This document shows, piece by piece, positions 1 to 64,000 of a DNA stretch of 64,000 nucleotides. The translations under genes were made by a program, and so were the position numbers. A model generated the notes under the pieces. The model did no database searches and was not told the DNA's origin. It saw only the letters and a program-made list of their open reading frames with translations. Location of the stretch: positions 226,158 through 290,157 of IMG/VR virus record IMGVR_UViG_3300024308_000302; one strand, written 5' to 3'. How positions within the stretch are numbered: position 1 is the stretch's first letter; the number at the start of each line of letters is the position of its first letter.

Positions 1-98
1 AATTCAGTTAACATTATAGCTTCAAAAGAAGCTTTGTCTGAAAATTTTGCATTAATCTTATACGGCTGTTCAAAAATTCCAATCATAATAGTCTCCGT

Positions 99-860
99 TC
101 AAATACAAATCATTTGTAACAACTCAATTTTTTGCTCAATACTCATATCATCAAAATCACTACATTTACTACCATGTGTAGAAATAATAAGCTCATCAAT
201 AACAGATTCAATATTATAATTGAAATCTTTGTCCACGTCTACAATTTTGTTTGCGGCCCAAAAATCTTCTTCAAATAAAGTTTCATTTTTAACTAAATAA
301 GCCTTTTTATTTTTTAAATTAAATGCAACCTTAAATTCTTGCTCTTTTTTAGAAAAAATTGTAATAAATGGAATACAAACAATATCATTTTGTTTATTAA
401 ACTTAAAAGATATATAAATACGACAGTTCGCCTTAAAACCATCAATAAAAGAATTAATAATAAAAAAATCATAAAGAACAAATTCAGTAGTCTTATTGAA
501 AGAATTATTATACAAAACACAATCAGAGTTGAACTTTTCAAGAGACTGAAAAGTTTGTTTAAATATATTATGTTGATTTAATGAATTTAAAAAAAGATCT
601 ATAGTTTGAAAAGAATGTTTATAATTATTCATATCAAAAAGATTTCTTATTTCAGATTCATTATCATTAGGGCCAGACACCCCAATTATGTACCCAGAAT
701 TATGAGAAATTGTCATAGATAAATCTTCTCTACCAGAAGAATTAAAAGCCCTTAAAATACAATGCGAAGGGCCATTATTCAAAGAAAGTTCACTATCAGG
801 GTAATGCCTTGAAAAAAATAAGTTAGCTTGTGCTAAAATAGAAGATTGATTATTTGGCAT
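99..860 (-). CDS. hypothetical protein with C-terminal M-x-x-hydrophobic signature
   Basis: 253 aa ORF, AGGT RBS; ends IELLQMICI*. Confidence 0.8.
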   Translation of the reverse strand: MPNNQSSILAQANLFFSRHYPDSELSLNNGPSHCILRAFNSSGREDLSMTISHNSGYIIGVSGPNDNESEIRNLFDMNNYKHSFQTIDLFLNSLNQHNIFKQTFQSLEKFNSDCVLYNNSFNKTTEFVLYDFFIINSFIDGFKANCRIYISFKFNKQNDIVCIPFITIFSKKEQEFKVAFNLKNKKAYLVKNETLFEEDFWAANKIVDVDKDFNYNIESVIDELIISTHGSKCSDFDDMSIEQKIELLQMICI

Positions 861-938
861 AATAACACCTATAAAATAAAGACTGTTATTTTAGCACAAA
901 CGAGTAAAAAAAGTAAAGCTAAAAAAGGCCAAAGCCTT

Positions 939-1466
939 TTATTTGTTTGTTAGGTATTTACCTATGAATGTAATAACAAGTTGAGTACCAACTTCTGTTT
1001 GTATTTCACCTAAACCATCATATGGAGAAACACTACCAGTAATCTCAGTAGCTGATATCTGAACAACACATGTATAAGGCCCAGTGCCTGTACAATTTTG
1101 ATATGGAATTGATATATTGCCATACACTAATCCCATACCACTTACTTCCTCAAGAGTCACAGAATCTATAACAATTTTGTTTGTAGTAGTCAATGTATAC
1201 GTCACTGTATTTTTATCAACTAATCCTGCTGGTGTTTGAGCAGTGATGATAGCATTGGTTGATGGAGTGTCACCAAAAGAACCACCTGTATCCACATAAG
1301 TAGGAGTCTCAGGGTCAGTAGGCGTCTCTGAATTACTTAATATAAATTGTATTGAATTAACTGGAAGAGAACCACCATTAACCTGCTCAAGTGGGACTTG
1401 AACTTGATAATCGGCATAGACACAACTTGAAGCAAGCAAAGCAATAGAAGTAATTAACTTTTTCAT
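939..1466 (-). CDS. secreted protein (signal peptide + YxVxxPLE motif + Pro/Thr linker)
   Basis: MKKLITSIALLASSCVYA signal; YQVQVPLEQ..NSIQF; TPTDPETP; AAGGA RBS. Confidence 0.8.
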   Translation of the reverse strand: MKKLITSIALLASSCVYADYQVQVPLEQVNGGSLPVNSIQFILSNSETPTDPETPTYVDTGGSFGDTPSTNAIITAQTPAGLVDKNTVTYTLTTTNKIVIDSVTLEEVSGMGLVYGNISIPYQNCTGTGPYTCVVQISATEITGSVSPYDGLGEIQTEVGTQLVITFIGKYLTNK

Positions 1467-1650
1467 ATGATCCTTTTTTATTGTAATAAATATATTTTTT
1501 CATATATCATAATAATGTCAATACGATAAGTATTAAATTTAAATTAAATAGAAATAGCGATTTGATCGCAATTTCAAAAAAATATAATATTTAATAAAAA
1601 ATAAACAAAAAAAGCCCTAAGAAGGGCTTTTGGTTGAGTGTGTAATGTAG

Positions 1651-1785
1651 TTACAGTTCTTTTCCTTTATTCTGAGTAGCTTCAGCTTGTTCCCAAGCAG
1701 CTTCTTTTTCCTTTTCATTCTGCTCTTTCAATTGAGCGTAAGCAAGTTCGATTTCTTGTTCTTTAGTCAGTGCAGCTTTAGTCAT
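1651..1785 (-). CDS. small acidic helical protein (44 aa), not in ORF track
   Basis: GGAG RBS; MTKAALTKEQEIELAYAQLKEQNEKEKEAAWEQAEATQNKGKEL*; followed by hairpin at ~1608-1631. Confidence 0.7.
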   Translation of the reverse strand: MTKAALTKEQEIELAYAQLKEQNEKEKEAAWEQAEATQNKGKEL

Positions 1786-1950
1786 TGTGTTTCTCCGTTA
1801 CTTCGTTGTTTATGTGGAGCAAGTATAGCTCAAAATGAAGATGTTGTAAACAAAAAAAATAAAAAAAATCAAAAATATGAGAAGTTTTCAAAAGTAAGAT
1901 TGACTTATAATAAGTTCGATGCAAAAATGACATTTTTAAAAGGAGTTTGT

Positions 1951-2709
1951 ATGGACACAATGTCTATTTTAAGTAGTATTTTTTTTCTAATCGTTATTTT
2001 CTTATTTTACCAAGAAGCGGCTCTAGTCATTGGTATTGTATTAGGTGTATTTTTGTTTTTATACAATTTTTTATGGGACATTCCAAAATCATTGATGGAA
2101 TTTATATTAGAAAATGGGCTGTCAGAACATGTAGATTATTTTTATGATGCCAGAATACCAATAGTATCAATTAGCTTATTATTAATAGTAATTTGGTCGA
2201 TACCAGTAGGGATGACGGAAAAGTTTGGCACAAAAACAGCAAAAATAATAGCTGTCATTTTTGGCGTTGTTCCATTTGTAGGATTGTTGACATATATACA
2301 CAGCGATACACAAGAAGGCTATTTTAAAAATGTATTTAACAGTAAATATGAAGATCTATCGTCAGCAAATATGTATTTCAATAATTCAAAAGTTGGTAAG
2401 GAATTGAGAAATGCAATTGATACTAAAAATTATACTGTAATAAATAAATATTATCCTAAAAATAGCAGTCTTGAAGATTATGTTAACAAAAAAGTAAATG
2501 CTTTGTCTGTCGAGGAATATATTAACAAAAAAGCATTGATTACAAGTATAAATGTTCCAATTATAACAGAAAAGTTTAAATCAATCGCAAATGATAATTA
2601 CATAACTCTTGAAGAGTATGAACAATTTAAAAAAGAAGTGCTAGAAATTGCAAACTTTAACCCATTAAAGCTTAACTCTGAACAATTAAGATTCATATAC
2701 AGCATTTAA
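1951..2709 (+). CDS. membrane protein
   Basis: AAGGAG RBS before ATG 1951 (track start 1687 overlaps the 44 aa gene); about 4 hydrophobic segments. Confidence 0.75.
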   Translation: MDTMSILSSIFFLIVIFLFYQEAALVIGIVLGVFLFLYNFLWDIPKSLMEFILENGLSEHVDYFYDARIPIVSISLLLIVIWSIPVGMTEKFGTKTAKIIAVIFGVVPFVGLLTYIHSDTQEGYFKNVFNSKYEDLSSANMYFNNSKVGKELRNAIDTKNYTVINKYYPKNSSLEDYVNKKVNALSVEEYINKKALITSINVPIITEKFKSIANDNYITLEEYEQFKKEVLEIANFNPLKLNSEQLRFIYSI

Positions 2710-2743
2710 ACAAAAATAAACCGCTTAAGCGGTTTTTTATTTA

Positions 2744-3514
2744 TTAAATATACATCATTTTAAAAACAGTAATGTCATCATCTACCATATCATCAATCTT
2801 TTTGCCTAACACTGGTAAAGTATATTCAACTTCCATGAAGTCCTTCAGTTTAGAAGCAAATTTATTATCTGGTGTTTTTAACACTTTTCTTACAAAGTTG
2901 ATTCGTCTATATTCTACTTTTTCATTAAAAGTAAAAGAGTAATAGATAACATATTTAAATACATCAGAAAATATGACACTACCTCTTTTTTGTACAGAAT
3001 GACGTAATGTATTGTTTACATCCAACATATCACCAAGCAATTTATTGTAGAAGTCAACGACTTTCAAATCTACATCAGTATAGGTATTAACACTATATGA
3101 CTGTTTAAATGAATCTTTCAAATAAATATCACTAATGTCTATTTCTAAGTCTCGTGGCAATCCATTATTGTAGATTGTAAATGCAGCCGTTAGTAATAAA
3201 GTCTCACCAGTAGGCTCAATTGTCGCTTCATAGACAACAGAAAGAGAGTCAAGACCTGTAGACCAAATACTGGTATTTACAAATAATTCTTTGTAAAAAA
3301 TGTTATGACGATTATCAAATAGATCGTCTAGGTGTTCATATTTATCTACTGGAACAATATTTTTGAGTTGTTCTTTATTAAGTGTTGATAGGTTTTCAAT
3401 AAATATATTTTCTTTTTTCAGGCGAACAATTGCATTATCAAATATTTCTTTTTTCGTTTTAGAAATATATGTACCTAATGTATTAAAATTAGTAAATTTT
3501 TGATTTTTAGTCAT
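2744..3514 (-). CDS. hypothetical protein with C-terminal signature
   Basis: 256 aa; ends ITVFKMMYI*. Confidence 0.8.
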   Translation of the reverse strand: MTKNQKFTNFNTLGTYISKTKKEIFDNAIVRLKKENIFIENLSTLNKEQLKNIVPVDKYEHLDDLFDNRHNIFYKELFVNTSIWSTGLDSLSVVYEATIEPTGETLLLTAAFTIYNNGLPRDLEIDISDIYLKDSFKQSYSVNTYTDVDLKVVDFYNKLLGDMLDVNNTLRHSVQKRGSVIFSDVFKYVIYYSFTFNEKVEYRRINFVRKVLKTPDNKFASKLKDFMEVEYTLPVLGKKIDDMVDDDITVFKMMYI

Positions 3515-3535
3515 AATAACTCTCGAATATAAATA

Positions 3536-4357
3536 TTAAATGTCCATCATTTCTTGTAATGTAAATTCATTTTTCAAATCAGAAATATTTGAAATGTTCA
3601 TTTTTTTAAGTTTAAGGACAGATACAATTGCAGTTTCAATTAATTCATTATCTGCTGACATGAACTCATCATATGTCAACATAAGTTCTTGTCCATACAT
3701 ATAGAAATATAAAGCATATTTTTCAGGTACATGAATATCATTTGCTGGATTAAAAAGAAATTTAATAGAAAATGTATTATTACTGAGCTTAAAAATAGAT
3801 GAAGAATATTCAACTTCAAATAAATCAATAATTTTTTTTGATTCTTCTGGATAAAATTTGTTACTAACAACTGTATTGAATAAACTATCATTTAAAATTA
3901 AAAGAGAATCAATTTTTTTGATTGCTGATAAAATACAATTAAAATTTGCTTTTGAATAATGGTTTTTAATGTCGCCATAAATAAAACCAATATAATGTCT
4001 ACAAAATTCATTAAAAAGATATTCTCCTGAAAGTTTTCCTTTTCGTGAGTCATAAAATGTAACATTAAAAAAATCATAATCTGTATGCTCATTATTAATT
4101 TGTGGCAATAGTTTGCCATCTGTCTCAAAAAGAATATTTAAAGATGGGTCAAGATTGCCAGAAATTTCAAAAATAATTGTTACAGGAAAATCAACTTTGT
4201 TACTCACAAGCGATTCAGACTTAAGAAGAGTCAAAAATTCAGCTAGAATATCTAAATCAATAGTAAATTTTTTCTTAGACTCTGTATTTTTTTTACCAAG
4301 TGCTACATAATTGATTTTATCAATATTAAACAGTGTTGTTTTTTCGATATATTTCAT
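3536..4357 (-). CDS. hypothetical protein with C-terminal signature
   Basis: start moved to MKYIEK; ends FTLQEMMDI*. Confidence 0.8.
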   Translation of the reverse strand: MKYIEKTTLFNIDKINYVALGKKNTESKKKFTIDLDILAEFLTLLKSESLVSNKVDFPVTIIFEISGNLDPSLNILFETDGKLLPQINNEHTDYDFFNVTFYDSRKGKLSGEYLFNEFCRHYIGFIYGDIKNHYSKANFNCILSAIKKIDSLLILNDSLFNTVVSNKFYPEESKKIIDLFEVEYSSSIFKLSNNTFSIKFLFNPANDIHVPEKYALYFYMYGQELMLTYDEFMSADNELIETAIVSVLKLKKMNISNISDLKNEFTLQEMMDI

Positions 4358-4435
4358 AAATAGTCCACAGATAATTTCTTCGTATATTACCAAAAAAGAA
4401 TTAATAAATCAATAAAAAAGATGCCTAAGCATCTT

Positions 4436-5932
4436 TTATATTTTATTTTTTATCTTATTTTTAATTGTCTTCCCATCGTCAGTGCTCTTATAAAGTTCAA
4501 ATGCTTCATCGTAAGATTTAGCTTCTGTAATAGCAATAGCCTTTAAGAAGTCTCCATTTTGATATAGAGATAACAAATTTGGATAATTGTTTTTTATCAA
4601 GTTCGCTAACTCATCTGGTTTAATATATGTCAATAAACTACTGTTTGCAGTATGATCTAAATGAAGGACAATTTTATGTTCTTGAAGGTAATCTAAAACA
4701 GGAGCAATATAGGCAAGTTTTTCTTCTGCTGTAGCAGTATAGGATAAAGCTGAATCAATTACAAAACAAACTTTCAAATTATCTCGTTGTTCAATACATA
4801 AATTATGGTAATACATTTTAAAGAAACTATTATCACCAGAAATGTGAATGTAGTTATAATCACTCTCTAAATATCTTTTAGATAAAGAATGATAACCATA
4901 AGTTAGACTTGGTTCGGCTGACAAAATAGAAATCTTGGGATCTATTAAATCAAAATCAGCAGTCGTTTCAGACAAAGGAATACCAGAAGCTCTTATAGTG
5001 TTATCATCAATAACAATTTCCATCATAGAGTCTGAAACGGATTTAAACCATTCAGGACGATTATTTTCAATAAAACTAATAAAATCATTAAGAACTGGTG
5101 TATTTAGCATATCTTCTTCACTTTTAGCATTTGCCATTACACCAAGAACTACAGATTCTTTTGCCTGAAACAAATAGAAGTAATCATCAAATTCTTTATA
5201 GTAGTCATCCATAAGCTCTATATAAGTTTGATCAGCATCTATAACAGTAATGTTAAATTTATGCTCAAATTTATGTGGTCTTAAATTAGCATCTAAAGGA
5301 ATTTCTTTGTCCAACAAATCAATAATATTCTTAACGTAGAAGCTAACAGATTGAGCACTGACATCATTACTATTCATTACATCCTTAAAGCAATTAAAAG
5401 TATGACACAATTTAACAATAGGTAAATTTTGAATAGTATATGAAAAGTCAGTAAGATGATTTTTTTCACTAAATGCTAAATTGAATTTAGATATAAAATC
5501 TTTAAAACCATCACTATCATCTAATATATCATTAATAATTTTAACCACTTGTTTATCTGAATTATTTAAAATCGGAATTGCATTAAAATCGTCGTTACGT
5601 GTTGGCTTTATTGAATTTAAAGTATCAGCAAGAGCTAAAGAATATTCATAGGCTTCATTTTCGTCTTCTGTTGGTTGCTTGGAATTTAACTTGGACTCAA
5701 TAAATTTACCGTGTTCATTTTCTGTTAAAATTCTTTTTGATCTGTAACTTATGGCTAAAGGATTATCTTCTAAATCAGTTTTGGATAAACTGAGATCATA
5801 AAAGTCCTTTAATAATGTTGTTTTATAGAATTTTAAAGTTGACAATTCATTGAAATAGTTGTCATTAATAGAATTAGACAATTTAAATTCTTCACGCAAT
5901 TTTATAAAATCTTCTGCTTTTGCTTTTTTCAT
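4436..5932 (-). CDS. hypothetical protein with basic C-terminal tail
   Basis: 498 aa; ATGA overlap with upstream gene; ends KTIKNKIKNKI*. Confidence 0.85.
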   Translation of the reverse strand: MKKAKAEDFIKLREEFKLSNSINDNYFNELSTLKFYKTTLLKDFYDLSLSKTDLEDNPLAISYRSKRILTENEHGKFIESKLNSKQPTEDENEAYEYSLALADTLNSIKPTRNDDFNAIPILNNSDKQVVKIINDILDDSDGFKDFISKFNLAFSEKNHLTDFSYTIQNLPIVKLCHTFNCFKDVMNSNDVSAQSVSFYVKNIIDLLDKEIPLDANLRPHKFEHKFNITVIDADQTYIELMDDYYKEFDDYFYLFQAKESVVLGVMANAKSEEDMLNTPVLNDFISFIENNRPEWFKSVSDSMMEIVIDDNTIRASGIPLSETTADFDLIDPKISILSAEPSLTYGYHSLSKRYLESDYNYIHISGDNSFFKMYYHNLCIEQRDNLKVCFVIDSALSYTATAEEKLAYIAPVLDYLQEHKIVLHLDHTANSSLLTYIKPDELANLIKNNYPNLLSLYQNGDFLKAIAITEAKSYDEAFELYKSTDDGKTIKNKIKNKI

Positions 5933-7767
5933 GATAATCTCTGTTTTAATTTAACTTTGTTTTCTTTAATGACACCATTTTCTTTTAAGTAACTTTCAAG
6001 TGAATCAATGGTACTTTCTGTCATTGAGTGTTCTTCTCTGTTTGCATAAAGAGCTGCTTTTTGTGCAATTTCAATTTGTTTAGTAATATCTGAACCATAT
6101 AACTCATCATCATTTTTTAAGTGTTGAGCATAAGAAGAACCAGATTGATCAAGTGTAAAACCAATCATGGAATAAATGTCAGTAGAGCGTTTATTAAAGT
6201 CACATAGAATGTATTGTCGATTATTAACGTCCGTTACATACTGATCAAAATAATCCTCATCACGAACTATACACCAAGATTTTGAGCCGAAAGCAACACA
6301 TTGTTCATAATCTTTAACTTCAAAAACATAAATGCCATTATCAGCATATAACTTATTCAAACCAAATGATTCTAATTTTAAATCAATAACTTCTGGCGTA
6401 AATTGATCGAAATAATTCAATAATCCAGTTAGCATATTAATGACATCTTCATTGTTTTTCATGGCTGCAATTTTCTTACCAACAAAAGTTTGAAGTTGTG
6501 ATGAAGTAACTTTATTATCATACAATGATTTAAAATGTGGTTCGGTTTCTTCATTGAAGTGATGTTTATATTTTGAACTCAAAATAGTATAAGCAAATTG
6601 TTTTATTTTGTTTTTATATACAATATTATTAATTTTATCATCAATACCTTCAAAATTTTTATCTTTCAAAGAGTTTAAATCAAAATTATATTGTTTCAAA
6701 ACCGGGTAGTGCTCTAACAATGAATGAACTGTCTTGATAGCGTTTTCAACACCATCTTCATGTATCTTGTTTTTAAAGAATGGAATATGAGATGGTTTCT
6801 TTCTTAGAATAAATGAAACTGCATCACTATGAACATCACGATTAAATTGTTCTAATTCTTTGTTATTAGTGATTGTGTTATAAACTCCATTCTTTAAATA
6901 AGCAATGCTATTATCATTAAAAACTAAAACCTTATTTATTTTTTGAGAGGATGTAAGTTCAAGTGTAGCAAAGACTTCCTCAGAAATATTTTTAGTATGT
7001 ATAAACTTTTCTAAAGAGTTATCACTAGGAATTTTTGATTCTTGTTCTATGAATTGAACAGCCTGAGATATCAAATATGTAGGATCTAATTTGGTGATTT
7101 CGTTTTTTACTGTCTGAATATAATTATTATTAGCAGATTCATACTTATGATACGAATCATAAAAATCTTTAATATCTGGTATTGCATCAACTAATTTATT
7201 AATTGATTTTATAATGTACCCCTTATCTTCTTCATGTAAAAAAGATTTAGACAATTGTTCATTTAAAACATAATATGAGAATAAGAATTTATTAATCAAG
7301 ACATAGTTCTTTTGAAGATCAGCAGCAAAATCTTCAACTATTTCGCGTTTAGTAATCAAATCATCAGTTATAGATTCATCAAAATGATCAAACTCTTCCA
7401 TCTTTTCTAAATACAAGTTATACCATGCTTTATTTAACTCTTTATTATTTTTAACAACATCACGTACTTGCATTTTTTTAGTGTAATCTGGAGCAACTTT
7501 GCTATAATGATCAACAGCATCAGCAGTTGATTCAAATTTGATATGATCAGTCTCTTTTATTATATTTAAGATATTATCTAATCTATTTATGGTTTCAGAT
7601 AAAGGAACTGCGTGTTCATTGACAGAGTTTACTTTATTCTCTTTGAAGAAAGGTATAAATGTTAATTCGTTATATTTTAATTTAGCAGAACTGTAACTCC
7701 AAAGAGAACCACCAACTCTTAATTCATTAAGGCTATCAATTTTACTTAAAATTTCTTCAAGATTCAT
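5929..7767 (-). CDS. hypothetical protein, possible PcfJ-like C-terminal domain
   Basis: ~612 aa; FEVKDYEQCVAFGSKSWCI motif; basic tail KVKLKQRLS*. Confidence 0.75.
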   Translation of the reverse strand: MNLEEILSKIDSLNELRVGGSLWSYSSAKLKYNELTFIPFFKENKVNSVNEHAVPLSETINRLDNILNIIKETDHIKFESTADAVDHYSKVAPDYTKKMQVRDVVKNNKELNKAWYNLYLEKMEEFDHFDESITDDLITKREIVEDFAADLQKNYVLINKFLFSYYVLNEQLSKSFLHEEDKGYIIKSINKLVDAIPDIKDFYDSYHKYESANNNYIQTVKNEITKLDPTYLISQAVQFIEQESKIPSDNSLEKFIHTKNISEEVFATLELTSSQKINKVLVFNDNSIAYLKNGVYNTITNNKELEQFNRDVHSDAVSFILRKKPSHIPFFKNKIHEDGVENAIKTVHSLLEHYPVLKQYNFDLNSLKDKNFEGIDDKINNIVYKNKIKQFAYTILSSKYKHHFNEETEPHFKSLYDNKVTSSQLQTFVGKKIAAMKNNEDVINMLTGLLNYFDQFTPEVIDLKLESFGLNKLYADNGIYVFEVKDYEQCVAFGSKSWCIVRDEDYFDQYVTDVNNRQYILCDFNKRSTDIYSMIGFTLDQSGSSYAQHLKNDDELYGSDITKQIEIAQKAALYANREEHSMTESTIDSLESYLKENGVIKENKVKLKQRLS

Positions 7768-7841
7768 GTTTAAATTATTATTTGATTGTATTTTTATATT
7801 GTAACATATAAACAAGAAAAAAATAGACTAAAAAAAACAAT

Positions 7842-7863
7842 AAAAAAGAGGCCGAAGCCCCTT
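7842..7863 (-). terminator. rho-independent terminator (UUCG loop)
   Basis: gaggccgaagcccc hairpin with A-tract. Confidence 0.75.
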
Positions 7864-7882
7864 AAAAGTTAGATTAATGTTA

Positions 7883-8569
7883 TTAACTCAAAGACAAGAT
7901 ACTATTTTTATAGATATCAAAAGGATTTGAAGAATCTGATGATTCTGCACAAATACCACAAGATTCCCATTTTTTACCAATCATAGAGAGGAATGTGTTG
8001 ATAAATTTCACTTCTGCCAGATAAGGTAAATCTGATTCATTAAATACATTAGGAACAATACTCCCAGAACGATTTGTTCCTAGCTTTGTTCTATAGGGTT
8101 CATCTTCAAAAGTTGGCAATCCTTTAGTTTCACTGTGAATATACTCAACGAATCTATCCGAGAAATCATTGAAATTTAGTTTCATATTAGAAAAGCTAGA
8201 ACGTGCCTTGAAGTCGCTCACAATTGAGTCATAAACATTTTGATGACAAGCAAAGAAACTCAATACATAATCTTTATCATCATATTCTACTTCTTTTTCT
8301 GATCCACGAAGATTTAGGAAGTCACTCCAAGTAACATGACGACCAATCAACTCAGAAATCATGCTTAGCATAAAATCTTCACGGTTTTTATCTTGTGGAT
8401 CAATATAGAATAGATCTTCTTGAAATACGCCACGAACAGAAACAGGAAATGGACGAACATTGACATTAGAAACAGAAGTATCTGTATATTTTTTGCTGAT
8501 AAGAATAGGAATCAAAACCGCTTTTGGGTTTTGATAAAAAGGCATGCCAGTAATAGAACATGTGAACAT
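7883..8569 (-). CDS. hypothetical protein
   Basis: 228 aa, GAGGT RBS; begins MFTCSITGMP. Confidence 0.8.
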   Translation of the reverse strand: MFTCSITGMPFYQNPKAVLIPILISKKYTDTSVSNVNVRPFPVSVRGVFQEDLFYIDPQDKNREDFMLSMISELIGRHVTWSDFLNLRGSEKEVEYDDKDYVLSFFACHQNVYDSIVSDFKARSSFSNMKLNFNDFSDRFVEYIHSETKGLPTFEDEPYRTKLGTNRSGSIVPNVFNESDLPYLAEVKFINTFLSMIGKKWESCGICAESSDSSNPFDIYKNSILSLS

Positions 8570-8593
8570 AAATATTACCTCTTTAGTTAAGAA

Positions 8594-9283
8594 TTAATTG
8601 GCATCAGGTGTAATAACCTTGCCTACATATCGTTTACCAGTTGAATAATCAGCATAAAGCTCAAATACAACATAGGTATCGTGGTCTTTCAAATTATCCA
8701 GAATAAAACTTTTATCATTATGGTTTGGAACAAGAGGCCCAACCATTTCTTGAAGTGTTTCATTAGGCAAAATTGGAAGTAAATGGCTGTTAAAGTTATC
8801 TCTCTTAGTACATCCATAACCTTTATAGAGATTTTTACTATCAATAATGAATGTATTTAGATCTTCATCTGCTTTAAATTTCAGATAAACAAACTTGTCT
8901 TTGATAAGTTGATCACCATCATATAGAAAGTTTGAAGCAAAAGATTGAGCATCTACTTTTTTGCGGAAAGTATATTCATTAAAAAGATCAACAAGTGCTT
9001 GGCTATCAAATTCCGAAAATCCTCTTTGAACCAAATACTCTATTTTTTTTGAAAAAGAAGTATGAAAGTCAAAAGTTTCAAAATAATTATAACAAAGATC
9101 AAGATGAATTCTAAAACGATCTTTAATAATAAAGTCACTAGCAAAACACAAAATGGTAGATTCTGGTGTAGGCGAATGAAGGAATGCAACAGCAATGCTG
9201 CTATCTTGTTTACCTAAAATAACATTCAGCTTGGTAAGGAATTCGTTTTGTTTTTCATGAACTTCTGAAATATTTAGGCTCAT
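8594..9283 (-). CDS. hypothetical protein, paralog of 44007..44735
   Basis: EFLTKLNVILGKQDSSIA vs EFIGRLKAILNRGDSSIA. Confidence 0.8.
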   Translation of the reverse strand: MSLNISEVHEKQNEFLTKLNVILGKQDSSIAVAFLHSPTPESTILCFASDFIIKDRFRIHLDLCYNYFETFDFHTSFSKKIEYLVQRGFSEFDSQALVDLFNEYTFRKKVDAQSFASNFLYDGDQLIKDKFVYLKFKADEDLNTFIIDSKNLYKGYGCTKRDNFNSHLLPILPNETLQEMVGPLVPNHNDKSFILDNLKDHDTYVVFELYADYSTGKRYVGKVITPDAN

Positions 9284-9477
9284 TTAAAAGCTCCATCAAA
9301 ATGTGTGGTGTATTGAATGACATCAGAGATTATATCAAAAATGATGGAAAGAATCAAACAAAAAAAGAAGCATACGCCTCTTTCTGATTGCTATATAATG
9401 TCATTTTAAGGTTTCATATTATTGATATTTTTCTTTTGTAAGCATAGAAGACTAAGTAAATTTAAATAAATTTTAAA

Positions 9478-9939
9478 TTAAAGTACAAATAGTTGTTTAA
9501 ATTCTTCTTTAGTTAGCGTTCCATCAATATAGGCTTGTGTTACATTATAATAAGATCCATTTTTATATTTTTCTAATATTCTTTTACCACCAATATATTT
9601 AACAACTGTACTTATGTATAATAGTTTTTCAGGTATTTCTTCTGGTTCCTGTATATGCTCTTTTTTATGTTCATTTATAAAATAATCATACCTTTTACTG
9701 CTTTCTTCATCATCATAAAAATGAGTATGAAGGTAAAATTCTTCAATATTGTCAAACAGTTTAATAGAATCTGGATTAGAATCATGAATAAATAAATAAA
9801 CGCCACTTTTTTTACTGATAATACTATTACCTGAAAGATCTCGGGCTAAAACTTCAGAATTTCCATCAAGAAGAAATAACTCTGAGTTAAATTTTATATT
9901 ATCCTGATTAATATTAATAGTAAAATACTTTGATTTCAA
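9478..9939 (-). CDS. hypothetical protein (cassette cargo)
   Basis: 153 aa, TTG start after AGGAG. Confidence 0.7.
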   Translation of the reverse strand: MKSKYFTININQDNIKFNSELFLLDGNSEVLARDLSGNSIISKKSGVYLFIHDSNPDSIKLFDNIEEFYLHTHFYDDEESSKRYDYFINEHKKEHIQEPEEIPEKLLYISTVVKYIGGKRILEKYKNGSYYNVTQAYIDGTLTKEEFKQLFVL

Positions 9940-10029
9940 TTTAATTTACTCCTGAGTTTCTTAAAAATGAAGCTCCACCTTGATGACGTACACTATCATG
10001 TACAATTCTTTTAACTAAAGACATTGATT

Positions 10030-10078
10030 TTCCATCAGGCTCATGATGAAAGATAAGGTCATTTTTATTTACAAAGTC
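10030..10078 (-). pseudogene. relic fragment of the DUF5565-like ligase gene
   Basis: translates DFVNKNDLIFHHEPDG vs KFENEEGLVFHH-PDG in 15959..16612; about 31/43 nt identical by eye. Confidence 0.55.
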
Positions 10079-10085
10079 TATATTA

Positions 10086-10457
10086 TCAATCCCTGAATAA
10101 AGACTTTGTATAAAATCGATGAAGTTTATAAATTTCAGTAGCCCTTTCTTCTGTAATTGGAATAAGATTTAATAATTTAGACTTTTCTGAGTTATGTTCA
10201 AAAACATTATAAAACCAAGAACCAACAGCAGCAGTATAGGTATTCCCCGGAGCACATGAAACTCTTTTAAATTTTGGAATTGGATTGCCAAAACCATCAA
10301 CAGTAGTAACAGTTGAAATATAAAGAGCTGAATTATCTCCTTTATCACTATCAATATAAAACTTTGAACCCAAATAAGGATTGTCTTTATACAATTTAAT
10401 AACTTCAAGTAATACAAACAATAAAAATAGAGAGCAAATAATAAGAATAATATTCAT
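10086..10457 (-). CDS. N-terminally membrane-anchored protein (cassette cargo)
   Basis: 123 aa, hydrophobic N-terminus. Confidence 0.7.
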   Translation of the reverse strand: MNIILIICSLFLLFVLLEVIKLYKDNPYLGSKFYIDSDKGDNSALYISTVTTVDGFGNPIPKFKRVSCAPGNTYTAAVGSWFYNVFEHNSEKSKLLNLIPITEERATEIYKLHRFYTKSLFRD

Positions 10458-10730
10458 ATAGAAATCCTATAATAAAAAACAATAAATAGCAGTCTATCAT
10501 TATACTACTTATAAATTTCCTTCACATTATAACAAAAAATGGTAGATTTGTAAACAATTATAAAGAATATCACCTGTAAAATATTTGAAGGCAACTAGAA
10601 GCTTAGCCAAAGTAATAAAAAAGATGATTATATAAAGAACACTTTTGTTAAATGTAAAATTTTAATTTAACTTATTGATTGAATATAAAAAGTAGATATG
10701 ATTAAATAATTAAAGACAAAGGTAAAAGAA

Positions 10731-11042
10731 ATGGAATATATAAACGCTAACGGAATAAATAATAACTCAAATCAACCACAACCAGAAAATGAAGAAGTAG
10801 ATAAATGTATTAAATATTTAAAAAATATAATAGAAAATGATGTATATAACAAAACCACTAGCAGCTATGCTCTTAAACATTTAATAGACAAAGAAGAGAC
10901 ATATGTCTCAAATGGTGCATTTATAGAAGCATTGCGTATATTAAAAATGAGTTATGAAAGATGTTCTGAAGAGTCGCCAAATGTTTGGGTAAAATTTGAT
11001 ATAAAAGATTTAGAAAGAGCAATAAAAGAATACAAAAGTTGA
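10731..11042 (+). CDS. hypothetical protein, SYxLKH..YVSNGxFI family
   Basis: TSSYALKH..YVSNGAFIEA, a motif I recall from small phage/plasmid proteins. Confidence 0.7.
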   Translation: MEYINANGINNNSNQPQPENEEVDKCIKYLKNIIENDVYNKTTSSYALKHLIDKEETYVSNGAFIEALRILKMSYERCSEESPNVWVKFDIKDLERAIKEYKS

Positions 11043-11047
11043 TAAAA

Positions 11048-11155
11048 AAGAGGCTTCGGCCTCTTTTTATCATCACTCTACATTATTTTTTCTTCTTGCT
11101 ACGCTCATCAAACTTCTCAAATGTAGCATTTGCATATATAGAAAGATAATTTAAA
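11048..11155 (-). repeat. diverged copy of ligase 3' end + terminator + junction motif
   Basis: reads FEKFDERSKKKK* vs FGKFDSRNKNKK*; terminator aagaggcttcggcctctt; flanked by catatatagaaagat. Confidence 0.75.
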
Positions 11156-11159
11156 AAAA

Positions 11160-11741
11160 TTATGCAATTAGATCATATTTTAATTTATGATCATTGATTT
11201 TCTGTTTAAACATTTCAGTCATTTCATCTAATGTTAAAAGATGAAGATGTTCTTCTAGCTCATACCAACATCTAAAATCTTTTAAATAAGAGATAATCAT
11301 TTCTTTATCACAAGGACCAAGAAGAATATAATAAATTTTATACTTTTCACGACATGAAAACTTCTCAGTAATATACTCAGAATATTTTTTTAATTCTACT
11401 ACAAGTCTACCAATAAGTTCTTCATTTGCTTTTTTAACATTCACCGTTTTTTCTGAAATAGATTTAACTTCAATATTTAAATAATAATCCGCAAAATCGG
11501 CAATTTTAAATGCTTCTGACGACCTGAAATTACTTTCTCTCTTGTGTAACCGCACTTGGCTGTCTAAAACAAATGGAAATCTGTTGAAATATTCAGCTTT
11601 TACAGTCTCACCTTTTTTTAAAGCCATCTGATATAATTTTACTAATTTATCACGTTGATTAATAAAACAACCAATTTCTTTAAGCCTTTTTTCAACAATC
11701 TTCTCTGCTTTCTTTCCATTTATATACGAAACTTTAGACAT
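11160..11741 (-). CDS. putative PD-(D/E)XK nuclease
   Basis: N-terminal GKKAE helix; ADFADYYLNIEVKS. Confidence 0.5.
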   Translation of the reverse strand: MSKVSYINGKKAEKIVEKRLKEIGCFINQRDKLVKLYQMALKKGETVKAEYFNRFPFVLDSQVRLHKRESNFRSSEAFKIADFADYYLNIEVKSISEKTVNVKKANEELIGRLVVELKKYSEYITEKFSCREKYKIYYILLGPCDKEMIISYLKDFRCWYELEEHLHLLTLDEMTEMFKQKINDHKLKYDLIA

Positions 11742-11910
11742 TAGAATATAAACCTTTATATCTTGAATTTGAAAGTATTATAGCATGAAGACTGTTTTCA
11801 TGCTACTATTTTTTGTTGTTGGCTGAAATAAGATAGTCCATAGATTTAGTATTGAGTTGATTTTTTTTATTTTGATAATAAAATTTTAATAATTAATAAA
11901 AGAATAAAAG

Positions 11911-13041
11911 ATGACAGAAATTAAGAATATAAGAATATTATTAGAATACTATTTTAATAATTTTAAAGATGAATACGCAATAGCTACTTCAGTATTAATG
12001 TATGTAGATACAAGTAGCGAATTTGCAATAAAAAAAGAAATTGAGAAAAGAGTTGATCTTTTTGACAATAAAGATATAGACATTAAAGATAAATGTGAAA
12101 AAGTTTTTAATATTTTAGAAGATATAAAAGAAAATATTGGATTAAATTTTGGTAAAAACGAACAAATATTATATAATGAAAATAAATTTACATCAAGCTT
12201 CAAATTGCTTTCTGATTTTTGCAAAGGTGCTTCAATAATAAATTCTGCATATTCCAAGGAATATATAGATATGACAGGAAAAGGATATAAAAGAATGTTG
12301 TCACAATTATTGACAAAAATCAATAACAACTTAATTGAAGTCATTATTGAAAAAAAGAATAATAATCTTGATAGTATAGTAAAATCAGAAACTGATTATA
12401 TAAGTAATATGAAAAGTAATAAAACAAATAATGGCATAAAATTGCTTAATTATCATGCTTCAATAGAAAGGGATAGAAAAGAGTATATAGAAAATGAAAT
12501 AAAAAAAATAAATAATGATAATAAAATAATTGGTGAAGCAATAGGTTGTTTTTTGTTAAACTATCATAAAACATACGAATTTGAAATAGATCATTATACC
12601 GAATTAATAAAACACTTAAGAAAAAATATAGAGCCAAAAGAAAGAACTGAATTTGAAGGTGTGATACAAGCATCAGATTATGCTATTAGCTATTGGGCTA
12701 CTAATTTTGACAAAATAAAAAGTGAAGAACAAAAAATAAATGATGAATTTGAAAGTTGGAATTTAAAAAGCTTTCTTAGCTCTGTAGTTGCAGGAAAATT
12801 ATTGACACAGAAAAATATTGACGAATTAACTTTTATAAGTGAGTTAAGGTTTATTAACAACAATAACGGGCAAGAAATGAACAGTATTGAAGTTAAAAAA
12901 ATATTTGATAAAGCAATGGAAGAAAAACAAAAAATTAAACAAAAAGTAAAAGTAAAGGAACCAGAAATACTAAAAGAAATAGAAAAAAAAGAAGAAAAAA
13001 TAGGTTTTATAAAAAGAGGCATAAATTGGTTTTATAAATAA
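11911..13041 (+). CDS. hypothetical helical protein (cassette cargo)
   Basis: 376 aa, very A-rich; ends KIGFIKRGINWFYK. Confidence 0.75.
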   Translation: MTEIKNIRILLEYYFNNFKDEYAIATSVLMYVDTSSEFAIKKEIEKRVDLFDNKDIDIKDKCEKVFNILEDIKENIGLNFGKNEQILYNENKFTSSFKLLSDFCKGASIINSAYSKEYIDMTGKGYKRMLSQLLTKINNNLIEVIIEKKNNNLDSIVKSETDYISNMKSNKTNNGIKLLNYHASIERDRKEYIENEIKKINNDNKIIGEAIGCFLLNYHKTYEFEIDHYTELIKHLRKNIEPKERTEFEGVIQASDYAISYWATNFDKIKSEEQKINDEFESWNLKSFLSSVVAGKLLTQKNIDELTFISELRFINNNNGQEMNSIEVKKIFDKAMEEKQKIKQKVKVKEPEILKEIEKKEEKIGFIKRGINWFYK

Positions 13042-13043
13042 AG

Positions 13044-13200
13044 AAGAGGCAGAAGCCTCTTATGTTTTTGGCAGTTTCTCCGAATATTCACGCTTCTTCT
13101 AAGAAGTGGTGACACCCAAATAACCGTCCAAGGTTACATCATTTTTTGTGCTTGTTGCGACTGTCAAACTTACCAAAGCATGGAAGCCCGAAATCCTTTC
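13044..13200. repeat. 157 bp direct repeat of 15865..16020 (ligase 3' end, UTR, terminator)
   Basis: identical except 2 substitutions and a 1-nt indel. Confidence 0.97.
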
Positions 13201-13471
13201 ATATGTAGAAAGATCATGTAAAGTTTTATTTATCATACTCATTAAAATATTGAATTTACTTACTGTACAGAATATCTTAAAACTAAGATGTATCTGATAT
13301 ACAACATATTTTTATAAATATATTTTTGAAATTAATTAATGAAGATTATAATTATAAAAAAAGGAAAATAAAATCAATGAAATGCACTATTGATTTTCAA
13401 AAAAATAAAAAGTATCATAGTAAAAACACTAATTTTTTTTAGATAAGTATAGAAATAATTAAGGAGATATT

Positions 13472-13660
13472 ATGACAACTAAAGCAGAAATATATAACGA
13501 AAAAGATGAGTTAATAAATACTTTTGAAGGTGTTAATTTAATTCCAATAAAAGATGGAAGTTCAATATTCGCAAATAGTTCATCGCAAAGACCAGTATTA
13601 TATTATAATTTAAAACCGGGCCATTATATTAAGAATATATTAACATCAATAACTAAATAA
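13472..13660 (+). CDS. small hypothetical protein (cassette cargo)
   Basis: 62 aa, AAGGAG RBS. Confidence 0.7.
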   Translation: MTTKAEIYNEKDELINTFEGVNLIPIKDGSSIFANSSSQRPVLYYNLKPGHYIKNILTSITK

Positions 13661-13681
13661 ACAAGATAAAAATAGAATAAA

Positions 13682-13795
13682 AAAGAGGCTACTGCCTCTT
13701 TTTTTTACCATCATACTATATCAATTTTTCTTCTTATAACGTTCATAAAAATTGAAGAATGAAGCAAAACTAAAATCTTTAAATATGTCAAAAGT
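13682..13795 (-). repeat. diverged copy of ligase 3' end + terminator + junction motif
   Basis: 13777..13721 reads DFSFASFFNFYERYKKKN*, same 19-codon register as DFGLPCFGKFDSRNKNKK*; flanked by atatgtcaaaag. Confidence 0.65.
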
Positions 13796-13805
13796 AATTA
13801 AACTT

Positions 13806-15443
13806 TTAAATAACATCAATAACAAGATTAATTGCAAAAGAATTATTAAGAAGATCTGATTTTAAGTCAGGATAACCAGCATAAATATTATTTGTTATAG
13901 CCACTCTAATTGGTTCATATAAATTATCTTCTAAATATGTTTTTAAATTATCATCTTGTATCGAATCTATGATTTCGTCAAATAAATCATTAAAATCTTC
14001 TAAGCAATAATTTAAGATCTCGCTTTTACTAATAGTTGAAAGAAAAGGAATATTGAAATTTTTCAAATTTAAAGAATTTCCACCTTTGGACAAATAAATA
14101 TAAACACAATTTTTAAAAGAATAAAATAATTTATAGTATAAAATATAATTGACTAATTTTTTTCGATAAACAGCTTTCATTTTATTACTGATAACTTTTC
14201 TTTTGGCTGCTTTATATTTATTAGTAGAGAAAAAGAGTTCCAAGAAACTTGGGTTATCTTTCAAAGAATCAGAATAGGCATTAAATAAATCATAAATAAT
14301 ATCTATGTTATTTATTTTTTTGAGCATATTTTTAGGACAATAATATATGCCAATTTTATTTGACGACAAAGAATCGCAATTATTGTTGATATTTTTAAGA
14401 TGCCATTTTTTGTTTTGTTTTTTTAATTCATTAAAATAAGTATTTTTTGCTTTAATTTCTTTATTTTTTTCTTTCATTGTTTTTAAAATGGTGCTCTCTT
14501 TATATATTGGTGGATTACACAGTATACAAACGTTATTTCTGGCATATGATTTTCTTATGCCTTTTATTGAACAATTAACACAATTAATAGTTTTTAACTT
14601 TAAAAATTTTCTACAAATGTAACAAGAAAAAGAATCTGATGATCTTGATAATTTTATCAGGGTTTTATAATCATGATAATGCTCTCCAAAAAAATTAACA
14701 CAATTTGGACATTTAACTTTATCGATTACAACAGGTATTCTGAAAATAACATCATTATATGAAGAATGATTAAAAAGAATAATAAAGTGTTTTAAATCAT
14801 CATAAAGAAAATAAGTAGGCAATTTATTTATGCTTAAATGTTTATTTATTGTATACAAAGGCATTAAAGAAACAGCAGCTACAAAATAATTAGAACGTGC
14901 CAAATTGGTAAGATTATTAATCATATCTTTCCTAAAATATAAAAAATAATCTATTAAAAATTGTTTTTTCTTACTCAAAACAAAATAACAAACAATATAG
15001 TCATTTAAAATTTTATTTAAATCATTTTTAATATTTTCTACATTGAAAAGGTATGAAGTGTGGCTGTCAGCATTTCGCTTTGAATTAATATCATAAAATA
15101 ACAAATTGAAATCATTATAATTAATTGGATTTTTTTCGAAAAAATCATTACCATGTAGACTCTTAACAATATCAATTAGAATCGATGCATTTACTGATCT
15201 TATGGTATTACCTGTTTCAGAAGAGATATTAGCGTTTACATCTTTTTCAACAACTAAGCCTCGTAATGTGAGTTCACAATAATCATGTAAAGATGAATAA
15301 AGCTCTGTATAAAATAAATTAATATTACGCTTCCCAATATAACCAGAATCTATAAATGCTGAAATATTGAAAAAATTCTCAAAGAAAATGGCATTAGCTT
15401 TATTATAGAAAAGATCTGGATCTGAATTAAACATTTTACTCAT
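13806..15443 (-). CDS. putative HEPN-domain / zinc-ribbon protein
   Basis: AGGAGG RBS before MSKMF; RNADSH (R-N-x3-H); CPNC, CYIC, CVNC, CILC. Confidence 0.55.
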   Translation of the reverse strand: MSKMFNSDPDLFYNKANAIFFENFFNISAFIDSGYIGKRNINLFYTELYSSLHDYCELTLRGLVVEKDVNANISSETGNTIRSVNASILIDIVKSLHGNDFFEKNPINYNDFNLLFYDINSKRNADSHTSYLFNVENIKNDLNKILNDYIVCYFVLSKKKQFLIDYFLYFRKDMINNLTNLARSNYFVAAVSLMPLYTINKHLSINKLPTYFLYDDLKHFIILFNHSSYNDVIFRIPVVIDKVKCPNCVNFFGEHYHDYKTLIKLSRSSDSFSCYICRKFLKLKTINCVNCSIKGIRKSYARNNVCILCNPPIYKESTILKTMKEKNKEIKAKNTYFNELKKQNKKWHLKNINNNCDSLSSNKIGIYYCPKNMLKKINNIDIIYDLFNAYSDSLKDNPSFLELFFSTNKYKAAKRKVISNKMKAVYRKKLVNYILYYKLFYSFKNCVYIYLSKGGNSLNLKNFNIPFLSTISKSEILNYCLEDFNDLFDEIIDSIQDDNLKTYLEDNLYEPIRVAITNNIYAGYPDLKSDLLNNSFAINLVIDVI

Positions 15444-15864
15444 AAAACCTCCTAAATTAAAATTTATATCCAATATTACATAATATATCATAAATAAAGT
15501 AGTCTTTAAAAAAATAGAGTCTTTTTGAACTATGAAAATAGGTAATAAAAATAAAACCAACTATTTTTATATCTTTATATCATATAAATTAATAAAAAAT
15601 ATACAAAAAAGACATATAACGTGTAATATATTATAAATAAAGTAAATTGTTAATACAAATATATTATTGAAAAATGAAAATATTTTTTACGTTTTTTATA
15701 AATCTAAACGAAGATTTATAAAGTTAATTTATATATAATAATGCTTATTTTATAAGCTTATTTCTTAAGTTTTTGAACAAATACATATAAAACAGCAATT
15801 TTAGAACATTTTTTATCAATATATGTAAAAATAAAAACGTGAAGTTTTTTTAATAGAAATAAAA

Positions 15865-16020
15865 AAGAGGCCGAAGCCTCTTATGTTTTTGGCAGTTTCT
15901 CCGAATATTCACGCTTCTTCTAAGAAGTGGTGACACCCAAATAACCGTCCAAGGTACATCATTTTTTGTTCTTGTTGCGACTGTCAAACTTACCAAAGCA
16001 TGGAAGCCCGAAATCCTTTC
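15865..16020. repeat. 156 bp direct repeat of 13044..13200
   Basis: covers last 62 nt of ligase gene, 3' UTR and terminator. Confidence 0.97.
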
Positions 16021-16612
16021 TCCTTAATTTAGCATAACGCCCATCAGGATGGTGGAAAACAAGTCCTTCTTCGTTTTCAAACTTGTCTTCGAAAAGTTTT
16101 TTCAAACCTTCAAAAGAGAAGTCAGTCACTTCAAACGCAACACTACCATGTTCCCAGAGTTCGTGGCGAGTAAGGTTGTAGGGGTTGCCATTAACCTTTG
16201 GGCCAACAAGTTCGTAGGTTTTGCCATCCTTCAACTCTCCAGAATTTGCAAGAGCCTCAAGGTGAAACTTGTCCTCTGGACCTTCACCAACAGGAACCCA
16301 GTGTGGGAAATGCAGGCTATGAGCAGCAGGCTTAGCTTCACAAGGAATAGCACCTGCTGGAACCTCATTGAACATATGGTCTTCTGGTACAAACTTATCG
16401 CCCAATTTACGAGCCAATTTCGAGAAATTCGATTTCAGCTTGCGGTCAAAGCGTTTAAACAGTTTGCCATCCTTGAAGTAGGCAGACGAACCATCAAACT
16501 TGATAGTAGCCTTGCCTTCACCACGAACAACCCATTCCGCACCCGGAGTAACAACATCGGTAGCAAGATCAGTATTACGGTCAATCACGAACAGAGTTTT
16601 GATTTTTTTCAT
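15959..16612 (-). CDS. DUF5565 / C12orf29-like ATP-dependent (RNA) ligase
   Basis: KFDG adenylation motif, TYELVGPKVNGNP, EGLVFH..AKLRRKDFG. Confidence 0.75.
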   Translation of the reverse strand: MKKIKTLFVIDRNTDLATDVVTPGAEWVVRGEGKATIKFDGSSAYFKDGKLFKRFDRKLKSNFSKLARKLGDKFVPEDHMFNEVPAGAIPCEAKPAAHSLHFPHWVPVGEGPEDKFHLEALANSGELKDGKTYELVGPKVNGNPYNLTRHELWEHGSVAFEVTDFSFEGLKKLFEDKFENEEGLVFHHPDGRYAKLRRKDFGLPCFGKFDSRNKNKK

Positions 16613-16692
16613 GTTAAATCTCCTAAATAGATTAAAGTAGTTTTCGAATCCAACCGCCTCTATTTAAGGGTTTCCCCTCTGTTTGTGAAGCT

Positions 16693-16721
16693 AGTATAGC
16701 AAAACACGACCTATTGTGCAA
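16693..16721 (-). promoter_or_regulatory. sigma70-like promoter of ligase gene
   Basis: TTGCAC-17 nt-TATACT with extended -10 TG. Confidence 0.7.
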
Positions 16722-16754
16722 GATTTTTTTTAACCAATGATATCGAAATTACTA

Positions 16755-17402
16755 TCAAATAATTAACATCCTGAGTGTAATTAGATTATTTTCAAATTCA
16801 CTAGTATTAATACGATAAGCACCATCAAAGTACCATTCTGGAAACAATTCCTTTGTAATTTCTTTATCATCATTGAGAAATACTTCAAGAAGCCTAAATT
16901 CATCATCTAATGGACAAAGCATATTACGATGCTTAGTAACGTTCAAAACAATATCTTGACTTGATTTTGATTTAAGATAATGAAGCGATTGATATTCAAA
17001 GTTGCTATCATATGAAATTGAGATTTTGTAACCTAACATGCCAGATTTAGAGCATCTTTTTACAATCGTATAAGATAAATCGACATTTGATATAATACCA
17101 TTATTGTCAGTAGTAACTATACAATTACTTCCAAAAACAATATTACTATTAAGCTGTTTTAAAAAATGAGAAATAGGCAATATCGGACTTAAACCAGTTA
17201 GCTCGATTTTTTGATTGTTGTAGGCATAAAACTTATCAAAATTTTTGATATTCTGTTGTTCGCTCATAAAAGAACTGTCAAATTTATTGAATACCAATCG
17301 TGCAATATTGCTTACAAAAGATTGAGCTTGTTTCTTTTTTTTCATAGCTGCATCATAGTTTTCTTGATAAACACTATAATTTGATTTTAAGGTAGGCGTC
17401 AT
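16755..17402 (-). CDS. hypothetical protein with C-terminal signature, related to 55936..56898
   Basis: ELFPEW..AYRINTSEFENNLITLRMLII*. Confidence 0.8.
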   Translation of the reverse strand: MTPTLKSNYSVYQENYDAAMKKKKQAQSFVSNIARLVFNKFDSSFMSEQQNIKNFDKFYAYNNQKIELTGLSPILPISHFLKQLNSNIVFGSNCIVTTDNNGIISNVDLSYTIVKRCSKSGMLGYKISISYDSNFEYQSLHYLKSKSSQDIVLNVTKHRNMLCPLDDEFRLLEVFLNDDKEITKELFPEWYFDGAYRINTSEFENNLITLRMLII

Positions 17403-17416
17403 AATTAATTACCTTT

Positions 17417-17674
17417 TTAAATAAAAAGTCGAGTAAAATCAACAATAACATCTCTATTATTGTTGCATTGTTTACCACAGCATTTACATTTACGATTTGA
17501 CTTTTGAATGTCTTCCAAAACAGCCAAAGCTCGCTTGTTAGCAGCGATAGCTCTTGATTCAGCTTCTTTTGCTCTAGCTAAAGCATAATCAGCACGAGCA
17601 AACAAATCAGTCAGGTTGGACAATGATTTTAACTCCTTTACCATTCGTATATTCAGGCAAGCTGCTCCAAACAT
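17417..17674 (-). CDS. small coiled-coil protein with CKCCGKQC; start uncertain
   Basis: overlaps upstream gene. Confidence 0.5.
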   Translation of the reverse strand: MFGAACLNIRMVKELKSLSNLTDLFARADYALARAKEAESRAIAANKRALAVLEDIQKSNRKCKCCGKQCNNNRDVIVDFTRLFI

Positions 17675-18188
17675 AAAGGTTATCTACAAAATGTGGTGGT
17701 TCAACACGTTCAATTTCAAGAGCTTCTGCCATTTTTGTTGCACGAGTAATAGCTTCTTCTGAAGTTAAGAAACTTGCAATGATTACTGTATTTTCGACTT
17801 CATATTTGATAATTGCACCATTATCTTCTGGATCAAAAGATGGCCTATAACCACTGACACCACGTTTAACGTTTTGAATGATAATCGAATAGGATTGATC
17901 ATTACTGGGGTCATAATCAAGGTACTTAAGTTCATAACAAATAGCAAAATTACCTTTGCCAAAGTCTTCAAAATTCTTCCATCCCATAACAGAACGACCT
18001 GTAGCCCCACTGGTCCAATCTTTTTTCGTAATATAGACTAAAGTTCCTTTGGACAATCCATAAACATCCTGATTGAGAACTGTTTTAATAATGCAATCTT
18101 TTAATTGTTTAGTCTCATCCAAATTGTCTGTTTTTTTTGGGGTGCTCTCACCAAAAATTAAATCACCAAACTTTTTAAGACCATCCAT
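17607..18188 (-). CDS. hypothetical protein, paralog of 48472..49032
   Basis: YITKKDWTSG / YINRKDWFSG; both end in PD*. Confidence 0.85.
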   Translation of the reverse strand: MDGLKKFGDLIFGESTPKKTDNLDETKQLKDCIIKTVLNQDVYGLSKGTLVYITKKDWTSGATGRSVMGWKNFEDFGKGNFAICYELKYLDYDPSNDQSYSIIIQNVKRGVSGYRPSFDPEDNGAIIKYEVENTVIIASFLTSEEAITRATKMAEALEIERVEPPHFVDNLYVWSSLPEYTNGKGVKIIVQPD

Positions 18189-18296
18189 AATGTTCTCCTT
18201 AGATTTAGGTGTATTATATCAAATTTTTGAAAATTACTCAAGCGATAAACATCATTTCAAAAAGTCAAGGTATAATCATTCAGGATTTTGGTGTCC

Positions 18297-19247
18297 TTAA
18301 CCTTTAAATTTGTTACAAACTTGAATCTTTTGTTTTTCATTTTTACGCTGGAAATTCAACTTATAGAAAACCATCTGGTTGAGCACATCAAGCGTATACG
18401 CGGCATCATTGCCAGCAACATGCAGTCTCAAATAAGGAATATCAAATGTACGAAGGGCTGTTCGAAGAGAAGCTGTCTCATTTTTAACATGATCACTGTT
18501 CAAGAAATGAAACTCATTTTTTGAAACATAAGAAGTATCAATGAAATTCATATTCTCAATAAACTCTTCTTCAAGGCCAAGCTGTTTCAGAATACTAATT
18601 TCAGTACAAAGATTATGGCCAACCAAATAATCACAATCAGAAAAATGCTCTTTGAAAATATCCAAAATAGCAGTTTTGTCGATATTGGAGGTTTCACCAT
18701 AGTTAAAACGGTCTTTAGACTCATTTGAGAAAGAATAGTTGTATGACATTCTTTGGCCATTTACTTGAATAGAAACACCCATTTCAAGCGGTTCAAAGTA
18801 ATCACCAATGGTTACAAATTCAAAATCAAGAGCCATTAATTTCTTATCAGCAATATTTGTAGGCAATGGCCGATTGAATGACTCAATTAAATTTGATTTC
18901 TTTTTTTTCTTAGTAACACAAGCTTCCTGACGCAATAGCTCAAGTTCACGCAAATCATTTAAAGAGTTCACAAAAAAGCAGGCGTCTACTTCTGTAACTG
19001 TACTTTTCTCATAAGGTGCTGTTTTTTTCTTGATTCGAAAACGTTTATAAAGCTCGTTTTGAAATAATTGAAAAGATTCAACATCAATATAGAGCAATGA
19101 ATTTTGAGTGTAGATTTTAGAGAAAATTTTAAGGTCAATAAGGTTTTCAGAGGTAAAAAACTTTTTAACAGCAGCAATTTTTTCAGATTCTTCCAATGGA
19201 ATTCGGTTAAATGTTACGCCACGAATTTTGTCAATATTGTAGTACAT
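18297..19247 (-). CDS. DEDDh 3'-5' exonuclease
   Basis: ALDFEF, LVGHN, FIDT, LHVAGNDAAYT motifs. Confidence 0.8.
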   Translation of the reverse strand: MYYNIDKIRGVTFNRIPLEESEKIAAVKKFFTSENLIDLKIFSKIYTQNSLLYIDVESFQLFQNELYKRFRIKKKTAPYEKSTVTEVDACFFVNSLNDLRELELLRQEACVTKKKKKSNLIESFNRPLPTNIADKKLMALDFEFVTIGDYFEPLEMGVSIQVNGQRMSYNYSFSNESKDRFNYGETSNIDKTAILDIFKEHFSDCDYLVGHNLCTEISILKQLGLEEEFIENMNFIDTSYVSKNEFHFLNSDHVKNETASLRTALRTFDIPYLRLHVAGNDAAYTLDVLNQMVFYKLNFQRKNEKQKIQVCNKFKG

Positions 19248-19358
19248 GACAACCTCATATTCTTTAAAAGATAGCTGATTGTATCATGATCCAAAATAAA
19301 AATGAACCCCCATACGTCGAGAAAATAAAAACCACCCGAAGGTGGTATAATATAACAT

Positions 19359-20402
19359 TTAAAATCTTGCCATTTTTAAAATTTCAAAATCTTTAATATT
19401 GATTTCTTCTGCTGCAATATCCAAATTTTTCTTAAAAATCTCAGCAATATCATCCCTAAGAGCCTTATGAATATTATCAACACCATCAAAAGAGATTGTT
19501 TTAAAATTATGTGATGATCTAATATCAATTTTTCTATAAGAAATAAAATGATTTTCAGTAGTAACAACAAAAAATCTATGAAAATCCGATGGAGTATCTT
19601 CAATATTTATAGTATAACAATCATAATGGTCTTTAAATTTATTAGGATCAATCTCTAAAGTAATAAATCCTTTCAATGAATTAAATTCTTGTTTACTACC
19701 TGTCAAATTTATATAAAAAGCCAATGGATAAAATACTGAAACAATATCATCTAATTTAGACTTTGAAAAAAATGGACTTAAAGCTTTTCTTATTGATTTT
19801 GGATGCAAATCAAATTTAATCGAATTTGAACCATCATTTGTTTCAATATATTTACTTTTTAATTCATCTTCACTCATGTAAACAAAAGAATTATCAGGAA
19901 TTTTTGATGTAATAATATCTACATAATCCAAAGCCAATTTATCAATAAATTCTTTTAAAGTAATATTTTTTGGCATAATATCTTGTAATTTTCTTAAAAG
20001 TTCTGAATAGCACTTATCATAAGCAGAACCAGCCAACATTTCACTAAAGGTATATCTATTATTAAAGAGATCAATATAAATATTTTCAAGGGTCTGATTT
20101 TTTCTAATAGCAAATTTAAGATCCCCAAAGAAAAAAACTAATTTATCTATATAAAACCCAACACAAACTTTATCTGCTTTTTTTTGAAGATCCCCATAAA
20201 GAACAGATGAACGAAGATCTGACAAATTTTTTAATTGATCAAATTTTCGATAATCAATTTTAAACATTTCATCAAGAAATATAAAAGTATTTGCATCTGC
20301 TTCGAACATATAGACATCAGAATTTATACTGGAAGATTTCATTTTTGAGAAATCATAAAGTTCATGAAGACGTTCTTTTTTTTGAGTCATAAGATCTGTC
20401 AC
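19359..20402 (-). CDS. paralog family A protein with C-terminal signature
   Basis: GTG start after GGAGG; ends FEILKMARF*. Confidence 0.8.
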   Translation of the reverse strand: MTDLMTQKKERLHELYDFSKMKSSSINSDVYMFEADANTFIFLDEMFKIDYRKFDQLKNLSDLRSSVLYGDLQKKADKVCVGFYIDKLVFFFGDLKFAIRKNQTLENIYIDLFNNRYTFSEMLAGSAYDKCYSELLRKLQDIMPKNITLKEFIDKLALDYVDIITSKIPDNSFVYMSEDELKSKYIETNDGSNSIKFDLHPKSIRKALSPFFSKSKLDDIVSVFYPLAFYINLTGSKQEFNSLKGFITLEIDPNKFKDHYDCYTINIEDTPSDFHRFFVVTTENHFISYRKIDIRSSHNFKTISFDGVDNIHKALRDDIAEIFKKNLDIAAEEINIKDFEILKMARF

Positions 20403-20552
20403 AAGTGTACCTCCAAATATCCAAATATAAAATGAATTTAAACTTTGAGCTATGATTATATCAATATAGGGAAAAATTTGCAATATTTATTCAGAGAATA
20501 AAAAATACCACTCGAAAGTGGCATCTTATGTAAATTATGTAACTGAAGAACA

Positions 20553-21644
20553 TTAGAAACTAATCATAGTAATCAGTTCAATATCTTGATTACTAATATC
20601 TTGCTGTTCAATGTTTAATTTCTCCTTAAACACATTGGCAATATCCTTTTTAAGTTCATTGTATACAGCATCAATACCTTTAATTTTAGTTACCTCATAA
20701 CTTTGAGTAGCAATATTGATGCGATCTCTATGATTAGTATTATAAGAAATAAAATAATCATCAGTAGTAATACCAATAGATCGATATTTCATAATATTGG
20801 AGAAATGCATAGTTTCAGGCATATCAATACCCATAAAGTAACAATCATGATGTCTACTAAATTTATTTATACCATTCAAAGGTCCAATATAACCATGAAG
20901 TTCCTCAAACTTACCAGATGGATTATCAACAAGAGATAAAAACGCAAAATGAGAAAGCACAAATACTATATGATTTAATTTGTCTGTCGGGAAAAACGGT
21001 TTCAATGCTTGTCTAATTTCTGCTGGTTTCAACCCAAATTTTCTAATAGCAGTAGCCATATTAGAATCATCATAATCATCAGAAACATTAGAATATTTTT
21101 CAATAAATTCTTCATTATCAACATATACAAAAGCATTATCAGTAATAGAAGCATTAATAATGTCTTTGGGAGAAGATTTATTTTTAAAATTAAATTCGGC
21201 TAATGTGATATCAGATGGTAATAGGGAATTCAATTCTTCCAGTTTTTTTTGATAGTATTCTTCATAAGCTGAATTATCAATAAAAGAATTAAATGAAAAG
21301 AAAGTTTCATGTATACCAATTTTTGCATTTTCAATTTTTTGGCCACGATTAATATGAAACTTAATGTTACAGTTAAATTTTAATGTACCAGAATCAATAG
21401 CAACAATACAAGAAACTGATTTATCTATATCATGATTCCTAATATGCATTATAAGATTATTTAAATTTTTAATTTGATCAAGTTTCCTATAATCCAACGT
21501 AAAGAACTCATTTAAAAAAATAATAGATCGCTCATCATTCTCAAAAAAATAAAAAGTTGTACTACCAATACATTTAGTTTTTGCTGAATCAAAATCATAC
21601 AGTTCACGAAGACGTGTTTCCATGAGTTGCATTACATCAATCAT
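20553..21644 (-). CDS. paralog family A protein with C-terminal signature
   Basis: tandem paralog of 19359; ends IELITMISF*. Confidence 0.85.
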   Translation of the reverse strand: MIDVMQLMETRLRELYDFDSAKTKCIGSTTFYFFENDERSIIFLNEFFTLDYRKLDQIKNLNNLIMHIRNHDIDKSVSCIVAIDSGTLKFNCNIKFHINRGQKIENAKIGIHETFFSFNSFIDNSAYEEYYQKKLEELNSLLPSDITLAEFNFKNKSSPKDIINASITDNAFVYVDNEEFIEKYSNVSDDYDDSNMATAIRKFGLKPAEIRQALKPFFPTDKLNHIVFVLSHFAFLSLVDNPSGKFEELHGYIGPLNGINKFSRHHDCYFMGIDMPETMHFSNIMKYRSIGITTDDYFISYNTNHRDRINIATQSYEVTKIKGIDAVYNELKKDIANVFKEKLNIEQQDISNQDIELITMISF

Positions 21645-21712
21645 ATAAAATCCTCAAGTTGATTAATTAAAAATCAAAAATATAAAATATGTAGAAAAAC
21701 ATTGTATAATAT

Positions 21713-21734
21713 AAAAAAGAGGCCGAAGCCTCTT
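21713..21734 (-). terminator. rho-independent terminator (UUCG loop)
   Basis: aagaggccgaagcctctt + A-tract. Confidence 0.8.
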
Positions 21735-21747
21735 GAAAATTATTTAA

Positions 21748-22233
21748 TTAACGGGTTAAGGTGTAATGATTAATAGAATCCATTACATCTTCTGAAACCA
21801 AAGTTTCCCGACAATCACCAGAACCATCCAGCACACCAGTCGCAATAATAATGTCAGATGGTGCAAGTTTAACACCAACAAGGGTTCGATATTGTACTGC
21901 TTGTTCAAAAATATCAACACCAGCAGAATTAGCAAGGTTGATTTCATCAAAAATCAAAACGATCTTTTTTTGTCCTTCAACACGAATCTGATTAAGATCC
22001 AAAATCCACTTCGGAAGTGCAGGTTCCTGCCCAAGAACTGGCAAACTCATAAAATCAATGACATCAACAATAGGAGTCCGAATAATGCAAACATGATAAT
22101 CTGGGTCACTGAATTTTTCCAACAGCCTACTCTGTGTTCCATGCCCAACTTTACCCCAAACAACAAAACTTTTGGATAGGTCCAGTTCATTAACACCAAC
22201 CACTTGCACTTCACGAGTTTTTTGAGTAGTCAC
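21748..22233 (-). CDS. truncated or degenerate MoxR-like AAA domain protein
   Basis: Walker B LIFDEINLA; Walker A position GKVGHGTQS lacks GK[ST]. Confidence 0.55.
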   Translation of the reverse strand: MTTQKTREVQVVGVNELDLSKSFVVWGKVGHGTQSRLLEKFSDPDYHVCIIRTPIVDVIDFMSLPVLGQEPALPKWILDLNQIRVEGQKKIVLIFDEINLANSAGVDIFEQAVQYRTLVGVKLAPSDIIIATGVLDGSGDCRETLVSEDVMDSINHYTLTR

Positions 22234-22302
22234 TTTATAAATTCCTCTGTTTTAATGATGAATTAAGTATAACATAAAATGGAAATGAGAGCAATCAACT
22301 TA

Positions 22303-22527
22303 TTAAATCAAAGAATCTGTTTCAAGAATAAATATGTTTTTTGTATCTGCTACTGGAGTATCCAAGCCTCTGCTGTCAGATAGTTGTTCTTCATTTTGTG
22401 GAATATAAAACATCGAATCATCCTCTTTAAGAGAAAAATCGATAGGCTCAGGTTTAGGGAACACACTTCTTCGTATTTTTTCTATGTTAAACGCTAAAAC
22501 TGATGTGTCTATGATAGTAGAATTCAT
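22303..22527 (-). CDS. hypothetical protein
   Basis: 74 aa, GGAG RBS. Confidence 0.65.
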   Translation of the reverse strand: MNSTIIDTSVLAFNIEKIRRSVFPKPEPIDFSLKEDDSMFYIPQNEEQLSDSRGLDTPVADTKNIFILETDSLI

Positions 22528-22560
22528 GTCAAAACTCCGTTTTTGATATATGCCATTTTA

Positions 22561-22986
22561 TTATATCATATTATTGATAACTTCAACAAATGCACCTTTA
22601 TTATTAAAAAGATACAAAGTATCAACAATTTTGTTATTGCGTGGGTCCATCACAATAGAAACCATTTTTTCCTTAGAAATGTTTGAAGCAACTTCTTCTT
22701 TAACAACAGCTAAAAATTCAGGAAAATTACCAATATCACCAGCACAATCAGGTGTAATTCTTTTGCTCGGATGAATCATGAAAATACGTGGTTCACCAGA
22801 AGTCCAACCAACAGCAAGAACACTACCAGTGTCTTGATTTCTAAAAAATGGAATCAGATACATATAAGAATTAAAGCCATGTTTTTTATTGCCCATCGCA
22901 CAAGCCAGAGCTTCAAAGTTTTGAAGACAATCTACAATATCAACAACACTATCAAGAGAAATATTGTATTTGAACATAATCATCAT
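22561..22986 (-). CDS. hypothetical protein, related to C-half of 23335..24264
   Basis: YLIPFFRNQD / FLIPLFRKKD; LFNNKGAFVEV / LFDDNGPFIDV. Confidence 0.75.
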   Translation of the reverse strand: MMIMFKYNISLDSVVDIVDCLQNFEALACAMGNKKHGFNSYMYLIPFFRNQDTGSVLAVGWTSGEPRIFMIHPSKRITPDCAGDIGNFPEFLAVVKEEVASNISKEKMVSIVMDPRNNKIVDTLYLFNNKGAFVEVINNMI

Positions 22987-23101
22987 CCTATAATGTAATG
23001 TCCAATTATACCATAAAACAGACCGAATATCTACTATATTATCTAAAATTTGATATTTTTTAAAAAAGGTATATCATATATAAACAAAATTATTGGAGAA
23101 T

Positions 23102-23305
23102 ATGATGGACTTCGAATTATTAATAAGCATAAATTGGATGTCAATAGTCGGCATATTGATGGTTATGGCTTCCATCTATTTATTAGGTAGCTATATAGAA
23201 AAAGTTAGAATTAAAAACAAAGACCCAAAAGGATTATCTGAAATATTAATATTCATATTGTTAATTGGTGGTATTGCTTTATTTTTCATACCAATAATGA
23301 ATTAA
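23102..23305 (+). CDS. small two-TM membrane protein
   Basis: GGAG RBS; two hydrophobic helices. Confidence 0.7.
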   Translation: MMDFELLISINWMSIVGILMVMASIYLLGSYIEKVRIKNKDPKGLSEILIFILLIGGIALFFIPIMN

Positions 23306-23334
23306 AAGGCTGATTAAGTCAGCCTTTCATGATT

Positions 23335-24264
23335 TCAAACTTTAGTAACATCAATAAATGGCCCATTATCATCAAACAATTTTACAACCCCCTTACGTCT
23401 ATGTGTATAATAGCCATCAGTTTTACCATAATAAGAATTGTTTTTATAGTATTCCATAGCATTATGAATAGATACCATATTAGGATGAGTTAAATTTTTA
23501 ATAATAATATCCTTTTTATTTTCTATGAACTCAATAAAATTCATATCAAAATAAGAAATCTCAAAATCTTTTTCATAAGATTTTTCAGGTTTTCTCATTC
23601 TATAGAGAACAAGTTCCAATTTAAAAAAGTCATAACTTGCTAAAATGACAGATTTATCTTTTTTTCGAAAAAGTGGAATTAAAAATCGATGACAATAATC
23701 AGTACAAGGATCATAAGCAGGACGTTCACGTTTAGTGGCAAGATAATCAATCGCATAAGCTTTTTGTGAAAGCATCTTAATGCAATTAATAATACTTGCA
23801 GTATCAGTTAATTGAATTGACTCATTAAAACTAGAATAAAGGGAGCTATGAAATGAATTCAAAAGAGCTTTAGCATCAGCATCAATCACTTTTCTGGTGG
23901 TATATTGATCCAACACAATTTCAGCTTTACCATAGACTTGTGAAACATCCCAACCAGAATATTGCTCGCCCTCTAAATAATAGTAAAATTCTGCTGGATT
24001 TGAATTGATATTACTTTTAATACGAGCAATTAGGTCATGAGATAAATAAACAGGAGCACAACTTTTATAATTAAAGAACGAAACAACAGTCTCCCCCTTA
24101 GACTCCTCTATTGTGGCCCTGTAACCTTCACCCGGATATTCGGCGGTTGTTTCAATATGCCGACATTCTTTTAAATATTTATTAATAGAATCAATAAGAT
24201 CATTATAACTAGATAATTGTTTATTTAATTTCATATTATAACGATTATATACACTATGCCCCAT
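23335..24264 (-). CDS. hypothetical protein
   Basis: 309 aa, GGAGG RBS. Confidence 0.8.
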   Translation of the reverse strand: MGHSVYNRYNMKLNKQLSSYNDLIDSINKYLKECRHIETTAEYPGEGYRATIEESKGETVVSFFNYKSCAPVYLSHDLIARIKSNINSNPAEFYYYLEGEQYSGWDVSQVYGKAEIVLDQYTTRKVIDADAKALLNSFHSSLYSSFNESIQLTDTASIINCIKMLSQKAYAIDYLATKRERPAYDPCTDYCHRFLIPLFRKKDKSVILASYDFFKLELVLYRMRKPEKSYEKDFEISYFDMNFIEFIENKKDIIIKNLTHPNMVSIHNAMEYYKNNSYYGKTDGYYTHRRKGVVKLFDDNGPFIDVTKV

Positions 24265-24370
24265 TATAATAATCCTCCAAAATTTGAAGATATTGTATCA
24301 AATAGTATTACAATTATCAACAAAAAAAGCCACAGAAGTGGCTTTTATATACTACAACTATGAAAGATTA

Positions 24371-24802
24371 TTAAGCAATTTTCTTTTTGTAAACAGCTTT
24401 TGCCGAAGTAGAGTCAAATTCAAAGAAACCATATGGGAAATCTTTCAGATAACCTTCTGCTTCATAGGTTGAAATGAATTCAACTTGCTTGTTATCTGGA
24501 GACAAACCATAAATAGTAACCAGAGATGGGTCAATAAGACCATCATGAACCAGAAGACCAATAAGATTTAGTGGAATATCAGAGTGAGTCGAAATGTGCA
24601 AATCCCAATGCGGTTGGCAATAACGAAGCTCTTCTGCAACTTTATCTGCTACTTTACGCGGATGAAGCCGCTCTTCAATCAGATGACGATGAATAGCATC
24701 AACAGAGTAACGAACTACACCATTATCAAAACCAAGCTCTCCACCACAGGAAAATTTAAGGTCTTGAATGTTTTCACCAATGTAGATAAAGATTTTTTTC
24801 AT
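24371..24802 (-). CDS. ABC-ATPase C-terminal-like (DUF3696-like) protein without Walker A
   Basis: E.RLHP..ISTHS..G....P.GFF pattern. Confidence 0.5.
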   Translation of the reverse strand: MKKIFIYIGENIQDLKFSCGGELGFDNGVVRYSVDAIHRHLIEERLHPRKVADKVAEELRYCQPHWDLHISTHSDIPLNLIGLLVHDGLIDPSLVTIYGLSPDNKQVEFISTYEAEGYLKDFPYGFFEFDSTSAKAVYKKKIA

Positions 24803-24835
24803 TCTGATGCTTCCTGACTGGATTAGATTGAGTAA

Positions 24836-24864
24836 ATTATAGCAAAATTCAAAAGAAGTAGCAA
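24836..24864 (-). promoter_or_regulatory. sigma70-like promoter
   Basis: TTGCTA-17 nt-TATAAT, extended -10. Confidence 0.7.
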
Positions 24865-24866
24865 CA

Positions 24867-25277
24867 TTAAGCGACTACTTTTTTAACCTCTTTAAGCTTG
24901 ATGTTATTGAAGGTAAGCCAACTGCCAACCAGTGGCAGAAAATCGGAACTATCACCTTTTTTTGCATTCTTTTTAAGTGTAATGTGTGGCTTGTGAGGCA
25001 AGTCTTCTTCAATGCCATATGATTTCACAAAATCATTGATAGCGAAACTCCAATCGCTATTATCGAGTTCAGCAACAATATAGATGGTATCACCAACTGG
25101 CCATTCAGAAATTTTTGCAATGCGAGCCATGTTAGAATCAAATTCTGGGAATTTAAGACCAAGAATAGCATCACTACGGTCAAAGAAGATGGTCATATGC
25201 AAAGTTTCTTTAGACACAAAAGGCTTCATGATTTTATTGGAAGCATTGTCAAGATAAGCTGCAATATATGATGCCAT
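24867..25277 (-). CDS. 2H phosphoesterase, Acb1/T4 gp57B-like
   Basis: two HxT motifs (LHMTIF, PHITL), 136 aa. Confidence 0.7.
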   Translation of the reverse strand: MASYIAAYLDNASNKIMKPFVSKETLHMTIFFDRSDAILGLKFPEFDSNMARIAKISEWPVGDTIYIVAELDNSDWSFAINDFVKSYGIEEDLPHKPHITLKKNAKKGDSSDFLPLVGSWLTFNNIKLKEVKKVVA

Positions 25278-25343
25278 TGTTAAGTCCTCAATTAGTGTTT
25301 AGACAATTATAGCAAAAAATGAAAGATAACACAATGGAAACAC

Positions 25344-26423
25344 TTAAATATCCATCATCTGTGCCAATAATACAATGTCTTCTGTCAAAACATCATATTC
25401 AATATTGTTTTCTTTCAAAATATTAAAAAGAAACGGAGAAGGATGTTTTAAAATAAGATGCATCATATTGTTTTTGAAGAAATCTAATTGAGCTAAAAAT
25501 ATCGAATCTGGAATTTTAGACAACATATCAACAAAGGTTATTTTAATACCATTTTTTAACACCTCAAATTGAAGATGAACAACATTAAAATTACTGTCAG
25601 GATTTAAAGAATTAATTTCAGTATCATATAGCCAAGAAATAAACTTGAAAGTATTCTTATAAGATTTTATAAATTTATTCCAAATAAGCTCAGAAAATAT
25701 AGATGACAAATTTCTATCATAGAAATAGGCATTAACAACCAATTTTTTATTAGAATAATTAAAATAACATGACGAATGGGGAATAGTTAATAAACTAATA
25801 CTTTTATAATCAACAAGTCTGTTTTCAATCATAAATTTAGTTAAACATGATCCTATATTGAGTCTATTTATATAATGACTAGCATAAGATTCAAGTGCAA
25901 TAGGTACACCAGCCAATGCATAAAATGAAAATTTATCACCATTATCAAAATGAATACTATATTTTTCAATAAAGCCAGCCACAATTTTTTTAGAAATGGT
26001 AACATCCATATAAACGATACCGTTTCTAAAAGCATCTTCTTGTGTTACCATCTCGAATTTGTGAATATCTTTAAATTTATACAGTTCAGAAAGAGATGCT
26101 AAATGAAAAAAACCAAAATTTGCAAGTAAAAAATCCATTTTTTCAGATACTGAGTCATAATTAGAAACATCAATAGACAAGGAAAACTGCATACTCGCCC
26201 AAGCAGCTTCTACTCTACGAGGATCAGTAAGAATAACTTCAATAAGTGCTGATGACTCTTCTAATTCAACAGTAAACTTATTCCCATATATGTTTTCTAC
26301 TATAAAAGTATTATCACAACGGTCATGAGAATATCGCAGTCCAGATGAAAATTCTTTTTTATGGATAAAAACAGATTTATTAATAAAGTCAGATAATTGT
26401 AGTCTTTTTTTGATCTTAATCAT
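25344..26423 (-). CDS. paralog family C protein with C-terminal signature
   Basis: ends VLLAQMMDI*; similar to 26436..27551. Confidence 0.8.
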   Translation of the reverse strand: MIKIKKRLQLSDFINKSVFIHKKEFSSGLRYSHDRCDNTFIVENIYGNKFTVELEESSALIEVILTDPRRVEAAWASMQFSLSIDVSNYDSVSEKMDFLLANFGFFHLASLSELYKFKDIHKFEMVTQEDAFRNGIVYMDVTISKKIVAGFIEKYSIHFDNGDKFSFYALAGVPIALESYASHYINRLNIGSCLTKFMIENRLVDYKSISLLTIPHSSCYFNYSNKKLVVNAYFYDRNLSSIFSELIWNKFIKSYKNTFKFISWLYDTEINSLNPDSNFNVVHLQFEVLKNGIKITFVDMLSKIPDSIFLAQLDFFKNNMMHLILKHPSPFLFNILKENNIEYDVLTEDIVLLAQMMDI

Positions 26424-26435
26424 CTTGAGTACCTT

Positions 26436-27551
26436 TCAAACAGTATACATATCAAAAATAGAAACTGAATCTTCACCGAATGTTTCATTTCTATTTGCAA
26501 TAACACCATTATCAATAAAGAAATTAATCATAGTTTCTGATGGATACTTCAATGCCAATGCCATAAAATTAGAAGTTAATCTTTTTTCATCTGATTCAAA
26601 TAACAATTTCAAAAAGTCAACAGGTGATTCAGACCTTTTAATATTAATTTCAACAGAATCTTTATTAATGACACACTCAAGTTCAACAAAAGTTGGTTGA
26701 TAAGGCTGAGCTAAAAATCGACTTCTCTCTAAGCCAATATGATAAGAATAACTAACACCAAACAAAGAACATAGTTGATAAATCAACTTCGACCTATAGA
26801 CGATATGGTTAACCACGCCAGTAGGAAAAATATTTACAACATCGTCATAATTCATGACTGTTCTTAATGTAATAGAACCATTTTTCTTATACACTAAGAA
26901 ACTGGTATCAAACATAGAAATCTTTTTCACGTTTGCAATATTAATAAATTTTTTATAATGCTCAATAAATGAAGCTCTATTGTATAGAGTCTCAAAACGT
27001 CTACTTAAAGTGCTGTTAGCATATATATAATCAAAATCTAAGACTTCAAAACAAATGCCTGCCAAAGAATAATATTTTGTTGTAGGAATGCCAAGTCCTG
27101 AAATCTCCCACTTATCGAAAAGTGAAATACCCTTCAATTTTTTAAAATCCAAATGAAATTCAACATCATAATTGTCATGCAGAAAAACTTGGCCAGTTTG
27201 GAATATGTCTGAAAACTTAACAAATCCTATTTTTTTAAAAATTTTAAGCGAATGAAATGATGAAATATGAAAAAAGATAATGGATTCAGTCAAGAATTGA
27301 AGTGCATCTTCATCTTTTTCATAAGGATCTAAAGTAACAGAAAAATAATTTTTATGACCTAAACCCACTGCAACATAAGCTTTAGAGGTATTTTTATCCA
27401 GTTTCACAAAGATCTTATTACTATATGAATTAGTAAAATGGTATTCGCCATACTTGGCAACACACTTAATCTTATTCATAAATCTTTTGTCTGCTTTCTT
27501 AATGATAATTGGTCGCTCAAAAAGCTTATTATAAGATGGTTTATTAAACAT
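26436..27551 (-). CDS. paralog family C protein with C-terminal signature
   Basis: FFHISSF/FFHLASL, YSLAG/YALAG, LKYPS/LKHPS; ends VSIFDMYTV*. Confidence 0.8.
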   Translation of the reverse strand: MFNKPSYNKLFERPIIIKKADKRFMNKIKCVAKYGEYHFTNSYSNKIFVKLDKNTSKAYVAVGLGHKNYFSVTLDPYEKDEDALQFLTESIIFFHISSFHSLKIFKKIGFVKFSDIFQTGQVFLHDNYDVEFHLDFKKLKGISLFDKWEISGLGIPTTKYYSLAGICFEVLDFDYIYANSTLSRRFETLYNRASFIEHYKKFINIANVKKISMFDTSFLVYKKNGSITLRTVMNYDDVVNIFPTGVVNHIVYRSKLIYQLCSLFGVSYSYHIGLERSRFLAQPYQPTFVELECVINKDSVEINIKRSESPVDFLKLLFESDEKRLTSNFMALALKYPSETMINFFIDNGVIANRNETFGEDSVSIFDMYTV

Positions 27552-27727
27552 AAAAAATACCTATGAAAATATTGATCAATTATATCAAATCACCTAAAAA
27601 TAATCAATAAAAAAGACAACCTAAGTTGTCTTTAGTGAGTTATATCTTTATGATATGTGTCACGATTTTTTTTGTATTAATAACAAAAAAGCTCATAACG
27701 AGTTTTTTCGTTATCCATACATGTTCC

Positions 27728-28009
27728 TTACTCTTCTACATCAACATTTTGAATATCAATTTCACTTACAATACGGCGAAGAGCAGCATTTTCATGAAAA
27801 CGAGAACGAGAGTTCAGGAATTTTTTGGCACCCCGACGATCTTTTGCAATGCCACGTTTACCATTTGTGTGATCACCACACGTTACATGGGCAGAAACAG
27901 ACCGATCAGAAAGACCCAATGTAACTGTTTCGCCAAAAACAGTGTAACGATTGAAAACAACATTAGGATCTCGGTCTTCTTTAAAGCCACGCTGATGATT
28001 AGTTTTCAT
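27728..28009 (-). CDS. small basic hypothetical protein
   Basis: 93 aa, GAGGA RBS. Confidence 0.75.
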   Translation of the reverse strand: MKTNHQRGFKEDRDPNVVFNRYTVFGETVTLGLSDRSVSAHVTCGDHTNGKRGIAKDRRGAKKFLNSRSRFHENAALRRIVSEIDIQNVDVEE

Positions 28010-28062
28010 TAGTGTATCCTCTGATTTTAGTAAGTCTATTATACCTCAAGCAGAAACTTTAT

Positions 28063-28524
28063 TCAATAATGAAATCGAATAAGAGCCAGTTCTTCCTGTG
28101 TAAGCTTAGATTTGATTGAAGAAATAAGTGATTGCAGATGGTCTGCTTCGGTTTGAGCATCAAGTCTAGCTTTAGCAACGGTTTCTTTCATTTCTTGTTC
28201 AAAATCTTCAAAAATGAAACGCATTGGAATATGAGAATAATACTCAAGTTTCAGCTTGGGTTCAATCTCATGAGAAATATAAAGACCAATTTTTTCCTTA
28301 TATTTATCATAGTCAAAATAGCCACGGAATTTGTCATTGTAGGTATCATAATCATACCAATCAAAGCGTTCTTTCGTTTCACGCTCAAGAGTTTGCAATA
28401 CGTACAGAATACGAGCTTCAAGTTTTACCAAAATTGGATACGTTGAAGAATTTGTATGACGATGTGCAGGTAGTTCTTTGAGTTGTTCAAGATCTTCTTT
28501 CTGCAGTGCTGGTGCGTAAGTCAT
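28063..28524 (-). CDS. hypothetical protein
   Basis: 153 aa; KSKLTQEELALI tail typical of phage hypotheticals. Confidence 0.75.
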   Translation of the reverse strand: MTYAPALQKEDLEQLKELPAHRHTNSSTYPILVKLEARILYVLQTLERETKERFDWYDYDTYNDKFRGYFDYDKYKEKIGLYISHEIEPKLKLEYYSHIPMRFIFEDFEQEMKETVAKARLDAQTEADHLQSLISSIKSKLTQEELALIRFHY

Positions 28525-28662
28525 TTTGAAGCTCCATTGTCTTGTAAAGGAAAGATACTATAACACAATACGGTAAAAAAGAAAACAAAAACATCAAAAA
28601 ATAAATGTAGAAAATTAAATGAAAATAGTTTATAATAATGGTAATTTTTGGGAGATCAAGAC

Positions 28663-29892
28663 ATGAGAGAAGTGGATATTAAAGGTTTTGGAAAAAATAT
28701 TATACAAACTCTATTTAGCTTTTTTGATGAAGCTGGTGCCAAAAACATTTTTGAAAAAGTTAAAACCCATTATAGAAGCCGAGAGTCATATGATGGATAT
28801 TGGTATGAAATGAAAATAGATAAAAGGAATTACATCACATTCAGCAAAACAAACAATATAGATACTATTAAATTTCTGGTATCACCAATGCTATCACCAG
28901 AATATAGTGAAAAGCTTACACCTAAAGATTTAAAAGATTTCTTGAATGTCATGTCATCTCAAGTACATATTTATAATGTTTCAATGTTAAAGAAAATGAC
29001 GCAAGATTTTAAAATTGATACATTTAATGAAGCTTACCGTATATTAGATAATGAATTACAAAAATACTACCCAAACATGATTGCTGATATTGCTATTGTT
29101 TTTGCTGCTTCTGAAAAATTTAAAAAGACTGTATTATTAAATGATGGTGACAACCATTATCACAAATATAAAATTAATGAAAAACAAGTTGTAGTATTCA
29201 GTAATACATCCTCTGTTGAAGAATATTTTACGATATATGAAAAAGATTTAAAAACAAACACTGTCAGAATTATCACTGACAAAGTAGACACAGTAACAAA
29301 AAAACATAATATTAGAACAATCGTTATTGGAAAGTATAAAAAAATTATTGAAGAATATTTAGAAAGTCATCCACCCATCTGTGTAATTGAAAATAATCAG
29401 ATAAAGTATCTTGATGACATCAATGAAATTTTTGATTTAAATAGTCATTCAAAAGAATTGGGACATAAATACAAATTACAAAAAGAACTACCATACAATC
29501 CAGAAAATATGAAAGAGATGTTTCAGTATTTAGATTTTGATAACATGTATACTTTGTTAACTCATGGTATGTGGTCAACTAAAGGAAGATGGCAACATAA
29601 TGAAAAAGATGAATACTACTTTGTGTTTGAATCTGAAATCGAATATTTCAAGTCACATGAAAAAATGGTTTATGAAGAGGAAACTGCCCTCAAGTATGTA
29701 AGTATTACAATAAAAGAAGCTGCAATGTTGTCTTTACCAGAAGGAAAGCTCAAAACTGAATGGGAGAATTTAATTGTTGAGTCTTACCTATATATTAAAA
29801 ATAATAAAGAAAAACTACCAGTTTGTGCAATTACTGATAGTGAATTTATGAAAGTTGAAAGATATCTAAAGGCAAACGACTATATCAAGTAA
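28663..29892 (+). CDS. hypothetical protein
   Basis: ~409 aa, GGAG RBS. Confidence 0.8.
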   Translation: MREVDIKGFGKNIIQTLFSFFDEAGAKNIFEKVKTHYRSRESYDGYWYEMKIDKRNYITFSKTNNIDTIKFLVSPMLSPEYSEKLTPKDLKDFLNVMSSQVHIYNVSMLKKMTQDFKIDTFNEAYRILDNELQKYYPNMIADIAIVFAASEKFKKTVLLNDGDNHYHKYKINEKQVVVFSNTSSVEEYFTIYEKDLKTNTVRIITDKVDTVTKKHNIRTIVIGKYKKIIEEYLESHPPICVIENNQIKYLDDINEIFDLNSHSKELGHKYKLQKELPYNPENMKEMFQYLDFDNMYTLLTHGMWSTKGRWQHNEKDEYYFVFESEIEYFKSHEKMVYEEETALKYVSITIKEAAMLSLPEGKLKTEWENLIVESYLYIKNNKEKLPVCAITDSEFMKVERYLKANDYIK

Positions 29893-29941
29893 AAGAAAAG
29901 AGCCATGAGGCTCTTTTTTATTTGTTTCAAAATCTAAAGTG

Positions 29942-30037
29942 TCAAGCTTGATTATCCTGTCGAACCTCAGCAATAGCACTCGGATTGAAAGAAGCAAAAG
30001 CCAGTGCAGATACAAATACATTAATCATCTTTTTCAT
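29942..30037 (-). CDS. 31 aa signal-peptide-like mini ORF
   Basis: GAGGA RBS, own promoter; MKKMINVFVSALAFASFNPSAIAEVRQDNQA*. Confidence 0.45.
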   Translation of the reverse strand: MKKMINVFVSALAFASFNPSAIAEVRQDNQA

Positions 30038-30115
30038 GGTTTAATCCTCTATTAAGAAGACATGATTATACCAACATAATAGAACAGAAACAACCATTAT
30101 TTTTAGAATTTAAAA

Positions 30116-31027
30116 TTAAGATTTTTCTAATATTTGAACATTGAATTTATCTTGTATTTTATCCATTAAATCAATTTGTTGTTGTGTAAAATATTTTCTT
30201 GGACGTAATTGACGATTTTTATTGATATCCATGTAAGCAAAGGCATGCGTACCTGACTTATTATAAGAAAGTCTATCCAAATTAGTCATGACTTCACTAC
30301 TTGGACGGAAGCATAATAGCAATTCTGTGGCTTCTGCTTGTGATAAATCATAAGAATCAATATAATTCAAGATAAATGTAACTTTCCTTGATTGCTCCAT
30401 CAAATATTGATCAATTTGTGATTGTACAGAATCTCCACCAAACCCAATAAAGCCATTGATAGCCATATTGATAGCCGATCTTTCTATTTGTGTCTTCTTT
30501 GATGCTTTTTGAAGCAACATCATCTCATAAACTTCATCGAGAAGTTTATTAATGCTTTGTTTAACTTGTTGCTTTAAATTTTCTTTTTCAAAGTCTGGAG
30601 AGTATTGTTTTAAAATAGCCGCTACAGAATCATCAATACTGCCATTTTGTGATGCAACAAATCGTTTAAGAAGGTTAGCATCAAAAGGGACTTCTCTATT
30701 TTGAAGTTGTTGAATTAACTCTTTATAATGAGTACATATGGCTGGATTATGAGATGTTCCGAGATACATCTTTGGGAAATAATGAGATGATTTGAATTCG
30801 AAATTCAATGCTTCTAATTTATCAAATATAGAATTCCATTGTTGCTTTACTGGAATAAGTGATGGTTCATTTGCAACTTTATTTAAAATCAATGTAAGAA
30901 AATCAATACCCTGCCAATCAGTAGCAGTATGCCATGATTTTAATCTTTTTTTGATAGTCTTAAGAAATACATCAGGCTCACTTGTTAAAAATAAAACAAT
31001 ATCATTATTGATAATTTCAGTTCTCAT
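30116..31027 (-). CDS. hypothetical protein
   Basis: 303 aa, GGAG RBS. Confidence 0.8.
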   Translation of the reverse strand: MRTEIINNDIVLFLTSEPDVFLKTIKKRLKSWHTATDWQGIDFLTLILNKVANEPSLIPVKQQWNSIFDKLEALNFEFKSSHYFPKMYLGTSHNPAICTHYKELIQQLQNREVPFDANLLKRFVASQNGSIDDSVAAILKQYSPDFEKENLKQQVKQSINKLLDEVYEMMLLQKASKKTQIERSAINMAINGFIGFGGDSVQSQIDQYLMEQSRKVTFILNYIDSYDLSQAEATELLLCFRPSSEVMTNLDRLSYNKSGTHAFAYMDINKNRQLRPRKYFTQQQIDLMDKIQDKFNVQILEKS

Positions 31028-31107
31028 ATTGTAATCTCCAAAATAAAAATATAGTACAAAAAATAAAATTATAAAACAAAAAAACCTTCGTGAGAAGGTT
31101 CTTTAAA

Positions 31108-31186
31108 TGGATGCGAGAGTGGGATTCGAACCCACGATCTCCAGCTTATGAGGCTGGCGAGAACGGCCTGACTTCTCTATCTCGCT
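31108..31186 (-). tRNA. tRNA-Met(CAT), initiator-like
   Basis: cloverleaf; CCAGC-CTCATAA-GCTGG; A1:A72 mismatch, A11:U24; encoded CCA. Confidence 0.9.
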
Positions 31187-31199
31187 ACAAAGCGTAATT

Positions 31200-31276
31200 T
31201 GGTCGGAGTGGCAAGATTCGAACTTGCGGCATCTTGCTCCCAAAGCAAGCGGTCTACCGGGCTGACCTACACTCCG
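31200..31276 (-). tRNA. tRNA-Pro(TGG)
   Basis: CGGAGTG acceptor, CTTGC-TTTGGGA-GCAAG, TTCGAAT loop, CCA. Confidence 0.95.
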
Positions 31277-31377
31277 TTTCGATATGTAAATAATACGATA
31301 TTTATAAATTGTTGTCAATATTTTTTTTTTGACATTTATTTAAAATTGGTAGAATGTTAAAAAACAAATAGTTATTT

Positions 31378-32115
31378 ATGAAAAAATGGCAAATATTTGA
31401 ACAAGATTGTTTAAATCACCTTATAAAAAATAATAATGACACAACAAAAAAGTATACATCAAAAGGTTCTTCGGATTCTACCCTTTCTGATATCCAAGTA
31501 ATAGTTAATGATAACATCTCATATTATATAGAAGCTAAAATGCCAAAATCACAATGTGGGCAATTTGTATTATTGAAAAATGAATATAATGATTTCTATT
31601 ATAGCGAAAAAAATAAATTGAATATTAATGATTTTTCAAAAAAAATAATTGATTATATAAACAAGAACAAACTTAATGAAATTAATCAAAAGAATATTCC
31701 ATTAAATTTAGATCAAGATTTAATTATTGATTATATTATTGAACATTATAAAGAAAAACAAGTTAAATATATAATAAGCCGAAAAAAAGATAAATATGAT
31801 TTAATTCCATTAATACATTCAGAATTAAAAGAAAAGTTTGAATTTAGTGGAACATTGAGAATGAAAAAGAGTGGTTCCAGAGATTTAACCAAAGCACTTG
31901 AAGAGAACTTAATAGATTACATAAAAGATTGTTACATCAGTAAAGAAATTATTGATACAAAGACAATGTATAATTTAAATAAAGAAGGTGACTTCATAAT
32001 CAATGTAGATGGGTATGATTTATATTTCAAACAACAAGAGAATAAAAAATACATTGTAAGAGTCTTATCAAATACAAAAAATTATTGTGTTATATTTTCA
32101 CTTAATTTAAAATAA
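31378..32115 (+). CDS. putative PD-(D/E)XK endonuclease
   Basis: WQIFE..SDIQV..YIEAK..QCGQF. Confidence 0.55.
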   Translation: MKKWQIFEQDCLNHLIKNNNDTTKKYTSKGSSDSTLSDIQVIVNDNISYYIEAKMPKSQCGQFVLLKNEYNDFYYSEKNKLNINDFSKKIIDYINKNKLNEINQKNIPLNLDQDLIIDYIIEHYKEKQVKYIISRKKDKYDLIPLIHSELKEKFEFSGTLRMKKSGSRDLTKALEENLIDYIKDCYISKEIIDTKTMYNLNKEGDFIINVDGYDLYFKQQENKKYIVRVLSNTKNYCVIFSLNLK

Positions 32116-32127
32116 AAAAAGAGCCAA

Positions 32128-32283
32128 TTAAGGCTCTTCTCCATCTGTAAATACAATATGTGGTTTATCTTTCAATTCTTTAGATCCAAGAGGATAGATT
32201 TCGATTGGTTTAGATTCAAGAATACATTGTAAAACATGGTCTACTTCTTCTTGAGTAAGCTGGCCTGATTGATCTCGAAACAT
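32128..32283 (-). CDS. small hypothetical protein (51 aa), not in ORF track
   Basis: AGGAGG RBS; MFRDQSGQLTQEEVDHVLQ..EEP*. Confidence 0.7.
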   Translation of the reverse strand: MFRDQSGQLTQEEVDHVLQCILESKPIEIYPLGSKELKDKPHIVFTDGEEP

Positions 32284-32422
32284 TAGGTATCCTCCTGATT
32301 ATTAAGGTGTCATTATACAATATAATCGTAATTTGTACAAGATTTTTTTAAAGCCCAACAAGTTAAAGATTTGAACACTAATAAAATGAGTGTTATATTA
32401 TAATAAAACAATAATAAAAAAT

Positions 32423-33460
32423 ATGAAGTTCAATAAAATAGCAATAGCTATTGGTCTTTTATCAATCTATGGAGTATCGAATGCTGCATATACAGTAAAG
32501 TTTCCATTAGAATACAATTCAATAAATATAATTGACCAATCAGGCAATAATGGTGGAACACCAACAGAGCCAGAAGTACCAATAGAAGAAAAACCACTTG
32601 CTGAAATGACTACTGTACATGCTCCAACAGAAGTATTTATAAACCATCCATTTGAAATGGCAATATCAGGGATAAATGCCTCAAAATACAAAATAAGAAG
32701 CAATAGTAATGCGTCAGGAATAACAACTAATGGTGTGGAATTTACCAATACTTCTAATTATGAGATAACTCCAACACAGCCGGGTTCATATGAATATTCA
32801 GTAACTGCGATAAATGAAGATGGAAAAGAATCATCAAGTATAAACGTATACGTCCAAGCAGAAGGATTACCAACTGTCAGTGATATAAAAATTAATAATA
32901 CAGAAAAATTCTTGCATACAGCGAAAGGAAGTTCATTGAGCCTATCAGCAAATGTATCTAATGGCTCACACCTTGTTGAAAATGTACCAGACAATGCAAC
33001 AACTGATCCGGGTGAATACACTTATACAATCTATTCTGAAAAAACATTAAATGGAGTTACCGAAAAATCAGTTACAAATAATTTCGTTGTAGCAACTGGT
33101 ACAATGTTTAAAATGACAATAGGTAGATACAATAATGGTACTAATGATCTTGCTGGTTATATGGATACAACGAAGTTCCCAACATATACAACCAATGCTG
33201 TAGGTTCATTATCTATTGACAATATCGATCAGAATAAGATTTTACATGTTTATCAAAGCGTAAATGGTGGGTCTGTAATGTTTGGTTTTGATCCAAATTC
33301 ACCAAACGGTTTCTTTGCTGGAGGAAAAATATGGCTTCAAAATGTTCTGTGTGGACAAACAACCACATCATATACATCTACAGTTGATACCTATCTATTC
33401 GCTGGTTGTAGTTTAAGAATAGGGCCAAATATAGGACAAGAAATTAAGATTTACTATTAA
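32423..33460 (+). CDS. secreted beta-rich (Ig-like) protein with YxVxxPLE motif
   Basis: signal peptide; YTVKFPLEYNSINI; TPTEPEVP; two PGxYxY repeats. Confidence 0.75.
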   Translation: MKFNKIAIAIGLLSIYGVSNAAYTVKFPLEYNSINIIDQSGNNGGTPTEPEVPIEEKPLAEMTTVHAPTEVFINHPFEMAISGINASKYKIRSNSNASGITTNGVEFTNTSNYEITPTQPGSYEYSVTAINEDGKESSSINVYVQAEGLPTVSDIKINNTEKFLHTAKGSSLSLSANVSNGSHLVENVPDNATTDPGEYTYTIYSEKTLNGVTEKSVTNNFVVATGTMFKMTIGRYNNGTNDLAGYMDTTKFPTYTTNAVGSLSIDNIDQNKILHVYQSVNGGSVMFGFDPNSPNGFFAGGKIWLQNVLCGQTTTSYTSTVDTYLFAGCSLRIGPNIGQEIKIYY

Positions 33461-33501
33461 TTGAAAATAAAAAACTCTGCTCGAAAGAACAGAGTTTCTT
33501 T

Positions 33502-34335
33502 TTAATCATCTTCATCTGTTTCTTTAGTATAACTACGGCGAGAAATACCAGTGATAAGCATTAGTTCATCTGGTTCATCATTCATAGTATAAACACTAAC
33601 ACCATCAAGATTACCAGTATTCACATAGCCACTTTGTTCATAAATGACATTCATCATCTCACTCCATTTTTCACCACTAATAGTTGAATAATTGAAGTCT
33701 TCAAGCCATCGACCTGAACGTAAAATCCATCCAATAAATTCTGTCTTCCAAAAAACAAGAACTTGAACATTACCATATTTATCATTTGAATCAATATCTT
33801 CCCAAACAATACGTAATTCTAAACATTCAGGCTGATTAGCATTATCATTAAAGAAATCAGATAATGTTTTTTGTTTTGAACCATATTTATTGTATTTTAC
33901 GTTTTCCAAACTAAAGAATTCAAAAAATGCTTCTTCAAGATAAGAAAAATCAGCATCAGAAAGTTTAGGCTGATTAATAGCTTCTTCCCATGAAACTTTT
34001 CTAACATAGATAGGCTTAACATCAGATGTCTGCACAATCAGAGTTTTTTCAATAAAATAAATTTCTTGTGTCGGAGCAAAATGCATGTGATTTGTAATCT
34101 GTTTATAAACCAAAGAAGAACCGATTTGGTCAGAACCTTGTTGATCACATTCATTTGCAAAACCTACTAATACTTTATATGCATCATCAATGTAATAAGG
34201 ATGAAAAACAAGCAATTTATAGGACGCAAGGTTACGGTTGAAACGTTTTTGATCTTCATGCGAAGTTGTTTCAACTGTTTTTTTCAAATTATGAACAAAA
34301 AATTCTTCAATTGATTGAATATGACTAGAAGACAT
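33502..34335 (-). CDS. hypothetical protein
   Basis: 277 aa, TAATG coupling to upstream gene. Confidence 0.8.
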   Translation of the reverse strand: MSSSHIQSIEEFFVHNLKKTVETTSHEDQKRFNRNLASYKLLVFHPYYIDDAYKVLVGFANECDQQGSDQIGSSLVYKQITNHMHFAPTQEIYFIEKTLIVQTSDVKPIYVRKVSWEEAINQPKLSDADFSYLEEAFFEFFSLENVKYNKYGSKQKTLSDFFNDNANQPECLELRIVWEDIDSNDKYGNVQVLVFWKTEFIGWILRSGRWLEDFNYSTISGEKWSEMMNVIYEQSGYVNTGNLDGVSVYTMNDEPDELMLITGISRRSYTKETDEDD

Positions 34336-34598
34336 TAAATATCTTCCATCTGGTTAAATACTGCTTGATCAAAGTTACCCAAGCGTTCACGATAAACCTT
34401 TTCACACAAGGCAGCAAATAGACGTTTAGGCATATTGATAGATGTCACTTCTGCTTTCATATTACAACCCGGACACATGAAATGTGCAGATGGCGGATAA
34501 GTTTTGGAATCTTTGAAATCTTTCATATTGCTGGTGCGTACAACAGCATTACAATGATTACATTGTACTTCCATTACTTCTTGGCTGACAAGTTCCAT
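34335..34598 (-). CDS. small zinc-ribbon protein
   Basis: CNHC..CPGC. Confidence 0.7.
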   Translation of the reverse strand: MELVSQEVMEVQCNHCNAVVRTSNMKDFKDSKTYPPSAHFMCPGCNMKAEVTSINMPKRLFAALCEKVYRERLGNFDQAVFNQMEDI

Positions 34599-34677
34599 GA
34601 TTAACACCTCTGATAAATTTCAAGCATTATACCAAAACTAAAAAAAAATAGCTATTCATTTAAAAAGATGACCTCGA

Positions 34678-35220
34678 TTAGTCATCAGAATTTCGACCAC
34701 TACCAGAAGAACGAGAATCAGAGTCTGAACCTGAATCTGAGACACTTGACCAAAAAATATCAGTATTCACATCACCACTGCGACGCTTAGTAGAATCAGC
34801 AGATGACCTTGAGCCAGATTTTGGTGTAATATCAGTGGCATAACGATTAGGATTGTTTAATACTTCAAGAGGAAACTTTTCATGAAACTCTTTTTTCTTT
34901 TGACGAATAAGCTCTTCGTCAGCTTGACGTTTTTCAAGATTTTCACGAAGATCTCTGATAGCTTTATAAAAGAATTTATAAGTTGAATTATCAAGATATT
35001 TATCATTAAATGAAATTTTACCACTAGCAGCATCATGAACAATTACGTATGGATCTATTTTGTAATAAGTATGAGTCGGGCCATCAATAGTTAATTTGGT
35101 TCCATCAAATTTAAAGTTAAATTCAATAGTAGAAAACATCTGATAAGTTTTACCTTCTTTCAAACTTCTGCAAATACTATGCAAATTGTCAGTAAAGTCA
35201 TTTCTAAAAAATTTGAACAT
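34678..35220 (-). CDS. hypothetical protein with Ser/Asp-rich tail
   Basis: AGGAG RBS before MFKFF. Confidence 0.75.
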   Translation of the reverse strand: MFKFFRNDFTDNLHSICRSLKEGKTYQMFSTIEFNFKFDGTKLTIDGPTHTYYKIDPYVIVHDAASGKISFNDKYLDNSTYKFFYKAIRDLRENLEKRQADEELIRQKKKEFHEKFPLEVLNNPNRYATDITPKSGSRSSADSTKRRSGDVNTDIFWSSVSDSGSDSDSRSSGSGRNSDD

Positions 35221-35297
35221 GAGATAATCTCCTATTTTGCAAAGATTATACGCAACAAAATAGAAATTACAAGAAATAAAAAATCCGCCGAAGCGGA

Positions 35298-35870
35298 TTA
35301 AGAAAACAGACCAAACAAGCCAGCTACAGCACTCGCTCCACCAATAATGTCCCAAGCATCAATCTCTGAAGATTCATTTTTAGAACGGGTGTAGGATTGG
35401 CGACGTGGCTTTGAAAAGCCCATAAGACTTGGAGAAACAACAATAGAGATCCAGATACTATTATCACTATTTTTTGGATCTTTAAAGTAACCAATAAGAA
35501 CAAATTCTTGATTATAATTACTTGCTCCATTCAGGAAAGTGATAGGGTTTTCTGTGTCATTATCAACGATTTGACGTTTCAGAGAGTCAGGAAGAGCTTT
35601 GAACCCACAAGAAAAGAATAGCTCTAGATAATCAATGTATTTTTTATTGATAAGGGATGTTGGAATACTTTCAGCATAGGCATACATAGCAACAATATTA
35701 TTACTATTACCACCAATAACAAAATCAATATCACCCTTTTTCAAGCGAAAAGGATTCTTCAAAAACTTATTACTATCAAGTTTTTCATAAGAATAACCAG
35801 CTTCTATCATTTTGTCATAAACAGTACGAGAAGCAAGGCCAGTAGTAACACCAGAAATCCGAATGCACAT
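35298..35870 (-). CDS. hypothetical protein with C-terminal hydrophobic anchor
   Basis: ends IIGGASAVAGLFGLFS. Confidence 0.7.
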   Translation of the reverse strand: MCIRISGVTTGLASRTVYDKMIEAGYSYEKLDSNKFLKNPFRLKKGDIDFVIGGNSNNIVAMYAYAESIPTSLINKKYIDYLELFFSCGFKALPDSLKRQIVDNDTENPITFLNGASNYNQEFVLIGYFKDPKNSDNSIWISIVVSPSLMGFSKPRRQSYTRSKNESSEIDAWDIIGGASAVAGLFGLFS

Positions 35871-35967
35871 GATTACACTCCAAATATTATCTAATTCAGA
35901 TGTTGATAATAACAAAAAAATGAATAAATATCAAGAAAAGCTTTTAAAATAAATAATAAAAAGGAGA

Positions 35968-36153
35968 TCAAAGATCTCCATAATTATAAACAACTAAGCC
36001 TTCTGTGATTGGTAGAATTTCGAGTTCACCACCTTCGCTGTAGTTTTGCAAGCCTCGCATTTGAGAACGTGCATCTTCTTCATTTCGAGCAATAACAACA
36101 ATCATTCCAGCCCAACCACAATCCAGCACATACAACATCAATTCGTTATTCAT
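35968..36153 (-). CDS. small hypothetical protein
   Basis: 61 aa, GAGGA RBS. Confidence 0.7.
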   Translation of the reverse strand: MNNELMLYVLDCGWAGMIVVIARNEEDARSQMRGLQNYSEGGELEILPITEGLVVYNYGDL

Positions 36154-36209
36154 AGTAATATCCTCTTAGTTAATCTACTGATCAGATACTTGAATAACTA
36201 TTTTACAGC

Positions 36210-36452
36210 TTACTTTACCAAGAAACGTTTACCTAACAGAACTTCAATAGCTTCTTCTTTAGGAATATCCATTTCGAAATTATTGGCTGCAGCCATTTTT
36301 TCAAATTGTGCAACAGAATCGTTATGCAAATCTTCAATGCTTTTGTATGGGCCTGAAAAAGTGTTTGCAACACCATTATTTTCAATAGCCTTCTCATAAT
36401 CACTTAGCCAAAGGCGAGCGACAATGACATACTCTGAAACCTTCTGATTCAT
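36210..36452 (-). CDS. small hypothetical protein
   Basis: 80 aa. Confidence 0.7.
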   Translation of the reverse strand: MNQKVSEYVIVARLWLSDYEKAIENNGVANTFSGPYKSIEDLHNDSVAQFEKMAAANNFEMDIPKEEAIEVLLGKRFLVK

Positions 36453-36455
36453 ATC

Positions 36456-36671
36456 TTATTCCTCTTCATCAATCAATGAAACATCAAAATCACCACCACG
36501 AAGAATTGAAAACATATGAGCTACAGAAGAAGCATGATTAGCCTCAATTAAACCTTCTTCTTTAGCGATACTCAATAGAGTGTCATACAACTCATCGTCA
36601 TTTAATTTAGAACTCACCAAATAAGTCTTTGATGATGCATCATATTGATAAGACATAACAATCACCTTCAT
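36456..36671 (-). CDS. small hypothetical protein
   Basis: 71 aa. Confidence 0.65.
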   Translation of the reverse strand: MKVIVMSYQYDASSKTYLVSSKLNDDELYDTLLSIAKEEGLIEANHASSVAHMFSILRGGDFDVSLIDEEE

Positions 36672-36751
36672 TCAAAATAGATGCATATGATAGCAAAATT
36701 ATGATAAAACTACAAGTGTTTTATAAAAAAGCCACCATGTGGTGGCTAATA

Positions 36752-37042
36752 TTATTTGTACAGAGAAGATACAGAAAATTGGTCATCTACAGCATTTGAA
36801 TTCTTGACTGCATAATACAAACGAACACAATCACTGAATGGACTTACTGTATGCTCTTTAGAGATAATGAACTCAAAAAGACTTTGTTCATCAAACTCTG
36901 GATTTAGATTTCCATCCTGATCGAACAATACTCGATGGAATGCAACTTGTTCTTCATCCTGAACATTGTGGTAATGCGGATCATAATGTTGAAGAATGAA
37001 ATTTCCACTTTCGTTAAATACTTCATTAAAAAGCTTATTCAT
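36752..37042 (-). CDS. hypothetical protein
   Basis: AAGGAG RBS before MNKLF (track start lies inside the tRNA). Confidence 0.75.
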   Translation of the reverse strand: MNKLFNEVFNESGNFILQHYDPHYHNVQDEEQVAFHRVLFDQDGNLNPEFDEQSLFEFIISKEHTVSPFSDCVRLYYAVKNSNAVDDQFSVSSLYK

Positions 37043-37087
37043 GTTTTTTCTCCTTTGGATTTTCTGTCCATTAGATTTAGCTGAATA

Positions 37088-37171
37088 TGGTGCCCGGAGC
37101 CGGACTCGAACCGGCACGACTTTCGTCGGAAGATTTTAAGTCTTCTGTGTCTACCATTTCACCATCCGGGC
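37088..37171 (-). tRNA. tRNA-Leu(TAA)
   Basis: GCCCGGA acceptor, GAAGA-CTTAAAA-TCTTC, long variable arm, CCA. Confidence 0.95.
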
Positions 37172-37223
37172 GATGTATGCCAGTGATTATACAGAAGGCA
37201 TACCAATTAGTAAAGCATTTTTA

Positions 37224-37679
37224 TCAAGAATTTTCCCACAACGATTTATCAACAAACATAGTGCCATTGTGAACATCAACCAGACCAACAAAGCTAAGAC
37301 CTACAGCAGACTGGTCAAACAAAACTCGACTGACTTTCAGAGTGTCACCACGAGAAACATTTTGAACACGAATTGATTCTACTTGAGATTCATTGCCGAT
37401 GCCAGTAAAAACAACTTCTTGACCAACACTAAAATTGTGACGGAACCAATATTCCGCTTCAACAAAAAGCTCTGCATTATACTGACCAACAAGTTCGTTA
37501 AAAGTAAGTTCCATTTTATCAGTGATAATAACGTCCTTCACTGTAAGTCGATCTCCATATTTGACAAGATCATCAACCTCAATACGCTGGCATTCATCCA
37601 AATGCTTGCTTGATGAAGTGTAAATAACACTCATACCAGAGGTAATAAGAGGTGCGTTAAGTAAAAGATCTTTGTTCAT
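37224..37679 (-). CDS. hypothetical protein, possible internal two-fold repeat
   Basis: GDRLTV / GDTLKV. Confidence 0.7.
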   Translation of the reverse strand: MNKDLLLNAPLITSGMSVIYTSSSKHLDECQRIEVDDLVKYGDRLTVKDVIITDKMELTFNELVGQYNAELFVEAEYWFRHNFSVGQEVVFTGIGNESQVESIRVQNVSRGDTLKVSRVLFDQSAVGLSFVGLVDVHNGTMFVDKSLWENS

Positions 37680-37837
37680 AATTGCTCCATGTGTAAATTT
37701 CTAAGATGATTCATTTTAACAAAAAAAAATAATTTAGACAACCTTTATATCAAATATATGGACATAAATAGGCATATTTAAAGAAAAAAGAGAAATAAAT
37801 ATACATATTAGAAAAAAAACAATCGCTCCTGCGGTTG

Positions 37838-38296
37838 TTATTTATTTTCATATTCTTTTTTTAGTTTTAAATAGAGTTCGTGTTTTTCTTTTTCCTTCTG
37901 CTTCATATCTGCTCTAATTTTGTCAGCAGCCGCAAGGATTTCTTCTTGTGTAAGATCTTGGTTAATAGTGATATCGACAGTATCAAGGCTATATTTGCCA
38001 GAGTTTAGAGTATGATTATTACTTGTTACACCATTAACGTTATAAATATAATGATTTTTCAGATCATAATATCTACAGGTATCACAAAGAAACTTTATAT
38101 GAGTTCGAAATACTTTAGATCCATCAGAAGTCTCACCAACTAAAACAGGATTTTTAAAGCTATTTGCATTATATTCATTGATTGATTGAACAAGTTGATC
38201 TCGTTCTTTTTTCTCTTGTGCAATTTCTTGCTCCCTATCATATTGACATGCTGTCAGAGTTAAAACAGCCAACATAGAAAAAATAATCTTTTTCAT
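37838..38296 (-). CDS. lipoprotein
   Basis: lipobox LTAC. Confidence 0.75.
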   Translation of the reverse strand: MKKIIFSMLAVLTLTACQYDREQEIAQEKKERDQLVQSINEYNANSFKNPVLVGETSDGSKVFRTHIKFLCDTCRYYDLKNHYIYNVNGVTSNNHTLNSGKYSLDTVDITINQDLTQEEILAAADKIRADMKQKEKEKHELYLKLKKEYENK

Positions 38297-38529
38297 AAAA
38301 TCTCCATAAGTATATTCAACTAATTATATTGAAAAAATAAAAAAATCAATCATCATAAGAACATTTCCAACCACCCCATCCAGGGTCCATGCCGGGCATG
38401 GTAGGTCCACAACTGATATCAGAGCCTTTTTTTCGTTGTTCTTCAAGATATCGCCTGCTTTCTTCTGCACGTTTAGCACATTCTTTAGGATTGTTAATAC
38501 ACCATTCTTTTTTTGCACTATCTATATAT

Positions 38530-40378
38530 ATGAACTACTCCGCCCTGAAGGACGAAGTTTCTTGGTTCGGAACCAAGTCTTCTCGCTGACGTTCATTGTC
38601 AACTTCAAATAAAGCTATCAGCTTCATTCGCACGGTTTCTCTTTTCATCTTTCTTGGCACGTATTGGCCATTTTTTAACTCATGAAAAGCTAATCGAAGA
38701 ACTTCTTCGAATATTCTGTTTCTTATATTCTTGCAAGCATTATTATCTGCATCATCTATATGACCACATGCATTACAAGTAAAACTTCTTCCTTTTCTAA
38801 CTGTATGCTCCACGCATTTACAGTTAGAACAAGTTTTAGAAGTATAGCTTGGTGTGGTCAGATGAACTCTGATGCCTTTGTTATTGGCTTGCTCTTTAAA
38901 CCAATCTTTGATACTTGAAAGTCTCAATAATCTAATTAACTTTGAATATTTTACATTCAAAGTTTCATCTTTAATAAAAGAAGCTTTACATTGAGACAAA
39001 TTCAAATCTTCAAGTACAATATCGGTAATGCCATTTTTAATTAAGTCTTTTAATATTGTCGATATTAAAGACTTGAAATGGAATTCAACACCTAATAATA
39101 GTTTATTGAATTTCTTTTGTTCTATTGTTGATAATTGTTTGAATCCTTTGTTCTCAAAGGATTTTAATTTTTCTACAATTGCTTCTATATAACTTCTATC
39201 ATAATCTTTAAGTTCTTCACGATCATGAAAAGCAATTGTACAAAAATTAGAAGCAACATTTAAATCAATACCACAAATTTGTTTTTTATTTATAACACTA
39301 TCTTTTTCTAATGGTTTAAAATATTCTTTATCATCTTCATAAGTCAAACCAATATCAAGATGATTTTTGCTATTCAAACGGACAGTATGAATAGCATTAA
39401 GGTTAAAATTGTTTATATTTTGGTGATATTTAGAATTGAAGGCTAAAGGAACATGAATGTGTTCCTTACCAATTCTAAAATTATACCAATATTTATACTC
39501 ATTTGATTCATCAATATAAATATGAGAATGTTTAGTTTGACCAATTTGTGGTATTTTCATGTAAGAGCCAGTTGAATATACAATTGGCTCTTTCATATAT
39601 GACAATATTCTTTGTTTTCTATTTATAAGTAATTGTCTAACTCTATTCCAATAAGGTTTTTTCCTTAATGCTTCAATGCTGTTATTGAAATCAATAACAG
39701 ATTGAAGTTTGAGAGGATCTTTAACTTCTAAAGACTTTAATGAAGAATCAAGGCTTGATTCTTCAATAAACATCAACCAGTTCATTATTTTAGTTAAAGA
39801 AGAATTTCTTGAAATAAAGGTGGTGTCTTTGACATCTCCTTTTTTATGTAAAATTTGACCATCTTTTGAAGTTACATTACGTTTATAGTAAGTAATTTTA
39901 AATTCTTTTTGGAGAATAAACTTATTGTTCGAAATAAGTTTATCCATCCAATTAGAATAGAAGTCCATAGATTGATGAAATATTTTTTGAATTTCCCAAG
40001 AATAGAGATTAGGGGTTTTAAATTGCTTAAAACGAGAAGCCAGAACTTTTTTAGAATCTTCATTACAAAGCATTGCTTTGTGATTGAAGATATAGTATGA
40101 AATATTGTTTTTAAAGTTTTTAACAAAATCAAAATGTTGGATCAGGGTATTTTTCTTCTTATGATTGAGAATCGACGAAGAAGAAATACGTTTAGTTTTG
40201 ATATTTTTTTTATCAGAAGATCCAAAAGCCATAAGATTCCTTAAAATATATGCTTGCAAATTATAGACCAAGAGAAATAAAAAAGCAAGCAAAAAATGTA
40301 AGAAATCAAAAAAGAAGTAAATTTTTATCCCCGACCTGAAGGAAGAGGTTTTAAATTTTATAATTTGATTTCAATAGG
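38530..40378 (-). mobile_element. tnpB-only IS200/IS605-family element (IS1341-like)
   Basis: subterminal hairpins aaaacctcttccttcaggtcgggga (LE) and gaaacttcgtccttcagggcggag (RE); inserted 3' of TTAT, ends TCAT; no TSD; no tnpA. Confidence 0.85.
38535..40232 (-). CDS. tnpB: TnpB RNA-guided endonuclease (565 aa)
   Basis: RuvC GIDLN / LEDL / DADNNA; YTSKTCSNC..CNACG zinc finger. Confidence 0.9.
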   Translation of the reverse strand: MAFGSSDKKNIKTKRISSSSILNHKKKNTLIQHFDFVKNFKNNISYYIFNHKAMLCNEDSKKVLASRFKQFKTPNLYSWEIQKIFHQSMDFYSNWMDKLISNNKFILQKEFKITYYKRNVTSKDGQILHKKGDVKDTTFISRNSSLTKIMNWLMFIEESSLDSSLKSLEVKDPLKLQSVIDFNNSIEALRKKPYWNRVRQLLINRKQRILSYMKEPIVYSTGSYMKIPQIGQTKHSHIYIDESNEYKYWYNFRIGKEHIHVPLAFNSKYHQNINNFNLNAIHTVRLNSKNHLDIGLTYEDDKEYFKPLEKDSVINKKQICGIDLNVASNFCTIAFHDREELKDYDRSYIEAIVEKLKSFENKGFKQLSTIEQKKFNKLLLGVEFHFKSLISTILKDLIKNGITDIVLEDLNLSQCKASFIKDETLNVKYSKLIRLLRLSSIKDWFKEQANNKGIRVHLTTPSYTSKTCSNCKCVEHTVRKGRSFTCNACGHIDDADNNACKNIRNRIFEEVLRLAFHELKNGQYVPRKMKRETVRMKLIALFEVDNERQREDLVPNQETSSFRAE

Positions 40379-40438
40379 ATAAAAAGAGCAATAAAACCAC
40401 AAATAAATAAAACAATTAGAACCGATGTAACGATTTTG

Positions 40439-41194
40439 TTAGTCATTTGCCATATCCACATTGACATTTGAAGTCAAAGAAAAATTGATAATTTTTTCAA
40501 GTTTTTCACAATTATCAATTTGTGCAAGATAATTTTCTAACTTATAAAAAACAGCTTCTTGCACTGCAAAATTCATTTTTTGTTCTTGAAGATCTTTGTC
40601 AATAATGCTTCTAATTTTCTCTTTGAAAAAGGCAAGACGTTGAGTATTAAAAGTTTCTTCTTTTACTTTTTTATTTGCAAAAAAACATTTAATTTTTGAA
40701 ATAAAATTTTGATGATTGTTTTCAATTGAGGGATATTTAATTTTAATTTTACCAGAGTCAGAAAACCAATTCCATGAAATATTAGTAATTTTCCATTCTT
40801 CTTTGAAAAAAGCATCCATGTATTCTTTTTTAATAATGTCATCAAAGAAATAATCAACAACTTTTTCATCAGTATCATAATAAAGATTAAGAGGGCCTTC
40901 AAAATTATGAGAAATTCCCAAGAACTCTGTTTTAAATGCAATACCAAAAAAGATTGCAATTTCTGGGCTGTTAAAAGGAAGATTACAAGAATGAGTTTTA
41001 TTAAACGGATTCGAAAATGCCTCAAAGCTTTTATCAATAAGTTTTAATGGAGATTCAGTCCAAGAAAAAGAAGGATATTGTTTTGATGGATCTTTTTGCA
41101 AAGATCTAAAGGCTTTTTGAGCATTAGCAATAGCATTTTCTTGCAAACAAATGAGATCTTTTTTAGCTGGTGAAACATATTCATGTTTAAACAT
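40439..41194 (-). CDS. hypothetical protein
   Basis: ~251 aa, AAGGA RBS. Confidence 0.75.
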   Translation of the reverse strand: MFKHEYVSPAKKDLICLQENAIANAQKAFRSLQKDPSKQYPSFSWTESPLKLIDKSFEAFSNPFNKTHSCNLPFNSPEIAIFFGIAFKTEFLGISHNFEGPLNLYYDTDEKVVDYFFDDIIKKEYMDAFFKEEWKITNISWNWFSDSGKIKIKYPSIENNHQNFISKIKCFFANKKVKEETFNTQRLAFFKEKIRSIIDKDLQEQKMNFAVQEAVFYKLENYLAQIDNCEKLEKIINFSLTSNVNVDMAND

Positions 41195-41208
41195 GTTTGC
41201 GATCCTTA

Positions 41209-41820
41209 TCAATGAGAGGAATAAAGTTCAGATTTCAAATCAGTAATATTATTCCAGAAGGCATCAATATTACTCATGATTGCAATACGGTTAGAATCAG
41301 AAACTGATTTTTTTTCAAAAATTTCATTTGCTTTAGTCTTAGACATATCAGAAAGAGCTGAAACAGTATAATTTTCAACAAACAAATCTTTCCAAGTGTT
41401 ATCAATGTTCGCAACTTTAGAATTTTCATGATAGAAATCAACAGTTTTTGACAAGAGGAACCTGTCAGTAGTGATAGATGTAACAACATCAATAATTTCT
41501 TTATCAGAGTAGACACGAACTGGAAGTTCACCAACATAAGCTTCTTTCAAGTTTTCAAATTCAATATGAACAGCTTGTTCAGCAATAGCTTGAAGCTCTT
41601 CCATATTTTTTGGTTTTCTTGAGTCGCTTGGGTAATAAATAAAGAGGTCAGACGCCGCCCGATCAAGCAACACTGGTTTATCCCAAGAAACCATAAATGC
41701 TTGCATTTTAACATCCAATAGCATTTTAAAAGTGCTCTGAGCCACTGCAATACCAACACTTTGAGCAATAAGTTTGTTCTTATAACCTTTTGCTTTTGGA
41801 ATAACAATATGTGATTGCAT
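41209..41820 (-). CDS. hypothetical protein
   Basis: GGAG RBS before MQSHI; weak resemblance to 40439. Confidence 0.75.
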   Translation of the reverse strand: MQSHIVIPKAKGYKNKLIAQSVGIAVAQSTFKMLLDVKMQAFMVSWDKPVLLDRAASDLFIYYPSDSRKPKNMEELQAIAEQAVHIEFENLKEAYVGELPVRVYSDKEIIDVVTSITTDRFLLSKTVDFYHENSKVANIDNTWKDLFVENYTVSALSDMSKTKANEIFEKKSVSDSNRIAIMSNIDAFWNNITDLKSELYSSH

Positions 41821-41849
41821 GTCTATTCTCCACTGTTTTAACTTGAGCA

Positions 41850-41878
41850 ATTATAGCACAAAACTGAGGCTCAAGCAA
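41850..41878 (-). promoter_or_regulatory. sigma70-like promoter
   Basis: TTGCTT-17 nt-TATAAT, extended -10. Confidence 0.7.
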
Positions 41879-41943
41879 GAAAAGGTGTCATCTACCATCA
41901 AAATTGAATATTAGATATGTTCTCAAACAGGCTTGATTTCAGT

Positions 41944-42345
41944 CTATTGTTTTTCAAAGTAAGACAATGGTAAACAAATCACATTGTTTCCAGCAACACA
42001 TATATACCAATCAGAAAGGATTTTACGAGAAATATTGTAATACAATGTACAGCGTGGTTCATCAACAGCCAGTAACCTGACTGGGCGAGTGCCATAAATC
42101 TTAAAGTGTTCTGACAGTATCTTAATTGTAGTGGATAGCACTGGAATGGGTTTTCCAAAACCAGTTAAGTCATCATTCTTCTCAAGTCCATTAGATCCAG
42201 CAATAATAGATACAGTCAAGAAACGTTGATCAACAGAATCATCTTGAATATAAACCTCATATTCAAATGCTGAATCAGAAAAGATGGCATGCAAGCCATC
42301 TTTGTCTGATTTTTTTAAGCTGTAATCAAGAGTTTTATTAAACAC
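41944..42345 (-). CDS. hypothetical protein
   Basis: 133 aa, GTG start. Confidence 0.7.
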   Translation of the reverse strand: MFNKTLDYSLKKSDKDGLHAIFSDSAFEYEVYIQDDSVDQRFLTVSIIAGSNGLEKNDDLTGFGKPIPVLSTTIKILSEHFKIYGTRPVRLLAVDEPRCTLYYNISRKILSDWYICVAGNNVICLPLSYFEKQ

Positions 42346-42370
42346 AAAAATCCACCGTTAAAAAAATTGT

Positions 42371-42805
42371 TCAGATTGAATTTCTATCAGCACCAATTAG
42401 TGCTTCATTCATGCTGTTAACAACAGAGACTAAAGGATGCTTAATCCAAGATCCAATTGGTCGATAAGTACCCTGTTCAATTTGAACCCCCGGAGCGACA
42501 ATGAAAATCGGAATACCAGATCCAAGAGCAATACCAACTTCAACAAGTGTGCCTTTCAATGGAAAATCATCAGGTTCAACATATACAATCAAACGCTCTG
42601 CTGATTGAATTTCAAGAACAAATTTTAACCAAAGTTCACTCATAAGTTGGTCACATTCAGAAGCTGATTGGAATTCAACTGTTTTATCAATGCTGTCAAT
42701 CCATGTGGAAACAACATGATAACCATCAACATCTCTCAACTTACGCCAAGCTGCTGGACGTTCTGGCAAACTTGCTCGGCTGGCAATGTAAACACCTTTT
42801 CTCAT
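42371..42805 (-). CDS. nucleoside 2-deoxyribosyltransferase-like fold protein
   Basis: VYIAS..STWID..GTLVEVGIALG. Confidence 0.6.
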   Translation of the reverse strand: MRKGVYIASRASLPERPAAWRKLRDVDGYHVVSTWIDSIDKTVEFQSASECDQLMSELWLKFVLEIQSAERLIVYVEPDDFPLKGTLVEVGIALGSGIPIFIVAPGVQIEQGTYRPIGSWIKHPLVSVVNSMNEALIGADRNSI

Positions 42806-43242
42806 TGTAGATTGCTCCTAATCTTGTATCGTTTAACAAGTGTATCATAAACATGAGTATTCATCAATGAGAAATTACCTTTACAAAAAGTATCAAGTTC
42901 CAGTTCATATCCAAGATAGTCTATCATAAAAAGAACAACTGCGGGTGAACGGGAAACACCAGCAGAACAATGGACAATAACCAAAGAAGGATCGCTAAGA
43001 TTTTCAAGCCAATTTAAAATAGAATCAGCTTGATCATCACTAAAAATAACATAATCATGAAATGGATCATCAGTAATAGGTTCTGTAATATCGTGAAAAT
43101 ACAAACGAAGGACATTAGTATGACAATCATCTAACGCCATAAAAGTTTTGCCTTCACTAATGCTGATAATGTTATGTGGCGTATTCAGATCGAATGCCGC
43201 CCAACATGTATAAAATCGTGCTTTTTTCATTGGCGTTAGCAA
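42802..43242 (-). CDS. tyrosine/dual-specificity (CX5R) phosphatase
   Basis: VHCSAGVSRS; LYFHDI. Confidence 0.85.
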   Translation of the reverse strand: MLTPMKKARFYTCWAAFDLNTPHNIISISEGKTFMALDDCHTNVLRLYFHDITEPITDDPFHDYVIFSDDQADSILNWLENLSDPSLVIVHCSAGVSRSPAVVLFMIDYLGYELELDTFCKGNFSLMNTHVYDTLVKRYKIRSNLQ

Positions 43243-43475
43243 ATTTTAAACTCTGTAAGTTCGTGTGTTTTCATGAAATCTCTCATGACATGTTTGAACT
43301 TATCACAATATTCATAGTCAGGGTCATCAATTTGATCTTCTTCAAAATCGTAAACTCTAATTTCATATTGTGGTCGTACACTGTCCATAAAATCGCATGC
43401 ATCATTATGATCATAACCAAGACTGACAGCATGAGCCAACAAATCAGAATACTTAAACAAATCAACTTTAGCCAT
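43236..43475 (-). CDS. small acidic hypothetical protein
   Basis: 79 aa, AGGAG RBS. Confidence 0.7.
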   Translation of the reverse strand: MAKVDLFKYSDLLAHAVSLGYDHNDACDFMDSVRPQYEIRVYDFEEDQIDDPDYEYCDKFKHVMRDFMKTHELTEFKIC

Positions 43476-43535
43476 GATAAACTCCTAAAAGAAATATATT
43501 ATACTAAAATTAGCGAATAAAATCAAACCATTTCT

Positions 43536-43898
43536 TTATCTGTTCAATTTACTATCCAAGACATTTAACATTTTTTCAATAACAGCATTAAAATAATCAA
43601 TGATAAATGGAGTCACTTTAATGTCATGTAATTCTTTGATAAATTCTGAGGACAGTTTTTCAACAGTGACAATATCAAATGGCATGATTTTTACACTATC
43701 GTCAATTGAAGGAAATGAAATGGATGTGGAATTGAAATGCAAGATAGCATGGGAGAATACAGATGATACAAATAGTACAACAGAATGCTGAGTGCTTGAA
43801 AAATTCAATTTGTCTACAAGATGATACTTGCAAAGTGAAATACGGCGTTCTTCTGACTTACAAACACTGATTGCTTCAACAGCTACTTTATTGGTCAT
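43536..43898 (-). CDS. hypothetical protein
   Basis: 120 aa, GAGGA RBS. Confidence 0.7.
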   Translation of the reverse strand: MTNKVAVEAISVCKSEERRISLCKYHLVDKLNFSSTQHSVVLFVSSVFSHAILHFNSTSISFPSIDDSVKIMPFDIVTVEKLSSEFIKELHDIKVTPFIIDYFNAVIEKMLNVLDSKLNR

Positions 43899-44006
43899 AT
43901 CAAATCCTCATTGGATTGAAAAAAGACTGCAATAAAAATATAGCAAAATATCAAACAAAATGCAACAAAAAAAGAGGCCGAAGCCTCTCATGGTTTCAAT
44001 GTTAAA

Positions 44007-44735
44007 TTAAGATTTTTCAAGTAGATATTTGATATCGACAACTGTTAATGTTGAGTCAATTAACTCATATCCAACATCAACAAAACAATCATAAGTTTCA
44101 AAATCTTTGTAATACTCAACGATAAGAGGACTAATAGCAAACTTATTATAATCAGACATTGCATCTTTCAATGAATTATAATTACGTTGCATTAAAAGAT
44201 TCATATCACATTTGAAAAAACCAGATTTATTAGCTAAATCTTTATTTAAACTAGAAATACTTTCTAAAAGTGTTGTTCGTGGCACTAGTGCATAATGTTT
44301 AGACACTTTCTTATCATTAACAATAAGTCTATTTCTATTTTCGTCAAATGTATATTTCAAGACCAGTACGGAAAGTGGTTTTTCTCTATATTCTGGAGTA
44401 AAGAATTTTGAAGCAAAAAACAATCCTTCATATCTGTTTGTTAAAGCAAATTCACTAAATAACTCATTAAGAGCAATAATATCTGAATCACTAAAAGATT
44501 TTGTGCTTCTCTCTCTAAATGGAAGGTCATATGCGTGGAAACCGAAAGTTAAATAGTCCCCGCTTGAAGCATCAAAGGGTTCAATAATTACAGTATACCG
44601 CTGATCAGCAGTCATAGCAATATAGCAAAAAGCAATACTACTGTCACCTCTATTAAGAATAGCTTTCAAACGACCAATAAATTCGTGATTTTTTGACAAA
44701 TCTGCATTAAATGTAACAACTTTTTCTTGTTCCAT
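44007..44735 (-). CDS. hypothetical protein, paralog of 8594..9283
   Basis: GGAGG RBS before MEQEK. Confidence 0.8.
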   Translation of the reverse strand: MEQEKVVTFNADLSKNHEFIGRLKAILNRGDSSIAFCYIAMTADQRYTVIIEPFDASSGDYLTFGFHAYDLPFRERSTKSFSDSDIIALNELFSEFALTNRYEGLFFASKFFTPEYREKPLSVLVLKYTFDENRNRLIVNDKKVSKHYALVPRTTLLESISSLNKDLANKSGFFKCDMNLLMQRNYNSLKDAMSDYNKFAISPLIVEYYKDFETYDCFVDVGYELIDSTLTVVDIKYLLEKS

Positions 44736-44833
44736 AAAGCCTCCAATAAATTTTTCTAATAATAGCATAATAACTAAAAATTACAACTAAAAATTAAAAT
44801 AAAGAATAAAAAAAGGGGCCGAAGCCCCCATTC

Positions 44834-44983
44834 TTATTTCTGGGTATGGGTGAATTTGTGAATCAACATTGACCAGCGACGAACCTTCGATTGCGAAGGT
44901 GAACGGTCATGAAGGTGATGATGGTCACCAGAACCAGAACCCAAAATCAGGAACAGCAAAAGAATACGTTTAATTTTCAACAT
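44834..44983 (-). CDS. 49 aa peptide with hydrophobic N-terminus and His cluster, not in ORF track
   Basis: GAGGA RBS; UUCG terminator at ~44809-44829. Confidence 0.55.
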   Translation of the reverse strand: MLKIKRILLLFLILGSGSGDHHHLHDRSPSQSKVRRWSMLIHKFTHTQK

Positions 44984-45184
44984 ATGTGTTTATCCTCAAA
45001 ATTTTCAATAAATGGCAGATTACAAAGGTAATCAAAATAGACAGAAGCGTTATTGCTTTGTTTCTTATGGTGTCTATTGTAACGAACGGTAGCACCTGTA
45101 GCAAGTTTTTTTTGAGGAATTTGATGAATTTTTTGTTATGAGGTGTTTGGTAACAAAAAGAAAAAGGCCCATGAGGGCCTGCTT

Positions 45185-46243
45185 TTAAATAGACATCATC
45201 TTATACAACAACAATGAATGATCAGTGAGTTCACTTGAAGGAATATTTAGTCTTTTAGTAAATCTACTTTTCACTTTTTCAAAAAGATGATTATAAATAT
45301 TTTCATAACCACTCAAAGAAACCAGATCTTGAGTATGATGATTAACTTCCATATAACCAATATCTGGATTTGTAAGCGAAAAATACAAACCAATAGTGCA
45401 TGGAACATCATCGTAGTATACAACCATTATAGAATATAAGTTATCTTCTACTTTGAAATGTTTAGTTGGTCGAATCAAGTTAAAGAATAGTTCATATCTT
45501 TGCATATTATACAATAAACACGAATCAAATCTTAATAGTCCCTCAATAATCTTAACTTGACTTACGAGTTGCTTGCTAAAAACCAATGGAAGTGAATCAA
45601 AAAGTCTTTTTGGTTCAACTCCAAAATTAAAGAAATACATTGCGAAATCATCTGGAGTAATATGCATCAAATCTTTATTTACAAGTCTTTCCTTTTGGAT
45701 ATCAATTACCGTTTTTTTTGACAAAGAGAGTAACTTTTTAAAAGTCATATCATTTTCAAGAAATTCACGAGTTTTAACTAAAATACCAGAATACAGATTT
45801 TCAAAAGAAACATAATCTATCAAACAGTCAGACTTAAAAAAAGAATTTTGATAGAGGATAAATTCAACAACATGATCATCTGATTCTCTTGAAAATGAAA
45901 AACTCAGTGTATCGCCCAAATAGAACTTAACAGTAGCTCTTGGAACGTGGCTATATTGGCTAATTGGAATGGCAATTTGTAATGATTTATTTGCATCCTT
46001 TTTTTCTTTTTCCAAATCGCTGACATAGTAATAGAAATCAATAAGTGTTGAAAGTTGTTTAATTTTTTTAAGATTATAATTGCAACTATGAAATTCAAAA
46101 AATGAAGCAATAAATTTATAATCTCGATCACTACGAGGAAGTGTATAAATTGTAAAATTATTTTTTACAGTGATATCTGCAACATCATCCAAGTTGTAAA
46201 AAGATTGCAATCTATCTAAGCAATCATCATAAAAAGTAGGCAT
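45185..46243 (-). CDS. paralog family A protein with C-terminal signature
   Basis: begins MPTFYDD; ends LLLYKMMSI*. Confidence 0.85.
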   Translation of the reverse strand: MPTFYDDCLDRLQSFYNLDDVADITVKNNFTIYTLPRSDRDYKFIASFFEFHSCNYNLKKIKQLSTLIDFYYYVSDLEKEKKDANKSLQIAIPISQYSHVPRATVKFYLGDTLSFSFSRESDDHVVEFILYQNSFFKSDCLIDYVSFENLYSGILVKTREFLENDMTFKKLLSLSKKTVIDIQKERLVNKDLMHITPDDFAMYFFNFGVEPKRLFDSLPLVFSKQLVSQVKIIEGLLRFDSCLLYNMQRYELFFNLIRPTKHFKVEDNLYSIMVVYYDDVPCTIGLYFSLTNPDIGYMEVNHHTQDLVSLSGYENIYNHLFEKVKSRFTKRLNIPSSELTDHSLLLYKMMSI

Positions 46244-46351
46244 TATTAATATCCTTCAAAATATTTTTAAGCATATGTGATAATAACATACACCTAAAAA
46301 AAAGTATACAAAAAAACAGCCAAAGCTGTTTTATTATCTTACAAAGAGTAA

Positions 46352-46480
46352 CTATTTTTGTTTTTGCATGTTATCTTTTGTTTTCAGCATCTGAATACTT
46401 TTCATTTCTTCTGATGGAGATACAGCCATAACACCAGTAGAAATTACAAACAACGTCAAAAAAATAGCCATATATTTCAT
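46352..46480 (-). CDS. small exported peptide (42 aa)
   Basis: MKYMAIFLTLFVISTGVMA signal-like start. Confidence 0.45.
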   Translation of the reverse strand: MKYMAIFLTLFVISTGVMAVSPSEEMKSIQMLKTKDNMQKQK

Positions 46481-46505
46481 GATTAAATCTCGGTTAAAGC
46501 CTCTA

Positions 46506-46991
46506 TCAAGAGGCCAGTGAAAGAAATGATACTTGAGAAGCAACAAAGATTTCATCTTCTGTTGGAACAAAAGTGCCTTTAGCAGAATCAGTAAATGGAA
46601 CGTTTTGACCACGAAGTTTTTCTACCACATTAGCTCGATTGAATTGATTAGCACGAATATGATTGTTTACAGCAACAACACGTTCACTAGCTACGAAAGT
46701 AACAAGAGTGCATGCACCATTCAAAGCCTCCATGCTTTCATTAAACTTTGCAGATGGAAGATCAGGCATCTTTGTAAGAGTTTCGTGCAAAGCTTCCAGA
46801 TCTGCATGAGAACCACCTTGAAGCATGACTTCTACTTCACTTTTGAAAGCCCAATCCAAAAACAGTTTACTGGCAATTGGTGAAAATACACCAGCACGTT
46901 CTTTTTTCCAAAGATTGTTGATGCCATGAGTAGACTGAGGAAGCAGGTTGCTACCACGAATGTACATGTTGAAAATAGTGTATCGTTTCAT
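46506..46991 (-). CDS. possible phage PTH2-like (peptidyl-tRNA hydrolase fold) protein
   Basis: FNMY..QSTH..WA..LQGG..ALNGACT pattern. Confidence 0.45.
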   Translation of the reverse strand: MKRYTIFNMYIRGSNLLPQSTHGINNLWKKERAGVFSPIASKLFLDWAFKSEVEVMLQGGSHADLEALHETLTKMPDLPSAKFNESMEALNGACTLVTFVASERVVAVNNHIRANQFNRANVVEKLRGQNVPFTDSAKGTFVPTEDEIFVASQVSFLSLAS

Positions 46992-47157
46992 ATATATAGA
47001 ACTCCTAAAATTTAACAAATGAGCGGGATTATACTACAAAAATTGATGATGTGCAATATTTTTTATAGCATTTTTTCAAATCTTTAAACAAAAAATTAAT
47101 AGCTTGACTTAAATTGTAATTAGCTTAAAATTTTTAATATTAATAAAAAGTGAAGCA

Positions 47158-47676
47158 ATGTTTAAAAATTTTAGCAAAACAATATTAAGTGGCGTTTTAA
47201 TAGCGTGTGCAGGGTGTGGGCCTCAACCATTTTCTCCAAACTTAGAGCCTAAAGGTCAAGATCTTTTCTTTCCTTCTGACCGTACTATGTTAGGATTCAA
47301 ATTATACCAAAAAATAGAAGACATTTCAAACACTTCCAAGTATACATTGTCAAAAAGTGAGAATGGAGTTAACTACTACACAGTAAATAGCCATAAAAAT
47401 GATCCAAGACATCTTGAATTTTTAATAGGCATGCAGAACGAAAGAGTTTACTCAATAGAAAGCAAATATGAATATCCAGATTTCAAAACATGCAATGAAT
47501 CCGCTGAACAAATATATAACGAAACAAAAGCCTATTTTCCACTTAAAAAACAACCAGACATAAGTGGTAAAGGTTATACCTATGATGGCATGTATAGTGA
47601 TTATATATTTATAACTGCCTGTACAGATTTACTAGATAAGGAAAAGATAATACACAGCAGTATATACACAAGATAA
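47158..47676 (+). CDS. lipoprotein
   Basis: signal with LIACAGC. Confidence 0.7.
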   Translation: MFKNFSKTILSGVLIACAGCGPQPFSPNLEPKGQDLFFPSDRTMLGFKLYQKIEDISNTSKYTLSKSENGVNYYTVNSHKNDPRHLEFLIGMQNERVYSIESKYEYPDFKTCNESAEQIYNETKAYFPLKKQPDISGKGYTYDGMYSDYIFITACTDLLDKEKIIHSSIYTR

Positions 47677-48456
47677 TCAAATTAAAGACATTTTCATTAC
47701 ATTCAAGTTTTCATCAAATCCATCATCGAATATACCATTGTCATAAAGCTCTTTCATCTTGAAATAGAAATGAGAGAGTTTGTCATTAGTGTCAAGTTGA
47801 GTGTATTCAAAATAAGGATAAAATTCTAAAAAAATTGGAAATGCTGAATGAATAGTTGCTAAATTTTTACTAAGAAAATTATTAAATAAACAAAACTCAT
47901 CATCTGGTGTTTCATAAGAAGTCCTAATTGAATAATCGTTTGTACTCAAGTCAATATCCCCACGGATTGAATTATGTTTGCTATCCATGTAATAATAGAA
48001 AGTAAATTCATCATCATTATCTGTATAAAAATTTCTTTCTAACAAATAATCTTTGATTTCATTTTTAGAATCAAGATTAATGTCTACACGAATTAAATGT
48101 GCTAAATCAGGAAATTTTAACGAATTATCATATAAACCATATTCAGCAGTGAAAGTTATATATTCAAAATTACCATATGAGTCATAATTAAACTGGATAT
48201 TACCAGCACTTTTACCAATGCCATAAGTAGAAGTTGCCCTGAAATTATGGCCTATAAGACAACTAGTCAAACTAATGTTTTCAAAGTTAATTTCTGGATT
48301 AAACTTTTCGTTAAATTGATTAAAAAGGTGAATAATTCTATGTTTAAAATAGAATTGATGCTCTGACTTCATGAGCACCAATTTAACCTTTTGATCGTTT
48401 AAACAAGAAAAGTCAGGATTTAAAAAATCGAATATAACGGACTCATCAACTTTCAT
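47677..48456 (-). CDS. hypothetical protein with C-terminal signature
   Basis: ends LNVMKMSLI*. Confidence 0.8.
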   Translation of the reverse strand: MKVDESVIFDFLNPDFSCLNDQKVKLVLMKSEHQFYFKHRIIHLFNQFNEKFNPEINFENISLTSCLIGHNFRATSTYGIGKSAGNIQFNYDSYGNFEYITFTAEYGLYDNSLKFPDLAHLIRVDINLDSKNEIKDYLLERNFYTDNDDEFTFYYYMDSKHNSIRGDIDLSTNDYSIRTSYETPDDEFCLFNNFLSKNLATIHSAFPIFLEFYPYFEYTQLDTNDKLSHFYFKMKELYDNGIFDDGFDENLNVMKMSLI

Positions 48457-48471
48457 GTCAAAGACCTTAAT

Positions 48472-49032
48472 TTAATCAGGTCGAATAGAAATTCGAATGC
48501 CAGTACCAAAATCATTAAGCGTGTCCCATACATGAACATCAAGGTGTGCAGGTGTTTCTTGTTTAGGAATATGCAAGGCATCAGCCATAGCAGTAGCTCG
48601 TTTCAAGGCTTCATTTGATGATAAGTAACTTTCAATCACAATAGTGGATACTGTTGAGTATTTTACTCGTGCAACGTTATCTTCTGGATAGTCTTCATCT
48701 GGTAGAAAGCCATCCATTTCTTTTTTATGCTTTTCAATGACGATTGAATAAGAATTTTCACTTTTTGAATCGTAACGAATGTATTCACGATCAATCAAGA
48801 AGAAGTTACGGTCAGCAATATCAGAAAACTTGGCATAAGCACAAATTCGGTGATCTCCTGAAAACCAGTCTTTTCGATTAATATAAATAGAATCACCAAC
48901 ATTAAAGTCATAAATACCTTTTATGATGACTGCTCTTGCAAGCTTTCTGCTGCCATCATCTGGTTTTTCTTTATACATGGGATGATTCGGAAAAAGTTTT
49001 TTATGTAATTTATCAAGCATAGACTCAATCAT
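48472..49032 (-). CDS. hypothetical protein, paralog of 17607..18188
   Basis: AAGGAG RBS before MIESML. Confidence 0.85.
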   Translation of the reverse strand: MIESMLDKLHKKLFPNHPMYKEKPDDGSRKLARAVIIKGIYDFNVGDSIYINRKDWFSGDHRICAYAKFSDIADRNFFLIDREYIRYDSKSENSYSIVIEKHKKEMDGFLPDEDYPEDNVARVKYSTVSTIVIESYLSSNEALKRATAMADALHIPKQETPAHLDVHVWDTLNDFGTGIRISIRPD

Positions 49033-49444
49033 TTTTATTCTCCTTATTATAGTCAGCAATGAAAGCAGCAAGAAGACGTTCATTGTCCATGCTTTGTTCA
49101 AATTGAAGTCCCGGATCATTACATGCCATGGAACACTCATCACCCGATTCCCAAGCGTCAGACATATCTGAAAGTTCTTGTTCTGCATCTTGCAATTCTT
49201 TAAGCCGATCTTCCAAAATAGACAGAGATTGAAGATCCGTTTTTACACTAAAACCGAGAGTTTTAAAAAGATCTTCTTGATGAGTAACAAGTGACTGTTC
49301 AGAATCACGAATAATACCATCAACTTGATGTCGAGTTTGTTCATCTGTAACATCTTTAAAATCTTTAACATAAAGATCAATAGTTTCTTGATGATGACGA
49401 ATCATGGTGATTTCGAAAAGGGCATCGCTGTAAGAGATAGTCAT
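49025..49444 (-). CDS. acidic coiled-coil protein
   Basis: 139 aa. Confidence 0.75.
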   Translation of the reverse strand: MTISYSDALFEITMIRHHQETIDLYVKDFKDVTDEQTRHQVDGIIRDSEQSLVTHQEDLFKTLGFSVKTDLQSLSILEDRLKELQDAEQELSDMSDAWESGDECSMACNDPGLQFEQSMDNERLLAAFIADYNKENKND

Positions 49445-49508
49445 AAAAATCGCTCTATATGAAATTTAAAGCATTATACCACAAACAAAAAAAGCCCGCA
49501 AAGGCTTT

Positions 49509-50087
49509 TTAAATACCATCAATAAGTAGTCTTGCTGCAAGGTTGTCATAAACAAATGAAGCTTTCAAATAGACAATGTTATTACCTACTGGGTTTACAC
49601 CAAAGACACAGTGAAAATAAGAAGCCAATACGTCATTGTTCAAGGTGACTTTGCCAGACAGATTGTCATAATCAGTAGATTCACTCATTTTTGTTCTGAT
49701 AATAGGGAACTTTAAATCCGCTCCATACTTTTTATCAAAACGCACTTTAACATCTTTCATAACAGTCATGCAATTTTCACCAGAAGCTGGATAAGCTTGC
49801 TCAACTACAATCTTACGCACATTGTCTTCATGAAATTCAACAGTGACAGCATTGCGAATAGTAACCTTTTGGAAAAAAAGACCCGGATCATATTCAAAAC
49901 CATCTTCACCCTTGAAACAATTTTTACCATCACATTTAAAACCATTTTCCTGCAGGGTACTAACTGTAGAATTGAAAGAAGTTCCTTTGTAAGAAAAATC
50001 ACGAATGCCCGGTTCTTGAGTAGCAAAAGCATTAGCTACAAAGAATGAGAATGCAAAAGCAACAACTGCAAAAATAGATTTTTTCAC
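49509..50087 (-). CDS. exported protein
   Basis: GTG start after AAGGA; signal KKSIFAVVAFAFSFFVANAFA. Confidence 0.75.
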   Translation of the reverse strand: MKKSIFAVVAFAFSFFVANAFATQEPGIRDFSYKGTSFNSTVSTLQENGFKCDGKNCFKGEDGFEYDPGLFFQKVTIRNAVTVEFHEDNVRKIVVEQAYPASGENCMTVMKDVKVRFDKKYGADLKFPIIRTKMSESTDYDNLSGKVTLNNDVLASYFHCVFGVNPVGNNIVYLKASFVYDNLAARLLIDGI

Positions 50088-50097
50088 AATATTTTCC

Positions 50098-50292
50098 TTA
50101 TTCAACAAAACCGCCATGAGATTTTTGACCATAACTTTTAGAAACTTTTCTAAGAGCTTCTGAACGTTCCATTTCAAGATTACGTTTTTGGCTATCAGTA
50201 GAAGCATTTTTGACAGCATTATCAAAACGTTTGTTAACATCATCAATATCTTGACGAATTCGTGAATGACCACCACCTTCAAAAAATGCCAT
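50098..50292 (-). CDS. small hypothetical protein
   Basis: 64 aa, AGGAG RBS. Confidence 0.7.
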   Translation of the reverse strand: MAFFEGGGHSRIRQDIDDVNKRFDNAVKNASTDSQKRNLEMERSEALRKVSKSYGQKSHGGFVE

Positions 50293-50337
50293 AACATGCT
50301 CCTATTATCAATATGCATAGATTATAACAAAATACAC

Positions 50338-51000
50338 TCAAACAATCAATGATTTATTACTGTATGCTTGAATAATAACTGGAACTCTTTCCTTGATATC
50401 ATTGCTTAATGGCATATTCTGAATATATCTGTAAATTTCTTGCGTGTTTTTTGCATATTTCATGAAGTCATCTGAAATACTTTTTGCAAGAACAGCAAAT
50501 TTATCCTGCTGTCTATTATAAAAAACAAAATCTATTTTCTCATTCATTTGAACATAATCTAAACCAAGATTTTGGTAAACAGTTGCAAGATATTGAATGT
50601 CATCATTATAAATATGACGTTTTCTAATAACAAGGCAGTCAGCCATTTCTTTCAAATCAGGCGGAAGAACCTTTATGATAGCTTGATAATAATTATGTTT
50701 GGCTTCATCCAATTGTGATTGTATTTCTGCATTATGAGCAATGGATGCCTTATTTTGAGCATGAATAACATTCAGCAACTTTGAAGTAGACGAAGTTACC
50801 AATGCCAAAAGTTCCTGACCTTCTGGTGATAAATGCTCACTGTTAACTTGTCTCAGCAATTCTAAAACGTTGTCTTTGGTGTAAGAATAATGTGGCTGAT
50901 AAGTCAATTCATTAACGATAGGTTTAAGTTTGGATTCAAAGAAAGCAACTTCACCTTCATAAATAAGATTAATAGCTTCAATTTGAGAATGATTTTTCAT
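50338..51000 (-). CDS. hypothetical protein
   Basis: 220 aa. Confidence 0.75.
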   Translation of the reverse strand: MKNHSQIEAINLIYEGEVAFFESKLKPIVNELTYQPHYSYTKDNVLELLRQVNSEHLSPEGQELLALVTSSTSKLLNVIHAQNKASIAHNAEIQSQLDEAKHNYYQAIIKVLPPDLKEMADCLVIRKRHIYNDDIQYLATVYQNLGLDYVQMNEKIDFVFYNRQQDKFAVLAKSISDDFMKYAKNTQEIYRYIQNMPLSNDIKERVPVIIQAYSNKSLIV

Positions 51001-51015
51001 TTATTTATAGATACC

Positions 51016-51258
51016 TTAATTTCTATTTAATCTGTTTTTTAACCAAAATTTACGGCAATTAAAATAATAATAAATAGCAAACATTAAAATAATAATACCA
51101 CCTAATGCATAGAGAAGTATAGGCAAAATGTCTCTTCTAGAAAACAATATATTCTTATAGATTAAATCGAATGTATTACAAAGAATAGTTCCAAATAATC
51201 CACAAAGATACCAACACAAAAGATTAACAACTAAAGCATTAGTCATATTATTCTCCAA
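51016..51258 (-). CDS. small two-TM membrane protein
   Basis: two hydrophobic segments. Confidence 0.65.
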   Translation of the reverse strand: MENNMTNALVVNLLCWYLCGLFGTILCNTFDLIYKNILFSRRDILPILLYALGGIIILMFAIYYYFNCRKFWLKNRLNRN

Positions 51259-51290
51259 GAAAAAGGCTAACTCAAGTTAGCCTTTAGTGG

Positions 51291-51473
51291 TTACACGTTA
51301 ACAGCAGCTTGTTCAAGGCGATACATTGCCAAAGCATGTGCCCGCAGGAGCTTCATTCCTACTGGTGTTACCTTTACTTCTTTATGATGCGGGAAGTAAA
51401 CAGAAGGATTGTCCAGACGTTCCTGAACAAAATTGGCTACGTAATCGTTAAGACTAACAGTTTTTTTTGACAT
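51291..51473 (-). CDS. small hypothetical protein
   Basis: 60 aa, GAGGT RBS. Confidence 0.7.
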   Translation of the reverse strand: MSKKTVSLNDYVANFVQERLDNPSVYFPHHKEVKVTPVGMKLLRAHALAMYRLEQAAVNV

Positions 51474-51506
51474 ATGACACCTCTTTTAGTTAATTAAATT
51501 TAGGAA

Positions 51507-52181
51507 TCAAGCAACTTTTTTATTGGCTGCTTGATTTTGTTTCTTTAGCGAGTAAGCCATTGAAGTACCAAGCTTAATCAGTTTGCCAGTTTCAGTGCGA
51601 GTAATAATACTGACAATGCTGTCTTGTTCAATTCGACGACGCTTACGTTCTGCTTCAATTTTTTGTTTAATATCTTTAGCTTTACTGATTTGAGAAACTT
51701 CACCAGCAAAATCAGCATTACGCAGAGTCAAACATGGAATCTCAAACTTTTCTTCACCTTGCTCAACCACAAACATCAATTTGAGATCACTGGTGGTTTT
51801 TGGAGCTTTCTTAACTTCTGGGAACAAATCAATCCAACTAATTCGGCGTTGAACAATTTTGTTGAATTCTACAACAGTTTTCTTTTTAATGGCCTCTTCA
51901 ACATGAGGATCAATAACAAAACGGTTATTATAGTCACTGTAAAGAACAGTAACAATTTCTTTATTACGTTCATCAAAGATGATAACCAAAGAATAATTAT
52001 CAGGAGTAGAATGAATAACACAATGAGAGCGGTGTTTATCCTGACCTACTGGAACATACAAGCCTTTTCGCAACAGAATAATAACATCACTGCGAGTAAG
52101 AGAGCTTCGTTCTTTCAATTGTGCCGTAGCATGTTCACTGAAAAAGAAGCCATCTTTTTTAGGGGCGGTAACAACAGTCAT
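51507..52181 (-). CDS. hypothetical protein, N-terminal DUF4258-like domain
   Basis: FSEHATAQLKER..IVTV. Confidence 0.5.
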   Translation of the reverse strand: MTVVTAPKKDGFFFSEHATAQLKERSSLTRSDVIILLRKGLYVPVGQDKHRSHCVIHSTPDNYSLVIIFDERNKEIVTVLYSDYNNRFVIDPHVEEAIKKKTVVEFNKIVQRRISWIDLFPEVKKAPKTTSDLKLMFVVEQGEEKFEIPCLTLRNADFAGEVSQISKAKDIKQKIEAERKRRRIEQDSIVSIITRTETGKLIKLGTSMAYSLKKQNQAANKKVA

Positions 52182-52284
52182 ACAGTCCTCCAATTTTATT
52201 CACTTCATCATATTAGGAGTCAATTCTAACACAAAATATTGCAGTAAACAAGCTGAAGTGTATAATGGCCAAAAGGAGAAAATA

Positions 52285-52638
52285 ATGGAAAAACCACAAA
52301 AAGGCTTGATCATAAAAAAACAATGGCTTGATTTGATTCTATCAGGAAAAAAGATAATAGAAATTAGAAGTTCTCATACCAAAGTGAGAGGAAAGATTGC
52401 TTTAATAGAAAGTGGCAGTGGCCATATTATAGGTGAATGTGAAATTGTTGACAGCACCTACCTTGACACAGAAGAAAAATTGAATCAAGCAATGATTGAT
52501 GGTTGTGTTTCAAAAGACGTGGCACTCATTAGTTATTATAAGAAACCACATGCATGGCACATTAAAAATGCAATTAGATATGCATCACCAATTCCATATA
52601 ATCACCCTAAAGGTGCAGTTATATGGGTAAATATTTAA
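52285..52638 (+). CDS. ASCH domain protein
   Basis: IKKQWLDLILSGKKIIEIR; AAGGAG RBS. Confidence 0.85.
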   Translation: MEKPQKGLIIKKQWLDLILSGKKIIEIRSSHTKVRGKIALIESGSGHIIGECEIVDSTYLDTEEKLNQAMIDGCVSKDVALISYYKKPHAWHIKNAIRYASPIPYNHPKGAVIWVNI

Positions 52639-52669
52639 ACACTAAAAAAGGCCCCGAAGGGCCTCTTAT

Positions 52670-53218
52670 TCAAGCTACTACTTTTTCTGTCTGGCCGTAA
52701 AGCATGGCACCTTCAATGGATTTTTCAATCCATTTTTTGTTTTTGCGGATAATAATGTCATTAATCAGGTCAATGTCATCAGTTACAGTAGCCAGCAAGC
52801 GAGCCACATTAGTCAGAGCAGTAAAAATGGTGGCTACAGTATCATCATCGCTCATGAAGCCTTTGTAAGAACTGGCAGCAATCTTTTGGTTCTTCTGAAT
52901 AGCGTCAGACATTTTGCCAGTGCTAATCAAATATTTAGTCATCAGCATATCAGTGCTCATGTCTTTATCAGCAAAGTATGCCATGTTAACTACTTTTTCA
53001 GCTTCAAACAAGGAAGTGTGCTTAATAACATAAGCGATAGAAGACACTACAAGAATGTTATCTACAGCTTCTTCAATGGTTTCTTGAAGATCATTTTTTT
53101 CTACGTGAGCTTCCAACAGTTCACTTTGTTCTTCTGCAAGTTTAGTGACACGCTGGAAGATATCTTTCTTGTCGTAACTCATGGATTCTGCGATTTTAGT
53201 GATTTGCAGATTGATCAT
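52670..53218 (-). CDS. MazG-like nucleotide pyrophosphohydrolase
   Basis: KLAEEQSEL..EEAVD; degenerate second repeat. Confidence 0.7.
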   Translation of the reverse strand: MINLQITKIAESMSYDKKDIFQRVTKLAEEQSELLEAHVEKNDLQETIEEAVDNILVVSSIAYVIKHTSLFEAEKVVNMAYFADKDMSTDMLMTKYLISTGKMSDAIQKNQKIAASSYKGFMSDDDTVATIFTALTNVARLLATVTDDIDLINDIIIRKNKKWIEKSIEGAMLYGQTEKVVA

Positions 53219-53365
53219 GGTTTTTTGCTCCGATTTATGTGATTAATGAGTTTATACTAACAAAATTCTTTTTGTAGGTCAAATACAATCCAAATCATCA
53301 TTTGACGAAGAGAAGTATAACATATCCCAATAAAATTGACAAGAAAAAAGCCCATCTATGAGCTT

Positions 53366-53878
53366 TCAATCGTATCTTGTTGCAGTGACAATTTGCGTGT
53401 TGGCTATGTATTTTAAACTTTTTCTGATATTATCATTAAAATTATGGTAGTCATATTCATTGATAACTACAATGATATTTTGATTAACATCTTCCATAAT
53501 TTTTTCTGGGTAATTAACGGCCCCATCAGTCAAATTAATAATACAATCGGCATTAAAATTTGAAGATATATTATATTCATAAACAGCTTCTAAATTCGAG
53601 CCACCTCTACCATAATGAGAAGAGAAAACATGATCACTATAAAGTGGTAAGTCAAGAATATTTTTGTTATCGAATGAAAGCTCCTTAAACAAACATGTAT
53701 CCCAGCCAAATGCTTTTAAAACAACATCCTTATACATCAGTTGCCCAGTTAATTGGGAAAGATAAAAGCGATACATTTGCCTAAAAAATGGGTCAGAAGC
53801 AATAGATCCAGAAAAATCCAAACCAACAATAATTTTTACTGGTCCATCTTTTTGAATTGCGGGAAGATTTTCAAACAT
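53366..53878 (-). CDS. stand-alone VWA domain protein
   Basis: MIDAS DFSGS, GRGGS, LTDG. Confidence 0.75.
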   Translation of the reverse strand: MFENLPAIQKDGPVKIIVGLDFSGSIASDPFFRQMYRFYLSQLTGQLMYKDVVLKAFGWDTCLFKELSFDNKNILDLPLYSDHVFSSHYGRGGSNLEAVYEYNISSNFNADCIINLTDGAVNYPEKIMEDVNQNIIVVINEYDYHNFNDNIRKSLKYIANTQIVTATRYD

Positions 53879-53903
53879 GATTTAATCCTCAAATGAAAAT
53901 AAG

Positions 53904-54362
53904 TTATTCATATTCAGCGATAATAGCCAAAGCAGTTTTTCGATGTTGATCTAAAGATGAAAGACGATCAGTCTTATGCTGATGGTAATATTTCAAGAAA
54001 CTATCTGGATCTGGGTATCGTTCATCTTTAACATTACGTTCACCATGCCTTGGTGCAGAAGGGTCATATTTAATCCAGAGTTGCCATGCAGTTGTTGAAC
54101 CGTCAATCAAATAGGAACGAGTTTTAACCCAAGTTTCAGGACAAGGGTTATTCAAAAAACACAAAAAGACATTTTTAACAGATTTGCTTACTCCACCAAA
54201 AAAGTTATGCATACCAGAAAGAACGCCTTTGTTATCTTTTTCGAATGATTGCAAAGCCGACTGATATTGATCGTCAAAATAGCGGTAGCATTCGACTGCT
54301 GCCGCATATTTTTCATCTTTAGGTTTAAGCTTTTTGGGAAAAGCAAGAATAGTTGCAGTCAT
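53904..54362 (-). CDS. hypothetical protein
   Basis: 152 aa; P.PETW..TAWQ motif. Confidence 0.75.
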   Translation of the reverse strand: MTATILAFPKKLKPKDEKYAAAVECYRYFDDQYQSALQSFEKDNKGVLSGMHNFFGGVSKSVKNVFLCFLNNPCPETWVKTRSYLIDGSTTAWQLWIKYDPSAPRHGERNVKDERYPDPDSFLKYYHQHKTDRLSSLDQHRKTALAIIAEYE

Positions 54363-54363
54363 C

Positions 54364-54534
54364 TTATTCGCTCATTTCACGGTTGATTTCAGCAGTGAAG
54401 AACTTTTTCAGACGACGACGAACAAGGCGAGTCAATTTTGATTTGGTTTTGCCGTGAAACTCGTTGCAGCAAGAGCATTTACGACCACCCGGACCAAGTT
54501 TTTCGAAACGGCAAGCAAAGTTTGGTGTGAACAT
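54364..54534 (-). CDS. small basic Cys-rich protein (56 aa), not in ORF track
   Basis: AAGGA RBS; GPGGRKCSCC..RLVRRRLKK. Confidence 0.7.
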   Translation of the reverse strand: MFTPNFACRFEKLGPGGRKCSCCNEFHGKTKSKLTRLVRRRLKKFFTAEINREMSE

Positions 54535-54602
54535 AAGAACAATCCTTTTACTGTTTAATTGAAAGAATTATAGCATGATGATGCTAACCATGCAACATTT
54601 TT

Positions 54603-55322
54603 TTAGATAGACATCATTTCTACCAAAAGTAATGAGGATTTTGTTTTCCTAACCAAATCATATTTTTCTTTAAGATATAGGTCATAAAAACATTTTTCAA
54701 AAGAAAAATGAGGATCTTTATTAATTGAAACATTCTTTTTTAAATGATCAGGTATATCATTAGAATCATTTTTATTAATCGGCATTAAATATTGCACATT
54801 GAACTTGTTGTTAGAAGTATTAAGATTCACCCAAATCAAGCGTCTGTTTAGCTCAAGATCCCACTTATATTTAATAACATTGTCTCTTAATCTTATAGTA
54901 ATAGAAAGTCCATCATAAAATAAAGCTTCAATGTTATTATTATACTCTTCACAACCTACATAATTTGTTGAGATCTCTTTTTCAAGTTTAAACTTTTTGA
55001 TATTTTCAAGAAAGGCATTTTTTATACTGCCATCATTATGAATGAAATGAGATGAAACGTCTGGTGTGATGTCAAAAATCTCCAACTCATTATCAAGACA
55101 ATATCGTACAATAAAGTCAAAGTTATATTGAGTAGTTATAGAAAATTCGAGAGCAGTAGGACCATTAGATGACGATGTACCATACTTAGGATTAACCCTA
55201 ATATCTAAAATGATTAAATCAGAATTAAAAACTAAAGATAATTTTGATTTAATCCAATACTTTTTATCATCATCACTGACAGTCCAAGATGCTTGGTTAA
55301 GTTTTTTTTGTATCTTATCCAT
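54603..55322 (-). CDS. hypothetical protein with C-terminal signature
   Basis: ends LLLVEMMSI*. Confidence 0.8.
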   Translation of the reverse strand: MDKIQKKLNQASWTVSDDDKKYWIKSKLSLVFNSDLIILDIRVNPKYGTSSSNGPTALEFSITTQYNFDFIVRYCLDNELEIFDITPDVSSHFIHNDGSIKNAFLENIKKFKLEKEISTNYVGCEEYNNNIEALFYDGLSITIRLRDNVIKYKWDLELNRRLIWVNLNTSNNKFNVQYLMPINKNDSNDIPDHLKKNVSINKDPHFSFEKCFYDLYLKEKYDLVRKTKSSLLLVEMMSI

Positions 55323-55345
55323 CTTGGATATACCTCATTATTAAA

Positions 55346-55534
55346 CTAATTAATATATTTAAAATAAATTGCACAAACAAATATTACAATACCAACTAAA
55401 CTTTGAATAATATTGGAAACTTTATACTCAGAACCAGTACGATCACCAGAACCTAAAAGATTCAATACACCGCCAATGAATAATGCAAAACCTATAAAAA
55501 GAACAGCAACAAAACCTATCCATTGAAAAAGCAT
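55346..55534 (-). CDS. small two-TM membrane protein
   Basis: 62 aa, GAGGT RBS. Confidence 0.7.
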   Translation of the reverse strand: MLFQWIGFVAVLFIGFALFIGGVLNLLGSGDRTGSEYKVSNIIQSLVGIVIFVCAIYFKYIN

Positions 55535-55564
55535 AATAGAAACCTCAACTTAAAGAAAAGATGG

Positions 55565-55888
55565 TTAGCCAACAAACTTCCAATTGTCATCAACAACAAT
55601 AGTGCAATCACGACCACTTTTCTTGATCGCTTGTTCAAACAAATAGGACAATGTACCCGGACTTGAGAAATCTGGGAGATTCAACCCATGACAGCCGGGA
55701 TGAAAATCACCATAACGACCAAGCATAACAGATTTGCCATTCACCAAGACTTCTGCCATATGAAATGAACTGGTGACATGACTACGCTCAGTAACAACGT
55801 TACGATCTTTAAGTGGAATTTTGTGATCTTTCATAAACTGGATTACAGAGTTAGATTTATCAGTATCAATTTTCATAGTATTCTCCAT
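55565..55888 (-). CDS. hypothetical protein
   Basis: DFHPGCHG motif. Confidence 0.75.
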   Translation of the reverse strand: MENTMKIDTDKSNSVIQFMKDHKIPLKDRNVVTERSHVTSSFHMAEVLVNGKSVMLGRYGDFHPGCHGLNLPDFSSPGTLSYLFEQAIKKSGRDCTIVVDDNWKFVG

Positions 55889-55935
55889 AAATTTTGTTAA
55901 TTATAGCATTTATTGAATAAAAAAACAACAATGTA

Positions 55936-56898
55936 TTAAAGCATAAGCATATCTATAAGCAACAAACGATTATTAAATTCAGAAGAATTAAAATCATAAG
56001 CAGAAGGAATACAGAACTCAGGAAAAGTTAATTTCAATTCTTCATCAGAGTCTAATACAAGGTGTAATTTTATTAATTGTCCAATATCAGTCAAGCAAAG
56101 ATCTTTAACAGGTAATTTAACTGATTTAGAAAAATTACTGTTACAGAAGAATGTACAAATATTATCAGTAATGGCACCACAGGTATCATACATATTAGTT
56201 ACTATTACAAAAATCTCCTTTTTACGAGAATCTGAAGTCTCATAATATAGAGATGGTGAAGTGGATTGAAATTTTACTTTTGTAAGATGCAAAGAATGAT
56301 CAAAAGCAAATGAAACTGTACTACTAATTTGCCCAAATGAAATATTTTCATTAATCATATTAATTTTTACTTGAATTGATTCCACATTTTTAGTTAAAAA
56401 ATTAGAAACATCATCATCAATATAAGGATAATACGATTTATTATCAATAACCTTATCTACACTATTTACGTCATAAGTGTAATCTTTTAAAAATTTATGA
56501 ATTTGTTTTTTCATCAAATAATGAGTTTCTTCACCTGAAATTTCATAACTATCCTTCGATTTATATACATTCAAATTAGGAGTTATAACAATATTCAATA
56601 ACTCATCACCAACATCATCTGAAAGTGAATAACTTAAATGTACATGACTGAATGAAAGATCATCATTAAAAATAGCCCAAAGGACAGTATGAGCATTGCT
56701 GAAGAAATTAAGTACAGGTTGAAAATCAACAGGTAGAGGAATATCAGGATTAATAATTTTCAATGAATGCTTATCCAGATAAACTGATTCTCGTTCATTA
56801 ATAAAGCAAGCAGCACTGGACAGGACTTTAAGAACAGCAATATCAGATGCTTTCAAATGTAATAAAATACGTTCAATTATTTCAAATGTTGCTTCCAT
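55936..56898 (-). CDS. hypothetical protein with C-terminal signature, related to 16755..17402
   Basis: LTFPEF..AYDFNSSEFNNRLLLIDMLML*. Confidence 0.8.
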   Translation of the reverse strand: MEATFEIIERILLHLKASDIAVLKVLSSAACFINERESVYLDKHSLKIINPDIPLPVDFQPVLNFFSNAHTVLWAIFNDDLSFSHVHLSYSLSDDVGDELLNIVITPNLNVYKSKDSYEISGEETHYLMKKQIHKFLKDYTYDVNSVDKVIDNKSYYPYIDDDVSNFLTKNVESIQVKINMINENISFGQISSTVSFAFDHSLHLTKVKFQSTSPSLYYETSDSRKKEIFVIVTNMYDTCGAITDNICTFFCNSNFSKSVKLPVKDLCLTDIGQLIKLHLVLDSDEELKLTFPEFCIPSAYDFNSSEFNNRLLLIDMLML

Positions 56899-57019
56899 TT
56901 ATTATGCCCATATATAAAATAAAGCTACATTCTATCAAATTGAATGTTAAATAACAAGAAACATTTGAAAGATTTAAAAAAATATGTAAAATAAAGATAG
57001 AAAATACAGGAGAACTTAA

Positions 57020-57427
57020 ATGAGTTACATTGATGACAATTTAATGGACGGGGAAAGAGTTGAATACAGAGCAGAATTAAGCAACTGGGCATTCTTTTCA
57101 AGTATAGCCATCAGCATTATATTAATACCAGTAATAGTTGGATTAATTGGGTTATTTATAATTCATATAGTGAAGAAAAGCACTGAAATAGCAGTAACAA
57201 ACAAACGTCTTATCTATAAGAAAGGTTTCATTCAAAGAGATACTGTTGAATTGAATATAAAAAAAATAGAATCAATGCAAGTTGAACAAACGATAATTGG
57301 AAGAATTTTCAATTATGGTACATTAATTGTATCTGGTACTGGTAGTTCACATGCACCAATAAAGTATATTAGAGATCCAATGAAGTTGAGAACTGAAATA
57401 TCATCAGTAATCGACAAAACAATATAA
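57020..57427 (+). CDS. bacterial PH (bPH_2) domain membrane protein
   Basis: MSYIDDNLMDGERV..TNKRLIYKKG..GRIFNYGT. Confidence 0.85.
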   Translation: MSYIDDNLMDGERVEYRAELSNWAFFSSIAISIILIPVIVGLIGLFIIHIVKKSTEIAVTNKRLIYKKGFIQRDTVELNIKKIESMQVEQTIIGRIFNYGTLIVSGTGSSHAPIKYIRDPMKLRTEISSVIDKTI

Positions 57428-57443
57428 AAGGCTCCGAAGAGCC

Positions 57444-57845
57444 TTATTGTTTTTCACGCCGCAAATGTTGAATGAAGTTATCAAGCAAGATTTTGATTTC
57501 AGGGCCAGCAATAGTGTTAGCACTATGGACAAAGAATTTGAAGTTATCAGGGATAACATATTTTTCATCCAGAACGCTTTCAACAATCCAATGAGCAAAA
57601 TCAAGACCAGCTTTCAACAGGTTACCATTTGCATCCAGACCCAAATCGTTATCGAACGAAATGTAGTAAGGAAGGAACCCTTTTTCTTCAATGAGAGCAA
57701 CAGCTTGTTCCATTGTCCGACAAATATAGAAGTCTTCAATGAAGTTTTCATAAACGACAGCATTGCTTGGGTAAACCATGTTAACCGAACGCAGGTCGTC
57801 AAGGAAAATCGAGTAAGGCATTTTTTTCATTTCTAAATAATCCAA
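57444..57845 (-). CDS. cyclic-phosphate-processing receiver (cREC) domain protein
   Basis: IFLDDLR, ISFDNDLG, GLDFAHW, VHSAN. Confidence 0.75.
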   Translation of the reverse strand: MDYLEMKKMPYSIFLDDLRSVNMVYPSNAVVYENFIEDFYICRTMEQAVALIEEKGFLPYYISFDNDLGLDANGNLLKAGLDFAHWIVESVLDEKYVIPDNFKFFVHSANTIAGPEIKILLDNFIQHLRREKQ

Positions 57846-57987
57846 TTTACTTTAAGTGAGCCTGCATTATACATTATGAAATCATTAATGTCACGATATA
57901 TTTCAAGAAAAATAAAAATGTCTATGAAAAAGAAAAACCTTATAATCACAATTGATAAAAGGTTTTTTTAGATAAAAAATAAACAAA

Positions 57988-58614
57988 TTATTTAGGTTTA
58001 AACAATGGATCAGATGGGAATTTTTGGGTATTTATTGACTGATCTCTAAGGCTGGTTTCTGGACTAAGTTGACACCATGTAACACCTATACTATCTGGAT
58101 TTGCTTTATAAACTGTATAAGCATAGTCATATAGTTTTTCATTTGTTTTTAAATTAGTAAATGTGACTTCAAATGAATTATTGCCAGTTTTTTTACGAAC
58201 TAGAGAATATTCTGATTCAGGTGAATTAATTTTTGAGAATTTATAACAATTGGCATCATTACTTTTACCTTCATAGTTGCATGAAGAGTCTCCTTTTTTA
58301 AAACTTTCTATTTTATATAATGAATAACCATCATTATCTAATTTCAATTTTTTTTCAACAAAAGCGAAAGATGGGACATCAGAATCCTTTCCAAAAGCTT
58401 CATAACTTTCAATAACATCATAATTGTCTCTAAGCTCAGAATAATCATAATAGACACTTTTAATTTTATTGTCTTTAAAATCTTGTTTATATTGATCAAT
58501 TAACGCATGATTAACATGCAGATAGTTCTTATCTGATGGACAATTAACATCATCTTGGGCATTAGCATAACTTGTTAAAAGAATTGCTGGTATTAATATA
58601 AATAATGATTTCAT
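57988..58614 (-). CDS. exported protein
   Basis: AGGA RBS; signal MKSLFILIPAILLTSYANA. Confidence 0.75.
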   Translation of the reverse strand: MKSLFILIPAILLTSYANAQDDVNCPSDKNYLHVNHALIDQYKQDFKDNKIKSVYYDYSELRDNYDVIESYEAFGKDSDVPSFAFVEKKLKLDNDGYSLYKIESFKKGDSSCNYEGKSNDANCYKFSKINSPESEYSLVRKKTGNNSFEVTFTNLKTNEKLYDYAYTVYKANPDSIGVTWCQLSPETSLRDQSINTQKFPSDPLFKPK

Positions 58615-58681
58615 TGTATGTCCTATTTGATTTAAATTTATTATAACCATCATAATCATCAACAAGAATAAGTCAAGACAT

Positions 58682-59719
58682 TTAATAATTTATCATATGA
58701 CACAACAAAACTTGATTAGTAGTTATATCTTCCATATTGATGTTTTCAAGATTTAATGTGTTAACTATTGTATCAAAAATCTTTGTTCTAAAAGTGTCAT
58801 AAACTACAGAGATATTATCAATAGACACAAAAACACCTTTATTATTACAGCTATAATTAAAGCCTGATTCTGATAAGTTAATTGATATAGTTTCATATTT
58901 ATTGTTTGAAAATTTAATAGTATATAGTGTAGAATCAACTAAAAATCTACTTACTTTTTCATTACGTTTTACGAAATAAGAAAAACAAGAATCACCGGAT
59001 ATATAATGATAGAATTGAATGACAGAAATTAGTTGAAGTATTTCATGAGCTTTATGATAACCAAGAACAGACAATAAGAATGACTTAAATTTACTGAAGG
59101 ATAGTTCAACAGTAGAATCATGAGCTATGAATGATATTGAATTTGAAGAAATATTTTGAACAAAATCATTCTTCCTGAAAATTTCAAAATAATCCTCAAA
59201 AATTGTATTGTAACAAACAAGCACATCTGAAAATTTAATTTCTTTAATCTTAGGATTTTTTAAATAATTTTTGATAACTTCCATATAAGTTTTATGAAGT
59301 AATGAATCATCCATAATTTGTTCTCTATTAAAATTTCTAAGTTCAATTGTAAATATGATTTCACCATTTTCTGGAATATATATTTTAGAATTCAAACTAC
59401 CAAGATAAATATAGAAATCATTATTAATACGTTGAATCATATATAAGTTCGAATAACTAGAACTACCATTTAAAAGTTTATGAAGGATTCGTATCGAGCT
59501 TAATTGAAGAAAATATCTATAATTGAAAGGAAATATCTCATTAATCCCTTTTAAGAAGGACACAATATCTGAATGACAATCCTTAATGAAATAAAGTTCT
59601 GAAGTAGGTTTTAATTTAACAATTCGCTGTTCATTATTATTTAACTGGCGATTAAAGTAATCAGAACCAAATAAAGATTCAACCATAAGAATGATTTGCT
59701 GATGATAATTTGTATTCAT
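58682..59719 (-). CDS. paralog family A protein with C-terminal signature
   Basis: ends VLLCHMINY*. Confidence 0.8.
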   Translation of the reverse strand: MNTNYHQQIILMVESLFGSDYFNRQLNNNEQRIVKLKPTSELYFIKDCHSDIVSFLKGINEIFPFNYRYFLQLSSIRILHKLLNGSSSYSNLYMIQRINNDFYIYLGSLNSKIYIPENGEIIFTIELRNFNREQIMDDSLLHKTYMEVIKNYLKNPKIKEIKFSDVLVCYNTIFEDYFEIFRKNDFVQNISSNSISFIAHDSTVELSFSKFKSFLLSVLGYHKAHEILQLISVIQFYHYISGDSCFSYFVKRNEKVSRFLVDSTLYTIKFSNNKYETISINLSESGFNYSCNNKGVFVSIDNISVVYDTFRTKIFDTIVNTLNLENINMEDITTNQVLLCHMINY

Positions 59720-59860
59720 AATAAAAACCTTGAAAAGAGTGCAAATATTATACATATAAGTTGAACAAGAGTAAACAAAAAATTCCAAAAATAAGAGATA
59801 ATTCATAAATTGACAAAAAAAATAAACAATATAAAATTATATAAAATAGAGGATTAAAAT

Positions 59861-60160
59861 ATGAATGATAAAACAAAAAGAATATTAAAACATATGTTAA
59901 GTGCAATCATATTGATGATCTCATTATTATTTGGATTCGCATCCATAACATGTTTTGTAATAGGTGCTCCAGTAATGGGTGTATTTTATATTATGTTCTC
60001 AATATCAATTATTACACTACTATTTAAGAAATCTAAAATGAATAGAATAATTTTAGCAATATTTTTATTAGCCACATTAATTTTAGGTACATTCCTTAAT
60101 CAAATTGCACCACAAGAACCAGAAATAGTAGACCAATACTTAGAAAGCCATCAGATCTGA
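59861..60160 (+). CDS. three-TM membrane protein
   Basis: GAGGA RBS; hydrophobic helices. Confidence 0.75.
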   Translation: MNDKTKRILKHMLSAIILMISLLFGFASITCFVIGAPVMGVFYIMFSISIITLLFKKSKMNRIILAIFLLATLILGTFLNQIAPQEPEIVDQYLESHQI

Positions 60161-60168
60161 TGGCTTTT

Positions 60169-61206
60169 TTATTTATATTTCACGATGAAATAAACATTTA
60201 AATCTTGGAATGTTAAATAAAGAGGATCTATATCCAATGTTTTTGATATATCTTTAATTAATACTGTTTTAAGAAAATTATAAATTTCACAATAACCATG
60301 CAGATGAACACTTTTACCTTCATTATCGATATATGCCAATTTAAATAAAGATTCATCAGTATTAATAGCCAATCTATATGAGTTAATTTTGCTTTCAAAA
60401 GTTATTACATTGTACGAATTAAGTAATTTTGATTTATATCGATTAAAAATATAATCTATATTATTAAAAAATGGTCTTATAGATTTATTAAAAACAAAAC
60501 AATCAAGTATTTCTAAAAAATGAATTAAGGTTTTTAATTGGTTAATACCTTTTGAATTAACTTTAGATTTCTTTAAAATGTCAAGTATAGCATCAAAACC
60601 ATGATCTTTAATTAAAACAATTTCATATTCATGTGAAAGATATTTTGAAGCATTCTTATAAAGGTCTGTAATAGAGATATCAGCAAAAAGATTTTTCTTG
60701 AAAGAGTTTTGAATTACTGACTCTATATCAAGATTACAAAATTGAAGAACATTTTTATCATTAATAGTTAACAGGCGGGGATAATGAGAAATTTTTGAAT
60801 TCAAAAAATCCATATAAATGGTGTCATATTTTTCTTCAAACTCATCAACACAATATCTACATCCGTTAATAATAACAAAAATGTCATTCATGCCAATAAA
60901 TATTTCAAAACATGGTTTTATATTAATAGTGAGTTTATCTTCCCATATATCCAAGTAAATATATGGTTCAAAATGTTTTGATTCCATAAAGCTCAATATA
61001 TTCATGAGTGAAATAAATTGATTAATTTTATTAACATTAAGATTGGGAATTAAATTTAATAAATCATTAAATTTCTTATAGTCATATTTATAAATAATGG
61101 AAATCGTAGACAGAATGAGTCCATCAGATAGGCTATAACTAAAAGCACCATCTTTAGGATAGGACTTAATAATAAAATCATTAATAATAGAAAAGATAGA
61201 TTTCAC
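60169..61206 (-). CDS. paralog family A protein, variant C-terminus
   Basis: GYCEIYNFLK..LDI..DLNVYFIVKYK*. Confidence 0.75.
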   Translation of the reverse strand: MKSIFSIINDFIIKSYPKDGAFSYSLSDGLILSTISIIYKYDYKKFNDLLNLIPNLNVNKINQFISLMNILSFMESKHFEPYIYLDIWEDKLTINIKPCFEIFIGMNDIFVIINGCRYCVDEFEEKYDTIYMDFLNSKISHYPRLLTINDKNVLQFCNLDIESVIQNSFKKNLFADISITDLYKNASKYLSHEYEIVLIKDHGFDAILDILKKSKVNSKGINQLKTLIHFLEILDCFVFNKSIRPFFNNIDYIFNRYKSKLLNSYNVITFESKINSYRLAINTDESLFKLAYIDNEGKSVHLHGYCEIYNFLKTVLIKDISKTLDIDPLYLTFQDLNVYFIVKYK

Positions 61207-61679
61207 TTCAACTCCCCATTTAGAGAGTAAAGAATATAATCATGAATTAGCTTTTCTTTGTTACCCATTAAAAGACGTACACCTAAAAAATTAACATCAC
61301 TATAATCATGACCTAACCAATAACGTTTTTTATTAACATGTTGATTTAATCCTGCATGAGCAGAAAAAAACAAAGAAGCTTTTTCAACAATATCTAAAAT
61401 AACTTCGTCAGGAGGTCTTTTCTGTGTTCTAATACCAATAGAATGAGCGTGAAGATTGTTTTTACATAGATGATGATCAAACAAAGAAAGCGTGTTATAG
61501 CTGTAATATTCTAAATAATCGTACCACCATTTATCATAGGTAGTGTTCCTGAAAGGACATTCGATATAAAAGGAAGATAAAGAAGACTCAATTTCAAAAC
61601 CAGTAATAAATGAAAATAAATAATCCATGAATTCTGTACAGTTTCTATCTGTATCAATTGTTATAATGTATTTAGCCAT
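61203..61679 (-). CDS. hypothetical protein, paralog of 62409..62876
   Basis: ITIDTD..FSFITG / LIIDTN..CAFVTG. Confidence 0.75.
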   Translation of the reverse strand: MAKYIITIDTDRNCTEFMDYLFSFITGFEIESSLSSFYIECPFRNTTYDKWWYDYLEYYSYNTLSLFDHHLCKNNLHAHSIGIRTQKRPPDEVILDIVEKASLFFSAHAGLNQHVNKKRYWLGHDYSDVNFLGVRLLMGNKEKLIHDYILYSLNGELK

Positions 61680-61696
61680 GATATCAAGACCTTTAA

Positions 61697-62356
61697 TTAG
61701 GTGAACAGATGTTCACCAATTGCAAACTTTTGACTTGCACTATCAACATTATTCAAAGAAGGAAGATATTCAATGATGTAATCAGGAACTGATTCCTCGG
61801 AGAAAAATAGCGTGTAGTCAAAAAGCATAATGAAAGCAGACAAATTGTAAACAACAGAAGAAAGCGTACTAACATCTGTGAGCAATTCAGCACCTGAATT
61901 ATAGATGATAGCATGTGCATCTTTGTCAGCTACACCTTTTGAATCAAATGCAAAAATGTAGTTTTCATGTGCTTTTGGCTTATGAAGACAAACTGACAAC
62001 GACTTACAGTTTTGATGGTAAGCTTCTCGAATATCATAAATATTAGAATCAAAAGTGATTCGAACAGGAACATCAACATAATCCACACCAGCAATTCCAA
62101 TAAGTTTACCTACACGAACAGTAAAATATTTGGAATAGCTATCTTCAATCTCTTTCTGAATGTCCAAAAATGTCATTGCTTTGTTCACACAGTCATCAAG
62201 ACCTGACCCAACAATGACTTTATAATCATTCTTATTAAAAAAACGCAATTGACAAGAATCTGGAGAATTACTTGCAACTTTAGCTGAATCATGTTCAATA
62301 GTCGGAGCATAAATACTAAGCCAGTGATTTCTTTCTTCTTGTGTATATTTTTTCAT
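61697..62356 (-). CDS. hypothetical protein
   Basis: 219 aa. Confidence 0.75.
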   Translation of the reverse strand: MKKYTQEERNHWLSIYAPTIEHDSAKVASNSPDSCQLRFFNKNDYKVIVGSGLDDCVNKAMTFLDIQKEIEDSYSKYFTVRVGKLIGIAGVDYVDVPVRITFDSNIYDIREAYHQNCKSLSVCLHKPKAHENYIFAFDSKGVADKDAHAIIYNSGAELLTDVSTLSSVVYNLSAFIMLFDYTLFFSEESVPDYIIEYLPSLNNVDSASQKFAIGEHLFT

Positions 62357-62408
62357 TTTTGAAGATCTCTTAAATTGAAGTATGGATTATATCAAAAACC
62401 AATACAAA

Positions 62409-62876
62409 TTAGCAATCAAAAACATCAAAACGATGAACCAAAGACTGATCTTCTTCTTTAATAATACGCAAACTCAAAAGTTTGAAGTTATCAATATTCA
62501 AATCACTACGACCAATGCTTGACATAACTGTATGGTAGTTATCAACAAAATATTTAGAACGGTCAATAATTTCAGAAATAACCAAATCATCAGGGACTTC
62601 TTCAATATAAATCTGTACTGAATTATATTTATTGCCATGTTGAGCTTCGGATGGATAAATATCGACTGGACTATAGCATTCAGACCCCGGATTTTCTGGA
62701 TCTTCAATATGAATGATGTTTTCTTTAAACCAATCAAGATTTTGAATATCAGCAGAATATTTTTTTGAAATCTCTGCTCCAACACCAGAATCACCCCACT
62801 CACCCGTTACAAATGCACAAAAATTACGTTCAAAATTGCCAGCATAACTGTTAGTATCAATAATCAGGTAGTACAT
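62409..62876 (-). CDS. hypothetical protein, paralog of 61203..61679
   Basis: 155 aa, GAGGA RBS. Confidence 0.8.
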   Translation of the reverse strand: MYYLIIDTNSYAGNFERNFCAFVTGEWGDSGVGAEISKKYSADIQNLDWFKENIIHIEDPENPGSECYSPVDIYPSEAQHGNKYNSVQIYIEEVPDDLVISEIIDRSKYFVDNYHTVMSSIGRSDLNIDNFKLLSLRIIKEEDQSLVHRFDVFDC

Positions 62877-62935
62877 AATAAGTCCTCTTTAAAAGTTAAT
62901 TATATAGCAAAAAAAGTAAAAATAAAAGAAATATT

Positions 62936-64000
62936 TTAAATTTTAAGCATTTGATATAGTTCAATAGATTTATTACAAAGGTCTTGATTTTCTATTCCAG
63001 TAACAGCAGAAATCTTATCCAACAAGGATTTTTTCAAGTGCTCATAAATATTATCAATACCACGAATACAAAGTGGTTCATAATCAAATTCTTCTGTCCT
63101 ACATTCATAAACCAAACAATCAGAATGGGTAGTAATATATAGGTCTTGCCATCCATTAATTTTTTGATTATGTGTGAAAGTTATATTGTATAAATAATGT
63201 TCATCTCGAAATTTATTTATTACATCTTGAAATCTGATTTCAATTTTAAATTTTTTTGAATAAAAATCTAAATCATCCAATTGTTCTTTAAAAACAAGAA
63301 TACTAAAAATTTCATTTAGTTTATTCAAATGATCATTACTTAAAAATGGGCTAAGGTATTTTTGAACTTTATAATTTGTGATATCAAATTCATGAGACTT
63401 AGATCCATTAATTAAATCCAAGTTAACAATAGAATCCGATTCGTTTTTTTTATGAAATAAATTATTAAATTCTGTAGCTGTATAATATGAAATCTTGTTA
63501 TCAACAATTATAGAATTAATAAACTCTTTTAAATCTAAGTTCATAGTATGAATGAAAGACTTAGCTGTGATATTGGCAGGCAATAAAGCATTAAGTGTAG
63601 TTAATCTTTCTTGATACGTTTTTTCATAAGCTGTTCCATCTATAAGTTCATTAAGAGAAAACTCATCAAAATGAAATCTAATTTTCAGATTACTTAAACT
63701 TGTTTTATTAAATACTGCAAACATAAGCCTTGGTCCATGACTAAACATAACATTCTTATTAGTGTAAATAATTTTAACTTTAAATGATTGTTTAGTCTCG
63801 CCCTTCTGAATATAATCAAGAAGCCACATAATAGATTCTAATTGTGCAATTTTATGACTGTCAAGATTGAAAAATAGAGAAACAATTTCTTCAAATCTAT
63901 GATCATATTCAAAATGATAAACACGCGGCAATACTTCTGAATCATCATGTTCATATTTTTTTTGAATTGCATCTACAAATTCATCATAAAAAGATGGCAT
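62936..64000 (-). CDS. paralog family A protein with C-terminal signature
   Basis: begins MPSFYDE (cf. MPTFYDD at 46243); ends IELYQMLKI*. Confidence 0.85.
   Translation of the reverse strand: MPSFYDEFVDAIQKKYEHDDSEVLPRVYHFEYDHRFEEIVSLFFNLDSHKIAQLESIMWLLDYIQKGETKQSFKVKIIYTNKNVMFSHGPRLMFAVFNKTSLSNLKIRFHFDEFSLNELIDGTAYEKTYQERLTTLNALLPANITAKSFIHTMNLDLKEFINSIIVDNKISYYTATEFNNLFHKKNESDSIVNLDLINGSKSHEFDITNYKVQKYLSPFLSNDHLNKLNEIFSILVFKEQLDDLDFYSKKFKIEIRFQDVINKFRDEHYLYNITFTHNQKINGWQDLYITTHSDCLVYECRTEEFDYEPLCIRGIDNIYEHLKKSLLDKISAVTGIENQDLCNKSIELYQMLKI

What the first reader, a model, noticed from the sequence alone, without database searches (positions are those of the whole stretch)
99..64000. Shared C-terminal signature (h-x-h-x-x-M-x-x-h-STOP) on 14 divergent proteins: candidate sorting or docking signal
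Seen: last 9 residues are IELLQMICI (99), ITVFKMMYI (2744), FTLQEMMDI (3536), LITLRMLII (16755), FEILKMARF (19359), IELITMISF (20553), VLLAQMMDI (25344), VSIFDMYTV (26436), LLLYKMMSI (45185), LNVMKMSLI (47677), LLLVEMMSI (54603), LLLIDMLML (55936), VLLCHMINY (58682), IELYQMLKI (62936). Met is at -4 in 14/14, a hydrophobic or aromatic residue at -1 and -9 in 14/14, hydrophobic at -7 in 13/14, usually after an acidic stretch. The carriers are 215-371 aa, have no signal peptide, are all on the minus strand, and fall into at least three families plus singletons whose bodies do not align by eye. The recognisable enzymes in the window lack the motif. Inference: because the motif is fixed to the free C-terminus, a common partner probably reads it (translocation or virion-packaging machinery, a chaperone/protease adaptor, or a hub protein), which would make these proteins a large client or effector repertoire. 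I do not recognise it as a described signal.
Basis: partly seen in the sequence, partly recalled or inferred. Interest (0 to 1): 0.88.

Follow-up and report, generated by a model that had tools for sequence, protein, structure and literature searches.

The report
Shared C-terminal helix on many orphan proteins
About one gene in five in this stretch of a huge, phage-like 1.54-Mb genome encodes an otherwise unrelated orphan protein that ends in the same roughly 20-residue C-terminal signature (…L-h-x-Met-h-x-Ile-stop); the signature is real, lineage-specific and undescribed, and most likely a common docking helix, but what reads it is unknown.

Summary
All 14 proteins end h-x-h-x-x-M-x-x-h before genuine stop codons. 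The motif rate elsewhere is about 0.001 per position, and it is 0/40 and 0/48 genes in two control jumbo phages.

The motif is the end of a signature about 21 residues long (L-N-I…D-I-T…h-E-L-h-x-M-h-x-I) that occurs only at C-termini. It continues outside the window on both sides and both strands: 27 of 126 genes, in 19 BLAST families. It is conserved in relatives down to about 20% identity.

Neither BLAST, jackhmmer nor hhalign links the bodies. There are no Pfam, PHROG, PDB or BFVD matches. Two AlphaFold models (families A and C) are alpha/beta, with a similar order of elements: long helix, five-strand sheet, helix, loop, terminal helix.

The host replicon is not a 290-kb phage. It is a 1,539,155-bp contig recovered twice, rotated, with phage-like gene content. 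Relatives lie on contigs of 1.04 and 1.85 Mb.

The closest sequence precedent is the clamp-binding tail of RB69 DNA polymerase (…SLFDMFDF). No clamp, secretion or packaging partner was found.

Best reading: a conserved terminal docking helix on a fast-diverging accessory repertoire. The partner is inferred, not shown.

The parts
99..860 (-). Carrier, 253 aa, tail IELLQMICI. It has a full-length homolog with the tail in a distant relative (L012 5933-6715).
2744..3514 (-). Carrier, 256 aa, tail ITVFKMMYI; a terminator hairpin follows.
3536..4357 (-). Carrier, 273 aa from the ATG start, tail FTLQEMMDI. Its paralog is L008 12737-13570.
16755..17402 (-). Carrier, 215 aa, family C, tail LITLRMLII. 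AlphaFold model: long N-terminal helix, five-strand sheet, two helices, terminal helix 200-214.
19359..20390 (-). Carrier, 343 aa, family A, tail FEILKMARF; has its own TGATATAAT promoter-like site and a terminator.
20553..21644 (-). Carrier, 363 aa, family A, tail IELITMISF. AlphaFold model with pLDDT 89.8; terminal helix 352-362.
25344..26423 (-). Carrier, 359 aa, tail VLLAQMMDI. Weak full-length similarity to 26436 (E 0.04).
26436..27551 (-). Carrier, 371 aa, tail VSIFDMYTV. The ortholog L002 2725-3867 keeps the tail.
45185..46243 (-). Carrier, 352 aa, distant family A, tail LLLYKMMSI.
47677..48456 (-). Carrier, 259 aa, singleton, tail LNVMKMSLI. It fits the extended signature least well.
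54603..55322 (-). Carrier, 239 aa, singleton, tail LLLVEMMSI.
55936..56898 (-). Carrier, 320 aa, family C, tail LLLIDMLML.
58682..59806 (-). Carrier, very distant family A, tail VLLCHMINY. The true start is probably the internal Met near 59719.
62936..64000 (-). Carrier, 354 aa, family A, tail IELYQMLKI.
60169..61206 (-). Family-A-like protein with a degenerate tail (…LNVYFIVKYK; Ile for Met and one extra residue).

Best explanation
The nine residues are the end of a conserved C-terminal module. The module is a helix, then a short turn (L-N/G-I), then an acidic, N-capped loop (D/E-I/L-T/S), then a terminal amphipathic helix (h-E-L-h-x-M-h-x-I-COOH).

It closes a very large, lineage-specific and fast-diverging set of soluble, mildly acidic accessory proteins. 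These make up about one gene in five over at least 113 kb of a 1.54-Mb phage-like genome. Many of the genes have their own sigma-70-type promoter-like sites, and some have terminators.

I infer that the terminal helix is a common docking element. Its hydrophobic face (Met -4, plus -1, -3, -6, -7 and -9) would plug into a hydrophobic pocket of one shared partner. The precedent is the C-terminal tail of T4-family DNA polymerases, which plugs into the gp45 sliding clamp. The variable bodies would supply the individual activities, probably host take-over or counter-defence.

Shown: the signature, its strict C-terminal position, its spread over families that sequence methods do not link, its conservation in relatives, and the helical prediction.

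Inferred: that a partner exists, and what it is.
For: - Enrichment and true C-termini; controls.
- The signature extends to -21. A leave-one-family-out score that ignores positions -4 and -1 places 25 of 27 carriers (19 BLAST families) in the top 3.6% of non-carrier C-termini.
- Tail HMM hits are only at C-termini.
- Bodies are not linked by BLAST, by jackhmmer with the tails removed, or by hhalign. Many of the best hhalign local hits are tail-to-tail.
- The tail is kept in orthologs at 46-55% identity. It is also kept in about 85% of the 47 family-A clusters found among 1.84 billion representatives, and in multi-family clusters on distant contigs.
- In the family-A model the body has pLDDT above 90, but the terminal helix falls to 70 and then 54. 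That fits a helix not fully satisfied in the monomer.
- RB69 gp43 ends ASLFDMFDF, an exact fit to the pattern. This tail and the T4 LDFLF tail bind gp45 (PMC6212786).
- The surrounding genes are phage-type accessory and anti-defence genes: RNA ligase, Acb1-like, MazG, HNH and cREC_REC.
Against: - No partner was identified. No clamp, ATPase, protease, secretion or capsid gene was recognised in the roughly 113 kb read.
- The loop before the helix is itself conserved and predicted ordered. This is not a classical linear motif on a disordered linker.
- The two models share an order of elements, which is compatible with one old superfamily in which the helix is simply structural.
- In one relative (L020) Met is replaced by Ile or Leu. 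A few family-A members carry one extra residue or a polar last residue, so the register to the carboxylate is not absolute.
Confidence: 0.42

Rival explanations
1. The carriers form one ancient, massively expanded paralog superfamily. Its core is a long helix, a five-strand antiparallel sheet, a helix and a terminal helix; family A is a two-domain version. The C-terminal helix is a buried or self-association element, and it is merely the slowest-evolving part. There is no common external reader.
For: - The AlphaFold models of family A (C-terminal half) and family C share the order of secondary-structure elements.
- The conserved signature spans about 21-45 ordered residues, including the turn and the N-cap.
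- Carriers are clustered, of similar size, and lie beside one another, as tandem duplicates do.
- More than half of the helix circumference is hydrophobic.
Against: - There is no significant body similarity by BLAST, tail-less jackhmmer or profile-profile comparison among 13 families.
- A tail HMM built from family A alone does not find the other families.
- The family-C model has only moderate confidence (pLDDT 71), and the models could not be superposed.
- The lower pLDDT of the terminal helix in the good model argues against a tightly buried core element.
Confidence: 0.3
2. The tail is specifically a sliding-clamp interaction motif. The carriers would be clients of a T4-gp45-like or PCNA-like clamp, or of the host beta clamp, and would be tethered to DNA.
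For: - The tail of RB69 DNA polymerase, KKASLFDMFDF, satisfies every position of the motif.
- T4 gp43, gp33, gp55 and the T4 ligase use related hydrophobic motifs that bind gp45 as an amphipathic helix (RB69 gp55).
- Clamps are known hubs with many clients.
Against: - No clamp or clamp loader was recognised in the sequence read.
- None of the carriers has a recognisable nucleic-acid enzyme domain.
- Dozens of orphan clamp clients would be without precedent in a phage.
- The match is a 7-9-residue hydrophobic pattern.
Confidence: 0.1
3. The tail is a sorting signal. It would act either as a capsid-targeting or cargo-loading peptide, so that the proteins are packaged and injected with the DNA, or as a secretion signal of the type IV, type I or type VII kind.
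For: - C-terminal position, acidic stretch before a hydrophobic end, many unrelated carriers, and no signal peptides.
- From general knowledge: encapsulin cargo peptides, Dot/Icm signals (E-block, hydrophobic residue at -3 or -4) and the ESX signal LxxxMxF are C-terminal.
Against: - No secretion-system, capsid, scaffold or prohead-protease gene was seen nearby.
- Known signals of these kinds are disordered and loosely conserved, whereas this one is a sharply conserved, predicted helix in an ordered context.
- The carriers have sigma-70-type promoter-like sites, typical of early rather than late virion genes.
- ESX substrates are helical hairpins of about 100 aa, unlike these alpha/beta proteins of 197-374 aa.
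Confidence: 0.12
4. The hydrophobic C-terminus is a degron that hands these early proteins to a host or replicon protease (ClpXP, Lon or FtsH type) and so limits their lifetime.
For: - Non-polar C-termini are classical degradation tags (general knowledge).
- The carriers look like early accessory genes.
Against: - The signature is much longer and more specific than known C-degrons.
- It ends in Ile, Phe or Val rather than Ala-Ala.
- No protease or adaptor gene was seen.
Confidence: 0.06

Closest known systems
C-terminal clamp-interaction tails of T4-family DNA polymerases (RB69 gp43 …KKASLFDMFDF; T4 gp43 …EKASLDFLFG), which bind the gp45 sliding clamp
   Same: - Located at the extreme C-terminus.
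- Same pattern: h(-7) h(-6) acidic(-5) M(-4) h(-3) x(-2) h(-1).
- An acidic or polar run precedes it.
- It binds as a short helix through a hydrophobic face.
   Different: - There it sits on one to a few replication or transcription enzymes.
- Here it sits on dozens of orphan alpha/beta proteins.
- No clamp was found.
- Here the signature extends to -21.
C-terminal translocation or loading signals: Dot/Icm type IVB effectors, the ESX signal LxxxMxF, encapsulin cargo-loading peptides
   Same: Many unrelated proteins of one genome share a short C-terminal signature with acidic and hydrophobic features. The ESX signal also has a conserved Met near the end.
   Different: - Those signals are disordered or loosely conserved and sit on linkers.
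- The corresponding machines are absent from the sequence read.
- The genome looks phage-like, not like an intracellular bacterium.
Lineage-specific multigene families of large viruses and jumbo phages (paralog expansions of host-interaction genes)
   Same: - Clustered, tandem, fast-diverging orphan genes.
- Similar sizes.
- One conserved terminal element.
   Different: The families cannot be joined by sequence or profile methods. What is conserved is a signature of about 21 residues anchored to the C-terminus, not a domain.
p32/gC1qR (MAM33) fold, the top but non-significant Foldseek hit of the family-C model
   Same: An N-terminal helix, an antiparallel sheet and C-terminal helices; an acidic protein.
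   Different: E 0.14 and TM 0.25-0.30. This is a topological echo only.

Membership tests
T4-type sliding-clamp (gp45) interaction tail | Hydrophobic motif at the extreme C-terminus (LDFLF / LFDMFDF type) | tested here: met
   The RB69 gp43 tail read from NC_004928 fits every motif position.
T4-type sliding-clamp (gp45) interaction tail | The carrier is a DNA or RNA transaction protein working on clamp-loaded DNA | tested here: not met
   The carriers have no Pfam, PHROG, PDB or BFVD match.
T4-type sliding-clamp (gp45) interaction tail | A clamp and clamp loader are encoded by the replicon or host and bind the tail | tested here: inconclusive
   None was recognised in the window. About 1.4 Mb of the genome was not readable here, and binding is not testable with these tools.
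Dot/Icm (type IVB) effector C-terminal signal | A disordered C-terminal 20-35 aa with a Glu-rich block and a hydrophobic residue at -3 or -4, in a bacterium encoding Dot/Icm | tested here: not met
   An acidic stretch and Met -4 are present. However, the tail is predicted helical and ordered, no secretion genes were seen, and the gene content is phage-like.
ESX / type VII signal (LxxxMxF on WXG100-type hairpins) | A helical-hairpin substrate of about 100 aa, with Met at -3 and Phe at -1 | tested here: not met
   The carriers are 197-374 aa and alpha/beta, with Met at -4.
Encapsulin cargo-loading peptide / phage capsid-targeting sequence | A short terminal peptide on a flexible linker, with the gene next to or co-regulated with the shell or scaffold | tested here: inconclusive
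   No capsid or scaffold gene lies in the roughly 113 kb read. The linker is conserved and ordered. Virion content is not testable.
Single paralogous superfamily | Detectable homology of the bodies | tested here: not met
   BLAST, tail-less jackhmmer and hhalign are all non-significant between families.
Single paralogous superfamily | A shared fold | tested here: inconclusive
   Two models have a similar order of elements. No coordinates were available to superpose, and the other families were not modelled.
Acyl/peptidyl carrier protein (N-terminal half looks like L-G-V-x-x-x-E-V-T) | A match to the PP-binding profile and the DSL serine | tested here: not met
   No PP-binding hit for 26 tails even at E 10. 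The proteins end before helix II.

The most novel reading that the evidence does not exclude
A lineage of megabase-scale, phage-like genomes (1.0-1.85 Mb) marks a fifth of its proteome, possibly hundreds of otherwise unrelated proteins, with a dedicated C-terminal helical address. One machine would read this address: a clamp-like hub, a packaging or ejection apparatus, or a compartment gate. That would be a previously unknown protein-routing code in the virus world.
Probability: 0.25. Interest if true: 0.92.

Novelty: new variant of a known kind. Interest (0 to 1): 0.72.

Why it matters
If the tail is a docking or sorting code, it defines in one stroke a large client repertoire in a genome that is otherwise almost entirely 'dark'. 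It also gives a simple experimental handle for finding the hub: a tail peptide, M-4A, and a C-terminal extension.

If the tail is instead the fossil of one superfamily, it documents an extreme paralog radiation with new folds. The family-A model is confident (pLDDT 89.8) and has no PDB or BFVD neighbour.

In either case the carriers sit in a 1.54-Mb contig, apparently circular, with phage-type gene content. That is about twice the largest phage genome found in the literature search (841 kb, bioRxiv 10.1101/2025.01.14.633092). This deserves attention in its own right.

Tried and rejected
- **Stop-codon recoding or an ORF-calling artefact.** Rejected: the stops are followed by terminators or by a ribosome-binding site and ATG.
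- **A DNA-level signal rather than a protein signal.** Rejected: codons for the conserved Leu and Ile vary synonymously.
- **Known families.** Pfam and PHROGs on the carriers gave nothing. PDB sequence profiles of the tail and of family A gave nothing significant. Foldseek against PDB and BFVD gave no hit with E below 0.01 and TM at most 0.3. The ESM Atlas gave only weak leads, such as NurA at 0.41.
- **ACP-like reading of L-N-I…D-I-T.** No PP-binding hit.
- **Body homology.** BLAST, jackhmmer without tails and hhalign across 13 families were all negative.
- **A candidate reader among neighbours.** The 228- and 229-aa ORFs are the size of gp45, but none gave a clamp hit. The duplicated 612-aa/498-aa gene pair resembles only viral hypothetical proteins.
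- **Identifying the organism.** Two GTDB scans found no relative of family A, and only 36-37% identical relatives (in Melainabacteria-type MAGs) of the neighbouring PEP-utilising enzyme. Rfam found only 3 tRNAs in 147 kb. Literature searches for megabase phages and for Dependentiae gave no match.
- **Transcription.** Fragments in RNA libraries are 100% identical but too sparse to prove it.
- **A failed first attempt.** The first alignment was too diverse for the locus scan.


Full report

Translating the 14 ORFs reproduces the quoted tails exactly. A list of all ORFs shows only two further proteins with Met at -4 (40439-41194 and the small ORF 34335-34598). Neither has a tail that fits the motif.

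The stop codons are TAA (10) and TGA (4). Each is followed by a G+C-rich hairpin and a T-run, or by a Shine-Dalgarno sequence and the next start codon. The motif therefore sits at genuine C-termini, and stop-codon recoding is not an issue.

- Among 74 non-overlapping ORFs, 16 have Met at -4. Met frequency is 2.26%, giving a binomial P of about 9e-12.
- Fourteen have the full pattern.
- The pattern occurs only 17 more times in about 16,600 internal positions.
- Comparable stretches of two AT-rich jumbo phages give 0/40 (phage G) and 0/48 (GAP32). RB69 gives 1/25.

**2. The signature is longer and more widespread than reported.**

I walked out of the window on the source contig. Carriers continue on both sides and on both strands. 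There are 27 carriers among 126 genes of at least 100 aa, in about 113 kb of contiguous sequence.

Aligned from the C-terminus, these 27 proteins share more than nine residues:
- L at -21 (21 of 27 hydrophobic), N/G at -20, I at -19
- D/E at -15, I/L/F at -14, T at -13
- a polar run at -12 to -10, with no hydrophobic residue at -11
- h at -9 (25/27), E at -8, L at -7 (26/27), h at -6 (24/27), polar at -5, Met at -4, h at -3 (23/27), polar at -2, and mostly Ile at -1

To avoid circularity I scored each BLAST family with a position matrix built from the other families, leaving out positions -4 and -1. Twenty-five of 27 carriers, from 19 BLAST families, fall in the top 3.6% of non-carrier C-termini. 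They also fall in the top 2.1% of internal M..h windows.

A tail HMM hits nothing significant internally, and the best hit on reversed sequences is E 0.13.

**3. Are the bodies related?**

BLAST joins 19359, 20553, 62936 and 45185 over their full length. An alignment adds 58682 (family A). ORFs 16755 and 55936 belong to a second family, C. The pair 25344 and 26436 is only weakly similar.

With the last 30 residues removed, jackhmmer recovers these families and their orthologs but never links families. Profile-profile comparison of 13 families gives nothing significant, and many of the best local alignments are simply tail-to-tail. A tail HMM built from family A alone finds only family A. This includes a sixth, degenerate member at 60169-61206 that ends LNVYFIVKYK.

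No carrier matches Pfam or PHROGs. The tail and family-A profiles find nothing in PDB sequences.

**4. Structure.**

Family A was modelled for 20553 with a 44-sequence alignment. The model is confident: pLDDT 89.8, pTM 0.82. It has two alpha/beta halves. The second half runs long helix 220-240, five strands, helix 324-343, an eight-residue loop, then terminal helix 352-362. Confidence falls from above 90 in the body to 70 and then 54 at the end. The model has no neighbour in PDB or BFVD.

Family C was modelled for 16755 with 10 sequences. Confidence is moderate: pLDDT 71, pTM 0.65. It shows a long N-terminal helix, five antiparallel strands, two short helices, a 13-residue loop and terminal helix 200-214. 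Its best PDB hits, p32/gC1qR, are not significant.

The order of elements is similar in the two models, so one very old superfamily is possible. I could not superpose the models, and the other families were not modelled.

**5. Conservation elsewhere.**

A family-A profile searched against 1.84 billion representative proteins finds only 47 clusters, nearly all of 320-405 aa.
- About 85% keep Met at -4.
- The others have Ile or Leu there.
- One has a single extra residue.

Orthologs at 46-55% identity on a syntenic 184.8-kb contig keep the tails. Distant contigs (L012, L013) carry several carriers of different lengths side by side.

On a 1.85-Mb contig, 10 of 22 genes in the locus end …L-I-E-M-x-x-I. 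On a 1.04-Mb contig with 24% GC, the equivalent tails use Ile instead of Met.

**6. What genome is this?**

The window is the last 64 kb of a 290-kb IMG/VR 'virus'. That record is a cut-out of contig Ga0247725_1000001, which is 1,539,155 bp long; the window is its positions 494,412-558,411. A second JGI record has exactly the same length, but rotated and reverse-complemented. This indicates a closed circle assembled twice.

Gene content in the roughly 113 kb read is phage-like:
- Almost no Pfam hits.
- Three tRNAs and no other Rfam family in 147 kb.
- A TnpB-like protein and a DEDDh exonuclease.
- RNA ligase, HNH, MazG, Acb1-like, LigT-like, ASCH and cREC_REC.
- A family shared with GAP32- and CBB-type jumbo phages.
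- A 612-aa protein whose nearest Atlas clusters are from Uroviricota.

No ribosomal or other housekeeping gene was met. I cannot decide whether this is a giant virus of bacteria, another kind of giant element, or a cell with an enormous dark region.

Near-identical DNA occurs in subsurface, soil, food, freshwater, plant, silage and wastewater runs. Sparse fragments that are 100% identical occur in RNA libraries, which does not prove transcription.

**7. How does it most likely work?**

What is shown:
- a strictly C-terminal, helical, conserved signature
- on many soluble, mildly acidic proteins (median pI 5.7; no transmembrane segments or signal peptides)
- whose genes often have their own sigma-70-type, extended -10 promoter-like sites, and some have terminators.

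What I infer is that the terminal helix is a docking element for one common partner.

The best sequence precedent is the clamp-binding tail of T4-family polymerases. RB69 gp43 ends KKASLFDMFDF, which matches every motif position. The T4 motif LDFLF binds gp45 as an amphipathic helix (PMC6212786). This is a resemblance, not membership:
- the carriers have no nucleic-acid enzyme domains
- no clamp was seen
- the signature here is longer.

The main rival is that the helix is a structural element of one diverged superfamily. Sorting-signal and degron readings are possible but have no positive support.

**8. Verdict.**

The interpretation, a signal read by a common partner, is plausible but unproven. 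The signature matches no described family or signal, and it sits in a genome that is itself remarkable.

Noticed in passing
Whole window; contig Ga0247725_1000001 positions 494,412-558,411: The 290-kb IMG/VR record is a cut-out of a 1,539,155-bp contig. A second JGI record (Ga0310131_000001) has the identical length but is rotated and reverse-complemented, so the genome is probably a closed circle. Gene content over about 113 kb is phage-like with no housekeeping genes. Relatives lie on contigs of 1,042,066 and 1,851,360 bp. The largest phage genome found in the literature search is 841 kb.
   Followed up: partly
L011 2694-12403 (just past the window end; contig about 559.6-569.3 kb): A metabolic island interrupts the orphan genes. 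It holds class-I HMG-CoA reductase, a UbiA prenyltransferase, a PEP-utilising (PEP-synthase/Rph-like) enzyme of 851 aa, DUF3419, two unknowns and an AMP-forming acyl-CoA ligase. It marks the IMG/VR 'provirus' boundary, but carriers resume beyond it.
   Followed up: partly
window 38535-40232 (-) and tRNA-Leu 37088-37171 (-): A TnpB/Cas12f-like protein of 565 aa (Cas12f1-like_TNB domain, transposase PHROGs) lies about 1.4 kb from a tRNA-Leu(TAA). That tRNA is about 92% identical to tRNA-Leu genes of Pseudomonas jumbo phages.
   Followed up: no
window 24371-24802, 24867-25277, 51507-52181, 52670-53218 (all -): A second shared C-terminal ending, K-[KV]-[VI]-A (…KKKIA, …KKVVA, …NKKVA, …EKVVA), occurs on four proteins that BLAST does not link. 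Similar endings appear on L018 14369-16270 (…KQRVA). This could be chance or another terminal signature.
   Followed up: no
window 4436-7767 (-) and L018 14369-17709: A duplicated two-gene module (612 aa + 498 aa; 633 aa + 480 aa) is conserved in a distant relative (L013, two copies of 622-641 aa). There is no family match. The nearest Atlas clusters of the 612-aa protein are viral hypothetical proteins.
   Followed up: partly
window 17607-18188 and 48472-49188 (-): Paralogs (36% identity) ending …GKGVKIIVQPD and …GTGIRISIRPD. Orthologs in L002 and L003 keep the ending.
   Followed up: no
window 15959-16612, 57444-57830, 57020-57427 and other small ORFs in alignment A8: RNA-repair and counter-defence flavoured genes: RNA ligase (phrog_14301, E 5e-47; 41% identical to mycobacteriophage RNA ligases), cREC_REC (75% identical in the 1.04-Mb relative), bPH_2, and Acb1-like, LigT-like, MazG, ASCH, DSPc and Cor-like hits.
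   Followed up: partly
window, minus strand, e.g. 27587, 25314, 24844, 20463, 18221, 896: Many sites of the form T-rich run + TGnTATAAT (extended -10) with a TTG… -35 lie upstream of genes. Together with clear Shine-Dalgarno sequences and hairpin terminators, this indicates bacterial-type expression signals.
   Followed up: partly
window 19000-23000 in public runs: Near-identical DNA (up to 100% of the sampled words) occurs in very different biomes: subsurface, soil, food, freshwater, plant, silage and wastewater. It also occurs in RNA libraries of named organisms. This could mean a cosmopolitan clone or a laboratory or reagent contaminant.
   Followed up: no
L020 (1.04-Mb relative, GC 0.24): In this relative the tails carry Ile or Leu where the others have Met (…SLNLFNILNY, …IFDLIKIINY). 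Met is therefore lineage-typical rather than absolutely required.
   Followed up: no

What the first reader, a model, noticed from the sequence alone, without database searches (positions are those of the whole stretch)
9361..16020. Integrase-free tandem cassette array at the 3' end of the DUF5565-like ligase gene
Seen: the ligase 3' end plus terminator recurs downstream of the gene as a near-exact copy (13044-13200 vs 15865-16020), as two diverged in-register copies (11083-11121 FEKFDERSKKKK*; 13721-13777 DFSFASFFNFYERYKKKN*; gene DFGLPCFGKFDSRNKNKK*), and possibly as a weak one at ~9361-9456. The 11.1 kb copy shows synonymous-type changes (GAT/GAC, CGT/CGC, TAA/TGA), as expected for a once-functional alternative tail. 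Between copies lie very AT-rich cargo blocks: 545 aa HEPN/Zn protein; 62 aa ORF; PD-(D/E)XK + 376 aa pair; 153/123/103 aa group. Established: elements that integrate into a gene often carry a replacement 3' end. Inference: repeated insertion at one codon position built an integron-like accessory or defence array, with the recombinase acting in trans (none is in this window). Divergence is not monotonic with distance, so some blocks may have arrived together.
Basis: partly seen in the sequence, partly recalled or inferred. Interest (0 to 1): 0.85.

Follow-up and report, generated by a model that had tools for sequence, protein, structure and literature searches.

The report
Stacked mobile islands behind ligase gene
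Several mobile DNA islands have inserted one after another at one codon near the end of a giant phage's RNA ligase gene, each bringing a spare gene ending; the copies here have lost their recombinase genes, which a relative's island at the same site still has.

Summary
The ligase gene (15959-16612, minus strand) is followed by three further copies of its last ~18 codons, each with a terminator. One is near-identical (B, 13035-13201). Two are diverged (C, 13721-13780; D, 11082-11128). A profile built only from relatives' ligase ends scores them at E 2e-12, 9e-5 and 4e-9. The proposed fifth copy (9361-9456) is only a terminator.

Each fragment is preceded by a conserved element end, AACTTTACAT-N9-ACATAT. 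It abuts the Lys-Asp codons where the fragments B and C begin.

A relative (L183) has the same end (31/35 identical) and a 69% homologue of the 545-aa cargo protein. They lie in an 11.4-kb insertion at the same ligase codon. That insertion carries four overlapping genes: an ordinary tyrosine recombinase, a degenerate one, a large one and a small protein. This is the layout of SE/GInt integrative elements.

The window therefore holds a tandem accretion of three recombinase-less islands of this family, each with a replacement ligase tail. No recombinase gene was found in the window, and no close relative of the L183 integrase in the 290-kb viral contig.

I rate it a new variant of a known kind, in a phage-like genome.

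The parts
15959..16612 (-). RNA ligase gene (RLIG1/DUF5565 family), the host gene of the islands. Its present last 18 codons (tail A) belong to the newest island.
   Evidence: Pfam RLIG1 3.3e-9; phrog_14301 RNA ligase 5e-47; 312 homologues
16013..16019 (-). Insertion point: the Lys-Asp codons (AAAGGAT) after the last conserved ligase motif. Repeat A/B, fragment C, and the fragments in L099, L103 and L183 all start here. Alternative tails in relatives diverge right after it.
15855..16021 (-). Copy A: functional ligase tail, structured 3' UTR and terminator (15865-15882).
15819..15848 (-). Left-arm motif AACTTCACGT-N10-ACATATAT just after terminator A. The same motif follows the tail and terminator, upstream of the recombinase genes, in L183 (28/32) and L174 (34/46).
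13806..15443 (-). Cargo of unit 1: 545-aa protein with Cys-rich zinc-ribbon-like stretch, function unknown. A 69% homologue lies inside the recombinase-bearing element of L183.
13781..13806 (-). Right end of unit 1 (degenerate copy of the element-end motif).
   Evidence: 25/33 identical to the L183 right end
13679..13780 (-). Fragment C: displaced ligase tail (13721-13780, KDFSFASFFNFYERYKKKN*), 17-nt spacer and terminator (13679-13704).
   Evidence: nhmmer 18.6 bits, E 8.8e-5; 77/105 to the L007 ligase end
13228..13678 (.). Body of unit 2, a miniature unit of about 0.5 kb. Its only ORF is a doubtful 62-aa one (13472-13660, plus strand).
13200..13227 (-). Right end of unit 2: best-preserved element end, AAAACTTTACATGATCTTTCTACATATG. 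ACTTTACA occurs only here in the 64-kb window.
   Evidence: 31/35 identical to the L183 right end
13035..13201 (-). Fragment B: displaced ligase tail, structured UTR and terminator (13044-13061), 97% identical to copy A.
11911..13041 (+). Cargo of unit 3: 376-aa protein, no recognisable family. It converges on terminator B.
11160..11741 (-). Cargo of unit 3: 193-aa protein, probably a PD-(D/E)XK nuclease fold (a lead, not proven).
   Evidence: ESM Atlas structure hits RmuC and PDDEXK_11, TM 0.52-0.58; D...EVK motif read in the sequence; AF2 model unusable
11133..11165 (-). Right end of unit 3. It overlaps the stop codon of the 193-aa gene.
   Evidence: 34/42 identical to the internal right end of L183 and 24/27 to its terminal right end
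11048..11128 (-). Fragment D: the oldest, probably original, ligase tail (ATFEKFDERSKKKK*), with spacer and terminator (11048-11065). It is about 14 nt shorter at its 5' side than B and C.
   Evidence: nhmmer 32.6 bits, E 3.8e-9, model positions 15-61; 70/85 to the L095 ligase end
9478..11042 (.). Three small genes (103 aa on the plus strand; 123 and 153 aa on the minus strand) between fragment D and the conserved flank. They are either ordinary variable genes or an older unit with no recognisable end.
   Evidence: (103-aa homologue in L011)
9362..9385 (-). Terminator of the 153-aa gene.
8594..9283 (-). Conserved distal flank (229-aa protein). Its homologue lies 4.8 kb downstream of the ligase in L095.

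Best explanation
The region is a tandem accretion of three recombinase-less integrative islands at a single attachment site, the Lys-Asp codons 18 codons before the stop of the RNA ligase gene. The islands belong to a family whose autonomous members carry a four-gene tyrosine-recombinase module laid out like SE (intA-tfp-intB-srap) and GInt (ginABCD) elements. Each island enters the gene at the core AAAGAT. It supplies its own tail, stop codon and terminator, so the ligase stays intact, and it pushes the previous tail downstream. The displaced tail remains as a fragment directly behind the island's right end (AACTTTACAT-N9-ACATAT). Reading outward from the gene: unit 1 is tail A plus the 545-aa gene; unit 2 is tail C plus about 0.5 kb; unit 3 is tail B plus the 376-aa and 193-aa genes; then comes the original tail D. 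Shown here: the fragments, their common start, the shared right end, the shared cargo gene, the occupied and unoccupied alleles in relatives, and the absence of recombinase genes in the window. Inferred: that the recombinase module catalysed these insertions; the order of events; and that the window units arose by loss of the module or by capture of ligase-like tails. Later reshuffling by ordinary homologous recombination between the tail-plus-terminator repeats is likely. A and B are 97% identical over 167 nt. The L103/L105 indel lies between 55-nt repeats of this kind.
For: 1) Four copies of the ligase end, three displaced, are far above chance. 2) B and C begin at the same codons. So do fragments downstream of ligases only 47-61% identical to the window's (L099, L103, L183). 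Each is preceded by the same bipartite motif, which is unique in the window and gives 3 true hits out of 4 in about 4 Mb (both strands counted) of fetched loci. 3) In L183 the ligase body is 96% identical to P0017 up to ...RKKD and then switches to a foreign tail. 11.4 kb downstream lies the motif followed by KDFGFEFGLPDPRNKKTIRNKM*, which is P0017's own tail. This is an occupied/unoccupied allele pair. 4) The L183 insertion starts with four overlapping genes of 394, 560, 591 and 125 aa. The first and third hit Phage_integrase and have R..HxxR..H..Y; the second has lost Arg I. The same module occurs in L211 and L212/L213. It is distantly similar (E 2e-11 and 3e-8) to a Pseudomonas plasmid operon with the same gene order, sizes within about 50 aa and 4-nt overlaps. 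5) The L183 element contains a 69% homologue of the window's 545-aa cargo protein followed by a right-end copy. The window's right ends are 31/35, 34/42 and 25/33 identical to L183's. 6) The motif after terminator A matches the one upstream of the recombinase genes in L183 and L174. 7) Left ends of L211 and L212 are inverted copies of the right-end motif: 19/21 and 22/28, with 0-2 of 500 shuffles reaching the score. 8) An identical alternative-tail module (96 nt or more) sits on ligase bodies that differ (86% versus 75% identity to the query), joined exactly at AAAGAT|ATG. 9) Tail D resembles the tail of the syntenic unoccupied relative L095 (70/85), as expected for the oldest, outermost copy.
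Against: No recombinase gene is in the window. No close relative of the L183 integrase was found in the 290-kb viral contig, though that scan rests on two peptide patterns and the rest of the 1.54-Mb contig was not read. The window units begin with ligase-like tails, not with the inverted-repeat left end seen in L183, L211 and L212, so they lack one canonical end and may be immobile. How a unit acquires a ligase-like tail is not explained by data. Fragment D starts about 14 nt later than B and C. A and B are near-identical while C between them is diverged, which a simple one-by-one history does not predict. No excision product or empty site could be looked for. Recombination by this module has never been assayed.
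Confidence: 0.66

Rival explanations
1. Recombinase-independent cassette shuffling, as with PeSL elements. The tail-plus-terminator segment is a portable patch of homology. The phage's own recombination system excises circles between two such patches and reinserts them at the ligase end of co-infecting relatives. The common fragment start and the motif are inherited from one founding illegitimate event.
For: Strain-level differences begin exactly at terminators (L014 versus the window; L011 versus L012). The L103/L105 indel is flanked by 55-nt direct repeats of tail end plus terminator. A and B are 167 nt at 97% identity, ample for phage recombination. The same C(UUCG)G terminator recurs 8 times in the window and across the clade. 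PeSL mini-circles are documented in T4-type phages (PMC2839356).
Against: It does not explain why the element end is conserved (28/34 to 31/35) between genomes whose ligases are only about 50-60% identical to the window's. It does not explain why that end forms inverted repeats with the left ends of recombinase-bearing elements at non-ligase sites. It does not explain why an element with a full recombinase module sits at exactly this codon. No sigma-70-type promoter excess was found. It most likely acts as a secondary process on units first placed by site-specific recombination.
Confidence: 0.16
2. Endonuclease-driven homing of the WHO-element type. A nuclease gene next to the ligase cuts sensitive ligase alleles at the Lys-Asp codons. 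Repair copies the nuclease gene together with a resistant replacement tail, and the old tail stays behind as the right-hand homology arm.
For: The anatomy matches WHO clusters at yeast FBA1: a full gene plus 3' fragments that begin at one site, separated by genes and pseudogenes (bioRxiv 10.64898/2026.08.13.744650; PMC7282813). In L103 a T5orf172/CapR-type homing endonuclease gene (phrog_681 4e-51, CapR 1e-11) lies directly upstream of the fragment and is absent from the 95% identical L105. In the window a probable PD-(D/E)XK protein lies directly upstream of fragment D.
Against: The cargo genes next to the fragments are unrelated to each other, and unit 2 has no plausible nuclease. The conserved feature is a DNA end shared with tyrosine-recombinase elements, not a nuclease gene. 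The nuclease nature of the 193-aa and 545-aa proteins is unproven. In L103 the endonuclease gene may be cargo or a secondary invader.
Confidence: 0.13
3. Assembly artefact or chance similarity in AT-rich DNA.
For: The A/B duplication is seen only in one assembly (L001 and L093 match over the 20.7 kb fetched and, by their IMG numbering, come from one metagenome). Reads could not be examined.
Against: C and D are diverged copies that match other lineages' ligase alleles, which an assembler cannot invent. The same architecture occurs in independent samples and assemblers (L099, L103, L183). Assemblers collapse repeats rather than create 2.8-kb spaced ones.
Confidence: 0.02

Closest known systems
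SE (strand-biased circularizing integrative elements) and GInt genomic islands of Proteobacteria (PMC10214605, PMC5385486)
   Same: Autonomous relatives (L183, L211, L212) have four overlapping genes in the SE order: an ordinary tyrosine recombinase, a recombinase-fold protein with lost catalytic residues, a large tyrosine recombinase and a small protein of about 125 aa. Insertion is site-specific, and GInts are reported at the ends of the ssb and ribonucleotide reductase genes. They have imperfect terminal inverted repeats and variable cargo after the recombinase module. There is weak but significant similarity to a Pseudomonas plasmid operon of the same layout.
   Different: The host replicon is a giant phage-like contig, not a proteobacterial chromosome or plasmid. 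No close relative of the integrase exists in 185,579 species genomes. The target is a phage RNA ligase gene, and the element supplies a replacement coding tail. The window copies have no recombinase genes at all. Circles, strand bias and the 6-bp footprint are untested.
Tandem accretion of integrative elements and CIMEs (cis-mobilizable elements), e.g. ICESt1/ICESt3-related arrays in streptococci (reviewed in PMC5704250)
   Same: Recombinase-less decayed elements keep their attachment sites and pile up in tandem at the 3' end of one target gene. Each junction contains the end of that gene.
   Different: Those are conjugative or mobilizable elements of bacterial chromosomes with single integrases. 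Here the units are 0.5-2.2 kb, lie in a phage-like genome and belong to a four-gene recombinase family.
WHO homing elements at FBA1 in Torulaspora yeasts (PMC7282813; bioRxiv 10.64898/2026.08.13.744650)
   Same: The layout is nearly identical on paper. Each arrival replaces the 3' part of an intact host gene. Old 3' fragments that begin at one site accumulate downstream between cargo genes, and the newest unit is next to the gene.
   Different: WHO elements move by LAGLIDADG endonuclease cleavage and gene conversion in diploid nuclei. Here the conserved component is a recombinase-type DNA end, and the autonomous relative carries tyrosine recombinases.
PeSL promoter-terminator cassettes of T4-type phages (PMC2839356, PMC4122927)
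   Same: Small genes of unknown function sit in a hyperplastic region of a large phage. They are bounded by repeated terminator-containing motifs at which indels between strains begin.
   Different: PeSLs are generic promoter plus stem-loop motifs scattered over the genome and act by homologous recombination. Here the repeat contains a piece of one specific gene plus a specific element end.
Integrons
   Same: An array of short, mostly promoterless-looking cassettes sits at one platform, and the cassettes themselves lack a recombinase.
   Different: There is no IntI, attI or attC. The platform lies inside a coding sequence, and each unit carries a replacement gene end.
Phage 21 and e14 integration into icd of E. 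coli (from my own knowledge, not checked here)
   Same: The integrating element carries a substitute 3' end for the protein-coding gene it enters, with mostly silent differences.
   Different: Those are single prophages in a bacterial chromosome, each with one integrase, not an array inside a phage genome.

Membership tests
SE/GInt-class integrative elements | Four-gene recombination module: two catalytic tyrosine recombinases, one recombinase-fold protein lacking catalytic residues, and one small helper protein | tested here: not met
   Not met in the window: no Phage_integrase hit among 71 ORFs. Met in the relative L183 at the same ligase codon, and in L211 and L212. The window units are therefore at most non-autonomous derivatives.
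SE/GInt-class integrative elements | Site-specific insertion with recognisable junctions; target often the end of a gene | tested here: met
   Fragments start at the same Lys-Asp codons in window B and C and in L099, L103 and L183. L183 and P0017 form an occupied/unoccupied pair.
SE/GInt-class integrative elements | Conserved, imperfectly inverted terminal sequences | tested here: inconclusive
   Right ends are conserved (31/35, 34/42, 28/34). Left ends of L211 and L212 are inverted copies (19/21, 22/28). The window units show right ends only.
SE/GInt-class integrative elements | Sequence homology to described SE or GInt proteins | tested here: inconclusive
   There is 22-23% identity (E 2e-11 and 3e-8) to two adjacent genes of a four-gene operon on Pseudomonas plasmid pF011, which has the same order, sizes within about 50 aa and overlaps. 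I could not tell whether that operon is classed as SE or GInt.
SE/GInt-class integrative elements | Circular intermediate from attL x attR recombination; 6-bp footprint | not testable with these tools
Integron | IntI integrase gene with adjacent attI and cassette promoter | tested here: not met
   No tyrosine recombinase in the window. The array starts inside the ligase coding sequence.
Integron | attC recombination site at the end of each cassette | tested here: not met
   Each unit ends in the element-end motif plus a ligase tail plus an ordinary C(UUCG)G terminator, which also ends unrelated genes at 7847, 21718 and 43973. No Rfam family matches.
WHO-type homing elements | Host-gene 3' fragments beginning at one site, interleaved with element genes, downstream of an intact host gene | tested here: met
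WHO-type homing elements | Each unit encodes a homing endonuclease (LAGLIDADG with zinc finger) that cuts sensitive alleles | tested here: not met
   No LAGLIDADG or any nuclease family hit in the window cargo. There is only an Atlas lead to a PD-(D/E)XK fold for the 193-aa protein. Unit 2 has no candidate. L103 has a T5orf172/CapR-type endonuclease gene.
PeSL cassettes | Repeated composite early promoter plus stem-loop flanking ORFans, with indels at these motifs | tested here: inconclusive
   Shared terminators and indel boundaries at them are present. There is no promoter excess (67 found against 69.6 expected), and the repeat contains gene-specific sequence.
CIME / accretion arrays | Recombinase-less units that retain att-type junctions, in tandem at the 3' end of the target gene | tested here: met
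   Mobilisation in cis or trans was not testable.

The most novel reading that the evidence does not exclude
The recombinase-less units, down to the roughly 0.5-kb unit 2 (replacement tail, terminator and right end), may be live cassettes. The four-gene recombinases of co-infecting relatives would excise and insert them in trans. That would make a phage-borne gene-cassette exchange system whose docking site is the last 18 codons of an RNA-repair ligase gene. It would work like an integron but be built from SE/GInt-type parts.
Probability: 0.25. Interest if true: 0.8.

Novelty: new variant of a known kind. Interest (0 to 1): 0.68.

Why it matters
SE and GInt elements are described only from bacterial chromosomes and plasmids, chiefly Gamma- and Betaproteobacteria. 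Site-specific islands that nest inside virus genomes are rarely documented.

This family appears confined to very large phage-like contigs. It has 46 integrase homologues in a 5.8-billion-protein collection but none close in 185,579 species genomes or in IMG/VR. It targets a phage RNA-repair gene without breaking it.

If the model is right, it shows how giant phages gain and stack accessory genes at a safe docking site. One relative's island carries a GmrSD-like nuclease and a methylase. It also gives a defined attachment site and a minimal right end of about 30 bp that can be tested directly.

It is also a convergent counterpart of yeast WHO clusters, reached by a different enzyme.

Tried and rejected
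- Group I/II intron or other known RNA: Rfam found nothing in 9000-16800 at E up to 1. In L099, L014 and L174 it gave only two sub-threshold small-RNA matches (E 0.25-0.42, far below their gathering scores) and no intron family. L105 also lacks the second 'exon', so this was rejected.
- IS200/IS605-type single-strand transposition (a TnpB-like gene lies at 38.5 kb): the sequences left of the junctions are not conserved, so this was rejected on reading the junctions.
- The element-end motif as a general promoter: ACTTTACA occurs once in the window. An exact-pattern scan of IMG/VR gave 8 hits, all in coding DNA without a ligase. That variant of the pattern does not match window copy B, which has AAAGG instead of AAAGA.
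- Cargo function: Pfam, PHROGs, PADLOC and NCBIfam gave nothing significant for the window cargo proteins.
- ESM Atlas gave only a PD-(D/E)XK lead for the 193-aa protein, and zinc-ribbon neighbours below 0.9 for the 545-aa protein.
- AlphaFold models were useless (pLDDT 40 and 36), so no fold search was run.
- The HEPN reading of the 545-aa protein rests on a single RNADSH motif and is not supported further.
- DNA or protein similarity to GenBank phages: none for the region or the 628-aa neighbour.
- Single-sequence nhmmer self-searches in 167 ligase loci found only near-identical copies and one new case, L099.

Full report
**The replicon.** The window is part of IMG/VR contig IMGVR_UViG_3300024308_000302 (290 kb). 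That contig is in turn a stretch of JGI contig Ga0247725_1000001 (1.54 Mb). It is 22-39% GC, carries three tRNA genes, and its genes lie mostly on the minus strand. Of 71 ORFs of 120 aa or more, only 14 Pfam families are hit. These include RLIG1, a DEDDh exonuclease, Acb1, cREC_REC, LigT, MazG and a TnpB-like domain. None is an integrase, resolvase or DDE transposase. Ribosome-binding sites and intrinsic terminators are of the bacterial type. I treat it as a giant phage-like replicon; its exact nature is not settled.

**Checking the observation.**
- The ligase gene is 15959-16612 on the minus strand (Pfam RLIG1; phrog_14301 RNA ligase 5e-47).
- Its last 20 codons, a 3' UTR and the terminator (copy A, 15855-16021) recur at 13035-13201 (copy B), with 4 mismatches and one indel in 167 nt.
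- To test the diverged copies without circularity, I built a nucleotide profile from the ligase tails of four relatives only (L006, L007, L010, L017), leaving out terminators and all window sequence.
- In the 64-kb window this profile finds exactly four strong hits, all on the minus strand: A (43.2 bits), B (43.1), D at 11082-11128 (32.6 bits, E 3.8e-9) and C at 13721-13780 (18.6 bits, E 8.8e-5).
- The best of 30 block shuffles scored 8.2 bits.
- The layout of C and D is tail, stop, about 17 nt, then terminator. This is the layout of uninterrupted ligase genes in relatives.
- D is 70/85 identical to the ligase end of L095, and C is 77/105 identical to that of L007.
- The terminator stem AAGAGGC-NNNN-GCCTCTT is generic. 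It occurs 8 times in the window, also after unrelated genes, and throughout the clade. The terminators alone prove nothing; the coding tails do.

**Relatives.**
- The ligase has 312 homologues. Their C-terminal tails vary, while the body is conserved up to ...RRKD.
- A strain with a 98.5% identical ligase and the same A-type tail (L014/L015) has completely different genes from the 3' edge of the terminator onward.
- L095 (82% ligase identity) keeps the upstream gene order, the ligase and a homologue of the 229-aa protein (8594-9283). Between them lie 4.8 kb of unrelated genes, with no ligase fragments and no element ends.
L095 looks like an unoccupied site.

**A conserved element end.**
- Immediately upstream of fragment B lies AAAACTTTACATGATCTTTCTACATATG, which abuts the Lys-Asp codons. 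ACTTTACA occurs nowhere else in the window.
- The same bipartite motif (CTTTACAT, 9 nt, ACATAT), followed at once by AAAGA and a ligase tail, lies downstream of ligases that are only 52% and 47% identical to the window's (L099, L103).
- With a relaxed pattern there are 4 hits in about 4 Mb of fetched loci, counting both strands. Three of them are these junctions.
- Degenerate copies precede C and D.
- In every case the fragment starts at the Lys-Asp codons; D starts about 14 nt later.
- Independently, an identical alternative-tail module (MCKMERNG..., 96 nt or more identical) is joined at AAAGAT|ATG to ligase bodies that differ. Their identities to the query are 86% and 75% (L016, L174).
- This codon is therefore a recurrent junction.

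**The recombinase link.**
- The 545-aa cargo protein of unit 1 has a single homologue outside its own sample (P0122, 69% identity).
- Its contig (L183) shows a ligase whose body is 96% identical to P0017 up to ...VRKKD and then switches to the MCKMERNG tail.
- After the terminator come four genes with 4-nt overlaps, of 394, 560, 591 and 125 aa. Proteins 1 and 3 hit Phage_integrase and carry R..HxxR..H..Y. Protein 2 hits weakly and has lost the first arginine. Protein 4 has no family.
- Then comes the 531-aa homologue, followed by a right-end copy and a terminator, then five more genes.
- At 16072 lies AAACTTTACATTATCTTTCTATATAT, followed by a reading frame for KDFGFEFGLPDPRNKKTIRNKM*, which is exactly the tail of P0017.
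- P0017 and L183 are thus unoccupied and occupied alleles of one ligase, with an 11.4-kb insertion at the codon in question.
- The L183 right end is 31/35 identical to the sequence before window fragment B. The internal right end is 34/42 identical to the sequence before D.
- The motif after window terminator A (15819-15848) matches the one that precedes the recombinase genes in L183 (28/32) and L174 (34/46).
- The same four-gene module occurs in L211 and L212/L213 at other target sites. There the left ends are inverted copies of the right-end motif: 19/21 and 22/28, with 0 and 2 of 500 shuffles reaching the score.

**What the module is.** Its order and sizes match the SE core (intA, tfp, intB, srap) and resemble GInt ginABCD. 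Both are site-specific elements that need all four genes, and GInts are reported at the ends of the ssb and nrdA genes (PMC10214605, PMC5385486). Proteins 2 and 3 are weakly but significantly similar to adjacent genes of a four-gene operon on Pseudomonas plasmid pF011, whose products are 376, 563, 637 and 171 aa and whose genes overlap by 4 nt. The integrase family has 46 members in the large protein collection. It has no close relative in IMG/VR, including the window's own 290-kb contig, nor in 185,579 species genomes.

**Interpretation.** The window holds three recombinase-less units stacked at one attachment site:
- unit 1: tail A, terminator, left-arm motif, the 545-aa gene and a right end;
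- unit 2: tail C, terminator, about 0.5 kb and the best-preserved right end;
- unit 3: tail B, terminator, the 376-aa and 193-aa genes and a right end;
- then the original tail D.

This is the accretion pattern known for decayed integrative elements (CIMEs) at the 3' ends of bacterial genes (PMC5704250), here with SE/GInt-type machinery and inside a phage-like genome.

Not shown:
- that the module made these insertions;
- whether the units still move;
- how they came to carry ligase-like tails rather than the inverted-repeat left end;
- why A and B are nearly identical while C is not.

Homologous recombination between tail-plus-terminator repeats probably reshapes the array. In L103 versus L105, a unit made of a T5orf172/CapR-type endonuclease gene, a right end and a full ligase fragment is present or absent between 55-nt repeats.

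**Rivals.** A purely homology-driven, PeSL-like process (PMC2839356) explains the strain-level indels. It does not explain the conserved end, its inverted copies at other sites, or the recombinase-bearing element at this codon. Endonuclease-driven homing of the WHO type gives the same anatomy (PMC7282813; bioRxiv 10.64898/2026.08.13.744650) and has the L103 endonuclease in its favour. However, the cargo genes are unrelated to each other, unit 2 has none, and no window cargo protein could be shown to be a nuclease. An integron is excluded by its defining features.

**Limits.** Both structure predictions failed. The full 1.54-Mb contig was not available.

Noticed in passing
whole window; L093: The 290-kb IMG/VR 'virus' is a piece of a 1.54-Mb JGI contig. 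Ligase and integrase relatives sit on contigs of 0.6-2.2 Mb. Only 14 Pfam families are hit among 71 ORFs of 120 aa or more. Whether this is an exceptionally large phage, a chimeric assembly or another kind of replicon is open.
   Followed up: partly
window 15883-15958 and 13062-13136 (minus strand): Tail copies A and B, and strain L014, carry a 57-nt GC-richer insert between the stop codon and the terminator that other relatives lack. It folds into a long hairpin (-34.1 kcal/mol, z -4.0, no shuffle as good). No Rfam match.
   Followed up: partly
window 38535-40292 (minus strand): A 585-aa TnpB-like ORF (Cas12f1-like TNB domain, 2e-15) with no TnpA partner detected. A similar gene lies near the recombinase-bearing element in L212.
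   Followed up: no
window ORFs of 120 aa or more (not localised individually): Single ORFs hit Acb1 (anti-CBASS), cREC_REC (cyclic-phosphate processing), LigT 2H phosphoesterase, MazG, ASCH and a dual-specificity phosphatase. Together with the RNA ligase this suggests an RNA-repair and counter-defence neighbourhood.
   Followed up: no
window 11769-11814 and 54559-54604: A 46-nt repeat (76% identical) containing an 11-bp hairpin. One copy lies in the divergent intergenic region of unit 3, the other 43 kb away between ordinary genes. It may be a regulatory motif of the host genome present inside the cargo.
   Followed up: partly
L103 11332-13101 versus L105: Two 95% identical Tara Oceans contigs differ by a 1.66-kb unit: a 525-aa T5orf172/CapR-type homing endonuclease gene plus the element end plus a full ligase tail fragment. 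It is bounded by 55-nt direct repeats. L105 keeps only a truncated tail fragment.
   Followed up: yes
L212 15528-17537: The cargo of a recombinase-bearing element of the same family includes a GmrSD_N/HNH nuclease and an EcoRI-type methylase. Defence-type cargo therefore occurs in this family, although none was recognised in the window.
   Followed up: no
L007/L098 12435-19061: In a relative, the pair homologous to window genes 5929-7815 and 4436-5932 is tandemly duplicated directly downstream of the ligase and an M17 peptidase gene.
   Followed up: no
window 7847, 9366, 11049, 13045, 13684, 15866, 21718, 43973: Eight terminators share the stem AGAGGC/GCCTCT, five of them with a UUCG loop read on the minus (coding) strand. 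The same hairpin ends ligase genes across relatives.
   Followed up: partly

What the first reader, a model, noticed from the sequence alone, without database searches (positions are those of the whole stretch)
13193..13224. Conserved junction motif at cassette ends (CTTTC-ATATGTA-GAAAG)
Seen: where identity to the gene stops (13200/16020), the copy continues atatgtagaaagatcatgtaaa. The other copies continue atatatagaaagataatttaaa (11134-11155) and atatgtcaaaag (13783-13794); the latter has the same 5-nt spacing from the aatc of the Asp codon. At 13196-13212 this forms 5-bp inverted arms around a 7-bp spacer. The gene itself continues tccttaattt, with TTA-AGG-AGA codons that are unusual for this otherwise CGT/CGC-rich gene. 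Inference: this is the element-side arm of the recombination site.
Basis: partly seen in the sequence, partly recalled or inferred. Interest (0 to 1): 0.65.

Follow-up and report, generated by a model that had tools for sequence, protein, structure and literature searches.

The report
Recombination-site arm of ligase-targeting mobile cassettes
The short motif is the conserved end of small mobile DNA elements that insert, one after another, into the tail of an RNA-ligase gene; full-size relatives elsewhere carry three tyrosine-recombinase genes, and the host is a huge, uncharacterised, virus-like prokaryotic genome.

Summary
A 217-aa RLIG1/DUF5565 RNA-ligase gene (15959-16612, minus strand) is followed by three more copies of its last about 19 codons, each with its own terminator. 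Each older copy is preceded by a conserved AT-rich end, on the gene strand roughly AACTTTACAT, 8 nt, TACATAT, then a 6-nt spacer.

An empty/occupied pair from one study (L032/L087) shows an 8,669-bp insertion exactly at this point. It carries three tandem tyrosine-recombinase-fold genes, a 125-aa gene and a type IIG restriction-modification gene. This architecture matches SE, GInt and Tn554-type elements.

Joining the two ends of that element gives a 12-bp imperfect inverted repeat around a 6-bp spacer. In five loci the 6-nt spacer at the ligase junction equals the one at the right end, although it differs between loci.

The window's cassettes have no recombinase. The one next to the ligase carries a cargo gene 80% identical in DNA to the cargo of a recombinase-bearing element. 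Contigs from two other studies lack exactly the 2,820-bp block bounded by the matching spacers.

This is a new variant of a known kind, and it sits in an unusual host replicon.

The parts
15959..16612 (-). Target gene: a 217-aa RNA ligase of the RLIG1/DUF5565 family. Its last 19 codons (KDFGLPCFGKFDSRNKNKK) are supplied by the proximal cassette.
   Evidence: Pfam PF17720 3.3e-9 and PHROG 14301 'RNA ligase' 5e-47. The KxDG residues are invariant in alignment A2.
16015..16020 (-). Left junction (looks like attB/attL). The 6-nt spacer is GAAAGG on the gene strand, inside codons R198-K199-D200.
   Evidence: Identity to the tail copy starts here. The spacer equals the one at 13195-13200. The AGG/AGA/TTA codon anomaly lies just 5' of it.
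15837..16014 (-). Left end of proximal cassette C. It holds tail copy 1 (in use, stop at 15959-15961), a 3' untranslated stretch, the terminator at 15865-15882 and the subterminal box AACTTCACGT at 15837-15846.
   Evidence: Terminator. The box matches the AACTTTACRT box found just after the left-end terminator of the recombinase-bearing elements L087, L146, L147 and L148. Strain contigs L011 and L012 share this stretch only down to 15864.
13806..15443 (-). Cargo gene of cassette C: a 545-aa protein of unknown function with several CxxC pairs.
   Evidence: 69% aa and 80% nt identity to the gene that follows the recombinase trio and the 125-aa gene in L147. No hit in Pfam, PHROG, PADLOC or NCBIfam.
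13783..13803 (-). Right end of cassette C. The arm is degenerate (CTTTTGACATAT on the gene strand) and so is the box. The spacer TTAAAG lies at 13777-13782.
13679..13776 (-). Tail copy 2 (KDFSFASFFNFYERYKKKN, stop) with its terminator at 13679-13704. This is the left end of cassette B.
   Evidence: tblastn and translation. Terminator. 72% identical to the tail of relative L006.
13472..13660 (+). Cargo of cassette B: a 62-aa ORF of unknown function with a Shine-Dalgarno-like AAGGAG upstream.
   Evidence: No family hit.
13195..13225 (-). THE FINDING: the right end of cassette B. It comprises the 6-nt spacer GAAAGG (13195-13200), the core arm CTTTCTACATAT (13201-13212) and the box AACTTTACAT (13216-13225), all read on the gene strand.
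   Evidence: It is near-identical to the right end of L087, AACTTTACATTATTTTTCTACATAT.
13201..16020 (-). A 2,820-bp block (cassettes C and B) bounded by identical GAAAGG spacers. It is present or absent in natural populations.
   Evidence: A contig of run X7 joins 13134 to 15955 with no mismatches. Run X4 has the ligase body joined to the tail-3 allele and almost no depth over 13228-15750. Run X3 and the source runs carry the full array.
13033..13194 (-). Tail copy 3 (KDFGLPCFGKFDSRNKHKK, stop) with its 3' stretch and the terminator at 13044-13061. It is 97-98% identical to tail 1 and forms the left end of cassette A.
11160..13041 (.). Cargo of cassette A: a 376-aa ORF (11911-13041, +) of unknown function and a 193-aa ORF (11160-11741, -) that looks like a PD-(D/E)xK nuclease.
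   Evidence: No family hits. For the 193-aa ORF the Atlas features and structure point to restriction-endonuclease, Hjc and PDDEXK_11-like clusters; these are leads only.
11128..11155 (-). Right end of cassette A: the arm CTTTCTATATAT and TTTAAAT in place of the box. The spacer GCAAAT (11128-11133) is out of register with the ligase tail.
   Evidence: About 50 nt (11140-11191) are 87% identical to the right end of the L147 element.
11041..11127 (-). Tail copy 4 (..NATFEKFDERSKKKK, stop at 11083-11085) with its terminator hairpin. It is the oldest tail and 93% identical in aa to the tail of relative L006.

Best explanation
The motif is the right-end core arm, with an adjacent subterminal box, of a family of site-specific integrative elements driven by several tyrosine recombinases. 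The architecture is that of SE, GInt and Tn554-type elements. The target is the codons ..(R/N)-K-D.. near the 3' end of an RLIG1-type RNA-ligase gene.

A circular element carries a joint site: arm (..TTTCTACATAT), a 6-bp spacer, then a second arm (ATATGTGTAAAA in full-size elements). Strand exchange within the 6-bp spacer (nnAARG, followed by AT of the Asp codon) inserts the element. The element's own left end supplies a replacement ligase tail and a terminator, so the gene stays open. The old tail is left behind, directly after the element's right-end arm.

Repeated events stack up. The window holds three such cassettes (C, B and A) and four tails. None of the three carries a recombinase. They are non-autonomous derivatives that either depend on recombinases supplied in trans or are now fixed.

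Shown by computation:
- the anatomy;
- the empty/occupied pair;
- the recombinase genes;
- the inverted repeat with a 6-bp spacer;
- the matching spacers;
- the presence/absence polymorphism;
- the cargo homology.

Inferred:
- catalysis by these recombinases;
- exchange within the spacer;
- cassettes with ligase-like tails arising by recombination between two right-end-type sites in an array;
- present-day mobility.
For: 1. Four tails in direct order, each with a terminator.
2. The motif is far above chance and found only at tail junctions.
3. L087 equals L032 plus an 8,669-bp insertion. The flanks are 100% identical and the two junctions share the core ATAAGGAT.
4. The insertion encodes proteins of 394, 561 and 591 aa with PF00589 hits (3e-16, 4e-4, 6e-5), a 125-aa ORF and a type IIG restriction-modification-like gene.
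5. The same trio lies directly after the ligase in L146, L147, L148, L176 and L177, which come from other samples. L178 has a trio with the same gene layout, but the contig begins just upstream and a ligase there was not shown.
6. The reconstructed joint of L087 is TTTTCTACATAT, ATAAGG, ATATGTGTAAAA: 10 of 12 arm positions are complementary around a 6-bp spacer.
7. In five loci the 6-nt spacer at the left junction equals the one at the right end, while it differs between loci: GAAAGG, ATAAGG, AAAAAG, GGAAAG, GTAAAG.
8. The window's 545-aa cargo gene matches the cargo of the trio-bearing L147 element at 80% nt, and the left-end box is retained at 15837-15846.
9. Contigs from two independent studies lack exactly the 2,820-bp block between the matching spacers.
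10. An identical alternative tail (KDMCKMERNGHKYLNPFSEEFKNTFGK) sits on ligase bodies that are 86% and 75% identical to the window's.
11. Tandem recombinase-less cassettes with tail copies recur in L176, L035 and L039.
12. The published criteria for SE termini and the published GInt layout fit (PMC10214605, PMC5385486).
Against: - No PF00589 or PF00239 gene lies in the window or in the 290-kb record. The rest of the 1.54-Mb contig could not be read.
- The window cassettes carry ligase-like tails at their left ends instead of the ATATGTGTAAAA arm, so each site has only one good arm. Their competence is untested.
- The site at 11134 is out of register and has an odd spacer. The site at 13783 has a degenerate arm and box.
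- Gain or loss of the 2,820-bp block could also come from homologous recombination between the 168-bp repeats. The X7 joint lies inside the repeat.
- No circle-junction joint ('goes back') was seen. Only assembled contigs could be laid, and contigs drop rare forms.
- Family affiliation (SE or GInt) is unresolved.
Confidence: 0.8

Rival explanations
1. Fossil scars. The junctions are genuine former recombination sites, but the window's cassettes are now immobile and the motif has no present function in this genome.
For: No recombinase in the 290-kb record. The arms at 13783 and the register at 11134 are degenerate. The cassettes lack the second arm. No circle joints appear in contigs.
Against: The site at 13195-13225 is nearly identical to the right end of a recombinase-bearing element, and its spacer matches the left junction exactly. 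The block it bounds is polymorphic among near-identical strains. A trio could lie elsewhere on the 1.54-Mb contig or arrive on a co-resident element.
Confidence: 0.35
2. Homologous or unequal recombination between ligase tails and shared terminator hairpins of co-resident genomes built the array. On this view the motif is passenger sequence with no role.
For: The 168-bp repeats are 97-98% identical. The terminator hairpin recurs about 40 times in 290 kb. L011 and L012 diverge from the window right after the terminator. The X7 joint lies inside the repeat.
Against: It does not explain why one 25-nt end abuts tails that are only about 60% alike, or why it recurs in contigs whose ligases are 47-84% identical. 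It also leaves unexplained the spacer identity within loci, the inverted repeat in the joint and the recombinase genes in the full-size insertions.
Confidence: 0.07
3. Homing-type cassettes. A nuclease encoded in the cassettes cuts the conserved ligase motif, and repair copies the cassette in. The candidates are the PD-(D/E)xK-like 193-aa ORF in the window and the CapR/DUF723-domain protein in L039.
For: Nuclease-like cargo in cassette A. CapR/DUF723 domains in the L039 cargo. The target lies in a conserved ligase motif.
Against: Cargo differs between cassettes, and most cassettes have no nuclease-like gene. Homing does not leave tandem target-tail copies or matching 6-nt spacers. The full-size elements carry tyrosine recombinases.
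Confidence: 0.04
4. The motif is a regulatory signal, such as a promoter, an operator or part of a terminator, that was conserved along with the tail copies.
For: It is AT-rich, intergenic and lies next to stop codons of cargo genes.
Against: The TTTACA and TACATAT hexamer-like parts are only about 9 nt apart, which does not fit a sigma-70 spacing. Promoter-like sites in the region are at background: 40 found against 40.6 expected. The position of the motif is fixed relative to the crossover point, not relative to any gene start.
Confidence: 0.03

Closest known systems
[quoted passage not shown]
   Same: - Four-gene core in the same order: an ordinary tyrosine recombinase, a recombinase-fold protein with an incomplete catalytic set, a large tyrosine recombinase and a small protein.
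- Imperfect inverted repeats at the termini that flank a 6-bp spacer in the joint.
- Strong target specificity.
- Small size with cargo.
   Different: - Sequence homology to SE proteins could not be tested, as no reference sequences were at hand.
- SEs are known from Gammaproteobacteria; here the host is an uncharacterised virus-like replicon.
- The target is the 3' end of an RNA-ligase gene, and the element replaces the tail.
- Tandem arrays of recombinase-less cassettes are not described for SEs.
- Strand bias and the absence of an empty site were not tested.
[quoted passage not shown]
   Same: - Three recombinase-type genes and a small gene at the 5' end, then cargo, then a short AT-rich 3' end.
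- Insertion at 3' ends of genes, changing the C-terminus.
- Short imperfect flanking repeats and 6-7-nt staggered cuts.
- Restriction-modification or defence cargo (also PMC10121019).
- ORF1 to ORF3 are colinear homologues of trio operons on Pseudomonas and Burkholderia plasmids.
   Different: - In GInts the third protein (GinC) is described as lacking catalytic residues. Here the third has R, HxxR, H and Y, and the second lacks the box-I Arg.
- The GInt authors found no conserved feature at the 3' end; here there is a defined arm and box.
- I did not verify that the plasmid operons used for comparison are GInts in the authors' sense.
Tn554 family (TnpA, TnpB, TnpC)
   Same: [quoted passage not shown] Site- and orientation-specific insertion with a 6-bp footprint (as summarised in PMC10214605).
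   Different: Tn554 has no counterpart of the second gene. The hosts are Staphylococcus and Enterococcus. tblastn of ORF3 against plasmids listed no Staphylococcus or Enterococcus records among the genera shown.
Integron cassette arrays, and accretion of cis-mobilisable elements beside integrative elements (for example at the 3' end of fda in Streptococcus thermophilus; from my own knowledge)
   Same: Tandem arrays of recombinase-less modules, each bounded by a recombination site, built at one fixed site by a tyrosine recombinase acting in trans.
   Different: No IntI-type integrase and no attI. The sites are not attC-type hairpins. Each cassette carries a copy of the target gene's tail and a terminator.

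Membership tests
[quoted passage not shown] | Four conserved genes in the order intA, CDS2 (tfp), intB, CDS4 (srap) | tested here: met
   In relatives only: L087, L146, L147, L148, L176 and L178 have about 394 / 552-562 / 566-606 / 121-134 aa genes in one direction. The window's own cassettes have none.
[quoted passage not shown] | IntA and IntB carry the RHRY catalytic residues; the CDS2 product lacks them | tested here: inconclusive
   ORF1 has R, HxxR, H and Y. ORF3 has R285, H413xxR416, H441 and Y450. ORF2 has Phe in place of the box-I Arg but keeps the later R, H and Y. This is read from alignments only.
[quoted passage not shown] | Termini: the split attB is kept in attL and attR; the joint forms imperfect inverted repeats; there is a 6-bp spacer between them | tested here: met
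   L032 against L087: flanks are 100% identical. The joint has 12-bp arms with 10 of 12 positions complementary around ATAAGG. Spacers match in five loci.
[quoted passage not shown] | Sequence homology to SE core proteins | not tested
   No SE reference sequence was available in the collections I could query.
[quoted passage not shown] | Strand-biased circle formation without an empty site | not testable with these tools
   Only assembled contigs could be laid. An empty site exists in the same study as L087 (L032), but that does not show excision.
GInt | A ginABCD-like operon (three integrase-type genes and a short gene) at the 5' end, then cargo, then a short AT-rich 3' end | tested here: met
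   L087, L147 and L176. The right ends are AT-rich and conserved.
GInt | At least one integrase homologous to a GInt integrase at E below 1e-5 (the working criterion of PMC10121019) | tested here: inconclusive
   ORF1, ORF2 and ORF3 match the first, second and third genes of trio operons on P. aeruginosa and B. glumae plasmids at 2e-34, 6e-24 and 1e-10. I could not confirm that those operons are GInts as defined by the authors. ORF4 against their fourth gene is not significant.
GInt | GinC (the third product) lacks catalytic residues | tested here: not met
   The third protein keeps R, HxxR, H and Y, in the plasmid operons as well.
Tn554 family | Two tyrosine recombinases and TnpC only | tested here: not met
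   Three recombinase-fold genes are present.
Integron | An IntI integrase with attI and cassettes ending in attC hairpin sites | tested here: not met
   The best integron-integrase score is 26 bits against a cut-off of 265. The sites consist of an arm, a spacer and a gene tail, not attC.
RIT (recombinase in trio) | Three recombinases RitA, RitB and RitC | not tested
   It differs in having a fourth small gene and two large (over 550 aa) proteins. No direct comparison was made.

The most novel reading that the evidence does not exclude
An integron-like cassette system run by SE/Tn554-type multi-recombinase machinery. Autonomous elements and many recombinase-less cassettes are exchanged and stacked at the 3' end of an RNA-ligase gene in megabase-scale, ORFan-rich, virus-like prokaryotic replicons. 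Each cassette carries a ligase tail, a terminator, cargo and a right-end arm. The cassettes are mobilised in trans and ferry defence-type and other accessory genes.
Probability: 0.35. Interest if true: 0.8.

Novelty: new variant of a known kind. Interest (0 to 1): 0.62.

Why it matters
SE and GInt elements are recently recognised and poorly understood. The GInt authors reported finding no common feature in the GInt 3' end that could serve self-recognition (PMC5385486). This lineage offers several things they lacked:
- defined ends, consisting of a box, a core arm and a 6-bp spacer;
- natural empty, occupied and partly occupied sites;
- non-autonomous cassettes.

Together these make the recombination chemistry and trans-mobilisation directly testable. 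The case would also extend such elements, as far as the papers I read describe them, beyond bacterial chromosomes and plasmids to a huge, virus-like replicon. There they create a hypervariable accessory-gene array without inactivating the target gene.

Tried and rejected
- **Motif scan of IMG/VR.** A degenerate 22-mer gave 51 hits. None lies next to a ligase tail, and the closest (L107) sits inside a long ORF. I treat them all as chance in AT-rich DNA.
- **Relatives in IMG/VR, cultured phages and GTDB genomes.** The ligase has no relative above 53%, 41% and 52% identity respectively. All close relatives came from metagenome and Logan contigs.
- **Recombinase elsewhere on the source contig.** The record is not held.
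- **Integrase or resolvase in the 290-kb record.** None found.
- **Homology of cargo genes between loci by tblastx.** Mostly low-complexity noise. The L039 cargo is unrelated to the window's 545-aa gene.
- **Phage hallmark families (Gp23, NCLDV capsid, Terminase_6N).** No hit, and two of the three controls did not ring either.
- **Joints at 11067/11068, 13413 and 15856-15859 in the laid contigs.** These have 21-26-nt sides and reflect the shared terminator hairpin, so I did not count them.
- **Explanations rejected.** An integron, a homing endonuclease, a promoter or operator, and unequal crossing-over alone; the reasons are under the rival explanations. Xer/dif-type sites were considered but not tested further.

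Full report
**What is in the sequence.** The window is the last 64 kb of a 290,157-bp IMG/VR virus record with 32% G+C. On the minus strand, 15959-16612 encodes a 217-aa RNA ligase of the RLIG1/DUF5565 family (Pfam PF17720; PHROG 14301 'RNA ligase', 5e-47).

Downstream of it, at lower coordinates, lie three further copies of the gene's last 15-19 codons, all in the same orientation:
- Tail 3 at 13033-13200 is 97-98% identical to the live tail, including about 110 nt after the stop.
- Tail 2 ends at 13776 and reads KDFSFASFFNFYERYKKKN.
- Tail 4 ends at 11127 and reads ..NATFEKFDERSKKKK.

Each tail is followed by a GAGGC-N4-GCCTC terminator hairpin. Tails 2 and 4 resemble the tails of other ligase alleles; tail 4 is 93% identical in aa to the tail of relative L006.

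Between the tails lie one or two ORFs with no family hit:
- a 545-aa protein with several CxxC pairs;
- a 62-aa ORF;
- a 376-aa ORF;
- a 193-aa ORF that looks like a PD-(D/E)xK nuclease.

**The observation.** On the gene strand, the sequence directly 5' of tails 3 and 4 is TTTAMATKATCTTTCTAYATATG. It has two matches in the window against none in 100 shuffles, even with two mismatches allowed. A stricter pattern has only four independent hits in 1.2 Mb of related loci, all at tail junctions.

The codon remark is also right. The only AGG, AGA and TTA codons of the gene lie just 5' of the junction.

The 5-bp inverted repeat CTTTC/GAAAG is peculiar to the copy at 13196-13212. It is not kept in the other copies or in relatives, so I do not take it as functional.

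**The decisive comparison.** Two contigs of one study differ by an insertion. L087 positions 1-126 and 8796-8921 are 100% identical to L032 positions 10475-10600 and 10593-10718. L087 therefore carries 8,669 extra bases exactly at the ligase codons N-K-D, and both junctions share ATAAGGAT.

The right end of the insertion reads AACTTTACATTATTTTTCTACATAT. The left end supplies a different ligase tail (KDMCKMERNGHKY...) and a terminator.

The insertion encodes three tandem proteins of the tyrosine-recombinase fold (394, 561 and 591 aa; PF00589 at 3e-16, 4e-4 and 6e-5). It also encodes a 125-aa ORF and a 749-aa type IIG restriction-modification-like protein.

The same trio lies directly after the ligase gene in L146, L147, L148, L176 and L177. 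These come from other samples, and their first recombinase is 59-98% identical to that of L087. L178 carries a trio of the same layout, with a first recombinase 45% identical. Its contig begins just upstream of the trio, so I could not show a ligase there.

The left junction is always ..AARGAT followed by ATGTGTAA.. in the trio-bearing elements. An identical alternative tail sits on ligase bodies that are 86% and 75% identical to the window's, which shows that the tail travels with the element.

**Site anatomy.** Joining the two ends of the L087 element gives TTTTCTACATAT, ATAAGG, ATATGTGTAAAA. This is a 12-bp imperfect inverted repeat (10 of 12) around a 6-bp spacer.

Eleven right ends from six independent loci share the layout: box AACTTTRCAT, about 8 nt, a core arm ending in ACATAT, then 6 nt. 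The box recurs in the same orientation just after the left-end terminator of the trio-bearing elements, and at window 15837-15846.

The strongest signature is the spacer. In five loci the 6 nt at the ligase junction equal the 6 nt at a right end, although they differ between loci:
- window: GAAAGG
- L087: ATAAGG
- L147: AAAAAG
- L176: GGAAAG
- L039: GTAAAG

This is what strand exchange across a 6-bp overlap by tyrosine recombinases leaves behind.

**The window's array.** The window holds no recombinase, and neither does the 290-kb record. Its cassettes are nevertheless derived from the same element family. The 545-aa gene is 69% identical in aa and 80% in nt to the cargo gene that follows the trio and the 125-aa gene in L147. 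The 50 nt before the site at 11134 are 87% identical to the right end of L147.

In the window, the matching GAAAGG spacers are at 16015-16020 and 13195-13200. They bound a 2,820-bp block made of cassettes C and B. Assembled contigs of public runs show this block to be polymorphic:
- A contig of run X7 joins 13134 to 15955 without a mismatch.
- Run X4 has the ligase body attached to the tail-3 allele and almost no depth over the block.
- Run X3 and the source runs carry the whole array.

The simplest history is an X4-like ancestor (ligase, tail 3, cassette A, tail 4) into which a two-cassette circle integrated at the spacer.

Cassettes with ligase-like tails at their left end are what recombination between two right-end-type sites of an array would release. 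That step is an inference. The same block could also be gained or lost by homologous recombination between the 168-bp repeats, and the contigs cannot tell the two apart.

Recombinase-less cassettes with tail copies also occur in L176, L035 and L039. In L176, after the trio element, one cassette carries a DUF285 gene and a further segment with Flp-pilin and prepilin-peptidase genes ends in a right-end-like motif without a recognisable tail.

**Comparison with known systems.** The architecture is that of the multi-recombinase integrative elements reviewed in PMC10214605, namely SEs, GInts and Tn554.

The termini meet the three SE criteria of that paper: the split attB is kept, the joint forms an inverted repeat, and there is a 6-bp spacer.

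The catalytic pattern also resembles the SE order IntA-Tfp-IntB-Srap. ORF1 and ORF3 are complete, and ORF2 lacks the box-I Arg.

The overall layout equally fits GInts. That layout is an operon, then cargo, then an AT-rich 3' end. GInts also insert at a gene's 3' end with a changed C-terminus, and they carry restriction-modification or defence cargo (PMC5385486, PMC10121019). ORF1 to ORF3 are colinear homologues of trio operons on Pseudomonas and Burkholderia plasmids. However, GinC is described as catalytically incomplete, and the third protein here is not.

I therefore file the family as an SE/GInt-type element with unresolved affiliation. The window's units are non-autonomous derivatives of it.

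Three things are new relative to the papers I read:
- the target, an RNA-ligase tail that the element replaces;
- a defined conserved right end with a box repeated at both ends;
- integron-like arrays of recombinase-less cassettes.

**The host.** The host is also unusual. The window's source contig is 1.54 Mb, and relatives sit on contigs of 0.6-2.2 Mb.
- Of 40 window ORFs scanned against Pfam, only 3 had a hit. Of 20 scanned against PHROGs, 2 matched and only the ligase matched a family of known function.
- 87% of ORFs lie on one strand.
- Shine-Dalgarno-like motifs are ten-fold enriched upstream of starts.
- No close ligase relative exists in GTDB genomes.

**Limits.**
- No recombination was observed directly.
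- Only contigs, not raw reads, could be laid.
- The sites at 13783 and 11134 are degenerate or out of register.
- Whether the window cassettes still move is open.

Noticed in passing
whole window; G000 (290,157 bp); L028: The record is called a 'provirus', but it is cut from a 1,539,155-bp metagenome contig (Ga0247725_1000001). Related ligase or recombinase loci sit on contigs of 604 kb, 1.86 Mb and 2.23 Mb. Only 3 of 40 window ORFs have a Pfam hit, and of 20 scanned against PHROGs only the ligase matches a family of known function. 260 of 300 ORFs are on one strand, Shine-Dalgarno-like motifs are enriched ten-fold, and no close relative exists in GTDB genomes. This may be a megabase-scale phage-like or extrachromosomal replicon of unknown kind.
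   Followed up: partly
window 10900-16700: Near-identical DNA occurs in runs of 12 studies labelled subsurface, soil, food, freshwater, plant, silage and groundwater, and in three coded 'organism' runs. That is a wide distribution for an uncharacterised replicon.
   Followed up: partly
window 38535-40292 (-): A 585-aa ORF with a Cas12f1-like TNB domain (TnpB-type, 2e-15). A TnpB/OrfB_IS605 gene also lies near the ligase in L176 (4831-6114).
   Followed up: no
window 31108-31276 and 37088-37171; G000 33-40 kb and 168-184 kb: tRNA-Met, tRNA-Pro and tRNA-Leu genes. The tRNA-Leu has about eight copies, 88-99% identical to one another, scattered through the 290-kb record.
   Followed up: no
G000, about 40 sites, e.g. 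window 11048-11067, 13044-13061, 13679-13704, 15865-15882: One terminator hairpin type (AGAGGC-N3-5-GCCTCT) recurs about 20 times on each strand. Strain contigs L011 and L012 diverge from the window exactly after the hairpin at 15864, so these hairpins may also act as recombination points between strains.
   Followed up: partly
window 4436-7815 (-); L007 12435-19061; G000 211366-212092: A pair of large genes (628 and 498 aa) is present as two tandem pairs in relative L007 and has a 71%-identical partial paralogue elsewhere in the record. No family hit.
   Followed up: no
window 15459-15836: About 375 nt without an ORF lie between the left-end box and promoter-like remnant and the 545-aa cargo gene. 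Full-size elements carry the recombinase operon at this position. No remnant of it was detectable by blastn.
   Followed up: partly
L176 16,800-19,300; L087 5665-7914; L176 14998-16077: Cargo of related elements and cassettes includes a type IIG restriction-modification-like gene, a DUF4238 protein, DUF285 proteins, and an Flp/Fap pilin with a prepilin peptidase A24.
   Followed up: partly
window 13139 versus 15958/15959: A single extra T just after the stop codon, and one coding difference (N to H, 13150 G versus 15970 T), distinguish tail 3 from tail 1. Run X4 carries the tail-3 allele next to the ligase, and run X7 carries a hybrid.
   Followed up: yes
L147 about 16825-16870: The right end of the L147 element (TTTACATTATCTTTCTGCATGT, then AAAAAG) is followed by a terminator instead of a ligase tail, so the old tail has been lost there or the original target differed.
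   Followed up: no
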